Source: Chiloscyllium plagiosum (lineage: Eukaryota). From it: a stretch of DNA of 64,000 bases. Of this stretch, positions 1 to 64,000 are shown piece by piece. The notes beneath the pieces were generated by a model, which worked only from the letters and a program-made list of their open reading frames with translations, searched no databases and was not told the DNA's origin. Each line of letters begins with the position of its first letter. Within the stretch, counting starts at the first letter, position 1. A program made the translations under genes and the position numbers. The stretch spans positions 8,013,929-8,077,928 of the forward strand of contig NC_057759.1 in NCBI RefSeq assembly GCF_004010195.1, read 5' to 3'.

Positions 1-210
1 GTGTATGGAATGAGCTGCCAGAGGATGTGGTGGAGGCTGGTACAATTGCAACATTTAAGAGGCATTTGGATGTGTATATGAATAGGAAGGGTTTGGAAGG
101 ATATGGGCCGGGTGCTGGCAGGTGGGACGAGAGTTGGTTGGGATATCTGGTCGGCATGGACAGGTTGGACTGAAGGGTCTGTTTCCGTGCTGTCCATTTC
201 TATGACTCTA
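1..210 (+). mobile_element. CR1-type LINE 3' end
   Basis: TGGAATGAGCTGCCAGAGG ORF2 end, 3' UTR GAAGGGTCTGTTTCCGTGCTG and a CTATGACTCTA tail. Confidence 0.8.
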
Positions 211-214
211 ATTA

Positions 215-1560
215 ACCTGTCTAGTCTTGGAATTGATAGGTTTCAATGAGATTGCCCCACATTCTACTAAACTCCAGTGAGTAAAGTCTAATGGACTCAA
301 CCTCTCCTCATATGTCAGTCCTGCCATTCCAGGAATCAATTTAATAAGCCTTCACTCCACTTCCTGGATAGCAAGAGTATTTTTTCTCAGATGAAAAGAC
401 CAAATCTTTACACACTATTCTAGGTGTGGCCTCTCATCTTGTATAATTGCGGTAGGATATCTTTATTCCTGTACTCAGGTCCTCTTGCTGTGAAGGCCAT
501 AATACAGTTGGATGTCTTTACTGCCTGTTGCAGTTGCACGCTCATTTTCCACAACTGGTGCATGAGGACACCCAGGCCTTTTTGAGCATCCCCCTCCTCT
601 CAATTTACAACCACTTAATAATAATTTGCCTTCCTATTTTGGTTACTCATGTGGTCAATCTCACATTTAACCACATTACCCTGCATCTAACATTTATTTG
701 TTCACTTACTCAGCCTATCCAAATCACTCTGCAACATCTCTGCATCTTCCTCACAGCTCAACCTTCCACCCAGCTTTGTGTTGTCTGCAAATTTTGAGAT
801 TGTGCAATTTGTTCCTTCATCTAAGTCATTTTCATGTATATTGTGAATAGCTGGGGACCCAGTACCAATCCTGTTGTACCCACCAGTCACTGCCTGCTAT
901 TCAGAAGAAGACCCATTATTCCTACTGTTTGTTCCCTGTCTGCTAAACAGTTTTGTTTTGGAGGAGCTAATGAGCAAGTTAGACAAAGGAAAGCCAGTAG
1001 ATGAGATCTATTTGAATTTCCAGAAGGCTTTGACAAGATGCCATACAGGATGCTACTAAGTAAAATGAAAGCCCATAGTGTTAGGGGCAAGATACTGACA
1101 TGGATAGAGGATTGGCTGATTGATGGAAGGCGCAGAGGAGGGATAAAGGAGTCTTTTTCAGGATGGCAGGAGGTGACTCGTGGAGTTGGAATATTGTGAG
1201 CAGTTTTGGGCCCCATGTCGAAGAAAAGATATGCTGGATTGGAGCTGGTCCAGAGTAGGATTGCAAGACTGTTTCCAGGGATTAAGGGCTTGTCATATGA
1301 GGGGCAGTTGAGCGCTCTGGGCCTGTATGCTATGGATTTTAGAATGATGAGGGGGAATCTGATTGAAATTTGCAGAATACTTAGAGGCCTGGATAGAATG
1401 GACATAGAGAAGATCAGCCATGATCGAATGGTGGGGCAGACTCTGGGCTGAATGACCTAATTCTGCTCCTGTGGTTTTATCCATCTCAATGCACGGCCCT
1501 CAAACTCATGTGCTGTAATTTTACACATGAATCTCTTATGTGGGACTTTGTCAAAACCAA
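215..1560. mobile_element. Decayed CR1 RT fragments: a minus-strand copy interrupted by a plus-strand fragment at about 950-1475
   Basis: ISKFADNTKLGG on the minus strand; IYLNFQKA and LELVQSRIARLFPG on the plus strand. Confidence 0.75.
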
Positions 1561-1564
1561 AACC

Positions 1565-2125
1565 ATATCCACCTGCTTTCCACCAATTTTCAGAAGATGG
1601 TCTATATCCTAACTTTTTCTTATTTTTAAAAGTAAATCTAAAGTGTTGCATTCCAGATTTAAAACAAAACACAGTTTATTCATTCATTATGATTAAAAAA
1701 CAACAAAAGAAATAAGGAATTGGAATAACGTAACTCTTGGAAAACTTAACAGCATAATAGATGCAGTAACAATTACTAATTAATTGTTCCACTATAGCGA
1801 CCTCTCATAAATACACTCTTGTCAAATCCAGAAAGAGATTACATGAAGATGCCACTTCCGTAGCAGGCAGAGAGTCTCCAGCTTTTTGTTGTAACCAAGA
1901 GGTGCAAAAATAGCTTTCACTTCTTCCAGACCCCAATAGCAACTGCTGAGAGCTAAAGTAAAAATCCTCGTTCTGTGGGTCAGACCTTAATCATACACAT
2001 CCAGGCTGCTTTGATCGTTCCAGCTTGTTTAAAAAAAAACACCTTCACAAGTTGTTTGCCTTTTCATAGTTTGCCTGGCACTTGTTCTCTCTCTCTCTCT
2101 CTCTCTCAAATCAGAACTAAATAGT
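1565..2125 (-). mobile_element. Probable decayed solo LTR related to the LTRs at 44135 and 47093
   Basis: Shares blocks with 34784-35330 (AGAAGATGG, GAATTGG.ATAAC.TAACTCT, TGTTCCA.TATA) and with the reverse complement of the 44.5-kb LTR. Confidence 0.5.
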
Positions 2126-2494
2126 GGGGTTGCATTAGCTATCCTCCAATCTTTAGGGACTGTTCCAGAATTTTGGAAGATGACCATCAGTGCATTCGCT
2201 ATTTCTTTCCTTTCAGCATCTACTCTGTCAAGTTCTCTAAGAATCTTTCAGTAAGGTTGCCTCTTATTCCACTATATTCCAGCAAGTATAGGTTCTCCCT
2301 TCTCAGCTTCTCCTCAGAAGACAGTTCCTCCATTGAAGGCAGTCCATAGAGGAGAGTTGAGTGGACTGGGCTTGTATTGTGAGTCAAGTCATGCAGCACA
2401 GAAGAGCCTTTTCAATTAATCAATTCTGACTAACCCATCTACACTAATCCAACTTTCCAGTACTTGGCCCATAGCCTTAAATGTTATGACATTT

Positions 2495-3200
2495 AGAACA
2501 TAGAACAATACAGCACAGAACAGGCCCTTCAGCCCACGATGTTGTGCCGACCACTGATCCTCATGTATGCACCCTCAAATTTCTGTGACCATATGCATGT
2601 CCAGGAGTCTCTTAAATGTCCCCAATGACCCTGCCTCCACAACTGCTGATGGCAACGCATTCCATGCTCTCTCAACTCTCTGTGTAAAGAACCCGCCTCT
2701 GACATCCCCTCTATACTTTCCTCCAACCAGCTTAAAACTATGACCCTCGTGTTAGTCATTTCTGCCCTAGGAAATAGTCTCTGGCTATCGACTCTATCTA
2801 TGCCTCGCATTATCTTGTATACCTCAATTAGGTCCCCTCTTCTCCTCCTTTTCTCTAATGAAAAAAGTCCGAGCTCAGTCAACCTCTCCTCATGAGATAG
2901 GCCCTCCAGTCCAGGCAGAATCCTGGTAAACCTCCTCTGAACCCTCTCCAAAGAATCCACATCTTTCTTATAATAGGGTGACCAGAACTGGACACAGTAT
3001 TCCAAGTGCGGTCTAACCAAAGTTTTATAGAGCTGCAACAAGATCTCACGACTCTTAAACACAATCCAATGCACCATATGCTTTCTTAACAACCCTGTCT
3101 ACTTGGGTGGCCATTTTAAGGGATCTATGTACCTGCACGCCAAGATCCCTCTGCTCCTCCACACTGCCAAGAATCCTATCCTTAATCCTGTACTCAGCTC
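2495..3200 (-). mobile_element. Relatively young 5'-truncated CR1 LINE
   Basis: ORF 2529-3092 [26 protein letters not shown] tail repeats at the left end. Confidence 0.9.
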
Positions 3201-3904
3201 ATCTGGGTACTTTTAAAGATTTCTCACATCTGTTACCCTCTTTGCCTTGACCCAGCCGGGTCATCATGTGGGGAATTTCTGGGTGTCTTGATGTTGAGTT
3301 TGGGAGGGTGGGGAGATAGCTTGTACTGGTCTGGTTGGGTTGGATCAGCATTAGGAAATTTGTGCCAGCAATGTGCTTGGCCTCTGACTTGTTAACATGG
3401 TTCTGAGTTCATCCAGTTAAGCTTTAGATCAATGCTAAGTGCAAGCATGTTGATGATGGAAAATTTAGGGATGCCGTTAAATGTCATGGGGAGGTGGTTC
3501 AACTCTTGCCTCGATTGTCATGCTCATTGCCTGGCACTGGTTTGATTGTTTCTTGTACACTGGAATCTTGACCACCTCCTGCTGTAGGTGGACAAGACCA
3601 CTTCAGAATTTGGAATGGGATTAAACACTGCAGTTGTTAATATATGTCCAATTTCATTTGGCTATTTAGCATGTGTGATTAAATATCTTCCACTTGCTTG
3701 GATGAGTGTACTTATTGAACATTGAAGAAATTTGAAACCATGCAAAATAAGGCAAGCCATTTGAACAGCACCCCATGCATCATCTTAAATATACTATGTA
3801 TTGGAAGGGTTGCTGTTGACCAGCAGCTTAACTGGACTTGTTCTATAAATGCAATGGCAAGACTAAGTCAGCAGCTATATGTGAAATGGACTGTCCCCAA
3901 CATC

Positions 3905-5480
3905 TAACTTCCCCAAATTCCCAAGTCTTCATGTCTTTCTCCACGGTAAACACAGAGGAGAAATATTCATTGAGGACCTCACACATTTCCTGCAGTTCTA
4001 CCCTTACGTGTCCACTTTGGTCCTTGAGAGGTCGTAGTCTCACTCGTGTTGCTCTTTTTCCTTTAGTATACTTAAAGAACCACTTTAGATTCACCCTAAT
4101 CTTCTCAGCCTAGGCTATCATGTGCCCCTTTTTCGCCTTCCTGACTTCCTTCTTTAGTAAACTCCTGTAAATCCTATATAACTCCAGGGGTTCCCTTGAT
4201 CCCAGCTGCCGTTACCTGAGCCACAACTCTTCCTTTATTCTGATCAAAGCCTCAGGGTTCCCTGTTCCTGTCAATCTTGCCTTTCACCCTCTCAGGAACA
4301 TGTAGACCTGGAACTCTAGATGTCTCACTTTTAAAGGCCTCCCACTTGCCAGAGGTTCTTTTGCCTTCAAATAAACTACAGCAGTCAACCCCTGCAAGCT
4401 TCTGTCTAATTCCATTCACCTTGCCCCAGTTTAGACAGCTTGTACTGGTCTGGTTGGGTTGGATCAGTTTTGTTCCTCTCCGTAACTATCTTAAAATTAA
4501 TAGAACTATGGTCACTGGTTCCAAAGTACTTCATAGAATCCCTACAGTGTGGAAAAAGGGCCTTAGCCCAACAAGTCCACACTGACCTTCTGAAGAGTAA
4601 CCCACCCAGACCCATTCCCCAGCTATCCTATATATACACCAGACTAATGCACCCAACCTACACATCCCTGAACACTATGAGCAATTTAGCATAGCTAATT
4701 CACCTAACCTGCACATCTTTGGACTGTGGGAGGAAACTGGATCACCCAGAGGAAACTCACGCAGACACTGGGAGAATGTGCAAACTCCACACAGACAGTT
4801 GCCCAAAGCTGGAATCGAACCCAGGTCCATGGTGGTGTGAGACAGAAGTGCTAACTACTGAGCCACCGTGCTCCTCCGCGGTCAACCCTGTCACCTGCCT
4901 TGCCCTGTTTCCCAAGAGTAGGTTGAGTTTTACCCCTTCCCAATTAGGAGCCTCTACATACAGCTTGAGGAAACTTTCCTGAATGCGCATAACAAATTCC
5001 ATTCCATCTATGCATTTAACTCTGTGTTAATCCCAGGCTGTGTTAGGAACATTAAAATGACAATGCTATTGCTCCTGCAGGTCTCCCTAGTCTCCCTGCA
5101 TTTTTGATCCTCTAATTCCCATTCACAATTTGGGAGCTTATAATACAACGCCAGTAACGTCACCATCTCCTTATTTCTTAGCTCTACCCACAAAGCCTCA
5201 CTGGGTGATTTTTCAGTTATTTCATCTCCGATTACTGCAGTGATGCAACTCCACCTCACTTCTTTCCACCACTTCTGTCCCACCTAAAGCCCTGGGAGCC
5301 TGCTAAATTAAATTGTCAGTCCTGTCCCTCCCTTAGTCATGTTTCTGTAATGGCTATAGCTCCACGCTCTGAGTTCATTGGCCTTTACCTATCAGTCCTC
5401 TTGCATTGAAGTAGATGCAATTTAATCCAACAGGCATTCTTTGCTCCCTTTCATGTCTTACCTGTCTCTTCACCTGTTGG
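3905..5480 (-). mobile_element. Decayed CR1 LINE (endonuclease and linker region), interrupted by a SINE
   Basis: EVLNEYFSSVFTVE, SDHSSINF, SEALWVELRN on the minus strand. Confidence 0.75.
4535..4878 (-). mobile_element. HE1-type tRNA-derived SINE
   Basis: Reverse complement has an A box (GGTGGCTCAGTAGTTAGCA), a B box (GGTTCGATTCC) and the core GGAGTTTGCACATTCTCCC. Confidence 0.85.
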
Positions 5481-5650
5481 CTGAAATGTCTGTGTTTTTA
5501 TTATGGAAGATTTAACTATAGAAGAATTCATCTGATCAAAAAGTTAATTTTAATATGCTTTAGTTCAGGTGAGCTCTTCAGTTATGGACAAAAATAATTA
5601 ACTTAATTATGAAGCTCTGGACTAATACTTTTTGTTTGACTCATTTTTAG

Positions 5651-5866
5651 CTACGTCTGGCAGCACTTCATCAAATCTTGGTGTTACTTTCTGGAATGGA
5701 GGAAAAGGGCAGCCAGTTAACAGGAAGTAATTCTGTGACTTCATGGTTCCATTCCACTTCTTTACTCACATCAGTCAGATTACAATTCCTGGCAGGATGC
5801 TTTGGCCTGGGCACAGTGGGGAATGCAGGAATCAAAGGTGAAAGTGTCCAACTGCATCACTATCAG
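5651..5866 (+). CDS. HERC1: HERC1 internal exon (window exon 1), 216 nt, LRLAALHQILVLLSGMEEKG...LHHYQ
   Basis: Acceptor tcatttttag|CTA and donor CAG|gtactt; phase 0-0. The peptide matches vertebrate HERC1 as I recall it (SVRLQFLAGCFGLGTVG). Confidence 0.95.
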
Positions 5867-6559
5867 GTACTTACCAAATGTAATCATCAGATTAGGGAGT
5901 GATTGAGGTTAATCTGAAATACAAAGTCTGTTGATTTATAATAAAACTCCATTTTATTTATCTTAAAATTTCTGTTTGAAAATGTGATCCATGGAAATAC
6001 AACATTAAAATAAAAATTGGATAATATTATCCAGTTGCAAATAGTCCTTTTTCTCATGTTCTGAATTTTGTGTTAATAAACTTTGTGATGGTTATACATC
6101 TATTGCATTTTCAAATCAAGTCTATATTTAAAGTGATGTAAAAATTGTTTGGTATTTCTAATTGCTCACTCCTTGAAATTTATTATTGCAAATCAGATTT
6201 TACAGATTATTGCTATAGTTGTCAACCCACAATGTTTTCCTGAAATCAAGCATGTTTATGGAGAGATCTGTGGAATCTATGGAGGGGATGTATGTATTCT
6301 GTGATTTCCTCTCCAGATGGGACAAAGTTGTACTCATCCTTCATTCCTTGAAATACAAACCTGACCTGCTTAGCATTTCCAACACTTTTTCAACTTGAGC
6401 TTACCTGGGAACAGATCAGAATTGCTCCTCAGCAATTATTCATGGACATGCAGTGCATTGGAATGGCAACCAGAGTGACTGAATCATGTTCTCCTCACAT
6501 GAAATCTATGTATTTATTTTAAAAGTTCTGATGGCTGAACATTGTAGAATGATTTGAGC

Positions 6560-9378
6560 AAAGTATTTGCTCGAGGACAGACAGTTGATGGGGCAAATTT
6601 GCAGCCAGTGTGACAGGTTGAAGTGTGTCAATTGTAACGCAAAGTGTGTCAGGAATAAGGGTGATGAACGTAGAGCATGAATTAGTATTTAGAGCTACGA
6701 TGTGCTGGCCATTACGGAGACTTGGATATCACAGGGGCAGGAATGATTGTTGGATGTTCCGGGTACTAGATGTTCCAAAAGAAATGGGGAGGGAGGTAAA
6801 AGAGGTCGGGGAGTGGCATTACTAATCAGGGATAGTATCACAGCTGCACAAAGGGAGGTCGTCGAGGAGGGTTTGTCTACCTAGTCAGTATGGGTGGAAG
6901 TCAGAACCTGATCATGAGGAGCAGTCACCTTATTGGGAGTTATCTATAGACCAACCAATACCAATAGGGACACAGAGGAGCAGATTAGGCGACAGATTTT
7001 AGAAAGGTGCAGAAGTAACAAGGTTGTTGTCATGGGTGACTTCAACTTCCTGAATATTGATTGGATCTTCCTTAGTACAAATAGTTTGGATGGAGCAGAT
7101 TTTGTCAGGTGTGTCCAGGAAGGATTCCTGACTCAATGCGTATGTAGACTGACTAGAGGGGGGCGCCATATTCTATTTGGTGCTTGGCAATGAACCAGGT
7201 CAGATGTCAGATCTCTTGGTGGGAGAGCATTTCGTTGATAGTGATCATAAGTCTCTGAATTTTACATAGTCGTGGAGAGGAATAGGAGCAGACAGTATGG
7301 GAAAGTATTTGATTAGGGGAGGGAGAATTACAATGCTATTAGGCAGGAACTGTGGAACATACATTGGGAGCAGATATGTTCTCAGGAAAATACATGACGG
7401 AAATGTGGAGGTTATTAAGGGAGCACTTTCTCTGAGTGCTGGATGGGTTTGTCCCACTGAGGCAAGGAAGGCATGGTGGGATGAAGGAACCTTGGATGAC
7501 AAAAATGTGAAACGTCTAGTCACGAGAAAGAAGAAAGCTTATTAACGGTTGAGGAAGCAAGGATCAGACAGGGCTCTAGAGGGTTCTGGTAATCAGGAAG
7601 GAACTGAAGAATGGACTTAGGAGAGCTAGAAGGGGGCAAGAAAAAGCCTTGGTTGGTAAGATTAAGGAAAACCTATGTGAGGAACAAGAGGATGGCCAGA
7701 GTGAGGGTAGCACTGATGAAGGATAATGGAGGGTATCTATGCCTGGAGTTGGAAGAGGTAAGGGAGGTCCTTAATGAATATTTTGCTTTAGTATTCAGTA
7801 GTGAGAGGGAACTTATTGTTTGTGAGGACAGCATGAAACAGATTGGTGAGAAGGGGGATGTGCTGGAAATTTTGAGAAACGTGAGGATAGATAAGTCCCC
7901 TGGGCCAGACGGGATATACCCAAGGTTACTACAGGAAGGGAGGGAAGAGGTTGCTGTACCTTTGGCAATGATCTTTGCATCCTCACTGTCCAGTGGAGTA
8001 GTACCAGATGATTGGAAGATGGCAAATGTTATTTCCTTGTTCAAGAAAGGGAATAGGAACAACCCTGGGAATTACAGACCGATCAGTCTTACATCAGTGG
8101 TAGGCAAATTATTGGAGAGGATTGTGAGAGATAGGGTTTATGATTATTTGGAAAAGCATGGTTTGATTAGAGATGGTCAGCATGGCTTTGTGAGGAGCCT
8201 TATTGAATTATTTGAGGATGTGACAAGACACTTTGATGAAGATAGAGCAGTGGATTTGGTATACATGGATCTTAGCAAGGCATTTGATAAGGTTCCCCAT
8301 GGTAGCTTATTCAGAAAGTAAAGAGGCATGGGATACAGGGAAATCTGGCTGTCTGGATCCAAACTCTGGCTAGCCCATAGAAGACAGTGGTAGTGGATGG
8401 AGCTCTGTGACCAGTGGTGTTCTGCAGGGATCTGTTCTTGGACCTCTGCTGTTTGTTTTTTTAAAAATGACATGGATAAGGAAGTGGAAAAGTGGGTTAG
8501 TAAGTTGGCCAATGATAGGAAGGTTGGTGGAGTGTTGGATAGTGTGGAGGGCTGTGGTAGGTTGCAACGGGACGTTGACAGGATGCAGAACTGGGCTGAG
8601 AAATGACAGATGAAGTTCACCCTGGAAAAGTGTGAAGTGATTCTGTTTGGTTGATCAAATTTGAATGCAGAATGCAGGGTTAAAGGCAGGATTCATGGCA
8701 ATGTCAAATAACAGAAGGATCTTGTGGTTGCCAAGATCACTCAAAGTTACCACCAAAGTTGTTAGGGTTGTTAAGAAGGCATATGATATGTTGGCTTTCA
8801 TTCGCAAGGAGCTTGAGTTTAAGAGTGACGAGTTATGCTGTAGCTCTATTAAGCCCTGGTTAGACCACACTTGGAATATTGTGTTCAGATTTGATCGTCT
8901 CATCGTAGGAAGGGTGTGGAAGCTTTAGAGAGGGTGCAGACGAGATTTATCAGGATGGTGCCTGGACTGGAGGGCGTGTCTTATGAAGAAAGATTGAGGA
9001 AGCTCGGGCTTTTCTTACCGAAGAGACAAAGGATGAGAGATGACTTGATAGAAGTGTACAAGATGATAGGCATAGATAGAGTGGATAGCCAGAGACTTTT
9101 TCCCAGGTGGAAATGGCTATCATGAGAGTGCATAATTTTGTAGTGATTGGAGGATGGTTTAGGGACGATGTCAGAGTTCTTTACATAGAGAGTGTTGAGT
9201 GCTTGGAATACACTGCCAGCAGTGGTAGTAGCGTCAGAAACATTAGCGACATTGGATAGGGACATTAATGATAGTAAAATGTAGGGTATGTAGATTAGTT
9301 TGATCTTAGAGTAGGATAAAAAGTTGGCACACCATCGAGCGTCGAAGGGCTCGAACATACTGTTCTATGTTCTATGAA
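6560..9378 (+). mobile_element. CR1 LINE, near-complete but frameshifted ORF2 (APE endonuclease + RT)
   Basis: GVIYRP, VVMGDFN, KSPGPDGIYP, NYRPISLTS, MDLSKAFDKVPH; TGTTCTA tail. Confidence 0.92.
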
Positions 9379-9419
9379 GCATTCAGCACAGGAACTTAGG
9401 TCTTTGGGAATAATATGTA

Positions 9420-10570
9420 ATATCGACAGGTTGACGAAGGTCGAGCAATGGATGTGGTGTGTTGGACTTCAGCAAGGCATTTGATAACGTTCAGCATGGC
9501 AGGCTCATACATAAAGTCAGGAAGTATGGGATACAGGAAGATTTGATTATCTGGATTCAGAATTGGTTGGCTGATAGAAGGTAGAGAGTGGTTGTAGATG
9601 GAAAGTTTTCTGCCTGGAGGTCAGTATTGAGTGGTGTCCCACAGGGCTGTGTTCTTGGGCCTCTGCTCTTTGTAGTTTTTATAAATGACTTTGATGAGGA
9701 GGTTGAGGTGTTGGTTAGTAACTTTGCAGATGACACAAAGGCTGGAGGTGCTGTTCATAGTATTGAGGGCTATTACAGGCTGCAGCACAACATAGACAGG
9801 ATGCAGAGCTGGGCTGAGAATTGGCAGATGGAGTTCAACCTGTATAAATGCGAAGTGATGCATTTTGGAAGGTCGAACTTGAATGCTGAATATAGGATTA
9901 AAGACAGTGTTCTTGGCAGTGTGGAGGAACAGAGGGATTTTGGTGTTCCAGTTCATAATTACCACACAAGTGGATAAGATTGTTAAGAAAGCATATGGTG
10001 TTTTGGCTTTCATTAACAAGGGGATCGAGTTTAAGGGCCGTGAGGCTTTGCTATAGCTCTACAAGTCTCTGGTGAGACCACACTTGGAATATTGTGTCCA
10101 GTTCTGGTTGCCCTACTATAGGAAAAATACAGGGGCTTTGGAGAGGGTGCACATAAGGTTTACCAGGATGCTGCCTGGACTGGAGGGCTTCCCTTGTGAA
10201 GAGAGGTCGAGTAAGCTCGGACATTTATCTCTGGAGAGGAGGAGGAAGAGAGGTATACAAGGTAATGAGAGGCTTGGATAGAATCAATAGCCAGAGATTT
10301 TTCTCCAGGGCACGATTGACTGGTACAAGGGGTCATAGTTTTAAGATATTAGGAGAAAGGTATAGAGGGGACGTCAGAGGTAGGATCTTTACGCAGAGAG
10401 TTGTGAGTGTATGGAATGCGTTGCCAGCAGTGGTGGTGGAAGTAGAGACATTGGGGACATTTAAGCGACTGCTAGGCAGTGAATTGAGGGGTGTGTAGGT
10501 TAAGTTATTTTATTTACATTAGGTTTAACCCTTGGCACAGCATTGTGGGCTGAAGAGCCTGTTCTCTATC
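9420..10570 (+). mobile_element. 5'-truncated CR1 LINE
   Basis: [30 protein letters not shown]. Confidence 0.9.
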
Positions 10571-10714
10571 ATTATTGGGCTGTTGTCTTGATCTAACAGC
10601 TCCTCTGTCTGGATGAATTGAAGAATCAACAAGTCTTTTGAGTGGGATTCAAACTTCATTGTCTGATTCCAAGATGACAGTGATACCATTATGTTTGGCC
10701 TGACTTAAATAAAA

Positions 10715-10948
10715 ATAAAAGTCATGCAATGCCAGGTTATCATCCAACATGTTTACTTAGAAGTACAAGCTGTTGGAGAACTGCTCCTCCATCGGGCAGC
10801 TAGTGGGGCAGGATCATAGGACACTCTGTTCCTGACGAGAAGCAGTGCTCTGAAAACTTGTACTCCCAAGTAAACCTGTTGGACTATATCTTGGTATTGT
10901 GTGATTTTTAACTTTGTCTGCTCCAGTCCAACACTGGCACCTTCACAT
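10715..10948 (+). mobile_element. PLE-derived fold-back element (AGCT-hammerhead family), decayed
   Basis: Imperfect inverted arms; degenerate CTGACGA...GAAAACTT at 10832-10859; 3' tail CCAGTCCAACACTGGCACCTTCACAT shared with the 13949 copy. Confidence 0.7.
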
Positions 10949-11935
10949 CTTAATTAAGATGGGTGAATTCTGCAAAAAGTCCTTTTGTGCACAAAGGGTC
11001 TTAGAGGTACATTTGGCATAAGCATAGCAAATAAAAGAACATTGGCTGGGGAGAAGTAGGCACCAATAAGGGTACCCACCTGATCAGTCCCTGACCATAT
11101 TTCTCAACCCAATCCATTATCCATTCATTTTCAAAGTAAATCAGTTATAGTTTTCAGTTGGAGAGCTTACAGGTCAGTGGATAATTGGATCAGAAAGCAC
11201 AGATTTCAGTTCCAAGACTAAAGACTATTATTCTGTCCTTAGTTTTCCATTTCCATTTATCAATTGCCCATCCATACACACGTATGATGGAAAGTACCTG
11301 TTATGATTCGCCATTACAAGCAGTGGCAGTGCAGTAACTCCACTAGACATATCATATAATTATTGTTTGACAAATTTGCACCTGGCAATTTCTGCTAAAA
11401 ATCAAGAAAATAAACAGTTTAAAAGGGACAGGAAGTGTGTCGGTGTTTTTTAAAAAAAAAATTTAATGTTTTTAAATATTTTTAAAAATTAAGGTTAATT
11501 GAAGTGGTTGATGATGATTCTTATCTTCTGCATCAGGAGACTGCAGTTGGAGCCCTTCTCAGAGCTACACACTTGGATTACTGTCTTTCTGTTGATATTT
11601 AAACCTTTTTTGGTTGTCATAATAGACCCTGAGGCATTATTTTTGAAGAAAAGCAGGGAACCTTTTCCTGATGCACTGACCAATGTTCATCCCTTAACAT
11701 TGCGAACTTCAGTTCTCATTATAGTTTATTGCAAATTGGCTGTCCCCTTTCCCCAAATCGAAACAGTGATTGCACTTCAAGATGTATTGAACTGGTTGTA
11801 GAATGATATGGGCATCCTGGGGTTGTGAAAAGTGTTAAAAAGTTACTGTCTTCCTTTAAATTCCATCTGTAAGTATTAATGATATTTGAATGGAGTCTGT
11901 CAAGATTTACACAACGTATTAACTTGATCATTCAG

Positions 11936-12056
11936 GACGGTATTAGGGCTGCCAAGAGAAGCATTCAGGTGGATATCCAGAGTGCAGTTCACAAGATCTA
12001 CCAACAACTATCTGCTACCCTCGATCGGGCCTTGCAAGCAAATAAGCACCACATTG
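11936..12056 (+). CDS. HERC1: HERC1 exon 2, 121 nt, DGIRAAKRSIQ...ANKHHI
   Basis: ttcag|GAC ... ATTG|gtaagg; phase 0-1; frame continuous with both neighbours. Confidence 0.95.
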
Positions 12057-13948
12057 GTAAGGAGCTGAAGTGTTACATTAAAAACTGGAAAATTTGAGAT
12101 GCTGGTAATCATGGACTTTTCTTTCAAAAGGGTCAGCTCTCATCCTCCTTTGGTTTTCATCCCTTCTTTAGTGGTGCCATTATGTTTAGAAAAGTATAAA
12201 GTCAAAACTAAACACAATAATATATATAATTTATGTATATGGTTTTCTGTTAACGATAATACTTGTATGCAGTAAAATCTTGTTCAGTATCCAAATTCTG
12301 TATTCTGCTCAACACTTGCATGTCATTGACGCTGCTCTTAAATTGATTGGTATTTAATGTTCAAAATATTTTCTATTCTTCAAAATAAACTTTGTAAAAT
12401 GTACTGTAATGTAAATTCAGCATTACAGGCTTTTGTTTCAACAGCAGTGACTGCAGCTGAGTTTTAATAATTTGAACAATAATAAACTGTATATTCCTTT
12501 ACTTAGAATGGTTATAGCACAGGAGAGTAATTATGTCTGTCCCAGCTCTCTAAGAGCAACTCTGCTGGTTTCACTCCTGTGGCACTACAAAGTTTTCACC
12601 CTTCAAATGCTTATCGATTTCCTTTTGAAAGCTGTGATTGAACCTACCTCCATCACACTCCTCAGTAACTGGGCATGGTTCATAACAACCTGCTGTCTGA
12701 AAACACCATCTTTGATTCTTTTGCTTACTATGTTCAATTGGTGTGCTGTCGTTGTGGAACCTCCCACTAGTTAGAACTGTTTCTGTCTCTTGATTCAATC
12801 TACAACCATTATTTTCTGTGCCTCACACCCACGTCTTCTCCAAGGAAGACAGTCCTAGTTTCTTCGACCTGACCTCTAACAGAAATCATTCAGCTCTGGA
12901 AATATATTCATAAAACTTTCCTGCATCCTTTCTAAAGCCGTCACATCCTTCCTAAAGGGCAACATATTGAAGATAGTGGACACTGAGGCCAAATCTGTAA
13001 ACTGATTTCAAGATCCTTGCTTTTTAACTCTGTATTTATGCAATTCTTAATTATGTTCACATTTAAATCACTTTAACAGTTTGTCTTACCACCTTCAATC
13101 ATTTGTGCATGAATACTCCTGATGTCTCTATCTTTGCACTTCCTTTAGAATGTATAACCTTTGGTTAAATTGCTTCACTTAGTCCGTCATATAAGAATCT
13201 ATCAGTTCAATTCTGTATTAAATTTGTCACATTTACAACCATTGTATTAATCTGTTTGTGTTCTCTTGTCTATCACTATCCTCCTTATTGTTCAAGTTCC
13301 AAATGTGAATATCAAGTTCCAGTATTGAAATTTTGCCCTGTGCACCCAAGTCTAAATCGTTAATAAACATATACATGAAGACAACCGAGGCCCTAAGATC
13401 AGGCCTTGGTGAAACTCACCATATACCTCCTTCCTGTTTGAAGAACAATCGTCGACTGCTACTGTTTCATGCCACTCAGCCACTTAGTGCTCATACGGCC
13501 GCTCTGCTCAATCCATGGGCTGCAGCTTGCTTGCTTGCCTATTATGTGGCATTTCATCAAACACCATGCACATCGTATCTACATCATTATCCTCATAAGT
13601 GTTTTTAATCTTTTTCAAAAAAACTCAAATCGAGTTAGTTAACTTTCTTGGATTTCCTTGATTAATCCACACATGTGGAAGTGACTTAAGGTTTTGATCC
13701 TTAATATAAATTATGTAAGCTTTTCCACCACTTAGTTGGATTATCTGTAGTTGCTGAGTTCATCCTTACATGCTCTTGTTCAAAAAAGGAGTTGCTGATG
13801 ACTTTGGCAGCATCTTCTTGGTAAAAGAAAGTGCAAAGTACTCATTTATCACCTTGGGACATTCCTTTGCTTTAATGTGCATCAGTCCTTTATGGTCCCT
13901 GATTGATCCAACCTCTCCTCTTTCTACCCTTTTATTACTTAAGTATTA

Positions 13949-14168
13949 GATCAGAAGTCACATGACACTAGGTTAGAGCCCAACAGGTTTATTTGAAATC
14001 GCAAGCTTTCAGAGCATTGCCCCTTCATCAGGTGACATCTGGCCCCCTAATAAAGGGGGGCAACGCTCTGAAAGCTTGTGATTTTAAATAAACCTGTCGG
14101 ACTATAACCTGGTATTATGTGACTTCTGACCTTTTCCACCGCAGTCCAACATGGGCACCTTCACATTA
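13949..14168 (+). mobile_element. PLE-derived fold-back element (AGCT-hammerhead family)
   Basis: Inverted arms of about 80 bp; TSD TACTTAA(G/T)TATTA at 13936-13948 and 14169-14181. Confidence 0.8.
14000..14034 (-). ncRNA. Minimal hammerhead ribozyme motif (PLE type)
   Basis: Minus strand reads CAC-CTGATGA-A-GGGGC-AAT-GCTCT-GAAA-GCTT-GCG: intact core, helix II and palindromic AGCT helix III. Activity untested. Confidence 0.65.
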
Positions 14169-15730
14169 TACTTAATTATTAATAGAAGACTTTTGGGTTT
14201 CCTTTTTTGCTGGCTTTCGTGAGCATCATATATATGGGAATAGTTAATCAACCATGTCCAGTTTGAACCAGGACACCATCAGAACAACGTAGTACTCCCA
14301 TCATTAGTTTGTGGGATGTGGGTATACCTGTTTGCCCATGAGAATGTGGCGGTGAGCTGCCTTCTTGAACTGCTGCAGTCCATCTGATATAGAATTCATT
14401 GCAATCCCTTTTAGTCTGACACCACATAACAATACCTCTTACTTCTTACTCTTGGCCCACTACCTCTGCAATCTCTCGTACACCATGTTTTTCATTGTTA
14501 TCACTACGTTTTGGTTCCCATCCCTCTGCTAAAGTTGGTTTGTACCTCCCTGAAAGCAATAGCTGCTGTGATTTTGTTTGTGCTTAAGAAAGATAACTAT
14601 TAATATTCGATTCAGAGATGTGAATTGAAATCAAAGGGTGTGATTCATTAAACATTTCTTGATACTACAGTACAGATCATGAACAGAGTATTGAGAAATT
14701 ATTTTCTGAGGATTGTTCTTTTATGTGTGAACATATTCATGAAATACAACACAGATCTGCATCCCTAAAGGGAAAATATGTATTATTATTATTATAGTGG
14801 AACCTTTAAATGAGACTAAAACTTGGAAGTGAATAGGACTTTAAGTGATAGATCAAAATGAAGGGAAATATATATATATGTCAAAGTTTCTGACGTGCAT
14901 GCCTTTTTTCCCCTTTGCTCCTTGTCTAGTCTTAGAGCACTTGATTGCAATAACATTGTTTGTGTGCTTTAGCTATTCGCTCCCCCCCCCCATCAAACAA
15001 TAATTGAACCTCTTTTTGTTAATGATCACCATCCCACCAACATCCTGTTTGCCAGCTTGTTTCCAACATCTCATCACCTAGCGCACATTACAATCTCTTT
15101 CTTCCTTTCCCTCTTCCATTTCTGAAGGCACATTCACTCCAAAAAGCTATTTCCTTTTTGTGCCTGTTTTTCCCTTGTCCATATCAAACTTTCTGTTTGC
15201 CTCCTCCATTGCCCAAGGCTCCAACCACTCCCTTCACAAGAACACAACATTTTCTACAATACAATGCTCTTTTTTTTTTTAGTACAGTCACCTCTTCATT
15301 GACCAGTCTTCTTTTTTAGCTGAATTTTGAGTAGCTCATGGGATCAACTCCACGTATTGTTGTAACTCTGACACACATTTGGCCATTTGTCTGAACCACT
15401 CTGTGACCCCTAATTGTAGAGTTAGGTATTTTAAATTATAATTTGTTGTCTTCCCTCTTTGCTATGCATCTTGCATCTCAATTGCTTTCATTTGGGAGGT
15501 TTTTTTTTTCCCCTGATTTAGTTTCTCTAATGCCTCATATTGCCTAGTTCAGCTCCACTTTTATGCCAAATGCCTTTTCAGTGATTCTTCAGAATTTGTG
15601 CAGGATGGTTTATAGATTTTTTAAAGTGCCTACCCAAGGATGATTGAGCTCATTAAGTGGCCTTTTGAGGTTAATAGTGATCTGACTTGAACCAGATGGG
15701 TGTTCCATTCTGGAAAAGTAACATACTTTG

Positions 15731-16590
15731 TTGTGGTTCTGTTCGCCGAGCTGGAAGTTTTTGTTGCAAACGTTTCTCCCCTGGCTAGGCGACATCATCA
15801 GTGCTTGGGAGCCTCCTGCGAAGCGCTTCTTTGATGTTTCCTCCGGTGTTTATAGTGGTCTGTCCCTGCCGCTTCCGGTTGTCAGTTTCAGCTGTCCGCT
15901 GTAGTGGTTGGTATATTGGGTCCAGGTCGATGTGTTTGTTGGATGAATGCCATGCCTCTAGGAATTCCCTGGCTGTTCTCTGTCTGGCTTGCCCTATGAT
16001 AGTAGTGTTGTCCCAGTCGAATTCATGTTGCTTGTTGTCTGCGTGTGTGGCTACTAAGGATAGCTGGTCGTGTCGTTTCGTGGCTAGTTGATGTGTTATG
16101 AGTCCTCGGGGTCGCAGTAGTCTGGCTGTCAGTTCTGAGATGCTCCTGATGTATGGTTGATATCTGCAAGTAGTTGTGCTTTTTGGATGTAATCAGATTT
16201 ATCTAGGATGACCGTCATTCTGCCTTTATCTGCTGGTAGTATGATGAATTCGTCTGGGACAACACTACTATCATAGGGCAAGCCAGACAGAGAACAGCCA
16301 GGGAATTCCTAGAGGCATGGCATTCATCCACAAACTCCATCAACAAACACATCGACCTGGTCCCAATATACCAACCTCTACAGCGGACAGCTGAAACTGA
16401 CAACCGGAAGCGGCAGAGACAGACCACTATAAACACCGGAGGAAACATCAAAGAAGCGCTTCGCAGGAGGCTCCCAAGCACTGATGATGCCGCCTAGCCA
16501 GGGGACGAAACGTTTGCAACAAAAACTTCCAGCTCGGCGAACAGAACCACAACAACGAGCACCCGAGCTACAAATCTTCGCACAAACTTT
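15731..16590. mobile_element. Internally deleted Penelope-like element with about 300-bp inverted arms
   Basis: Perfect 12-bp TSD TAACATACTTTG (15719-15730 and 16591-16602). Minus-strand peptides IILPADKGRMTVILDKSDY, PYIRSISELTARLLRP and HEFDWDNTTIIGQA..REFLEAWHS (PLE RT and GIY-YIG C-terminus). Confidence 0.88.
16478..16517 (+). ncRNA. Minimal hammerhead ribozyme motif in a PLE terminal repeat (mirror copy at 15766-15804, minus strand)
   Basis: GCA-CTGATGA-T-GCCGCC-TAGCCA-GGGGAC-GAAA-CGTT-TGC: helix I GCA/TGC and ACGT palindrome; helix II has two mismatches. Confidence 0.6.
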
Positions 16591-16667
16591 TAACATACTT
16601 TGCTCACCAAGTTCAATTTAGGAATCTAGAGAAAGCAATATACAGTATTGACTGGTGTAATATTGAG

Positions 16668-18532
16668 GTTAGAGACAAAAGAACTTCAGCTGCTGGAATC
16701 CAAAATAGACAGACAGGAGGCTGGAAGGACACAGCAAGCCAGACAGCATGGAGATGGAAAAGTCGATGTTCTGGGTGTAACACTTCTTCAGGACATATTC
16801 ACTATTCCCCCCACCCCCCGACCCCGTCCAAAGGGCTCACATTCATACCCCTCCACCTCCACCTCAACAAATTCCAGATCCACCACAATGTGGAGCTGTT
16901 CTTCTGCCACCTCTGCCTCCGTGTCTTCTTTGACAAAAATTCCTAACCTCTCTCCGAAGACCCCTTTTCCCACTTCCCGCTCCTCTACTTGGTTACCCCA
17001 CCCGCCCTAGACCTGTTCATTGCAGACTGCCATTATGACATTGGCCATCTCAATTTCTCCACCGCCCCACCGATTCTAACCTCAACCCCTCCGAACATGC
17101 AGCACTCCACTCATTCTGCAACAACTCCCGCTTCACCCATCAAACTCGCTGACAAAGGCGAGTGTTAGTCTGGACAATAGACTTCTATGTTGCAGAGGCC
17201 GAACGCCACCTCTCCGACACCATGTCCTACCTCCCCATTGACCACAACCCCACTGTAACTCATCAGGCCAAAATCATCTGCACTGCTCATGCCCTCATTG
17301 CCTCCCTCTTCTGCCTCCAAACTCATAGTCCCCACCCCCACACCGGCCGGTTCTACCTGCTCCCCAAGACCCACAAGCCCAATTACCCTGGCCGACCCAT
17401 CATCTCGGCATACTCCTGCCCCACCAAACTCATCTCGTCCTATCCCGACTCTATCCTCTTCCCCTTAGTTCAGGCATTTCCCATTCGTGACACCAACCAC
17501 ACTGTCCACCTCTTCAGCAACTTCCAGTTCCCCGGACCTCAGCACTTTACTTTCGCGATGGACGTGCAGTCCTTGTACACATCCATACTCCACAGGGATG
17601 GACTCCAGACCCTCTGCTTCTTCCTCTCCAACATTCCCTTCCAGTCCCACTCCACCAACACCCCCCTCCGCCTCCCCGAACTGGTCCTCACGCTCAACAA
17701 CTTTTAACTCCTCCTATTTCCTCCAAATCAAGGGGTAGCCATGATGGATGGACCCCAGCTATGCTTGCCTCTTTTTAGGGTATATCAAACAGTCCCTCTT
17801 CAGTACCAACACAGGCACTGTGCTCCAACTCTTCCACCATTACATCGATGACTGCATCGGTGCAGTGTCCTGCACCCAGACTGAACTGGAGAAGTTCATC
17901 AACTTCCACTCCACCCTCAAATTCACCTGGGCCATCTTGGGCACCTCCCTCTCCTTTCTGGACCTCACCATCTCCATCTCCGTCGACAGTCTCCAGATCA
18001 ACATTTACTACAAGTCCACAGACTCCCATAACTACCTCCACTACACCTCCCACCCAGTATCCTGCCAGAACTCTATACCATTCTCACAATTCTTCCACCT
18101 CCGCTGCATCTGCTCAGACAAGGAGACATTCTGATCTCAAGCATCCCAAATGTCCCCCTATTCCGAACAACATGCTTTTCCTCCCTCTGTCACCCAGACA
18201 GCCCTCTGCCGCACTACCTCCAATCCCGTTCCACCTGCCTCTCCTCCAATCTAGTTTACTGCATCAGTTGCTCCCAATGTGGTCTACTCTACATCAGGGA
18301 CACTTGGCGTAAAGTTAGGGAACAGTTCACCGAGCATCACAGCTGGGCCCACAATGACCTCCCAGTGACCGCCCATTTTAATTCCCCCAACTACTCCCTT
18401 TCCAACATGACCATCCTTGGCCTCCTCCATTGCCACAAAGTCCTGAAGAAGGGTTCCACCTGAAATGTCAGCATCTCCACCCCCTAATGCTGCCTGGCTT
18501 GCTTTATTCTTCCAGCCTCCTGCCTATTTATA
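16668..18532 (+). mobile_element. Penelope-like retroelement, decayed RT plus GIY-YIG ORF with inverted terminal repeats
   Basis: RFYLLPKTHKPNYPGRPIIS, MDVQSLYTSI, YIDDC, VYCISCSQCG..YI; inverted repeats at about 16705-16794 and 18440-18530; TSD GTGTAATA(T/A)TGAG at 16655-16667 and 18533-18545. Confidence 0.92.
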
Positions 18533-18935
18533 GTGTAATAATGAGAGCCACTTAATAGCAGACAAAGCTAAAACTTTAACCAAAGTAAGGACAGAAAGAG
18601 AAACAGGTGAGTCAGATGATTGCATTATACATATTGTTTGTGTTTTTAAATTAGTTACTGAAATAGTTCCGTACTGTTTGGTTCAATTTTACTAAACCCT
18701 GTCTGCACGTCACCTGAAACCTGTTCTTATCTGAAACCTCTTCTTGATCTTGACTTGCCATGTGACCATCACCAGTGCTAAATTAAGTACCTTACATTAT
18801 TTTTATACTGGATGACAATGCAAACTATGTTTGAAAAATGTAAAATGTATGTAATATTTTAGTCATTGTCTATCACACAATATAAAATCTAGAGGTATTG
18901 TTACAGATAAATATTGATTTTATTCCTGTTTACAG

Positions 18936-19173
18936 GAGCCCAGCAACGTCTCTTGTTGGTCACAGTATTCGCCCTTAGTGTGCGTTACCAGCCAGTGGAT
19001 GTGTCTTTGGCAATCTCTAGTGGTTTATTGAATGTACTATCCCAGTTGTGTGGTACTGACACTATGCTGGGGCAGCCACTGCAATTGATACAAAAACCAG
19101 GTGTTTCACAGCTGAGCACAGCTTTGAAGGTTGCCAGCACTAGATTGCTTCAGATACTTGCCATCACCACAGG
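18936..19173 (+). CDS. HERC1: HERC1 exon 3, 238 nt, AQQRLLLVTVFALSV...LLQILAITTG
   Basis: tttacag|GA ... ACAGG|gtaagc; phase 1-2. Confidence 0.96.
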
Positions 19174-19249
19174 GTAAGCAAAAGTTTAAGTTTTCTGTCA
19201 CATGAGTAATGATTGTATTGATCAATGCAAATGAGAACTAAAATGCTAT

Positions 19250-20320
19250 CAATTGGCTTGCTTTTCAAATTAATTAAAACCACGACATTCCTAATGAAAT
19301 TCTCACATTTTGTGAAAAAAAAGACAGAGGAACAAGCACAAGAATAGGCATTCAGCTCTCCAATCCTGTGGTGACACATTTTGCCCTTCCTTACTAAAGC
19401 TGTCTTCATTTACAGGATCCTTCTACTCCCTATTCATGAATTTGTCCAGGTGCTTCTTTAACGCTGCTGCTGTGGCCGCTCCCTGCCTCTGGCAGCAAGG
19501 ACCAGGCACTCACCATCTTTTGTGTGAAAAACATGTCTCGCACATCTCTGTTAACTCTCACACTCCCCTCATCCCACCAACCCTATCTTGAACCTGTGTC
19601 CCCTAGTAACTGACTGCTCCACCCTGGGGAAAAACCCCACACTTCCTATTCAATCCATGCCATTGAAAAACTTATAAACTTATATTGGTACACCTCTCAA
19701 CCTCCTGCGTTCCAGTGAAAACAAACCAGTTTATCCCAACTTTCTTCATAGCTAAAATCCCCCATACCAGACACATTTTGGTAAATATTTTCTGTACCCC
19801 GTCGAAAGCAACCCTATCACACTGGTAATATGATGACCAGAACGGTATGCAATATTACAAGTGTGGCGTTACTAAAGTTCTGTAAAGCTGCAGCATAAAC
19901 TACCTATTTTTACACTCCGTGCCCCTTCCAATGAAGGCAAGCATGCCATAAGTTTTATTTACTGTCATATCTACCAGCACTGCCACCTTCAGTGATCTGT
20001 GGATCTGCAGAGCCAAAGCCAACTGCATATCAATACCCTGAAGGGTTCTGCCATTCATTGTGTAATTTCCATTTGTATTTGATCTTTCAAAATGCATCAC
20101 CTCACATTTGGCTCCAACTGATCTATATCCTGCTGTATCCTCTGACTGTTGTCTTCACTATCCACAATTCCACCAATGTTTCTATAATTCCGCAAACTGA
20201 CAAATTAAATCAGATATGTTTTCCTCCAAATTGTTATGACCACAAACAGCAGAGGTCCCAGCACTGATCCCTGTGGAACACCACGAGTCACAACTCACCA
20301 TTCAGAAAAGCATCTTGCTT
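19250..20320 (-). mobile_element. Decayed CR1 LINE 3' part
   Basis: HRSLKVAVLVD...YGMLAFIGRG on the minus strand; GVPQGSVLGP equivalent near 20250-20285. Confidence 0.8.
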
Positions 20321-21240
20321 CCCTCTCCCCTCCTCCACACGCGGGTCCTCGTTCCCTCTCCCCTCCTCCACACGCGGGTCCTCGTTCCCCACTCCCCTCC
20401 TCGGCGCGCGGGCCCTCGTTCCCCACTCCCCTCCTCGGCGCGCGGGCCCTCGTTCCCCACTCCCCTCCTCGGCGCGCGGGCCCTCGTTCCCCACTCCCCT
20501 CCTCGGCGCGCGGGCCCTCGTTCCCCACTCCCCTCCTCGGCGCGCGGGCCCTCGTTCCCCACTCCCCTCCTCGGCGCGCGGGCCCTCGTTCCCCACTCCC
20601 CTCCTCGGCGCGCGGGCCCTCGTTCCCCACTCCCCTCCTCGGCGCGCGGGCCCTCGTTCCCCACTCCCCTCCTCGGCGCGCGGGCCCTCGTTCCCCACTC
20701 CCCTCCTCGGCGCGCGGGCCCTCGTTCCCCACTCCCCTCCTCGGCGCGCGGGCCCTCGTTCCCCACTCCCCTCCTCGGCGCGCGGGCCCTCGTTCCCCAC
20801 TCCCCTCCTCGGCGCGCGGGCCCTCGTTCCCCACTCCCCTCCTCGGCGCGCGGGCCCTCGTTCCCCACTCCCCTCCTCGGCGCGCGGGCCCTCGTTCCCC
20901 ACTCCCCTCCTCGGCGCGCGGGCCCTCGTTCCCCACTCCCCTCCTCGGCGCGCGGGCCCTCGTTCCCCACTCCCCTCCTCGGCGCGCGGGCCCTCGTTCC
21001 CCTCTCCCCTCCTCGTTGCGTGGGTCCTCGTTCCCTCTCCCCTCCTCGGCGCGCGGGCCCTCGTTCCCCACTCCCCTCCTCGGCGCGCGGGCCCTCGTTC
21101 CCCACTCCCCTCCTCGGCGCGCGGGCCCTCGTTCCCCACTCCCCTCCTCGGCGCGCGGGCCCTCGTTCCCCACTCCCCTCCTCGGCGCGCGGGCTCTCGT
21201 TCCCTCCCCCCACGTCCTCTGTGCGCGGGCCCTAGTCCCC
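20320..21240. repeat. GC/CpG-rich minisatellite, 34-bp unit TCGGCGCGCGGGCCCTCGTTCCCCACTCCCCTCC, roughly 25-27 copies
   Basis: Period read directly (unit starts at 20401 and 20435); most units identical, edges degenerate. Confidence 0.97.
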
Positions 21241-21639
21241 TCTCCCTCCTCTGCATGTGGGTCATCGTTCCCTCTCACGGTCAGCGTGCAGGCCCGCGTT
21301 CTCTCTCCCCTCTCCCCTCCTCCGCGCGCAGGCTCCCATTCCCTCCTCAGCACGCGAGCCCTCGTTCCCTCTCCCCTCCTCAGCGCGTGGGTCCATGCTC
21401 CCTCTCTCTGCCTCTCCATCGTGCTCATGTTGTCAGCCCACCTACTCCCCCAACCCCCCCCTCCCCCAACCGTAACTTCGTCCCCATCGCCCGACCCCTC
21501 TGCCCTGCATGTACCGTTGGTCCCCAACCCTCCTTCGTGCTCTCTCTCCATTGTGCACTGGCCTTCTGTCCCCCTCCATTCCACCCCACCATGCACATGC
21601 CCCTCAGTCCCTACTCACTCCCGACTCCGCTGCACACGT

Positions 21640-22270
21640 TCCCACACTCCCCCTCCCTCTGGCGCATACCCATTATTTATTCCTTTCATTCCCTTCCGCC
21701 ATGCATGCCTTCCCTTGCTCCCATTCCGTTCCTTCGTTACCTCTCCCTCTGACACATGCTCCTGCCGCTCCATCACCATCCTTCCCTCTCGCGCATGCCT
21801 GCTTTGTGTGCCATGCTCTGGTGCATGCTTCCTTCTTCTTCCTCTCTCTGGCGCATGCCCCCTCCCTTTGCCACTCTCTGGTGCGTGACCCCTCTCTCTG
21901 CCTCTCTCTGGCACATGCCTGCTTCCTCTACCACTTTCTGGCACATGCCTGCTCCCTGTGCATCTCTGGCAGTGTGCCTACCCCCTCTGCCTCTCTAGCG
22001 GTATGCCCACTCCCTCTGCCACTTTCTAGTATGTGCCTACTCCCTGTACGTCTCTCTGGTAGTGTGCCAGCTCCCTGTGCGTCTCTCTGGCAGTGTGCCC
22101 ACTCCCTGTGCGTCTCTCTGGCGATGTGCCCGCTCCCTCTGCCTCTCTTTGGCACGCGCCCCCTCCCTCTGCCATGTGACCGCTGCCTCTGCGTCTCTCT
22201 GGCACATGCCTGCTCCCTCTCCCTCCCTGTCTGACCCCCTTCCCCTTGCCCACGCTCTCATGTGCACTTG
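21640..22270. repeat. Degenerate pyrimidine-rich tandem repeat, about 28-30 bp unit (CTCTCTGGCA.TGTGCC..CTCCCT.TGC)
   Basis: Recurring CTCTCTGGC motif at near-regular spacing. Confidence 0.8.
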
Positions 22271-22619
22271 CGCACTGTCCTGTGCTCTTGCCTATCCTGT
22301 CTTTTGTGCGTGTTCATGTTCCCTCTCTCTCACGCTAAGCTCTTCCCTCATCTTCACCCGCACCCAACTCTTCCATTTTTCGACGCTACCAGTCCTGTTG
22401 CGTTTCACCAGCGATTTCTGTTTTTCCCACATGCCCTAATCAAATCAGTCTGTTGTATCAAACTCTGAAAATTCAGCTCTGAATGTGTATTAAATTCAGT
22501 GTTCTGATAGCATGCAAATTATTGCATTGAACAGTGCTGTTACCAATTTAAAACCACAATATCATCTTCAACATTTCAGATATAGATACTTTTATGTGTA
22601 CTTTATTCTTGTTCCATAG

Positions 22620-22792
22620 AACCTATGCAGACAAGCTAAGTCCTAAGGTGGTTCAGTCTCTCTTAGACCTGCTCTGCAGTCAGCTGAAAAACCTACTCTC
22701 TCAGGCTGGAGTGCGCCTGACTCCTTTGCATGGGGACGGAAAAAACAGATCAGATGAGATTGGTGAGACTGAAGATACCAAAGATTTGAAAG
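22620..22792 (+). CDS. HERC1: HERC1 exon 4, 173 nt, TYADKLSPKVVQSLLDLLCSQLKN...KDLK
   Basis: ttccatag|A ... AAAG|gtattg; phase 2-1. Confidence 0.93.
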
Positions 22793-23700
22793 GTATTGGG
22801 ACAATATTTGCAAAAGATTGTTCTACGTTGTGTTTTAAAGTTGAGGATGTGTTTGTAGCTGCAGGATTTGCACCTGTGGTTAAAGTGTGAGAAACTCCAA
22901 AAGAAAGGTTTGTGGTGTGCAGCACTTCATCACTGGAATTGAATGTAATCTTATTTTGTGATTTTGTTTTTTCTCTCTACTCCAGTGGGGCTTTCAGACA
23001 CTGTCCTTAAATTAATTAAATTCTTGATTTTCACCATGTCAGCTACCTCTCTTATATTTATTTAGGATCATATCAGGAGTTGGTAAAACTCCCAAGAATG
23101 CATGGTTAAAATTCCCACTTACAACGAAATGACTGTCAGACTACAGTCTGCCACCCACTTCTTTTCTGTAAATATCGGTTCTCAGGGGTTCTTGTTTGCT
23201 TGAGAGTAAACATAAAGAAAATTGCTGAGGTTCCTTGAAACCAGTGAAATATTCCAGATTCTTGAAACTAGTAAAATAGATTTGATTAATATTGTGGATT
23301 CTGGGTAAGTCTTGCACCTATAGTTTTGAATTTCTCTTCCTTTCAATTAAATCACAAATGAGTTGTGACTGTGTGATAACAATGTTTACAAATGTGGTAC
23401 AAATATTACAGATATGTTCTTATTCATTTTTAGCATTCAATTTTGTACATGTATAAGTTTAGGAGAATATTAATAGAAGTAACTAAATTAATTCATAAAA
23501 ATCAGAGCACAAGATATCTTTCGGTGTCTCAATGCCAAGGTTACTAGTAATCATGCAGTAGAGCTATTTACTGCTATCTTATTTCAGTGCCATTCCTCCA
23601 TATCAAATAAATCTGATTCCTATATCAGGAATGTTGCTCAGTCATTTCTTGATATTGTGTTATGTGATTGACATCTTCTTGCACTGTTTTTGTTCTACAG

Positions 23701-23856
23701 CTATTCTACGAAAACAACACACAGCAGATCTGCAGTTGGGAGATTTTCTTGTTTTTCTGCGGAGAGTTGTTTCCTCAAAAGCTATTCAGTCAAAAATGGC
23801 ATCACCTAAATGGACCGAAGTGCTACTTAACATTGCTGCACAAAAATATTTTTCTG
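23701..23856 (+). CDS. HERC1: HERC1 exon 5, 156 nt, ILRKQHTADLQLGDFLVFLRRVVSSK...QKYFS
   Basis: ttctacag|CT ... TCTG|gtatgg; phase 1-1. Confidence 0.95.
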
Positions 23857-25674
23857 GTATGGAACTTCTCCTGCAAAATTAATTAATCCTTAATGCGAAG
23901 TAGCTCCCATGGTATTGTATGTGGGCAATCTGTGGTCTGATAATGTGGTTGGAACATTTAGGAAATAGTCTAAAGTGTTCCCTATTCTCTAAGAATACAG
24001 GTAATTGTAGCTGCTTTATCAAATGATGCTTCATAAATGGCATATAAATTTCAATCTTCAGTTTGAATTCTTTAAGAAATGTCTTTTTTCAAGAAACTGT
24101 AAATTGGCTGATACCGAATTATGGGAGTATTATAAATACAATGTGCACAGTACTGTAGTGGGAACTGTCTCTCAGGTTAGAAAGTCTAATTGCCACAAAA
24201 TAAACACATGGACTCTGAATTTAATTACTATTTGTTCAGCGAACTTTAATATTGGAACTTCAGTTTCAGATTGGAGTACATAAGCATATCAAGCTAGTTC
24301 TGTAACTTGTCCCAAAACATCAGGAATGTCACACTGGGCGTATTGATATATATTGACATCTAGTGATTTGGCAAAATTTGTGTATATAAGTATCAGTGTC
24401 ACAAAACCATTTCCTGTTTCTCAAGAAAAATGTCTTGAATCATTATCATTGTATCATCAATTCTCATGAGTATATTTTTCAACGTCAGGCTGGGTTTTGA
24501 TTATAAATCCACATGCAGAGTAAGTGCAGATACAATGTATGAATAATGTTGCATTCAGGAAGATGGTAATGGCCACAAACTTGAAGCTATTTTAAGTTTT
24601 AAATATTTTTATTGTCAACCATTCTGCCACAGGGTGGTGATTTTTTTAAAGAAACTGACTTTATTCATATACTCTCGAAAAGAGTTTTGATTATTTTCTG
24701 AAAGCCAGTCATGGAGTCAGTCATACAGATCTACAGCTTTGAACAAGCTGATCAAATCTGCACTGGTCAAAAACAACCACCTAACGATCCTAATCCAAAT
24801 ATTCACCACCTGAATAATACCAGTAACTTTGAATAGCACACTTCATACAATAAATCATTCCAAGGTAATTTACAGAAGTGTCTTAAAATACCTCCAAACT
24901 GCATATGGAGTTATTAGGGCCCAGATGTTTGCCAGAATAGAGAGCCACTCAATGGGGGAAACTGGCGTGAAAGCACCGCCCCAAACTCAGCACTTCCCAT
25001 TTTCGCAGAGGTGGCTTTGGAAATGCATTAACAGAAGTAACTATCCATTTACATTTTCAGCTGTCTTTTAGGTAAAGTAGCTGAAGTGCAAATTAGACCA
25101 CGTAAGATCGGTTCTGAACTTTGGATTTGTTTGGGTAGCTAAGGTACCCTTTTGGAGAATAAGGTGTCCATTTAGATCTGTTCCCAAAACACCTTTGGGG
25201 AAGATGCCCTTTTGGAGAGGTAACATACTTTTGCTGAGGGGCCAAAGGCTCTTTAAGATTGTTAAAAGTTTTTGAGGATGTGCATTTCATGTGTATTAGT
25301 TACGGTTGTGGAGTTGCATAATGTTGCAGTCTGAGAGTTGAAATTGGGAATTGAACTTTGAACTGCTGCTTGTTTTAAAGGAGAAGAAAATAAAAGTAGA
25401 TTTTAAATGTTAGGAACTGGCCTGGGAAGTAATGCAACTTAATGGCTGATCTAAGAACACTGTAAAACAAAATCAGCACTGAGTGATTGTTATGCTTAGG
25501 GTTTGCAGCTGGTTAGATGCTGATTTAGTGTTAACCAGTTAGCCAGAGGAAATATTGATTCCAAAGAAAATAAAAGGAGAGAATTGAGTTTTGACAGGAG
25601 CAGAGTGATTTGGGGAGGTTTCTGGACTGGTTGCTCTGTTTTGCTCTGTCTAGTTTTCTCTGCAGTTGTCAAAT

Positions 25675-27295
25675 TAGAGTATTCGAGATGTACAGCACGG
25701 AAACAAACCCTTTGGTCCAATTCGTCCATGCTGACCAGATATCCCAACCCAGTGTAGCCCCTCCAAACTCTTCCTATTCATATACCCATCCAAATGCCTT
25801 TTAAATGCTGCAATCGTACTAGCTTCCACCACTTCCTCTGGCAGCTCAGTCTATACACGCACCACCCTCTGCATGAAAACGTTGTCTCTGCGGTCTCTTT
25901 TATATCTTTCCGCTCTCATCCTAAACCTATTCCCTCTAGTTTTGGACTTCCCCACACCAGAGAAGAGGCTTTGTCTATTTGCCCTGTCCATGCCCCTCAT
26001 GATTTTATAGAGCTCAGCCTCCGACGCCCCAGTCTTTTTTTAGATTAGATTACTTTACAGTGTGGAAACAGGCCCTTCGGCCCAACAAGTCCACACCGAC
26101 CCGCCGAAGCGTAACCCACCCATACCCCTACATTTACCCCTTACCTAACACTACGGGCAATTTTAGCATGACCAATTCACCTGACCTGCACATCTTTGGA
26201 CTGTGGGAGGAAACCGGAGCACCCGGAGGAAACCCACGCAGACACGGGGAGAACGTGCAAACTCCACACAGTCAGTCGCCTGAGACGGGAATTGAACCCG
26301 GGTCTCTGGCGCTGCGAGGCAGCAGTGCTAACCACTGTGCCACCGTGCCGCCCACAAATCAAATTAGAGTATTCGAGATGTACAGCACGGAAACAAACCC
26401 TTTGGTCCAATTCGTCCATGCTGACCAGATATCCCAACCCAGTGTAGCCCCTCCAAACTCTTCCTATTCATATACCCATCCAAATGCAGTCCATCCAGTC
26501 TATTCAACTTTTCCCTATAGCTCAAATCCTCCGACCCTGGCAACATCCTTATAAATCTTTTCTGAACCCTTTCAAATTTCACAACATCTCTCCGATAGGA
26601 AGGAGACCATAATTGCATGCAGTATTCCAAAAGTGGCCTAACCAATGTCCTGTACAGCCGCAACATGACCTCCCAACTCCTGTACTCAGTATTCTGACTA
26701 ATAAAGGAAAGCATACCAATCTACCTATCCTATCTACCTGCTACTCCACTTTCAAGGAGCTATAAACCTGCACTCCAAGGTCTCTTTGTTCAGCAAAGCT
26801 CCCCAGGAACTTACCATTAAGTGTATAAGTCCTGCTAAAACTTGCTTTCCCAAAATACACCCCCTCGCATTTATCTAAATTAAACTCCATCTGCCACTTC
26901 TCAGCCCATTGGCTCATCTGATCAAGATCCCATTTTAATCTAAGGTAACCTTCTTTGCTGTGAACTACACCTCCAATTTTAGTGTCATTGCTGAATGATC
27001 TGAGAAAATTGAATAGGCAAGGACTGATTAGGGATAGTCCGTATGGCTTTGTGTGTGTGAGAAATCATGTCCCACTAACTTGATTGAGTTGTATGAAGAA
27101 GTAACGAAGAGGATTGATGATGGCAGAGTGGTGGACATGATCTATATGGACTTAAGTAAGGCGTGCAACAAGGTTCCTCATGGGAGACAGTTTAGCAGGT
27201 TAGATCTCATGGAATCTGAGATAACCTTCACTGTCCACTTTTCCACCAATCTTACTACCCATGCCTTCTAAATTCTCATTTAAATCATTTATATA
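25675..27295 (-). mobile_element. CR1 LINE 3' part, interrupted by a SINE and a plus-strand RT fragment (about 26990-27215)
   Basis: LYRTLVRPLLEYCMQLWSP on the minus strand; MDLSKACNKVPH on the plus strand. Confidence 0.8.
26040..26353 (-). mobile_element. Full-length, young HE1-type SINE
   Basis: Reverse complement begins GGGCGGCACGGTGGCACAGTGGTTAGCACTGCTGCCTC; B box GGTTCAATTCCC; (TAATC)n tail; CpGs retained. Confidence 0.93.
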
Positions 27296-30200
27296 AATTG
27301 AATTGAATTTATTGTCATGTGTACAGAGGCACAGTTAAAAGCTTTGTCTTGCAAGCAGTACAGGCAGATTACATAGTTAACTGGCATAGATAAGTAAATA
27401 ATAAGTAAACAGTGGCAAAAACAAAAACACGTGTACAGGCGAATGTTGAGTTTGAGAGTCCATTCAGTACTCTAACAACAGTAGGGTAGAAATTGTTTTG
27501 AAACTGGCTGATGCGTGTATTCAGACTTCTGTACCTTCACTCCGATGGTAGAGGTTGTAGAAAAACATTGCCAGGGTGGGATGGATCTTTCAGAATGCTG
27601 GCGACCTTTCCTTGACCGGGGAGCCTGGTAGATGGATTCTATAGATGAGAGGTTGGCGTTTGTTCCGGGCCGTGTTCACCACTCCCTGTAACTGATTCCA
27701 ATCTTGAATGGTACAGTTGCCATACCAGGTAGTGGTACATCCAGACAGAATGCTCTCGATGGCACGTCTATAAAAGTTGGCAAGGGTATTTGCCGTCATG
27801 CCAAATTTCCTCAGCTGCCTGAGGATGAAGAGATTTTGTTGGGCCTTTGTAACTAGTGCATCCACATGAAGAGTCCAGGAAAGCTTGTTGTTGATGATCA
27901 CTCCAAGAAGCTTTTCACTCTCCACTAGTTCCACCTCTGTCCTATTAATATGTAGGGGCATGAGTAACATCCTGCCGAAAGTCAATAATGAATTCCTTTG
28001 TCTTGCTGGTATTGAAAGCTAGGTTGTTCTCAGTGCACCATTTTCCCAGGTATTCCATTTCCTCTCTGTAATCTGCTTCATCGCCATCTGAGATTCGACC
28101 ATCTAAGGTAACAGTGGCTGAAGGACCTGAATTTAAGGGAATTTATATTTGCCAGGAATTGGTGTTGGAGAGACTGTTAGGTCTGAAGGCTGATAAGTCC
28201 CCGGGGCCTGATGGTCTACATCCCAGGGTACTGAAGGAGGTGGCTCGAGAAATCTTGGATGCGTTGGTGATTATTTTCCAGAGTTCGATAGAATCGGGAT
28301 CAGTTCCTGCGGATTGGAGGGTGAGTAATGTTATACCACTTTTTAAGAAAGGTGGGAGAGAGAAATAGGAGGTTAGTGAGCAAAATTAGGGTGCATGGTA
28401 TTGGGGGCAAAGTACTGACTTGGATTGAAAGTTGGTTGGCTGACAGGAAACAAAGGGTAGTGATAAACGGCTCCATTTCAGGATGGCAGGCAGTGACCAG
28501 TGGGGTACCGCAAGGATCAGTGCTGGGACCGCAGTTTTTTACAATATATATTAATGATATAGAAGATGGTATTAGTAATAACATTAGCAAATTTGCTGAT
28601 GGTACTAAGCTGGGTGGCAGGGTGAAATGTGATGAGGATGTTAGGAGATTACAGGGTGACCTGGCCAGGTTACATGAGTGGTCAGGTGCATGGCCGATGC
28701 AGTTTAATGTGGATAAATGTATGGTTATCCACTTTGGTGGCAAGAACAGGAAGGCAGATTACTACCTAAATTGATTCCATTTAGGTAAAGGGGCAGTATA
28801 AAGAGATCTGGGTGTTCTTGTACACCAGTCAATGAAGGTAAGCATGCAGGTACAGCAGGTAGTGAAGAAGGCTAATAGCATGCTGGCCTTCATAACAAGA
28901 GAGATTGAGTATAGAAGCAAAGAGGTTCTTCTGCAGCTTTACAGGGCCCTGGTGAGACCACACCTGGAATATTGTGTGCAGTTCGGGTCTCCAACTTTGA
29001 GGAAAGACATTCTGGCTATTGAGGGAGTGCAGCGTAGGTTCACGAGGTCAATTCCTGGAATGGTGGGACTACCTTACGCTGAAAGACTGAAGCGACTGGG
29101 CTTGTATACCCTTGAGTTTAGAAGACTGAGAGGGGATCTGATTGAGACATATAAGATTATTAAACGATTGGACACTCTGGAGGCAGGAAACATGTTTCCG
29201 CTAATGGGTGAGTGCCGAACCAGAGGACACAGCTTAAAAATATAGGGTAGCCCATTTAGGACAGAGATGAGGAGAAACTTCTTTACCCAGAGAGTGGTGG
29301 CTGTGTGGAATGCTCTGCCCCCAGAGGGCAGTGGAGGCCCAGTTTCTGGATTCATTTAAGAAAGAGTTGGATAGAGCTCTCAAGGATAGTGGAATCAAGG
29401 GTTATGGAGATAAGGCAGGAACAGGATACTGATTAAGAATGATCAGCCATGATCATGTTGAATGGTGGTGCTGGCTCGAAGGGCAGAATGGCCTATTCCT
29501 GCACCTATTGTCTATTGTCTATTGACCGACAATGGTGGTATCATCAGCAAACTTGTAAATAGCATTAGTCTAGTATTTGGCAACGCAGTCATGATATGTA
29601 GTGAGTACAGTAGGGGGCTGAGTACACACCTCTGAGGGGCTCCAGTGTTGAGTGTTAGTGAGGATGAAATATTGTCCCCAATCTTCTGATTGTGGCTTGT
29701 GGGTCAGGAAACTGAGAATCCAGTTGCAGAGATCTCTAAGCTTAATAATCAGTCTTGAGAGAATAATAGTCTTGAAGGCTGAACTGTAGTCAATGACTAG
29801 GATTCTTACGTAGCTGCTTTTGGTGTCAAGATGTTCTAGGGAGGAGTGAATGGCAAGTGATATGACATCTGATGTGGATCTATTGGTCCGATAGGCAAAT
29901 TGGAGTGGGCCAAGAGTAGTGGGAAGGCTGGAGTTGATTAATGCCATGACCAGCCTTTCAAAGCACTTCATGACCACCGAAGTTAGGGCCACTGGGCGGT
30001 AGTCATTGAGACATGCTGCATGAGCCTTCTTTGGATGATGTTGTCCCTCTTGAAACAGGGAGGGACAGTGGCCTGCTGCATAAAGAGGTTGAAGATGTCC
30101 GAGAAGACCTCTGCACGTGCTCTGAGTGCAAGACCTGGTACTCCGTCTGGTCTCATTGCTTTTCTTGGATTCATACGAAGGAAAAGTGATCTGACCTCTG

Positions 30201-30305
30201 ACGCAGTGACTATTGGGATAGGTTTGTCAGGACTTGTTGGAATAGGTATTAACTCTCTGCCGAAATTCCGCTCAGTGCTAATAGACAAGAATAAAAGTGG
30301 ACCGA
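27296..30305 (-). mobile_element. Rex1/Babar-type non-LTR retrotransposon, split by a CR1 insertion
   Basis: ALTSVVMKCFERLV, LQFAYRTNRST, YVRILVIDYSSAF, FYRRAIESILSGCTTTWYG; (CAATT)n tail at 27296-27310. Confidence 0.88.
28102..29523 (+). mobile_element. Young 5'-truncated CR1 LINE nested in the Rex1 element
   Basis: [35 protein letters not shown]; (CTATTGT)n tail. Confidence 0.93.
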
Positions 30306-30518
30306 TTTCTGGGTAACACTGCTGGTCACAGGCTTCCGTTCCGAGAAACAACCCTCCACCATGATTCTGTCTCCTGCCATTAAGCTAATTTTCTATCCAA
30401 TTGACAATCCCACCCTGAACTCCTAGAGTATATCTGTAGGTTATCTTGGGATTCTCCCTAATCTTTCCTGTCAGTGTTTCTCATGCCCCCTCTTTGCTCT
30501 GCTAACTGTTTTCTTAAA

Positions 30519-30824
30519 TGTTAGCACTGCTGCCTCACAGCGCCAGAGACCCGGGTTCAATTCCGGCCTCAGGCGACTCTCTGTGTGGAGTTTGCACATT
30601 CTCCCCGTGTCTGCGTGGTTTTCCTCCAGATGCTCCGGTTTCCTCCCACAATCCAAAAATGTGCAGGTTAGGTGAATTGGCCATGCTAAATTGCCTGTAG
30701 TGTTAGGTGAAGGGGTAAATGTAGGAGAATGGGTCTGGGTGACTTATGCTTCAATGGGTCGGTGTGGACTTGTTGGGCCGAAGGGCCTGTTTCCACACTG
30801 TAAATAATCTAATCTAATCTAATC
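30519..30824 (+). mobile_element. HE1-type SINE, slightly 5'-truncated
   Basis: GTTAGCACTGCTGCCTCACAG...GGTTCAATTCC; (TAATC)n tail. Confidence 0.92.
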
Positions 30825-31383
30825 ACTTCTCTTCGGCCTCCACTGTTTTGCTCCCGATGTATCTGTCATGTGCTCCTTTTTTCCTTTTTATTCAACCTTG
30901 GATATTCCAAGATATCCATGCTTCTCTGGCGTTGTTGCTTCTATACATCACCCTAAAGGGAACATGTTGAGCATGTACCCAATTCCTTTTTAAGTACCTC
31001 CCACTGTTCTGCTGTTGATCTAGCTACAAGCAGCTGTTTCCAAGTATAATTTGGCCAGATCCTGCCTTATTTTAATAAAATCTGCCTTCCCCCAATCCAA
31101 ACCCTTTTTTTGTAGACTATCTTTGTCCTTTTCCAAACAAACATAAATGATATGGGTTCTGAGAAAGGGTCACCAAACTTGAAAAGTTAGCTTTGATTTC
31201 TCTTCACAGATGTTGCTGAGCTTTTCTAGCAATTTCTGTATTTATTTCTGAGTTATAGCACCCGTCGGTCTTTTGGTTTGAATCTCCTATTCCTCTTGCT
31301 GATTGATGTTTTTCCTCAAGGATAGCTAATGGTTATGCTGTATAGGGATAATCTAGCAGATTGTGTCATATTTTGTTGGGCAG

Positions 31384-31490
31384 GTGTACCACTGGTTGGA
31401 AACCTGAGAACAAGGCTACTTGCTCTTCATGTTCTGGAAGCAGTATTACCTGCCTGTGAATCAAGTGTAGAAGATGATCAAATGACACAG
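31384..31490 (+). CDS. HERC1: HERC1 exon 6, 107 nt, VPLVGNLRTRLLALHVLEAVLPACE...QMTQ
   Basis: gggcag|GT ... CAG|gtaagt; phase 1-0. Confidence 0.95.
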
Positions 31491-31539
31491 GTAAGTAGAA
31501 AGATCATTTTTAACGATAACAATATATGTGCTCATGTTG

Positions 31540-32545
31540 TGAGTCATAGAGTCCGACAGCACAGAGACAAGCCCTTTGGCCTAAACAGTCCACGCCGGCC
31601 AAAATATCCATATATGCGAACCCCATTTCCCTGTCTTGGCCCAAATCCTTTTCAGGGTTTAGACCAGAGTGGTGCTGGAAAAGCACAGCAGGTCAGGCAG
31701 CATCCGAGGAGCAGGAAAGTTGACGTTTCGGCCAAAAGCCCTTCATCAGGCCCAAAACGTCGATTTTCCTGCTCCTCGGCTGCTGCCTGACCTGCTGTGC
31801 TTTTCCAGCACCACTCTGACCTAAACTCTGGTTTCCAGCATCTGCAGTCCTCACTTTTGCCAAATCCTTCTAAACCTTTCCTACGCATGTATTTGTCCAA
31901 ATGCCTTTTAAATGTGCTGGCAGCTCATTCCACATGTGTATCACCCTCTGTTTAAAAAAAGTTGCCCCTCAGGTTCCCTTTTATTCTTTTCTCTCTAACC
32001 TTAAACTGATGGCCTTTAATCCACAATTCCCCAACCCTGGGAAAAAGTGAGTACATTCACCCTATCCATGCCTCTCATGATGTTATACATTCGTATAAGC
32101 TTTCCCCTCAGTCACCTACACTGTAAAGAAAAATAGCTTGTCTAACTTCTCCTGTCACGCAGACCCTTGAGTCCTAGCAACATCCTTGTAAATGTCTTCT
32201 ACGTTCTTTTCAGTTTAATAACATCCTTCCTGTAGCAAGGTGACCAAAACTGAGCACAATACTCCAAGTGCAGCCTCACCAATGTCCTGTACAACTGCAA
32301 CATAACTTTCCAACTTCTATACTCCTTAAGGCCCTATCATTCACCGTGAAATTCCTACCTTAAATAGGCTTTGCGGAGTGAAAGACCTCACACTGGTCTA
32401 TATTAAACTCCATTTGCCATTTCTTGGCTCACTTCCACAGCTGATAAAGGTCCTGCTGCAATTTCTGGTAACCTTCCTCATTGTCCGTGATACTGCCTAT
32501 TTTCGTGTCATCTGCCTTGTACATACTCATCCAAATCATTGATAT
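31540..32545 (-). mobile_element. CR1 LINE 3' part, with a PLE hairpin inserted in its 3' UTR
   Basis: GAGTCATAGAGTC tail; the reverse complement of CACAATACTCCAAGTG encodes HLEYC. Confidence 0.8.
31651..31859 (+). mobile_element. PLE-derived fold-back element (ACGT-hammerhead family)
   Basis: TSD CCAAATCCTT (31641-31650 and 31860-31869); inverted arms; minus-strand CCTGATGAAGGGCTTTTGGCCGAAACGTCA at 31721-31750; tail CCAGCATCTGCAGTCCTCACTTT. Confidence 0.85.
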
Positions 32546-33169
32546 AAAAAGCAAAGAGAATAAGAAAGAAACAGTTTCCCTTCAGAAAGAGAGAACAGTC
32601 CAGACAGTCCAGTGTGAATGTTTTTTTTCAGTGTGTTTGTGTGTAGGTTTCTTTTGAAGAGGAAAGGGCTGTACCAGCAGTTGTGCAGGTAAGCAGTCTC
32701 CTAAATAGACAGGGTAGGAGAAAGAAGATCTGAGAAGCTCCAGAAACTGAACGTTGTGGAATAGGGTTTTAAGAGACTCTTATAAAGATAAGTCAGCTAT
32801 GTTAGCAGTTTGTCAAAGTAATATTAACAATAGTAACAAGTGAATGCAGATGTTAGATGGAAAGAAAACAAATTTGGCTATTCCAACTGAACACTGAGCT
32901 TTGAACTGGAAGCAGGGTGACTGCCACTGACATTTGTCTGAGTATCTGTAGGCTGGCTCAGTGAAAAAGGGTTAAATCTTTATATTACTGACATTTGTAA
33001 AAAAGTATTTCAAACAATTCTTATAAAGTGTAAAGTAGCTTTTTTTCCCTTTATGTGTAATAAATTTTGATGTTCGTTCATTAGAAATACATTGGCAGCC
33101 ACTTTGTGCATATGTTCAGCAACTGATTAGCAAAAATAAAACTTAGGGTCAATCAAGCTAGGTTTCCTG

Positions 33170-33780
33170 TCGAGGAAACATAACAGTAATTTCTGGAAAA
33201 GCACAGCTAACGTAGTAGCATCTGTGGAGAGAAATTGGAGTTCCACAAGACAAGTATTCCCTCCCCTCCCTTGTCAGCCTTCCACAGGGACCCTCCTGTG
33301 TGAGACCCTGGTCCACCCGTCCTTCACTTCCAACCTCGCCTGCCACACACACACACAACCCCAAGCTGGCAACAAGAAACCGTCATTGCCATCTAAAGTG
33401 CCCTGCCGCCGTCTGCACCCATGTGCAGAAAAGTTAGGGTTTGAGATGCCCCGTCTCCTTGCTGCAAACCCTATAAACCAGGCCTTATTATCACATGGTC
33501 TGCTATTACACACAACTCGTTGTTAGCCACTAACAGTCCCCATTAGTAGCTATTCACCTCCTGGCCAGATCATTGCCTAATACTTTGTCTGTCCAACTGT
33601 TGTTCTCTCTCTTTGAGCTCTATCTCCACCTATCATTTAATCCTTATTCCCTTCCCGCTCCCTATCTTCTTCATATAAACCAACATTTTCCTAATTAACA
33701 TAACTGATTTTTCTCCACAGATGCTGCCAGACTTGCTGAACTATTCCAGCAATTTCTGTTTTTGTTTCTGATTTAGCTCA
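33170..33780 (+). mobile_element. Old PLE-derived fragment with inverted ends
   Basis: CTGGAAAAGCACAGC...CATCTGTGGAGA at the left mirrors TCTCCACAGATGCTGCC...TTCCAGCAATTTCTG at the right; related fragments lie near 31155-31280 and 62580-62705. Confidence 0.55.
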
Positions 33781-33804
33781 TCCTCTATTGAAATGATGCT
33801 TAAA

Positions 33805-34075
33805 TTCTCTACAGTTGGAAATAGGCCCTTCAGCCCAACTAGTCCACACCGACCCTCTGAACACAGACCCATTTCCCTCTGACTAATGTACGTAACATTA
33901 TGGGCAATTTACCATGGCCAATTCACCTGACCTGTACATCTTTGGAATGTTGGAGGAAACCCACACAGACACTGAGAGAATGTGCAAACTCCACACAGAC
34001 AGTTGCCCGAGGCTGGAATTGAACCTGGGACCCTGGTGCTGTGAGGCAACAGTGATAACCACTGAGCCACCGTGT
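33805..34075 (-). mobile_element. HE1-type SINE, decayed
   Basis: TGTGCAAACTCCACACAGAC core and CACTGAGCCACCGTG head. Confidence 0.85.
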
Positions 34076-34314
34076 CCTTTTCATAACACTAAGTATTTCT
34101 GTTTATAAATTACAGCATTTTTAATAATGAATGATTATAAACTCCCTTGTACTTTAAACTCTCTGGTTTAAAATCTTGTGATATGTCGATGCACAAAATA
34201 CTTTGTGTTTAAGAATAGGAAGCTCTGTTCAGTCTATCGAGTGAGAGAAATTTCAGGCACTGTTTGCTGTCTATTCATGTTCTGTCTATTGTCTATTTTG
34301 TTTTATATTTCTAG

Positions 34315-34425
34315 GTTGTGGAACATCTTTTCTTGCTTATCTCTGATTGCATGTGGGAGGCACCAATTGCTCAGGCAAAACATATGATTCAAGCAAAGGA
34401 GAAAGAGCAAGAAATTAAATTTCAG
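34315..34425 (+). CDS. HERC1: HERC1 exon 7, 111 nt, VVEHLFLLISDCMWEAPIAQAKH...EIKFQ
   Basis: tttctag|GTT ... CAG|gtacat; phase 0-0. Confidence 0.95.
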
Positions 34426-34783
34426 GTACATATGCACATTATTTGGAGGAAGTTGATTTCCTTTCCTTTTAGGCTAACAAATCAAAAGAATAGCATGACT
34501 GAAACAAGAGTTCAAAATGAGAATAAATTGAAGGAAAAATTAGGAGAACATTAATCAAGTAATTATGGGGACTGATCATTACAATACACAGCTAAGCTTC
34601 TACAATGTGTGAATTTGAGCAAGGAAGGAATGCAGAGCAAGTTAGGGGCTATTAGAAAATGCAGTAAAAGATTTAATGCTAGTTAGGCAATACCAAATAT
34701 TTAAAGTACTACAGGGTCCATAACAGATATACATTTCTCTGAGGCACATGCACACAATGGGGAAGTTGAATCATCTGTGGCTC

Positions 34784-35330
34784 TGTTATGGACCAGATCA
34801 AACTTTCTTCAGATCTATTAAGAAGATGGCCAAGACCTTAAATTTTATTTAAAAGCAAGGGTAAGGCGCCTGTGTTTCAGATGTAATTTGATTGGTCATG
34901 CTACTACGCTTTAAGCAAGTTACATTTTATTCTTACACACAGTCAAAATACAAACAAAACAATGAAGAATTGGTATAACTTTAACTCTATTTGGTAAACT
35001 TTAATAGTTAAATAATCGAAGAATAATAGATTATTTAACTATTAAAGAACAACTGTTCCAATATAATAACATCACATAAATGTACACTTGACAAAGACAA
35101 ATTCAGTAAAATAGATTGTCTCATATACAATGTTTCTCCAGTCCAAGAGAAAAGAACACACAGAGAAAATTCTTGCAAAGAGAGAGAACCCCAGCCTTAT
35201 GCTGTGGCTGAGAGAGATGAAACAGCTTCCGTAACAAAACACAAACAACTGAAAACTAAACTCCTGATACTTTAGGAGCTTGACTGTACCCATTTACACT
35301 GCATCTATTGTTCTAATTTAAAAAAACCTA
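34784..35330 (-). mobile_element. Probable solo LTR of the same Gypsy lineage as 44135/47093
   Basis: Begins TGTTATGGACCAG, the reverse complement of the LTR end CTGGTCCATAA(C/T)A; internal blocks match the reverse complement of the 44.5-kb LTR. Confidence 0.6.
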
Positions 35331-38022
35331 GGGGGTGGGTGATCAGTCAGAAATCATGGTACACATCGGTACCAATGACAAAACCAAGAAAAGGGATGAG
35401 GACCTAAAAAGCGAATATAAGGAATTAGGGTAGAAGCTAAAAGGCAGGACGATAGAATAGTAATCTAAGGATTGTTATCAGTGCCATGGGCTAGTGAGGC
35501 TTGGAACAGAGAGCGAGTGCAGCTGATCATGTGGCCGCAGAGCTGGTGTAGGAGTGAGGGCTTCAGATATGTGGATCATTGGGATACCTTCTGGGGAAGG
35601 TGGGACATGTACAAGAAGGAACGGTTGCACCTGAACTGGAGGGGCAGCAATATCCTGGGCGGGAGGCTTACAAGGATTGCTTGGCAGGGGGATAGGAGCT
35701 ACAGATCACAGGATGCAATAGCCGGTGAACAGGCAGATACAGTATGCAAAGAATCTGTGAGGAAGGATAGATAGTTGATAGGGCAAAGTTACAGTCAGTG
35801 TGATGGGTTTAAGGTGTCTATTTTAACACAAGAAGTATCAGGAATAAGGGTGATGAACTTCGAACATGGATAAGTACTTGGAGCTCCGATGTTGGGGCCA
35901 TTACGGAGACTTGGACATCACAGGGGCAGGAATGGTTCTTGGATGTTCCGGAGTTTAGATGTTTCAGAAGGAATAGGAAGGGAGGTAAAAGAGGTGTAGG
36001 GTGGCATTGCTAATCAGGGATAGTATCACAGCTGTAGAAAGGTAGATCGTCGAGAAGGGTTTGTCTACTGAGTCAGTATGGGTGGAAGTCAGAAACATTA
36101 AATGAGCAGTCACTTTTTTGAGAGTTTTCTATAGGCCCCCCCAAAAGCAACAGAGACATGGAGGAGCAGATTATGAGATAGATTTTGTAAAGGTGCAGAA
36201 GTAACATGGTTGTTGTCATGGGTGACTTCAACTTCCCTGATATTGATTGGAACTTCCTTAGTACAAATAGTTTGCATGGAGCATATTTTGTCAGGTGTAT
36301 CTAGGAAGGATGTCTATGCCTATGTAGATAGACTGACTAGAGGAGGGGGGGGGCATATTGGATTTGAAGGTTGGAGGTCAGATATCAGGTCTGTAGGAGG
36401 CAGAGCATTTCAGTGATAGTGATCACAACTCCCTGATCTTTATTATAGTCATGGAGAGGGATGGAGCAGATAGGAAGGTATTTAATTGGGGGTGTGTGAG
36501 AATTACAGTGCTATCCAGCAGGAACTGTGGAGCATATATTGGGAGCAGACCAGGGAAATGCACAACAGAAATGTGGAGGTTGTTTAGGAAACACTTGCTC
36601 TGAGTGCTAGGTAGGCTTGTCCCACTGAAGCAAGGAAGGGATGGTAAGGTAAAGGAACCTTGGATGACAAGAGATGTGGCACATCTAGTCAAGAGGAAGA
36701 AGTAAGCTTACTTAAGGGTGAGGAAGCAAGGATCAGACAGGGCTCTAGAAGGTTACAAGGTAATCAGGAAGGAATTGAAGAATGGCCTTAGGAGAGCTAG
36801 TAGGAAGCATGATGAAGCCTTGGCAGTAGGATTAAGGAAAATCCCAAGGTGTTCTATATTTATGTGAGTAACAAGAGGATGACCAAAGTGAGGGTAGGGC
36901 CAATGAGAGATATTGGAGGGAACTTGTGCCTGAGGTCGTTCGAAAAGGTTGACGTTAAGAAGGAGGATGTGCTGAAAATTTTGAAAAACAGGTATGTTCC
37001 CTGGGCCAAACGGGATATAGTTGAAACTTTATTGCTGGAACAGCACAGCAGGTCAGGCAGCATCCAGGGAACAGGAGATTCGACGTTTCGGGCCTGTGCC
37101 CGAAACGTCGAATCTCCTGTTCCCTGGATGCTGCCTGACCTGCTGTGCTGTTCCAGCAATAAAGTTTCAACTTTGATCTCCAGCATCTGCAGACCTCACT
37201 TTCTCCAAACGGGATTTACCCAAGGTCACTATGGGAAGCGAGGGAAGAGATAGCTGTGCCTTTGGCAATGATTCTTGTGCCCTCACTGTTCACCGGAGTG
37301 GGACCAGATGATTGGTGGTTGGCAAATTTTATTCCCTTATTCAATAAAGGGAATAGGGACAACCCTGTGAATTACCGATAAGTCAATCTTACTTTGGCAG
37401 TAGGCAAATTATTGGAGAGGGTTGTGAGAGACAGGATCTATGATTATTTCAAAAGCTTGGTTAGGGAGAGTCAGTATGGCTTTTTGAGGGGCAGGTCATG
37501 CCTCACAACCCTTAGTGAATTCTTTAAGGATGTGACAAAACACATTGATGAAGGTAGAACAGTGGATGTGGTGTATGTGGATTTTAGCAAGGCATTTGAT
37601 AAGGTTCCCCATGGAAGCTCAATGAGAAAGTAAGGAGGCATGGGATACAGGGAAATCTGGTGGTCTGGGTACAGAGTTGGCTGGCCCATAGAAGACAGAG
37701 GGTGGTAGTAGATGAAAAGCATTCAGCCTGGAGCTCGGTGACCAGTGGTGTTCTACAGGAATCTGTTCTGGGTCCTCTCGTCTTTGTGATTTTTAGAAAT
37801 GACTTGGATGAGGAAGTCGAAGGGTGGGTTAGTAAGTTTACCAAGTACACAAAGAGTCAGATATATTAGGGACATTTAAGTGACTCCTGCAAAGGCACAT
37901 GAATGATAGTAAAATGAAGAGTATGTAGGTTAGTTTGATCTCAGAGTAGGATAAAAGATCAGCACAACATCGAGGGCCAAAGGGCCTGTGCTGTGCTGTA
38001 CTGCTTTACATTCTGTGTTCTA
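35331..38022 (+). mobile_element. CR1 LINE with an ORF1 esterase (SGNH-like) remnant and an internally deleted ORF2
   Basis: MVHIGTND and GFRYVDHWDTFWGRWDMYKKERLHLNW (ORF1); YVDFSKAFDKVPH (RT); same subfamily as 6560-9378. Confidence 0.9.
37017..37204 (+). mobile_element. Very young PLE-derived fold-back element with a perfect 75-bp inverted repeat
   Basis: Arms 37019-37093 and 37098-37172, loop CTGT; TSD CCAAACGGGAT (37006-37016 and 37205-37215) inside a CR1 ORF2. Confidence 0.92.
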
Positions 38023-38959
38023 AGCTGTTTACGTTATTGGCTTGGAAGGGGCAACTCATCACCTCTATCTCAAAACCTTTCTTCAGGAAAAGACTAGGAC
38101 AAAATATACCTCTTAAAGCTATGAAAGAAAGTCAAAATTGTATTAGATCAAGAAGAATGGCTTACATTTGCCAGAGTATTAAGAGTGAGGATTGAGTATT
38201 TTAAATCACAGTAAAGGTAACCAAGAAACTGGTTTTAAAGAAAGTTAGCAAAAAACTTCAAGTGACCAGTAAAAAATTTGTTAGGTTTGTGGAAAGGATA
38301 AGATCAGTCAGTGCAAAATGAGGGCCTATTACAGGAGAGAAAAATAACTTCTGGTGAAGAACGGACAAATTGGAGAGAAACTAAGCTTGCTTCCCAGAAA
38401 TATTTGGCAAGCAAGGGACTTTGCTGAGGAATTAAAATGAATTTGTATTATTAAAGAGGGAGCAGAGACAAGTGTCAGCAGCTGGAAGGCCCCAAAATAC
38501 ACAAAATCCTGAACGTAGTTGCCCTTTAGACTTTTCATTCAATATGCTGACTGATGGCTAGCCAGGCTGAAAGACAGTGGAATAGATGAAGCAACCAAAA
38601 AGATAATGGGGATCTTTGTTGGGGGTAGATTCTGTACACAACAAGAGTATGAAAGTTGTGACTATGAGGAGTCTCAGAGTACAAAACTGGGAGATTGTTT
38701 TATAGTCCTTTCTACTGCCAAGCCAGATTTCCAAAGGCCTGGGTAGTTTGGTTTTCTGCCGTTAAATCCAAATTGATAAGACTTGAGTGCTTCTCAACAT
38801 CACCATACTCATCCAATCCCAAACAGCCACAGTTAACTGGAAGCAAGCACACTTGAGGTGGGTTGGAGTCATGGTACCCATTTAAGCATTTAACTCTTGC
38901 CCTTCTGCTATCTGTCCTATACGTTGGTATGGCTTGAATTATGCAAAATTATTGGAATC

Positions 38960-39127
38960 CTTATAGTGTGGAAGCAGGCCATTAGGTTCATCAGGTGCAC
39001 ACCGATCCTCTACCTTGTGCCCATAACTCCTGCATTCCTATGGTTAATCCACCTAATCTGCACATGCCTGGACACTGTGGGCAATGTAGCATGGCCAATC
39101 CACCTATCCTGCACATCTTTGGACTGT
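38960..39127 (-). mobile_element. HE1-type SINE 3' half
   Basis: AGCATGGCCAATCCACCTATCCTGCACATCTTTGGACTGT. Confidence 0.75.
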
Positions 39128-39226
39128 TCCTTTTTTTTAAATTTGAGTGTTGACATTCTGTTGCATTTTTATGTTTAATTCACTTTGGAAAATGTTTTAT
39201 GATATGTTTTTACAACTAAATCGAAG

Positions 39227-39400
39227 CAAGGTGAAGTCGAGGAAGAGGATGAAAATCTCCCTGTCCAGGAAGTATCATTTGATCCTGAGAAAACCCAGTG
39301 TTGCGTGGTGGAGAATGGACAAGTTCTGACTCATGGTAGTGGTGGAAAGGGCTATGGTTTAGCATCAACTGGAATTGCTTCTGGATGTTATCAGTGGAAG
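39227..39400 (+). CDS. HERC1: HERC1 exon 8, 174 nt, QGEVEEEDENLPVQEVSFDPEK...GCYQWK (start of SPRY region)
   Basis: The only nearby in-frame acceptor is tcgaag|CAA, which is weak; donor AAG|gtatat. The 5' boundary is less certain than for the other exons. Confidence 0.88.
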
Positions 39401-39554
39401 GTATATTAATAATTAATGGAAATTTTAAAATACCTTAATATTAAGACCAAATGACTTTGAATTGCGTCCCTTTTAAATGTGATCCAGTTTGACAGTGTCT
39501 TTTTGTTTTGTGTATTTGAATATCATCCGAGTACTTTCAAAATTTGTTTTCTAG

Positions 39555-39794
39555 TTCTATATAGTTAAAGAAAATAGAGGTAATGAAGGTACCTGTGTGG
39601 GAGTATCTCGCTGGCCTGTGCACGATTTCAACCATCGGACTACCTCAGACATGTGGCTGTACAGGGCTTACAGTGGTAATCTGTACCACAATGGGGAGCA
39701 GACACTCACCCTCTTCAGCTTTACTCAAGGAGACTACATAACATGTGTGTTGGATATGGAGGCCAGGACCATCTCATTTGGGAAAAATGGAGAG
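39555..39794 (+). CDS. HERC1: HERC1 exon 9, 240 nt, SPRY domain FYIVKENRGNEGTCVGVSRWPV...ISFGKNGE
   Basis: ttttctag|TTC ... GAG|gtgaac; SPRY motif GDYITCVLDMEARTISFGKNG. Confidence 0.97.
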
Positions 39795-41249
39795 GTGAAC
39801 TAATCTAAATATTCTCTGTTTGTAAACCCAGTTATAGCAAACCAGTTTAGAGTAGAAATTCTTCACTATCCACAATGTGCCAAAGTGGATGTCACTTTGA
39901 TCTTGTTATGAGAAAAAGGGTCTTCTTACCCTGTTACAACTGATAAAGTATACATCAGTCGATTCGATTTTTAGGATTTCACTTTTTACAGGCACTTATT
40001 CAGCAAAATTAAAAATTCTGTCCTTACACAGAAGGAATTAAATTTAAACTTGTGAAATACAGTGCATTCCTTATTACCTGTTCCATCTGAATGAAGCTCT
40101 GATTTTAAACGATGTACATCAATGATAGAGCAGATAAAGCGTATTTATGTTGAAGGGTTAGCATTAAGATAAGTCCTTGGTTATCCATCAACTCTGAGTA
40201 TTAATGTATTTCTGGGTTTTCTTATTTATCTTAGGAATGAATGACCAATTGACACAACAAAATTTATTTTAAAGTGTAATTTATTTAAAAAAAACACTGT
40301 CTAATGAGAATTAGACTATAAACAAAAAGCAAGGGCTGAGTTTTCTAGGATTGTTATGAATCACCTGGGGGAGGCCGTAAACCAAAATAATTAAATTGAC
40401 TGAATGATTATCAACAAGGTTTTATAGATTTTACTGTAATATGAATTAGATTTGGTGCAACTTGCATGTTAATACAACAAAGAGTAGTCTTTCTACAATA
40501 TGTTGACATCACTCGCAGGACAAAATGGCATGATATGTTTATACAGTTTCAAAGTATGTCTTCATTCATGAAGTGAGGACTCAATCTGATAACAGTTAGC
40601 ACCTTTGACTTTCATACTTTGATATCATTAGAAAGGCATACTTCTATGAATCATCTCACCCTCAGGTCAAGACAATGTTGTTGGTGTAGCTTTAAGAGTT
40701 TCTTTTCAACTGACAAACCAATAATGCCCTGGTTCAAGGTTTGACAACTTCTGGGGGAAAAAAACAGCTCTTTAGCATCTCTGTGCTATTCAAACAATTT
40801 ACCATATGTTAGAACTTTTTTATTCACCTGCCTCCTTTCTGGCTAAGCAGAAACCTAATCTCACTAAGAGTGAATTTCTTCTCCCCCAAGAATTCTCAGG
40901 GTCTCTCTTTCTGTTTCTGTATGTTTTCTCTGTGTTCGCACCTGTTTCTTCACACTCCAGCATCTCTGCTTTTAACTCTTTGTAGCTTTCTTTTAATGGT
41001 GATGCGACGTCTGGATTTAACTAACTTCTTCTTGGTACTGCTTCCAGGTAGAAGGTCACCAGATCTCAGACTAGTATTTATTCTCCAAGAAAATTGCAGT
41101 TGATCCCTTTTGCAATTGCTATAGATTCTTGACATCCTTTTCATAACATTCTTGTAATCAATTAAATTCCATGGATATTTTGCAGAAATTTTAAATTTTC
41201 TTACTGTGCTACTTCTGGGTCAAAGTTCATCACACACCCCAATTCTTTG

Positions 41250-42795
41250 AGTACACTTATGGACAAAGGGTGAAGGTAAACCACTGGCCTTTCAAGTATG
41301 TTCCACCATTCAATAAGGTCATGGTTGAACAAATTTTAACCTCAACTCGACATTCTTGCATATCTCCAATAATCTTTCATTCTTTTGATCACCAAGAATC
41401 TATCCATCTAGCTATCTCTGCATTTAAAATATTTAAAGATACTGCAGCCACTACCTTTTAAGAAAGAGAATTTCAAAGGCTGACACAAATGTTTTCTCAT
41501 CTCCATTTTAAATGGGAACCCTTATTTTTATGTTATGACTTCTAGATCTATATTCTCTCAGAAGAGGAAACATCCTTTCAACCTTCATCCAGTCAAGTTC
41601 CCTCAGGATTTTATATGATTCAGTTAAGTCACCTCTGATCTTGCTAAACTCCAGAAGATACAGTCCTAGCCTGTGTAGCCTTTCCTCATAAGGCAATCCA
41701 CTCATTCCAGCTATTAGTGTAGTAAACCTTCTCTGAACTGCTTCCAACACATTAACATCTTTCTGTCAGTGCAGTGACCAGTACTCTCCACAGCATTCCA
41801 CACTGCAGTCTCAACAATATTTATCATTAAAGAATAACCTCCCTCCTCTTGGCAATCAGTTCCCCTTGCAACAAGCCATAACATTCTATTAATCTTCCTA
41901 GTTACCTGCTGGCCTGGCATACTAATCTTCTGTGATTTGTGCAGTAGGACACCCAGGTCCTACTGCATCTCAGAACTCTGCAACTTCTCATCTTTAGATA
42001 ATATGCTGTTTTATTCTTTCTGTCAAACTGGATAATTTCATACTTTCCCATATTGCACGCCATTTGCTAGATCTTTGCTCACTTGCTCACTCTTTCCCTT
42101 TATAGGATGTTTATTTCTGCTTCACAGCTCACTTTCTGACCTACCTTTGTGTGATCAGCAAATTTAGCTGCCATGCCTTGATCACTTCATCCAAATCATT
42201 AATTTAAATTGTAAAGAGTTGAGGTCATCACCACTCATGACAGCCTGCGTGCCTGAAAAAGCCGATCTTTTATCATGCCAATATGTTACGCCCTACACAC
42301 TGAGCTTTTATTTTCTGTGATAGCCTTCAATGTGGCACCTTATAAACTGCCTTCTGAAAGTCAAAATGCAATATATCTACTGGTTCTTTTTTATCTACAG
42401 GGCAAGTTACTTCTTCAAAGAACGCCAATAAATTCATTGAGCATGATTTTCCTCTGATAAACCATATTGGCACTGCCTGAATACCTTGAACTTATAGAGG
42501 TTTATAAAATCATGAGAGGCTTGGGTGGGGTAAATAGACAAGGTCTTTTCTCTGGGGTAGGGAAGTCTAGAATTAGAGAGCATAGGTTTAGGATGAGAGG
42601 GAAAAGATTTAAAAGGGACCTTTCACATAGAGAGTTTTCAACATTTAAAAGGATGGGTATGCGAATAGGTAGGATTTTGAGGAAAATGGACCAAGTGCTG
42701 GCAAATGGGACAAGTGTAATTTAGGATTTCTGGTCGGCATGGCCAAGTTTGATTGAAGGGTCTGTTTCCATGCCTTATATCTCTGACTCTATAAG
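41250..42795. mobile_element. Old minus-strand CR1 followed by a plus-strand CR1 3' fragment (about 42490-42793)
   Basis: LEAVQRRFTTLIAGMSGLPYEERL (minus); [11 protein letters not shown] (plus). Confidence 0.8.
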
Positions 42796-43225
42796 TGCCC
42801 TGTTATGATATTATAATAGCTTATCACATTTTCCCAATCCCAGATATTAAATTAGGTTCCTAATTTCTGCTTTCCTCCCTTTTTCAATAAAGGAATCACA
42901 TTAGCTATTTTCCATTCTAAGCTTACCTGAATCTAGTGCTGTTTCCTCAAATGTCTGAATATTTAATGTAAAGATTTTTAAAAAACAAGAAATTTTCAGA
43001 TAGTATTTCTGCTAATCTCTTGCCTCAGCAAATCTAAGTTTAGATAAGGTGTGTACTACTGTTTTAATGTATTCTAGTCTATATACAGTTCACTGGAAAT
43101 TACTTGTGAAAATGTATCTTCAATCGTAGAAAGTGAAAGGGGTCACAGAATCATCCATTAGTAATAGCTGCTGTTATTGATGCAATATACATTAACATAT
43201 ATCTTTCATCATCTTTTCCTTCTAG

Positions 43226-43309
43226 GAGCCTAAGCTAGCTTTTGAAGATGTGGATGCAACTGAATTATATCCATGCGTAATGTTCTACAGCAGCAATCCT
43301 GGTGAAAAG
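43226..43309 (+). CDS. HERC1: HERC1 exon 10, 84 nt, EPKLAFEDVDATELYPCVMFYSSNPGEK (SPRY C-terminal part)
   Basis: ccttctag|GAG ... AAG|gtgaac; 28 codons read by hand (absent from the ORF track); LYPCV SPRY motif. Confidence 0.95.
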
Positions 43310-44611
43310 GTGAACATTTTTTCTAATTGAGCAATCCCACTGAGAGATTAGTGTTCGAGCATAGACATTTTTTCTAATGCCGTGTGCATTATATGATGAA
43401 AACATGTCAAATTTCAAATTGGTTTTATATAGTTCTTATCGGGTGTATTGCTGCAGACTACTGCACTAATCTGTTTCAGCTAGTAGCAACCCCAAAATAA
43501 CATAGTAGATTTTCTAAGCAGCAAGGAACATCTTAATTCAATCCAATTGTTGCTAAAGAGGTTTGGATCAATGGAATATAAAATGGGACATGTTGTCCAA
43601 GAAGAGCCCTCCCTCTTCTCATTGTGGTTTGTATTGTGCATTGGGTTAGCACCTTCTAAATGCTAAAAAATTCCAAATCATTTCATAAGAGAGTTATTAA
43701 ACAATACTTTGCCACCTGGCTACAAGAGATATTAAGATTGGTAACTAAAAATGGTCCAAAAATTAGTTTTGAGGAGCAACTTAAAGGAGAACTTGTTTGG
43801 CAGAGGGGTTAATGAGATCTAGATAGATGAAGGCACAGCTATTGTTGTAACTGGAAATTGGGGATATCCTGATAATCATCTGAAGTGAATTCAGGTTCTA
43901 TTTGGAGTTGCTATTGGACATAATTACAGAAAATGTTTAGCAGATCTGGCAGAATTCCTAATTAACAATTGGAGTGTCCTGACTGAATGGATTATCTCAT
44001 AATATGTCTGATTTTCAAGACAAAGAAGGAAACGATCATTGACATCACCTTGCTTCCCCTTCTAATGGCCTGTTGGCTCTTACCACACCACCTTCCTTCC
44101 AATGGCCTGACTCTCCCATTGCACTTAACTATGGTGTGACAATGCTGCTCCTTTAACAAGGTTATGATGGCCTTGTTTTTTTAAGAGAGATTATACAACA
44201 CAGACACTGAAAGTCTAAGTTGAAGGGTTTTAGGGCCAATTTGATTAAAGCTAACCGATACTGCCTCAGGCAGAATGCTTGCAAGTTTAAAAAAAACACT
44301 TGTACAATGAAAGAGGAGTGGCCAGTTCTCTCAGGTCAGCTTTTCTCTGATTTGATTTGCAGACTGGCTACTTACTGAAACCAGTCAGGCTGTGTTTGAA
44401 GCTGCTAGACCCAAAGAAACAGGTCCATACTGGTCTTCTCTCTCTGACATTTCTCCTGTAAGAACTTATGTTTGATTGTACCTTTTGTGCCAAGGGATGT
44501 TTATGGGGATTGTTGCAAGTATTGGGAACAGCATAATTAAGGTGGGATAATCTGTTGGGACAGTTAAGTTTATTCGATATTCTGTTCTCTTTTTTGTTTG
44601 TGAATCATCGT

Positions 44612-44851
44612 GGGCGGCACGGTGGCACAGTGGTTAGCACTGCTGCCTCACAGCGCCAGAGACCCGGGGTTTCCTCCGGGTGCTCCGGTTTCCTCCCACA
44701 ATCCAAAAATGTGCAGGCCAGGTGAATTGGCCATGCTAAATTGCCCGTAGTGTTAGGTAAGGGTTATGGGTGGGTTTCGCTTCGGCGGGTCGGTGTGGAC
44801 TTGTTGGCCCGAAGGGCCTGTTTCCACACTGTAATGTAATCTAATCTAATC
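44612..44851 (+). mobile_element. HE1-type SINE with an internal deletion, inserted in the 5' LTR
   Basis: Intact head, B box missing (GACCCGGG joined to GTTTCCTCCGGG), (TAATC)n tail; absent from the 3' LTR. Confidence 0.9.
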
Positions 44852-46754
44852 ATTCGGTAATCTTGCAAAACGTTTTGTTTTGTTTAAAACTAAGTAGTTT
44901 GACCAGTTGCACCCCTCTTGGAATATCCATGTTACACCTACTTAAAACAATGGGCAAAGTTAGGGTTTGGGCAACGTTCTTGAAATGTTTTCAGGGGGTC
45001 GGGCCTGGTCCATAATAGATTGGGACTTCTTGTGGGTTTTGTTCTATAGTTCTGATTTGCTATTAGGATTGTTGGACTCAAAGGAAGTGAGTGGCAGGTC
45101 TTTTGTTCTGGGTATTGATTTCAATCGGTTTAAACAGTGCTTGCGATAGCAATAGCTCTTTCAGTCATCAAGAGTTTTCTGGGGTAGAAGAAATGACTTT
45201 GAGGGTTTTGCAAAAGGCAATTAAGGCCAAACTGCTGGGATTAGCAGACAAGCTAGAGTCGGAGTTACCTCCTTCTGTGAGGTAATTACATTAACGCTCA
45301 GCATTTAAATTTTCTGGAAATGGCATCAGAATCTTTAGAGATGGCTAAAATTCAGTTGAAAATGAAGCAGCTTAAGTTAAAGGCAAACGACAAGGAAAGG
45401 GCAACAGAAATGAAACAGTTTGAATTATGATTAAAATCAGAGGAGAGAGAAAGAGGGAGAAAAGAGAGGAAAGGAAGAATGAGAGGGGAGTTTGAATTTC
45501 AGAAATTGGCTCTTATACAGGAGTTCAATAATCCCCTTTCTGAAGTAGTGAGAACTCGTGTGGAAGAGCAGAGAGTTAAAGTGGCAAGATTAGCAGCTGA
45601 AATGGCTGATGATTATGAGTTGGCCCATAAATCAAAGTTTATCTTCCAAAATCGATTTCAATCCGTGAGAAACAGAAGTTTGTGAAATTGAGAAATCCTC
45701 ACGTGGAAAGGGAAAGGTGGACCTTGGTGAAGATCATAAAGATAACTTGCCACAAGATAAAAAAGAAACTCTTGAAAGAAAAAGAGAAGTTGAAAAGCTC
45801 TGGTGTTCTCACTGCAATAAAGTAAGCCACATGAAATAATAGTGTTCGGAAAAGCATTGGAAAGCCAGATATAGGAAAATAAGATAAGCCAGTGAATTTT
45901 GCTGGAATGGTAATGGAAAGCACGGTGGAGGCTAGAAAGCTGCACCAGAATGTACAAGCTAGTCAAGAGGTTGGTTAAGGGGGAAGTGCCAGATAATATT
46001 AAACCATATACCTGCAAAGGTAAAGTTTACGCACATTGGGCAGGAGTAGAAGATAAGAGATTAAGAGATACAGGATCCTCTCAATCTGTGATGTTGAAAG
46101 ATGAGGGGATATGTACCTCTGAAGGACTATTGCCAGAAAAGGTGCTAGTAACAGGAATTCACAGTGAGACAAGAAGCGCTCTGTTATGTAAAGTGAGGTT
46201 GGAGTATCCAGTGAAGAGTGGAGAATTCGAGGTAGGAGTGCTGGACAAACACTCAGCTCCAGGAGTACAATTTGTCCTCCTAATGATACAGCTGGGTCAC
46301 AGGTAGCTGTGGTCCATACTGTGGTTGAAAAGCCAGTGGAAAGTTAGGCAACTCAATTATCGCAGGACACATATTTCTGGACGGCACGATAACGTGGTCA
46401 CTAAGTCACGAGTTGAAACAGGAGAGATCAAAGAGTACAGATAAGAAAGTTGAAGTTGAATTAGTAGAGACCCTGTTTGATTAGATGGTTGACACAAACA
46501 AGGAACCAATGGATGACACAGCTGACATCTTTCGCTCACACAAATCAATTGAGTTACAGCAGAAACCTGAAAATTTAAAGTAATTAAATCAAATGGCATA
46601 CACAGGAAAAGAATACAAATGTATCCCTGAATGTTATTATCTTAAAAATGATGTCTTAATGACGAAATAGAGACCATCACGCATTCAGGCAGATGAGAAA
46701 TGGGCCAAAACTGAGGCATTCGCAAGTACTAAGATAGGCTGAAATAAAATGTAG

Positions 46755-46948
46755 GAGAAAGTGAGATGCTAGAGGTCAGAGTCGAGAGTGTGGTGCTGGA
46801 AAAGCATAGCAGGTCAGGCAGCATCAAAGGAGCAGGAGAATTGATACTTCATCAGGAATGAAGAAGGACTTATGCCCAAAACGTCGATTCTCTTACTCCT
46901 CGGATGCTGCCTGACCTGCTGTGCTTTTCCAGCACCACTTTCGACTCT
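46755..46948 (-). mobile_element. PLE-derived fold-back element (ACGT-hammerhead family) inside the LTR element
   Basis: TSD GAAA(T/C)AAAATGTAG at 46741-46754 and 46949-46962; inverted arms; partial core CATTCCTGATGAAG on the minus strand. Confidence 0.82.
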
Positions 46949-48689
46949 GAAACAAAATGTAGTAGTGCATGTTTGCATGATTATTGTCAATGTACTGTAT
47001 ATGGATGTTGTAGTACCCTAACAATTTGAGATTAAAGAGTTTTAAAATTAAGCCATCTTTCGATATTAATGGTTCATCTCTTTTTTAAGGGGTGTGACGA
47101 TGCTGCCCCTTTAACAAGGTTATGGTGTTCTTGTTTTTTTTTCAAAGAGTTGTAAAAGACAGAGACTCTGAAAAATCTAAGTTAAAGGGTTTCGGGGCCA
47201 ATTTGATTGTAGTTAACAGATACTGCCTCAGGCAGAAGACTTTCAAGTTTAAAAATTGTACAATGAAAAGGGAGTCGCCAGTTCTCCCAGCTCAGCTTGG
47301 CTCTGGGTTAATTTGTTTTTTTTGCAGTCTGGCTTTTCACTGAAAGCAATCAGGCAGTATTTGAAGTTGCTGAACCCAAACAAGCAGGTCCATGCTGGTC
47401 CTCCCTCTCTGACATCTCTCCTGTAAGACGCTGTGTTTGGTTCTACCTTTTGTGCCAAGGGATATTTATGGAGATTGTTGCAAGTATTGGGAACAGCATC
47501 ATTAGGTGGGGATGGTCTGTTGGGTCAGTAGGTTAAGTTATTCGCTATTGTGTTTTTTTTTTGTGTTTCATTCAGTAATATTGTAAGTAAATTCTGTTTT
47601 GCTTAAAACTAAGTGGTTTGACCTGCTGCATCCCTCCTAGAATATCCGTGTTACACCTGCTTAAAACATCTAACAAAGTTAGAGTCTGGGCTACCTTCTT
47701 GAACTGTTTTGTGGGTATCTAGCCTGGTCCAGTATAATAGCTGGTCACTCTCTTATCTCCACTGATAGCCTAATTCTCACCCTGACTATCAAAACCCGCT
47801 CCCCAAGCCTTAGTTAATTTGACTCTCGCTTCTACCTTCCAATGCTTATTCTGCCTAGTCACCACCACAGCACCAGACCTGAGGCTAATTGAAGCCATTA
47901 ATGTTGCACTGCTGTCTACTGTTCCAAACACAAATTTGTCTCTTCTGCATTTGCCACAACTAGTGACCCTATCAGCAGAATTTAAAGGAGTAGTAGTTCT
48001 TGCTGGTTATAGTTAACTGTTTGCCTGCGGAGTCAATACCATCAAACAGCAATAGTCCTATTGTAGCAGATGTAATTTTGGGATGTCTACCACCCTATTA
48101 TTTCATTATCAAACAGACTTAACAAATCAGAAGATGTGTGCTGGTATAGTTTAGCGCAGCTGAGAACGGAAATTAAAAGGTTAACAAGAAGGATTTGCTT
48201 GATGCAGGTGAGTGAGATTAGAGTTTAGAAAAAGAAAATCCATGAGCAGTTCGAGCTTAGTGAAGCTAGTGGCCAGTGAAAAGCTGATGTTGTACCTAAG
48301 AGTGAAGACTGGAATGAAAATTCTAGAGTCCATCTGATCATACACCCAGAAAAGGAGGAGGATGACCAGAAATGGAGCAATCATTGAAACAGTCTACAAA
48401 AGAGAAGTTCTTGAGACAGAATTTCAAGATTGCATTAGCAGAGATGAAGAATTGATAGTCTTTGTGAATGGTAAGGCAGTTTGAAGAATTACTGTATTAA
48501 CACTTGTGGGGAATTATTAAGAAATCCCTTAAGTTCTATATTGCTGGATTCTGCATTCAATGTTTTAAGTATACTGTGGGGTCCAAGATTGCAATTTGTT
48601 ATCCATCTTTAAGACATTTTAATTCTGTGTGCGACAATATAACTTGTAAATGTATTGTTGATTATATTTCTGTTCTAGTTTTGTACAAT

Positions 48690-51020
48690 ACAGAACTGGC
48701 TCAAAGGCTCAAAGACTTTGAGGGTGGTGGTGGAGGGTTGTTTTTCAGACTGGAGGCCTATGACCAGTGGGGTGCCACAAGGATGGGTGCCCTCTACCTT
48801 TTGTCATTTACATAAATGATTTGGATGCGAGCATAAGAGGTACAATTAGTAAGTTTGCAGATGACACCAAAATTGGAGGTGTAGTGTACAGCGAAGAGGG
48901 TTACCTCAGATTACAACAGAACTTTGACCAGATGGGCCAATGGGCTGAGAAATGGCAGATGGAGTTTAATTCAGATAAATGAGAGGTGGTGCATTTTGGG
49001 AAAGCAAATCTTAGCAGGACTTATACACTTAATGATAAGGTCCTAGGGAGTATTGCTGAACAAAGAGACCTTGGAGTGCAGGTTCATAGCTCCTTGAAAG
49101 TGGAGTCGCAGCTAGATAGGATAGTGAAGAAGGCATCTGGTAATCATCTGGTGTGAAATCAAGTTAGCCAGGAAAGACTCAAAGAGAGAGCCAAGAGGGG
49201 ACGTGAGAAGACTTTGGCAGGTAGAATGAAGGAAAACCCTAAAGCTTTCTAAACATATGTCAGAAATAAAAGAATGACTAGAGTAAGATTAGGGCCAATC
49301 AAGGACAGTACTGGGAAGTTGTGTGTGGAGTCAAGGAGATCAGAGAAGTGATAAATGAATATTTTTCTTTAGTACTGGAAAAAGACAATGTTGTTGAGGA
49401 GAATACTGAGATACAGGCTATTAGACTAGATGGGATTGAGGTTCATAAGGAGGAGGTGTTAGCAGTTCTGGGAAGTGTGAAAATAAATATGTCCTCTGGG
49501 CCAGATGGGATTTATCCTAGAATTCCCTGGGAAGCTCGGGAGGAGATTGCAGAACTTTTGGCTTGGATCTTTATGTCATCATTGTCGACAGGAATGGTAC
49601 CTGAAAACCGGGGGATAACAAATGTTGTCACCTTGTTCAAGAAGGGGAGTAGAGACAATCCTGGTAATTATCGACCAATGAACCTTACTTCGGTTGTGGG
49701 CAAAGTGTTGGAAAAGGTTATAAGAGATAGGATTTATAATTAATGTAGACAGGAATAAGTTGATTAGGGATTTTGTGAAGAATACGTCATGCCTCACAAA
49801 CCTTATTCAGTTCTTTGAGAAGGTGACCAAACAGGTGGATAGGGTTAAAGTGGTTGATGTAATGTATATGGATTTCAGTAAAGTGTTTGATGAGGTTCCC
49901 TGTGGTAGGCTATTGCAGAAAACAGAGGCATAGAATTCAGGGTGATTTAGCAGTTTGGATCAGAAATTGCCTAGCTGAAAGTAAACAGAGAGTGGTGGTT
50001 GATGGGAAATGTTCATCTGGAGTACAGTGACTAGCGGTGTACCATAAGGATCTATTTTGGGGCCACTGCTGTTTGTCATTTTTATAAATGACCAAGATGA
50101 TGGCGTAGAAGGATAGGTTCATAAATTTGCGGATGACACTAAGGTCGGTGGAGTTGTGGACAGTGCCGAAAGATGTTGCAGGTTTCAGAGAGACATAGAT
50201 AAGCTGCAGAGCTGGGCTGAGTGGTGCAAATGGAGTTTAATGGGGAAAGTGTGAGGTAATCACTTTGGAAGGAGTAACAGGAATAAAGAGTACTGGCTAA
50301 TGATAAGATTCTTGGTAGTTGTGGATGAGCCGAGAGATCTTGATGTCCATGTGCATAGATCCCTGAAAGTTGCCACACAGGTTGTTAGAGTTTTTAAGAA
50401 GGTGTTCAGTGTGTTTGGTCTTATTGATAGAGGGATTGAGTTCCAGAGACATGAGGTAATTGTTGCAGCTGTACAAAACTCTGGTGCGGCCACATTTGGA
50501 GTATTGTGTACAGGTCTAATCGCTGCATTATAGGAAAGATATGGAAGCTTTGGAAAGGGTGCAGAGGAGATTTACCAGGATGTTGCATAGTATGGAGAGA
50601 ACGTCTTATTAGGAAAGGTTGAGGGAATTGAGACTGTTTTCGTTAGAGAGAGGAATGTGGAGAGGTGACTTAATTGAGACATATAAGATAATTGGAGGGT
50701 TAGATAGGGTGGACAGTGAGAGCCTTCTTCCTTGGATGGAGATGGCTAGAACGAAGGGACATAGCTTTAAATTGAGGGGTGATAGATATAGAACAGATGT
50801 CATAGGTAGTTTCTTCACTCAGAGTAGTCTGGGCGTGGAACGGCCTGTCTGCAACAGTAGTAGACTCGCCAACTTTATGGGCATTTAAATGGTCATTGGA
50901 TAAACATATGGATGATAATAGGATAGTGTAGGATAGATGGGCTTCTGATTGGTTCACAGGTTGGCGCAACATCGAGAGCCAAAGGGTCTGTACTGCGTTG
51001 TAATGTTCTCTGTTCTATGG
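48690..51020 (+). mobile_element. Two adjacent CR1 LINE fragments (about 48690-49140 and 49180-51020)
   Basis: ISKFADDTKIGG; SGPDGIYP, NYRPMNLTS; TGTTCTCTGTTCTATG tail. Confidence 0.9.
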
Positions 51021-51166
51021 AACTTATTCTTTTTGAGCAATTAATTAAAATTGGAATCTACTGGGCTCCAGTAACATGAAGTGCAAAACAAAAATTGGCC
51101 ACTTTTTCATTGACAATATACTTTCTTTCAATCCTAATTGAACCTGATGACTTCTTTTGTTTCCAG

Positions 51167-51681
51167 GTTAAAATCTGTGAAGTGCAGATGCGGGGCACTC
51201 CAAGGGATCTATTACCTGGTGATCCTATCTGTAGTCCTGTAGCTACTGTCCTGGCAGAGGCCACTATTCAACTCATCCGTATTCTGCATCGTTCAGACAA
51301 ATGGACTCACTGTATAAACAAAAATATGATGGACCGTTTGCAGAAAGTCAAATCTTGCATCAAAGAAATCAGCCAGAAATTAAAAAAGAGTCGCTCTGTG
51401 CAAAGTAGAGATGAACATGAAATAAAAGAAGAGAGTAAGGAGGAGGAAAAGAGCAAGTATAGCAAGCATGGTTTGGCAGAGCTCTCAGAAATCCAGCTGA
51501 GGACCCTGTGCACTGAGGTGTGGCCTGTACTCGCAGTAATTGGTGGTGTTGATACAGGTCTTCGAGTTGGAGGGAGGTGCATTCACAAGCAGACAGGGAG
51601 GCATGCTACTCTTTTAGGCGTACTCAAAGAAGGGAGCACTTCAGCAAAAGTACAATGGGATGATGCTGAAATAACAATAAG
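51167..51681 (+). CDS. HERC1: HERC1 exon 11, 515 nt, VKICEVQMRGTPRDLLPGDP...KVQWDDAEITI
   Basis: tttccag|GTT ... ATAAG|gtaggt; phase 0-2. Confidence 0.97.
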
Positions 51682-52084
51682 GTAGGTATGATATTAATCT
51701 TTAGTGGAGCTGATTGTTTTTGTTTACCAGTATTTATAATGCATATGGCCATGTCTCTTTCTATCTGTTGCGCTTGTGTATAAATTATACTTTTTTTTTC
51801 TGTTGTCCACAGTGATTTATAGCAGATGTTGTTTTACGACATTTGAGGTTGTAACTGTAGTGTATGACAGGAAAACTGTTTCAGGAAATTCCATGCTTTT
51901 TAATAATCAAGATTTTAATGTAATTTATGCATGTAGATCTGTAAGCAATGCATTACAAACAAATGTGTTAACATATTCATGGAACACGTGTTCCCTGTGA
52001 CTGGTCATATTTAAAGCAAGTGCAATCTTTGAACCCTTATTGTCCCTAGTGGTTAGCACTGCTGCCTCACAGTGCCAAGGACCC

Positions 52085-53320
52085 TTTTGTTCCCTTATTT
52101 AAGAAAGGAAGCAGCGATAATCCAGGAAACTATAGGTCAATGAGCCTGATGTCTCTGGTAGGGAAGTTCTTGGAGAAGGTACTGAGGGACAAGATATATG
52201 CAAAGTGGAAGAAAATGGACTAGTTAGTGACGGGCAGCATGGTTTTATATGGTCAAAGTCATGTCTTACCAACCTGAATGAATTTTTTGAAGAGTTGACA
52301 AAAATAATTGATGAGGATGTGGTTTATATGGACTTTAGTAAAGCATTTAATAAGGTCCTACATGGCAGATTAGTTCAAAAACTAAAATCACATGGGATTC
52401 CGGGTTGGCTGGCTAGATAGATGCAAAACTGGCTGGGTCATAGAAGACAGAGGATAGCATTGAAAGGGTGTTTTTCAGTAACTATTGGTGTTCCACAGGA
52501 ATCAATATTGGGTCCTCTGTTGTTTGTAGTAGATATAAATGATCTGGAGGAAAATGTGGGTGGTCTGATTCGTAAAGCTTGCAGAATGACATGAAAATTG
52601 GTGGAGTTGCTGATAGTACCAGCAATTGTGAAAGGATCCAACAGGATATAGATGGATTAGTAACTTGGGCACAGAAATGGCAAATGGAGTTTAATCCAGA
52701 CAAATGCGAGGTGATCCATTTTGGAGGATCAAATTAAAGTGTGAATTAATCTTTAAATGACAGAATTCTTCGGAATATTAACATACTGACTGATCTGAGC
52801 ATGCAGGTCCACGGTTACCTAAAAGTGTTACACAGGTGGCCAAGGTGATTAAGGAGGCATATAGCATGCTTGCCTTCATCGGCAGGGGCAAGGAGTACAA
52901 AAGATGGCATATAGTTGGAGCTATACAAAAGCCTTGTTACATAATTATGAGAGGCATAGATAGGATGGATCGTCAGAAGCTTTTTCCCACAGTTGAAGTT
53001 TCAATTACAAGAAGGGACAGGTTCAAGATAAGAGGAGGAAAGTTTAAGGGAGATGTAATGAGGGAAGCTTTTCCCACAGAGAATGGTAAGAGCCTGGAAT
53101 GCGCTACCAGAAGAGGAGGTGGAAGCAGACACATTGGTGACATTTCAGAGGCATGTTGGTTACATGAATAGGGAGGGAATGGAGGGATACAGACTGAATT
53201 AGGGCAGAAAGTTTCTTATTTAGTTAGAGAAGGACGATCGGAGTTTAGTAAGGGAATGATGATCGGCACAAGCTTGGAGGACCTGTTCCTGCGCTATATG
53301 TTTTTCTACTTGTGTTCATT
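52085..53320 (+). mobile_element. CR1 LINE fragment inserted within an HE1-type SINE (halves at about 52049-52084 and 53326-53520)
   Basis: GQHGF..KSCLTNL.EFFEE and MDFSKAFNKV; SINE head before it and SINE core after it. Confidence 0.82.
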
Positions 53321-53579
53321 TTTATCCTCAGGCTGTTGGAATTTGCACATTCTCCCTGTGTCTGCGTGGGTTTCCTCTGGATGCTCTGGTTTCCTTACCA
53401 CGGTCCAAAGATGTGCAGGTCAGGTGGATTGGCCATGCTGGATTGCCCGTAGTGTCCAGAGATGTGTAGGTTAGGTGGGTTAGCCATTGGAAATACAGGG
53501 ATAGGGTGGGGAGATTGTTTGGTGTGCCAAATGGAGCCCTCCAATTACAGGCCTCCACTGGAGAATGCAGAAACAATTG

Positions 53580-53940
53580 TTTTTTGTTAATACATTAGTG
53601 AGCTGTGTGTGTTATTGGCTACCCAACATTATTGCCCGTCCCTAATTGCTGAGATGGCTGTTCAGAGTCAACCACATTGCTGTGGGTCTGGAGTCACATG
53701 TAGGTCAGACTAGACAAGGATGGCAGATCTCTTTCTCTAAAGGGCATAAGTGAAACAGTTGCTTTTACAACAATCGACAATAGCTATACAGTGGCATTAG
53801 ACAAGCTTTTAATTCCAGATTTTATTGAGTTCAAATCTTACCATCTGTCACAGTAGGATTCGAACACATGTTCCCAGACTATTAATCTGAGTCTCTGGGT
53901 TACTCGTCCATTCACATTACCAATATATCATCTCCTCCCA
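53580..53940 (-). mobile_element. Second tRNA-derived SINE-like repeat
   Basis: Reverse complement has a tRNA-like head with B box GTTCGAATCC (plus strand GGATTCGAAC near 53857). Confidence 0.6.
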
Positions 53941-54221
53941 CATATGCAAATTTAATTCAAAGTATATCCAAATATGTAAAGTCTGTCAGATTCACATACA
54001 CTTATTAAGTGGTTAGTCATTTAATTAGCTCTGTGGCTGATTTTTTTTTCTCTGCAATTTTGATTTTTCTTCTTCAAAGTTGTCTGGCACAGATTGCTTT
54101 AGTTTTTCCTTTTTTTAATCTCAACAAATACATGCATTGATTACATTTCCTGTGTAAATTAAAGTAGTGGCTGTATTTTGAAATCATTTGCAAAGTAGCA
54201 GCTTTTACGATTGAACAAAAC

Positions 54222-54335
54222 AGCCCTCTTGTGGCTCAGTGATCGTGTCCCTACCCCTGAACCAGGAGGTCCAGGTTCAAGTCCCACCAGCTCCAGAGGT
54301 GTGTAATACCATCTCTTGAGTGGATTGATTAGAAA
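54222..54335 (+). mobile_element. Short tRNA-derived SINE-like fragment
   Basis: A box GTGGCTCAGTGA and B box GGTTCAAGTCCC, with no complete cloverleaf. Confidence 0.55.
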
Positions 54336-55032
54336 ACAAAAGCCTCCCACAAAACCTAGTGCTCTTTGAATTCATCCACATTTCTGGCAACTGTTTGAAT
54401 TTGGCACCACACTGCAGGGATCTCTAGGCATGCTGAAGCAATGATGTTAATAAGAATGGCAAGAAGCTAGTCACAGTGAAGTATTCTCACCGTTAATCAG
54501 AACATTTTAAGTACTGAATCCCTTTACTTTTAGTTTAAATTTTTAAATAACAAAATAAAAGATGGAAACAAAGATGAAAATTACAGTTTTTTTAATGGAG
54601 ATTTTATCTGAGAATTTTACATTTCTGAAGTCTAAACTTAATTTTTAATGGGGGTGTGTGAGGATGTTCAGTGGTAATTGAGAACAAATATGCCATTAAA
54701 CAAGTTGCATGCCTTTCAACAAGTTATAAACTTTTTCAAGGGTAAGACTAAGAATATAAGAGTGGGAAATTTTGCCATTTCATTAATTTTCCAATGATTA
54801 CAAACTGGAGGAATCTCTATAACAAAGTGTAGAATTTCTCACAGTAACTTCTGTTTTTCTGGATCTGTACACTTACTGTCAAATTTAGTAGATTAATGAT
54901 TACGACTACTAACATTTTAGTTGTCATTACCACCTCAAAACCCAGGCCTTTGTGTGACAGTATTGTCACAAATTGTGATTGGCTTTGAATATTGGTAAAG
55001 CCCCTGTTAATCAAACCCATTGTACAGCTGTT

Positions 55033-55355
55033 GATTAGATTAGATTAGATTAGATTCCCTACAGTGTGGAAACAGGCCCTTCGGCCCAACCAGTCCACAC
55101 CGACCCTCCGAAGAATAACCCACCCAGACCCATTTCCCTCTGACTAATGCACCTAACACTATGGGTAATTTAGCATGGCCAATTCACCTAACCTGCATAT
55201 CTTTGGAGTGTGGGAGGAAACCGGAGCACCCGGAGAAAACCCACACAGCCACTGGGAGAATGTGCAAACTCCACAACAGCCAGATGCTGGAATTGAACCT
55301 TGGTCCCTGGTGCTGTGAGGCTGCAGTGCTAACCACTGAGCCACCGGGCCGCCCC
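55033..55355 (-). mobile_element. HE1-type SINE
   Basis: (GATTA)n tail at the left, core and head CACTGAGCCACCG at the right. Confidence 0.9.
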
Positions 55356-56004
55356 AAATAGTGAGTCCCTTCATTTCAAATTGTGAATTAATTGGAGGCC
55401 ATCATTGGAAAAATGGGAAGCCTCGCTCATTTTAAAAACATAGTGTTATAAAAATATAAAAATTTATGGGGTCGATCAATTTTTTAACTCATTCAGTTCC
55501 TTGCGTCTGAGTAATTATATCTTAAGTGAAATGTTAAAAAATAATTGAGATGGCAAATATTTTTACGTGAATTATTTATTTTTCTAATTTATCTTGATCT
55601 TGACATCCCATTGTTGGATAACATTTGATTTTTTCCAAATTTAAATTGCGGTATTCTTATAATTTCTTTTTAAGGATATAAATGTAAATTCACTACTTGG
55701 GAAGCTGCTATGGAAAGGATTTAAGATTAATAGACATTTGAAAGTCTTGCTTGCATGTACAGTTTTGCTTCAAAATTAGAGTTTAAGATTCTAAGCTATT
55801 GAAAGAGAGTGATTCATTTATCTTTATCTCTCCTCTCTTTAAAAAGTGAATTTTTACATATTTTACACTTACACCAGTCTGCTAATCCATAAAATTCATG
55901 TCTTTCTGCATCCGTATGTTTATTCTTCTATAACTGTCTTCTGTACATTCCTCCTTTCTATCCCTCACTTGCTTTCATCCATGTCGTTCTGAATCTGATT
56001 AAAG

Positions 56005-56798
56005 CTTCCCTACTTCTTGGTCACCCAGTGACACACCGCTATACAACTTGGAACCCTGTGACCCACTGCCTTTTGATGTCTCACGATTCCGTGGGTTGAC
56101 AGCTTCTCTGCTGCTAGACCTCACCTACTTAACTGGCGTTCATGAAGAGGGAACTAAACAGAGTGCAAGACGTCATGAGAAAAAGCACAGGCACGAATCT
56201 GAAGACAAAGCAGAGATGGAGCAGAAATTCGAGGCAGATCTTACTAAAGAAACCATTGATCGAGTGATCACACAGTCAGCTGAGGAGACAAAAGGCATTA
56301 TGCAAGGTGGAGCTTCCAATTCACGATCAGAAAATGACATTTCAACTTGCACTATGGATTCCGTGCATCTCAGTTTAGATTCTCAACACCATCTGCTGGA
56401 AGGAAAACGAAAGCCTCATGAGCATGTACTGAGAAATCATGATTTAGTTCAATCAGAAATTCGAGCAGTTCAGTTATCGTACTTGTGTCTTGGTGCTATG
56501 AAGACACTTAGTGTTCTACTTAGCTGTAGCAAGTATGCAGAATTGTTGCTGATCCCAAAGGTTTTAACTGAGAATGGCCACAATTCAGACTGTGCTGGGT
56601 CACCAGTTATTCAGGACGATGGAGAAATGAGAACTGCGCTCCAGTTTCTGATGCGCCACATGGTGAAACGGGCTGTCATGCGTTCACCAATTAAGAGAGC
56701 ATTGGGACTGACTGATCTTGAGCGTGCACAGGCCATGATTTATAAACTGATTGTGAATTCGCTGCTGGACGATCAATTTGGTGGCAAAGTTAAACAAG
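56005..56798 (+). CDS. HERC1: HERC1 exon 12, 794 nt (770 nt if the acceptor at 56028/56029 is used), FPTSWSPSDTPLYNLEPC...QFGGKVKQ
   Basis: attaaag|CTTC or tcacccag|TGAC, both in frame; donor CAAG|gtatga; phase 2-1. Confidence 0.95.
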
Positions 56799-57759
56799 GT
56801 ATGACTATTTATGAATATCAACATTATAATGGTTAGGCTGCTAAGCATCGGTTGCCTCATAGGTTTAGGAAATACTTTGTTTGAATAAGTCACTAAGATC
56901 AATATGTGTAAGCCATATCTATAGCTGCCATGCTGACTAATTAAAATCTAATATACAGCACAGTTAAATTTGCAAACATGTATGGAATCACAACGAAGTA
57001 TAACAATACAATAATTTGTTCATTTCAATTGCATTGCTCTATTTAAGATTTCTGCAGGGCACTTCTTTGGTTTCCTTCTTTTACAATTGGTAACCTTTTG
57101 CCTCATCGTGTACCCCTGCACAAAAAGAAATGTTCAAACTAAGAACAGGAGAACAATATGTTCTCAGGCTACTGATAAACAAAATGCTACTGATGGGGTC
57201 CCTGACTTAGGAATGTCCAGACTGACAAAAGAGATTTGATACTGTTATTAATTTTAAGCATCCAACATGCTAATGTTTACTCATACAGATATTCTATATT
57301 GTACTTCACTGTCTTCCAACTTGCCTGCAAATTGACTAAGGACCACACTCAGGAATGGAACTTGTTTGTAACTCAGGAACAGTCTATAGTTATGATGTGT
57401 TTTCTCCTTTTTTGTGGTGGAGAGAGGAAAGGAGACTTTCCCCACAGGAATTTCCTCAGGACCCTTGTTACTTTTTTTTCTCAGTATTTAATGACCTCTA
57501 GTAGTATGGGTTGAAGATGTTGAAGAAAATGCAAAGGCCTGTATTTATTGCAAAAAACTGGGTTTACTTTCCAGTAAAAGAATAATTATTGGCAATACCT
57601 CTCCATTGTTAGTCAATGGTAGAATTGAGCTAAGCTGACTCTAAATTGGGGAAACTTGATTCATGCTCATACTGACTACTTTTGACTATTGTGTACAGAG
57701 CGGATTATCACCCATGTAAATTCCTGTTTACCTGTGACAAAAATAGAAATTACTGAAGG

Positions 57760-58985
57760 AACTCCAGACTATCAGAAGGATGTGGATGTTTTGGAGAGGG
57801 TACAGAAAAAGTTTACCAGGATGTTGCCTCGTGTGGGGGATTTTAGCTATGAAGAAAGGTTGGATAGACTGGGTTTGTTTGCACTGGAATGCAAAAGAAT
57901 CTGTAGTGTGTAAGATTGTGAATGGCATGGAATGATTGGAAAGTATGAGGAAAGTACAAGGTTAAAAAGAGATGTGTGAGGCAGGAGGAAGTACAAGGTT
58001 AAAAAGAGATGTGTGAGGCAGGAGGAATTGAAAAGGAGCATATTTGATAAGATCCCTCATGCAAGATTTTATTCGGTAAAGTTAAAGCACATGGGGTAAT
58101 TGGCACACAAAATTGATTGTCATACAGGAAACAAGGAGTTGGAATCAATGAGTCTTTTTCTGAGTGCCAAGCAGTGACACTTACAATACCATACTTGGTC
58201 TCCAGCTATTTATAAATTACCTGGATGAGGTAACCAAATGCAACATTTCCAAGTTTGCTTCGACACAAATTTGGTTGGGAATGAGAGTTATGAGGAGGGT
58301 GTTAGGAGCCTTCAAGGTTATTTAGACAAGTTGAGTGAGTACACAAAAACATGGCAGATATAGTACAATATGACTAAATGTGAGGTTACACACTTAAGTG
58401 TGAAAAAACAGGCAGAATATTGTGTAAGTGGTGATATATCAGGAAGTATAGAGGTATAAAGGGATCTAGGTGCCCTTATACACTAGTCACAGAAAGTAGA
58501 CAGGCAGGTTTTGATTGGTTTTATTGTAGTCTTGTACCTAAGTACAGTGAAAAGCTTTGTTTTGAAAGCAGTATAGGCAGATCATAGCAAACAAGGGCAT
58601 ACAGATCATAATGTACTTAGACAGAGTGAGGCATGCAAGGTTAAAGCTACACAGGAGGTGCCCTAAGCAAGATCAGCATTAGTAAGATCAGCATTATTTG
58701 AAGTCAGAGAGGTTTGTTGAGAAGTCTAATAACATCAGAGAAGAAGCTGTTTTCGAATCTGTTGCAACATGTGTTCCAGCTTCTGTATTTTCTGCCTGAT
58801 GGAAGAGTTGGAACAGAGAGGTGCAGCAAGCAATTAGGAAGCCAAAAGGTATGCTGGCCTTCATTGCAAGAGGATTTGAGTTCTGACGTAAGGATGTCTT
58901 ACTGCAGCCATGCAGGGTTTTGTTGAGACCACATCTGAAGTATTGTATGCAGGTTTGCACCGAAGAAAGGATGTACTGACAGTCA
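57760..58985. mobile_element. Old plus-strand CR1 fragments interrupted by a minus-strand Rex1-type 3' fragment (about 58510-58815)
   Basis: LERVQKKFTRMLP (plus); DSKTASSLMLLDF and ACAGTGAAAAGCTTTGT resemble the Rex1 3' end at 27300-27550. Confidence 0.65.
57952..58025. repeat. Exact 37-bp tandem duplication AAGTACAAGGTTAAAAAGAGATGTGTGAGGCAGGAGG x2
   Basis: Units start at 57952 and 57989. Confidence 0.9.
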
Positions 58986-59129
58986 AAAGGGGGTTTCATC
59001 ATCACATTTGTTCACAGGTCAATTTGTACGCAAGTGGGAACACAATGCAGGACAACATACAGTAGCCATTTGGAAGTCCAAGTAAATTATAGCCCTGTAA
59101 GGAATTGCATTCATAGTTACAAGCATTCT

Positions 59130-60240
59130 TAGAACATAACAGCACAGTACAGCCCTTTGGCCCTCGATGTTGAGCCAACCTGTGGAACCAATCTGAAGCC
59201 CATCTAACCTACACCATTCCATTTTCATCCATATGTTTATCCAATTACCATTTAAATGACCTTAAAGTTGGAGATCTACTGTTGCAGGCAGTATGTTCCA
59301 CGCCCCTACTACTCTCCAAGTAAACAAAACTACCTCTGACACCTGTCCTATGTCTATCACCCCTCAATTCAAAGCTATGTTTTTTGTGCTTGCCATCACC
59401 ATCCAAGGAAAAAGGCTCTCACTGTCTACCCTGTCTCATCCTCTGATTATCTTATTTGTCTCAATTAAGTCACCTCTCAACCTTCTCTCTGACAAAAACA
59501 GCCTCAATCCTTTAGCCTTTCCTCTTAAGACCTTTCCTCCATACTAGGCAACATCCTAGTAAATCTCATCTGAACCCCCGCCAAAGCTTTCACATCCTTC
59601 CAATAATGCAGTGACCAGAACTGTACACAATACTGCAAGTGTGGCTGCACCAGAGTTTTGAACAGCTGCAGCATGACCTTGTGGCTCTGAAATACCTCCT
59701 TAACAACCCTGTCAACCTGGGTGGCAACTTTCAAGGATCTTACGTACATGGACACCGAGATCTCTCTGCTCATCTACGCTACCAAGAATCTTACATTTAG
59801 CCCAGTACTCTTTATTCCTGTTGCACTTTCCAAAGTAAATCACCTGACACTTTTCTGCATTAAACGCCATTTGCCCCTTCTCAGCCCAGCTCTGCAGCTT
59901 ATCTGTGTCCCTCTGTAACCTGCAACATCCTTCAGCACTAACCACACCTCCACCAACCTAAGTGTCATTCGCAAATTTACTAACCCATCCTTCTACACCC
60001 TCATCCAGGTCATTTATAAAAATGACAAACAGCAGTGGCCCCAAAACAGATCCTTGCAGTACACCACTAATAACTGAACTCCAGGATGAACATTTCCCAT
60101 CAACCACCACCCTCTGTTTTCTTTTAGCTAGCTAACTTCTGATCCAAACTGCTAAATCACCCTCAATCCCATGCCTCCATATCTTGTGCAATAGCCTGTC
60201 ATGGGCAACCTTATCAAAGGCCTTACTGGAATCCATATAG
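59130..60240 (-). mobile_element. 5'-truncated CR1 LINE, same subfamily as 49850-51020
   Basis: LFKTLVQPHLQYCVQFWS and LQRDTDKLQSWAEK on the minus strand; the 3' UTR closely matches 50920-51010. Confidence 0.9.
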
Positions 60241-61819
60241 TTCATTAGTTGATTGTTTGTAAGTCTGGTTCTCCTTGTACTTGGCATGATGGCAGCATTC
60301 TATGAAGAGCTATTAGTTGGACTGGTTCTGCATTCACTGGAATTTAGGAGATGAGAGGGGATCTGATTGAAATGTATAAAATATCAACAAGGTTCTCCAA
60401 ATGCAGCAAGACCTGGACAATCTCCAGGTTTGGGTTGAAAAGAGGCAAGCAAAATTCATGCCACAAAAAACATCTCCAATTAGCAATAATCTAATGTCTG
60501 CCCCTTCCTTTCGCAAAGAATAAGACTGTCTTACTGAAGCCTATTAGGTCCTAAGGCAAATGCAGGAAAAGTGTTCCAAAGAATGGTAATGGCACTCAAA
60601 ATTAATTTGGTTTTTTTCCTTAGATGCTGCAGATAGGTTGAATTTCTCCAGCACGTTGGTTTTATTTCAGACCCAGCATCTGCTTTAATTTAATTTTATT
60701 ACAAGGAAGATGTTTCTTCTTATAGGGAGACTAGAACTAGGAGCTCAGTTTCAGAGGTCAGTCTTTTTAAGACAGATGACTTTTCTATTCTCTCAGAAGA
60801 TTGTTCATCTGTGGAATATTCTTCCCATTAGATAGTGAGGTGTCAGTCGATGAACATATTCATGGTTGAATTAGATTTTTGATCAAGAGATGTAGATGTT
60901 TATGATGCACATACAGGAACGGTGGTGTTCAGGCCAAAATCCTATCAATCATGAACCTGCTAAATGGTCTAATTCTGCGCCTAGGTTGTGTGTTCCTAAA
61001 CACTTTATGAATGTTTCAGGAAAAATTACAAGTCAAGAGCAACATAGTCCCTTAAAGAATAATAATAGTCAATGTGGAAATAGGATATGTGGGCATCTGA
61101 ATAATTACTTAGCATCAGTATTCACAGTAGAAGAAAATGTTGTCATGTTAGATGACCCAAGAAAACTGTTGTTAAGTCAGGGACTGGGAATCACCAGTTT
61201 TGATATAGGTATTACTGCAGTATTGAAGAAATTAATGACCCGAAGGAGTGGCAGATCTTCAGGCCGACTGGTTTTCAACTAAGGATTTAAAAGCAAGTAC
61301 TTTATATTTAGACGATGATTTCAATTAGTCTTCCAAAGTTCTCTTGACTTGCAAACTTTTCTTTTAGTTTGGAAAGTACTCAAAATGCAGTTGTGACAGG
61401 GCCACATAGGACAAATGGAGAGAAACGCTTTGTTTGCTAGTTAGAAGTCTAGAAGGGGGGCATGATTTAAGAACTAAAGCCAAAACTTTCCGTGGTAAAG
61501 GACATTTGAAGTTTGGAGGTCTCTCAAATGAAAGTTGATAGATGTATTATCAATTTTAGCTTGAAAATTATAAATAATTGTTAACCAAATATGCATAGGG
61601 ATATGGGACTACAGTGTGTATATGGTGTGATTAAACAATTAAATTATCTCTATGTTGAACAACCAAGCTATCTTCATAAGTTATACTCAAGTTTCATACA
61701 TTTGTATAGTTAAATCCCTGTATGTAATGGAATATGATTAAATTGCATATTATATTTTATGTGGAAGCACACTAATTGTGATCTATCGATTTATTACTAC
61801 CCTTACAAATTCCTGACAG

Positions 61820-62018
61820 ATGCCCCTCAGCAGCATGAAGAAATAGATGCTGCAATGCATGCACAAACACCTGTTACTACAAGTCCTTCTGCCTCCAGCA
61901 CCACTTCATTCATGAGCAGCTCTCTTGAGGACACCACCACTGCTACTACGCCCGTCACTGACACAGAAACTGTGCCTGCCTCAGAGTCACCCAGTGTAAT
62001 GCCACTCAGCCTTTTACG
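61820..62018 (+). CDS. HERC1: HERC1 exon 13, 199 nt, Ser/Thr-rich APQQHEE...TPVTTSPSASSTTSFMSSSLED...PLSLL
   Basis: cctgacag|AT ... TTACG|gtatgt; phase 1-2. Confidence 0.94.
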
Positions 62019-62355
62019 GTATGTGTTGTCATGCTCAATCTGATTTTAAGTGATTGATTGAAATTTATTCAGAATTGTTTCATTGTTTTAGCTTAAACCT
62101 TAATGCTTTTAAGCTAAATATGGGTGTATGTAAAGAAAATTAAATTTAGTTTCTCATTTGGTTAAGAAATTTGTGATTGGTTCTGAGCATTATTGTACAC
62201 AAGTACTGAATGTTTGCAGCAATATGTGATACCCTAAGAATCGAGAAAGAAGAATTCGAGCAGTTGAAGATGGTGTCATTTATGATCATGTTCATGTTGT
62301 TCCTGTGACCTTTAATGTGAAAAGATTTTTTTATCACTAATATTGTTCCCTTCAG

Positions 62356-62516
62356 TCAAATGTTCTCCAGTTATCCAACTACCACACTGCTGCCTAGTCG
62401 ACGAGCACAGACCCCACCTGTTTCTTCTCTACCAACCTCACCTTCTGAAGAGGTGGGTAGACGACAGAGTCTCACTTCACCTGAATCCCAGCCCACTCGA
62501 CCAACAAACCGAACAG
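62356..62516 (+). CDS. HERC1: HERC1 exon 14, 161 nt, QMFSSYPTTTLLPSRRAQTPP...RPTNRT
   Basis: cccttcag|T ... ACAG|gtactg; phase 2-1; read by hand (the ORF track shows another frame). Confidence 0.94.
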
Positions 62517-64000
62517 GTACTGAAATGACTTGAGCTTAGTTTTGGTTTTGTTTCTTTACATCAGCTGCCGGTTTATAAACTTCTCGAAGGGTCACAGGAC
62601 CTGAAACGTTAACTTTGATTTCTCTTCACAGATGCTGCTAGACCTGCTGAGCTTTTCCAAGAACTTCTGTTTTTGTTTACAGAATCCGCAGTTCTTTAGG
62701 TTTTCACAAACTTCTGTGGTTTGCGTCTACCTTACTTCATGACAAGACATGGAAAACTTTCTTTCCTTTAAAGTTTTGAAAACAGTACAAACTTCCTGTT
62801 TTACACAGACTCCAGCAAATGCTAGACCCTAGTTTTTAGAAAGAATTAGTTGCTTTGTGTTTGTTCAAGGCCCATGCATGAGGAATTAGACTGTAGGTGG
62901 GAGGGGAGAAGGAAGCTTTAAAGCTTTTCAAAATTTGGGAAACATTGTTTGGTATTCATGTCCAGGAGGTCAATGTCTCAACTGTGTTGAGATAACCAAA
63001 AATAGTTCATGTAAGACGTTACCAGTCAGTAAATAATGCGTGGGGCTAAAAGAAGGAATGCTCTTCACCAATGGATAGTTTGTATCTTGTAGCTCAAAGG
63101 TATTTAAGAGGTGTTCAGGTTGATCTTCATGCTACCACACTGCCCAAACCTCAATTACTTTCTTTTCTAGAGGCTTATTTTTCAGATATTCCTCCTGGAA
63201 AGGAGATGGTGGCCATACCATCTCCTTTCCAAATGCCCTAACCAAATCTCTTCTCTGCCTTCTTTCCTGAAAGGAAACAGAGTCACAATTCTATTTTCAC
63301 AATCATCATTCCTGAGACAAGGGACTTTTCTCATGAATATTTTCTGTGCTCTCAGTGCTTTCACATACATCCTAAAGTATGATGCCCAGACCTGTATACA
63401 GTACTCTAGCTAAGACCTCTCAAGTGCAACATATTGTTCTAGCACTCCTTGTTCTAGCACTCTAGCAACATATCCTTGTTCTAGCACTCTATTAATAGTA
63501 CTGTTAACCTATCATTCCATCTTCAATGACTTCTGTGCATGTGCACTGGTCCCTCTACTGCTGCAATCCCTTTAGAATTATTGCTTGTATTTGACATTAC
63601 CTCTACATGTCCTTCCTACTGAGATAAGTCATTTCACACTTCTCCATGTTCAACTTCATCTGCCATTTGAATACCCATAAGTATTATGTCATGTGCACCA
63701 AATAATATATTAATATACATCATTAATTTATATCAAAAAAAGCACGAGTTCCAACACTGGCCCTTCAGGATTTCCACTTCCCTTCAAGCATTCCCTTGGC
63801 TCGAAAACCTCCCATCAACTATTACTTTCTGCTTTGATGAATGGTGAAAGAAATCTTGTTCGTGGGCACATGAGTAGACCGTTTAGAGTGTTGAGCAGTT
63901 TCCTCATTGCTGAGCATTTTCCTCAATTCCACTTTCCTGCACTGTCTCCGTCTGCCTTAATGTCATTTATGTTTAAAGTATATCATCTCTATCTTGAACT

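Follow-up and report, generated by a model that had tools for sequence, protein, structure and literature searches.

The 64,000-nt stretch of Chiloscyllium plagiosum DNA analysed here (the window) carries the gene HERC1, as the sequence-only reading had proposed; two exon matches confirm it and place it on the + strand, whereas searches gave no confirmation of exons further upstream. Seven insertions have the form of 5′-truncated ends of Penelope-like elements (PLEs), each with an inverted arm and a tail, and an inverted, 5′-truncated neighbouring copy is present in all seven. All seven had been listed as fold-backs and all are real, but the one at 16668 is no short fold-back: it is the inverted 5′ arm of a 1.87-kb element and pairs with 18440-18531 at 76%. 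The seven longest short-range inverted-repeat pairs of the window (I1-I7) were assigned to six of the seven named loci. Convincing target-site duplications of 12-16 nt, with one mismatch and scores of 10-14, flank six of the seven insertions; out of 1941 random flank pairs, no more than 0.5% scored as high. The duplication flanking A1 (9 nt, score 7) is no better than chance, being matched by 11% of the random pairs. B has a defined tail at one end, and a one-sided extension is seen in A1, A2, C, D1, D2 and D3 as well. Families A, D and E lack a coding remnant, and five of the seven copies measure only ~190-240 bp. The four families distinguished earlier are present as listed, although C and D have a common downstream repeat (60-67% identity) and a fifth related family, E, had been missed.

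Table. Positions of the HERC1 exons, the insertions and their hammerhead remnants in the window
Feature	Position	Strand	Details
HERC1 exon, SPRY domain	39555..39800	+	match to 4qt6_A, E 1.4e-52
HERC1 exon	51128..51682	+	92% to a Scyliorhinus torazame protein; named HERC1 matches in salmonids and chimpanzee
A1, old short fold-back, family A	10713..10948	+	arms ~10716-10789 / 10837-10910, 70% alike; extension to ~10948
A1 hammerhead remnant	10832-10859	+	both boxes intact; palindrome and helices broken
A1 hammerhead remnant	10795-10767	-	four core changes
A2, short fold-back, family A	13949..14168	+	13-nt duplication, 13936-13948 / 14169-14181
B, young Poseidon-type fold-back	15728..16590	+	arms 15728-16026 / 16244-16555, 94% alike; duplication at 15719 / 16591
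B hammerhead motif, - arm	15766..15804	-	boxes intact; closing C of helix II deleted
B hammerhead motif, + arm	16478..16517	+	both boxes, palindrome and 3-bp helix I intact
C, 5′-truncated, decayed PLE, probably Neptune-type	16668..18532	+	13-nt duplication (16655 / 18533)
C inverted terminal repeat	16668-16794
C inverted-arm hammerhead remnant	16762..16794	-	retains 5′ box and helix I, with a broken GAAA box and palindrome
C RT remnants	16827-18221		align to proteins with RVT_1
C GIY-YIG remnant	18233-18427		aligns to proteins with GIY-YIG
C 3′ terminal repeat	18440-18531
C 3′-end hammerhead remnant	18440..18472	+	retains both boxes and the 4-bp helix II, with a broken palindrome and helix I
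E1, decayed solo terminal repeat, family E	31154..31260	+	hammerhead remnant
D1, short fold-back, family D	31653..31859	+	12-nt duplication (31641 / 31860)
Old family-E element	33173..33775	.	inverted arms 33173-33235 / 33707-33769; hammerhead beyond recognition
D2, perfect 75-bp palindrome, family D	37019..37204	+	duplication at 37006 / 37205
D3, short fold-back, family D	46755..46946	-	tail on left; 16-nt duplication (46739 / 46947)
E2, second decayed family-E copy	62577..62700	+	hammerhead remnant

Element B is truncated and internally deleted, and carries a GIY-YIG C-terminal coding remnant in both arms that matches a Chiloscyllium punctatum protein at 82%. The zinc-finger linker before GIY-YIG is missing from its relatives P0099 (80-82% identical) and the full-length P0152 and P0213, and by these linker-free relatives family B appears to be of the Penelope/Poseidon clade type. 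In the + arm, helix II has lost its second pair through a change at 16490 that is peculiar to this copy, and the predicted cut lies after 16514. An ATG at 16487-16489 opens a reading frame running through the tail, while the motif also overlaps the end of the endonuclease frame. The tail comprises 35 nt (16556-16590) and is bounded by two sets of ends of related sequences, one at 16590 (148 contigs in the DNA run X1, 185 in X10 and 88 reads in X21) and the other at 16555/16556 (23 and 41 reads).

The relatives of element C show RVT_1 and GIY-YIG above the Pfam cut-offs. Its linker is deleted in the window copy, whereas a CX2-5CxxC zinc-finger linker is present in the best full-length relatives, P0086 and P0090. 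Pfam did not recognise the broken PLE fragments directly, all five being without a match at the cut-off. The inverted arm begins 3 nt before the hammerhead core. Beyond 16749, where C-related loose ends come from 327 and 402 contigs and from 29 reads, the majority letters bring back the GAAA box, helix I and the palindrome, with an agreement of ~0.68. With B joined to a Poseidon-type GIY-YIG C-terminus and C to a probable Neptune-type RT-GIY-YIG, the proposed origin of the insertions from several PLE lineages is upheld. Since family A has no coding link, its status as a PLE rests on anatomy.

Among the short copies, the - arm of A2 (14031-14003), antisense to HERC1, comes closest to the whole motif: it has both boxes, the palindrome and a 5-bp helix II including two G-U pairs, with one mismatch in helix I. 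In the A2 + arm, the 5′ box is altered at two places. The - arm of D1 keeps both boxes, but at the junction the 5′ strand of helix I is missing; the + arm holds the 3′ half only, with G12 changed. The axis of the D2 palindrome is the 4-nt loop of helix II, and this copy has no CUGANGA box on either strand. D2 sits inside a CR1-type LINE remnant. In D3, the - arm has its 5′ box but helix II and GAAA are deleted directly after it, and each box of the + arm has one change. The remnants in E1 and at the 3′ end of C had been absent from the earlier list.

No copy holds a complete hammerhead (0 of 14 arms). A strict descriptor, demanding an intact core, helix II of at least 3 bp, a palindrome and helix I of at least 3 bp, found no match in the whole window; with one core mismatch allowed, it gave one unrelated match against 0.05 expected from 60 shuffles. 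Both core boxes are kept in six of the 14 arms (10832+, 14031-, 15801-, 16481+, 18443+ and 31749-), each of which has a helix or palindrome defect, and the core letters are retained at 137 of 153 positions. None of the four ribozyme sequences reconstructed by eye occurs as a single copy, each being a merge of two arms or loci. The common CUGANGA/GAAA core holds at the family level but not in every copy, in that 37017 has no CUGANGA, 46755 no arm with two boxes and the 16668 arm no GAAA. Nor is helix III always a palindrome: it is intact in 10 of the 13 arms that keep the 3′ half, or in 11 of 15 when family E is counted. The suggestion that repeat annotation might overlook these ribozymes was correct, with no copy flagged by Rfam: the 64 kb gave no match at the gathering score, and the six matches at E<=10 in 10600-18700 included no hammerhead. 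In none of six isolated arms was the hammerhead the lowest-energy fold, which is expected for the class and was not counted as evidence.

At the family level, conservation of the core holds for B and partly for C. For a 531-nt stretch, each of the two DNA runs X1 and X10 contained ~13,000 related contigs, so abundant are these families. In family B, the core, helix I and the palindrome have no position at which the related sequence of either run shows other letters at a share of 20% or above. Within the 40-nt motif, the places that do reach this share, all included in the variability list, are N7, one base each of loop II and of the internal loop, position 17 (either U or C) and the copy-specific 16490; at the last of these, more than 99% of related sequence restores the helix II pair. 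Given that ~9% of nearby positions are variable, the 13 invariant core positions are not significant by themselves (~0.3, a hand estimate). Because reading frames run across the motif, some of this conservation could be due to protein coding; in the ATG frame, changes at two variable places are synonymous. The CUGANGA and GAAA boxes with an NUH cut site are found at the family level for B in related contigs and for A and D in the window arms; family C has the 5′ box in both window arms and the 3′ box in related contigs. For families A, D and E, the motif is known from window arms only (4, 6 and 2 arms).

The claim that helices I and II differ in sequence and yet stay paired is true by family, with helix I covarying; no single arm holds the complete motif. 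Within families, 2.48 of 3 helix I pairs form (29 combinations), as compared to 1.32 between families (121 combinations), and the within-family pairing ranks first among 120 family permutations; the arms were anchored by hand, and the 5′ flanks D1L, D3R and A2R, which seemed to derive from the junctions, were omitted. Every family also forms helix II, from sequences that differ between families, and in the best A2 and C arms its closing pair is G-U. The arms were anchored by coordinate, since the core boxes fell out of register when 12 of them were aligned with MAFFT.

The whole picture has already been described for vertebrate PLEs. Minimal hammerheads were reported in the terminal repeats of metazoan PLEs by Cervera and de la Peña (2014; PMC4209133), among them fish Poseidon and Neptune elements and those of coelacanth, Xenopus and reptiles. 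In the parts of that article drawn on here, they agree with ours in the type I topology, the extra base between positions 9 and 10.1, the G10.1-C11.1 pair, the palindromic 15.2-16.2, the short helix I and the several consensus families per genome, and also in occurring mostly as single truncated copies, some in opposite-strand pairs 100-700 bp apart. Helix II, in contrast, is shorter here in C and D (4 bp) and internally mismatched in B. We found no mention of a shark host in those parts of the article or in two of its supplement files. The present families thus extend a described feature, the minimal hammerhead of PLE terminal repeats, to shark Poseidon-type and probably Neptune-type elements, and show that Rfam misses these motifs.

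The anatomy likewise has precedents. In the material used from Craig et al. (2021; PMC8557442), matched by Arkhipova et al. (2013; PMC3846280), units consist of an inverted pLTR, a 30-40-bp tail and an 8-10-bp duplication. Our copies resemble them in 5′ truncation, the neighbouring inverted copy, the optional tail of 30-40 bp at one end, the short duplication, palindromes at the inversion junction and an ORF start within the terminal repeat and tail. They differ in that five of seven have no coding remnant at their ~190-240 bp, and in duplications of 12-16 nt (one mismatch allowed) against 8-10 in the rotifer. PAc, the green anole Poseidon (Frangieh et al. 2024; PMC11167929, in part), shares with family B the Poseidon type, two preferred 3′ ends that define the tail, and inserted copies holding sequence upstream of the cut. 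In B, helix II begins at the ATG, and the predicted cut follows 28 nt later (26 in PAc); the two ends of the B tail lie 69 and 104 nt past the ATG, as compared to 111-118 for the start region in PAc. However, PAc is intact and has been assayed, whereas B is a truncated, internally deleted relic.

Taken together, the insertions are very probably end pieces of at least three PLE lineages with mirror arms, in which the terminal repeat holds the known minimal hammerhead; mutations affect every copy and have likely left it inert. Judging by the PLE literature and by the anatomy seen here, the GIY-YIG endonuclease of the element would nick the target, and reverse transcription would begin in the tail, ~40-100 nt downstream of the predicted cut site. 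It would then halt early, a second, inverted copy would be joined, and the 12-16-nt duplication would be left. Since all 14 arms reach upstream of the predicted cut and none starts at it, we infer that the template was uncleaved or re-ligated RNA. For cleavage, the motif may need either to dimerise through the 4-nt palindrome or to be helped by the element protein, in active tandem-copy transcripts elsewhere, while the inserted copies presumably decay neutrally and leave the HERC1 pre-mRNA uncut.

The short A, D and E units might instead represent an independent non-autonomous family, mobilised by PLE proteins from a retrozyme- or SINE-like RNA starting at the hammerhead, rather than random truncations. 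Indeed, 11 of the 14 arms start inside the motif or within ~36 nt upstream of the first core base, with only the two B arms and the C 3′ arm extending further, and the inverted arm of C starts immediately before the core. According to a 2026 preprint, the retrozymes of animals descend from terminal repeats of PLEs, and non-LTR retrozymes occur in one chondrichthyan genome (10.64898/2026.07.22.740005); these are, as here, non-coding, PLE-derived and of type I. They are, however, head-to-tail tandem units with a complete hammerhead each, whereas our copies are single, head-to-head and incomplete, and none of the 12 tandem-repeat rows in the window is a head-to-tail array of these units. The start points vary between copies, D2 and one D1 arm beginning within helix II without a 5′ box; the coding element C bears the same terminal repeat as D; and the depth of B-related reads declines steadily in the upstream direction, without a break at the motif. 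We therefore regard independent units as rather unlikely. The motif could also be kept as a structural or coding signal, such as a protein-binding site, a start-codon context or a reverse-transcription stop, without catalysis even in active copies. In agreement with this, the B motif overlaps two reading frames, the RNA reads of X21 show no piled ends and, in the part of the anole study considered (PMC11167929), mutating the core does not abolish insertion in vitro, and the cut site has no RNA-seq ends mapped to it. The same study reports core-dependent, protein-assisted cleavage with partial rescue by C3G/G8C, position 17 varies between U and C only and N7 freely, as catalysis predicts, and X21 is a single-cell poly(A) library, poorly suited to show cut ends. 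A purely non-catalytic role thus seems unlikely.

That the hammerhead likeness is a by-eye artefact, with chance motifs in ordinary hairpin repeats, would fit the empty strict search, the silence of Rfam and the merged sequences quoted earlier. It is hardly credible given that five families, with helix sequences of their own, have both boxes in corresponding positions, in elements chosen by inverted arms and duplications; helix I covaries as well, and thousands of related contigs restore the full motif of family B, for which the artefact reading is already contradicted. It is also very improbable that any of the intronic copies acts as a ribozyme, perhaps a co-opted one, in cutting or regulating the HERC1 pre-mRNA. 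Three two-box arms do lie on the HERC1 sense strand (10832, 16481 and 18443), and family-related RNA reads exist, mostly in element sense (X21; one read in X22), a bias that internal priming on A-rich sequence could cause and that is no proof of element transcription. Yet all three arms have broken helices or palindromes, are predicted to be locked in fold-back duplexes (0.69, 0.94 and 0.86) and have no intact same-family partner on the sense strand. In a related species, the site of B is probably empty (one contig), and the retention of core letters is about what neutral decay leaves in copies 73-84% alike. Sense motifs are predicted to pair outside the motif with a mean probability of 0.57-0.94 in six of seven elements and 0.27 in D3, and because they would lie mostly within long fold-back duplexes, cleavage of HERC1 pre-mRNA appears unlikely. 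As no copy is intact, the copies are likely inert relics. The window copies, end pieces of PLEs, are thus ribozyme remnants rather than working ribozymes in HERC1 introns, and HERC1 gains no ribozyme.

Beyond the genome, a pattern scan of viral contigs found no motif. Thirteen metagenome matches were rejected, being alike over 22-25 nt only with unrelated flanks, and scans of prokaryote genomes gave none and then six, which were judged to be chance from their titles alone.

Given that the families are so abundant, their junctions could test the role of the PLE hammerhead in transposition. D2 turns on loop II, and arms start in or just before the motif (11 of 14) and never at the cut site; on these grounds we tentatively suggest that the hammerhead fold might set where reverse transcription arrests, with helix II as the snap-back primer that builds the mirror arm. 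If so, the ribozyme motif would have a second, non-catalytic job in PLE integration, for which shark genomes would offer a very large natural test set.

All seven fold-back insertions named from the sequence exist: each has two inverted arms, and six of the seven have flanking duplications. The inverted-repeat pairs I1–I7 (within 600 nt) correspond to six of the named loci. The seventh, at 16668, belongs to a 1.87-kb element, of which it forms the inverted 5′ arm; its pairing partner, at 76% identity, is 18440–18531. In six elements the duplications are 12–16 nt long with one mismatch, a score that no more than 0.5% of 1941 random pairs of flanks reach; A1 has a 9-nt duplication, the score of which was matched by 11% of these pairs. 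A one-sided extension is present on every element. That of B is 35 nt long, and the ends of related contigs and reads fall at 16590 and 16555/16556. PMC8557442 and PMC3846280 describe the same layout for endonuclease-bearing Penelope-like elements (PLEs).

Insertions, terminal-repeat families and HERC1 exons in the window
Feature	Position	Strand	Remark
A1	10713–10948		
A2	13949–14168		
B	15728–16590		
C	16668–18532		
D1	31653–31859		
D2	37019–37204		
D3	46755–46946		
Hammerhead remnant of C, 3′ end	18440–18472	+	Directly past GIY-YIG remnant; links family C to PLE protein
Family E	31154–31260 (E1), 62577–62700 (E2), 33173–33775		Fifth terminal-repeat family, related to C and D
HERC1 SPRY-domain exon	39555–39800	+	Match to solved structure 4qt6_A, E 1.4e-52
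HERC1 exon	51128–51682	+	92% identity to Scyliorhinus torazame protein; matches proteins named HERC1

D1 is nested in a dispersed SINE-like repeat (stretch 31600–31900) and D2 in a CR1-type LINE remnant (stretch 36980–37300), and both are therefore younger than their host repeats. One contig of a related species (DNA run X10) covers 16591–16735; its match ends exactly at the B boundary, past which it continues for 890 nt with no match to B. This single contig suggests that B is absent at this site in the related species (probably an empty site), and that B is younger than C.

The C element retains RT remnants (16827–18221) and a GIY-YIG remnant (18233–18427). RVT_1 and GIY-YIG were both found in two of the four full-length relatives scanned, and the zinc-finger linker typical of Neptune, present in full-length relatives, is lost from the window copy. 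B retains an endonuclease C-terminus with 82% identity to XP_072420853.1, and this alignment continues across the hammerhead motif, placing the motif at the same position in a second shark. The relatives of B lack the linker, as in Penelope/Poseidon. Judged by the linker and the best hits, C would be Neptune-type and B Penelope/Poseidon-type. The element proteins have their nearest relatives in the bamboo shark Chiloscyllium punctatum.

A downstream repeat is common to C, D and E (D to C, 60–67%; E2 to C and D, 53–64%), although E1, which is more decayed than E2, aligns poorly to it. A and B are related neither to these families nor to each other, and there are thus five families in three lineages. 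The sequence-only reading had counted about four; the four that it listed stand, but the unlisted E makes a fifth. The old E element (33173–33775) encloses about 470 nt that carry no assignment and, unlike the 14 arms studied, its left arm seemingly starts near the predicted cut site.

As single copies, the ribozymes are degraded. None of the four sequences quoted earlier exists, as each merges two arms or loci, and a strict hammerhead descriptor gave no matches in the 64 kb. Both boxes, CUGANGA (5′) and GAAA (3′), are kept in 6 of 14 arms, with a helix or the palindrome broken in all six, and the core proposed for all seven loci is incomplete at 37017, where the 5′ box is missing. Core letters match at 137 of 153 positions (16 arms, E included), a count that is inflated by anchoring the arms on the core and that is about the neutral-decay expectation, independent copies being 73–84% alike. 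The suspicion that repeat annotation may miss such ribozymes was borne out, in that an Rfam search returned no hammerhead.

At the family level, the hammerhead motif is upheld. Two DNA and two RNA runs were aligned to 16300–16830 at 80% likeness, yielding 13,753 (X1) and 12,961 (X10) related contigs from DNA, and 582 reads (X21) and 1 read (X22) from RNA. In X1 and X10 alike, the list covers every tallied place with at least 20% other letters; in X21, by the tallies, five rows lie outside the list. The 40-nt B motif has only five variable places: N7, position 17 (U/C), one base each in an internal loop and in loop II, and 16490; at this last place, the base restoring helix II is present in >99% of related sequence. 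The motif overlaps an ATG frame that is open through the tail, as likewise in the anole Poseidon element, and coding constraint is therefore mixed into this conservation. The ATG within the hammerhead starts a 34-codon frame across the tail (16487–16590, +), with which the Poseidon ORF probably begins, and the B endonuclease frame terminates at a stop codon within helix II.

In C, GAAA, helix I and the palindrome are all re-established by the majority letters past 16749 (agreement about 0.68). When three junction-derived 5′ flanks were left out, 2.48 of the three inner helix I pairs were formed within families, versus 1.32 between families, and the true family matching ranked first of 120. For families A, D and E, the motif is known from the window copies alone.

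Earlier work on vertebrate PLEs already describes the motif, its grouping into families and the pairs on opposite strands. Literature listings yielded no paper on shark PLE hammerheads, and neither "shark" nor "Callorhinchus" occurs in two supplement files of PMC4209133. A 2026 preprint (10.64898/2026.07.22.740005) reports PLE-derived retrozymes in one chondrichthyan, and the supplements of this retrozyme preprint may list these families.

According to PMC4209133, such PLE motifs show no cleavage as monomers and weak cleavage as dimers. In PMC11167929, the anole motif is cleaved only with the element's own protein and is dispensable for insertion in vitro, and reverse transcription begins at tail sites. 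Here, sequence upstream of the predicted cut is present in 14 of 14 arms, from which we infer that the RNA template for insertion was uncleaved or re-ligated. Copying may have stopped early, followed by addition of the inverted arm. The hammerhead hairpin may be the stop and snap-back site: the start of 11 of 14 arms lies within the motif or no more than about 36 nt ahead of it, and in D2 the palindrome has loop II as its axis, its perfect 75-nt arms being separated by 4 nt. However, the numbers are small, short fold-backs were the criterion by which the loci had been selected, and B read depth has no step at the motif.

After insertion, the two arms of each element would pair together. The sense motifs are predicted to pair outside the motif with a mean probability of 0.27 for D3 and 0.57–0.94 for the other six elements, and such pairing with the opposite arms would make cleavage of HERC1 pre-mRNA by these copies unlikely. 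The RNA reads had no position with piled-up molecule starts or ends, for which the poly(A) single-cell library (X21) is ill suited. Among X21 reads of family B (16300–16590), one orientation is several-fold commoner, as expected of element-sense RNA; this bias may reflect element transcription or internal priming.

The window, which is shark DNA, spans part of HERC1 (+ strand), and D3 is flanked by the two verified exons. Upstream of this exon pair are the six remaining elements, among open frames at about 5651, 11873, 18911, 22552, 23562, 31326 and 34315, which are putatively HERC1; two checks of this identity yielded no support for these frames. The HERC1 region also contains a GC-rich 34-bp minisatellite (20321–21272; 28 copies, 95% matches) and, downstream of it, a decayed 30-bp array (21786–22220). 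D3 lies between the copies of a two-copy 214-nt repeat (44351–44564 and 47316–47529; 84%, about 3 kb apart), which also encloses open frames at 45431–46303 that presumably resemble LTR-retrotransposon gag-type remnants.
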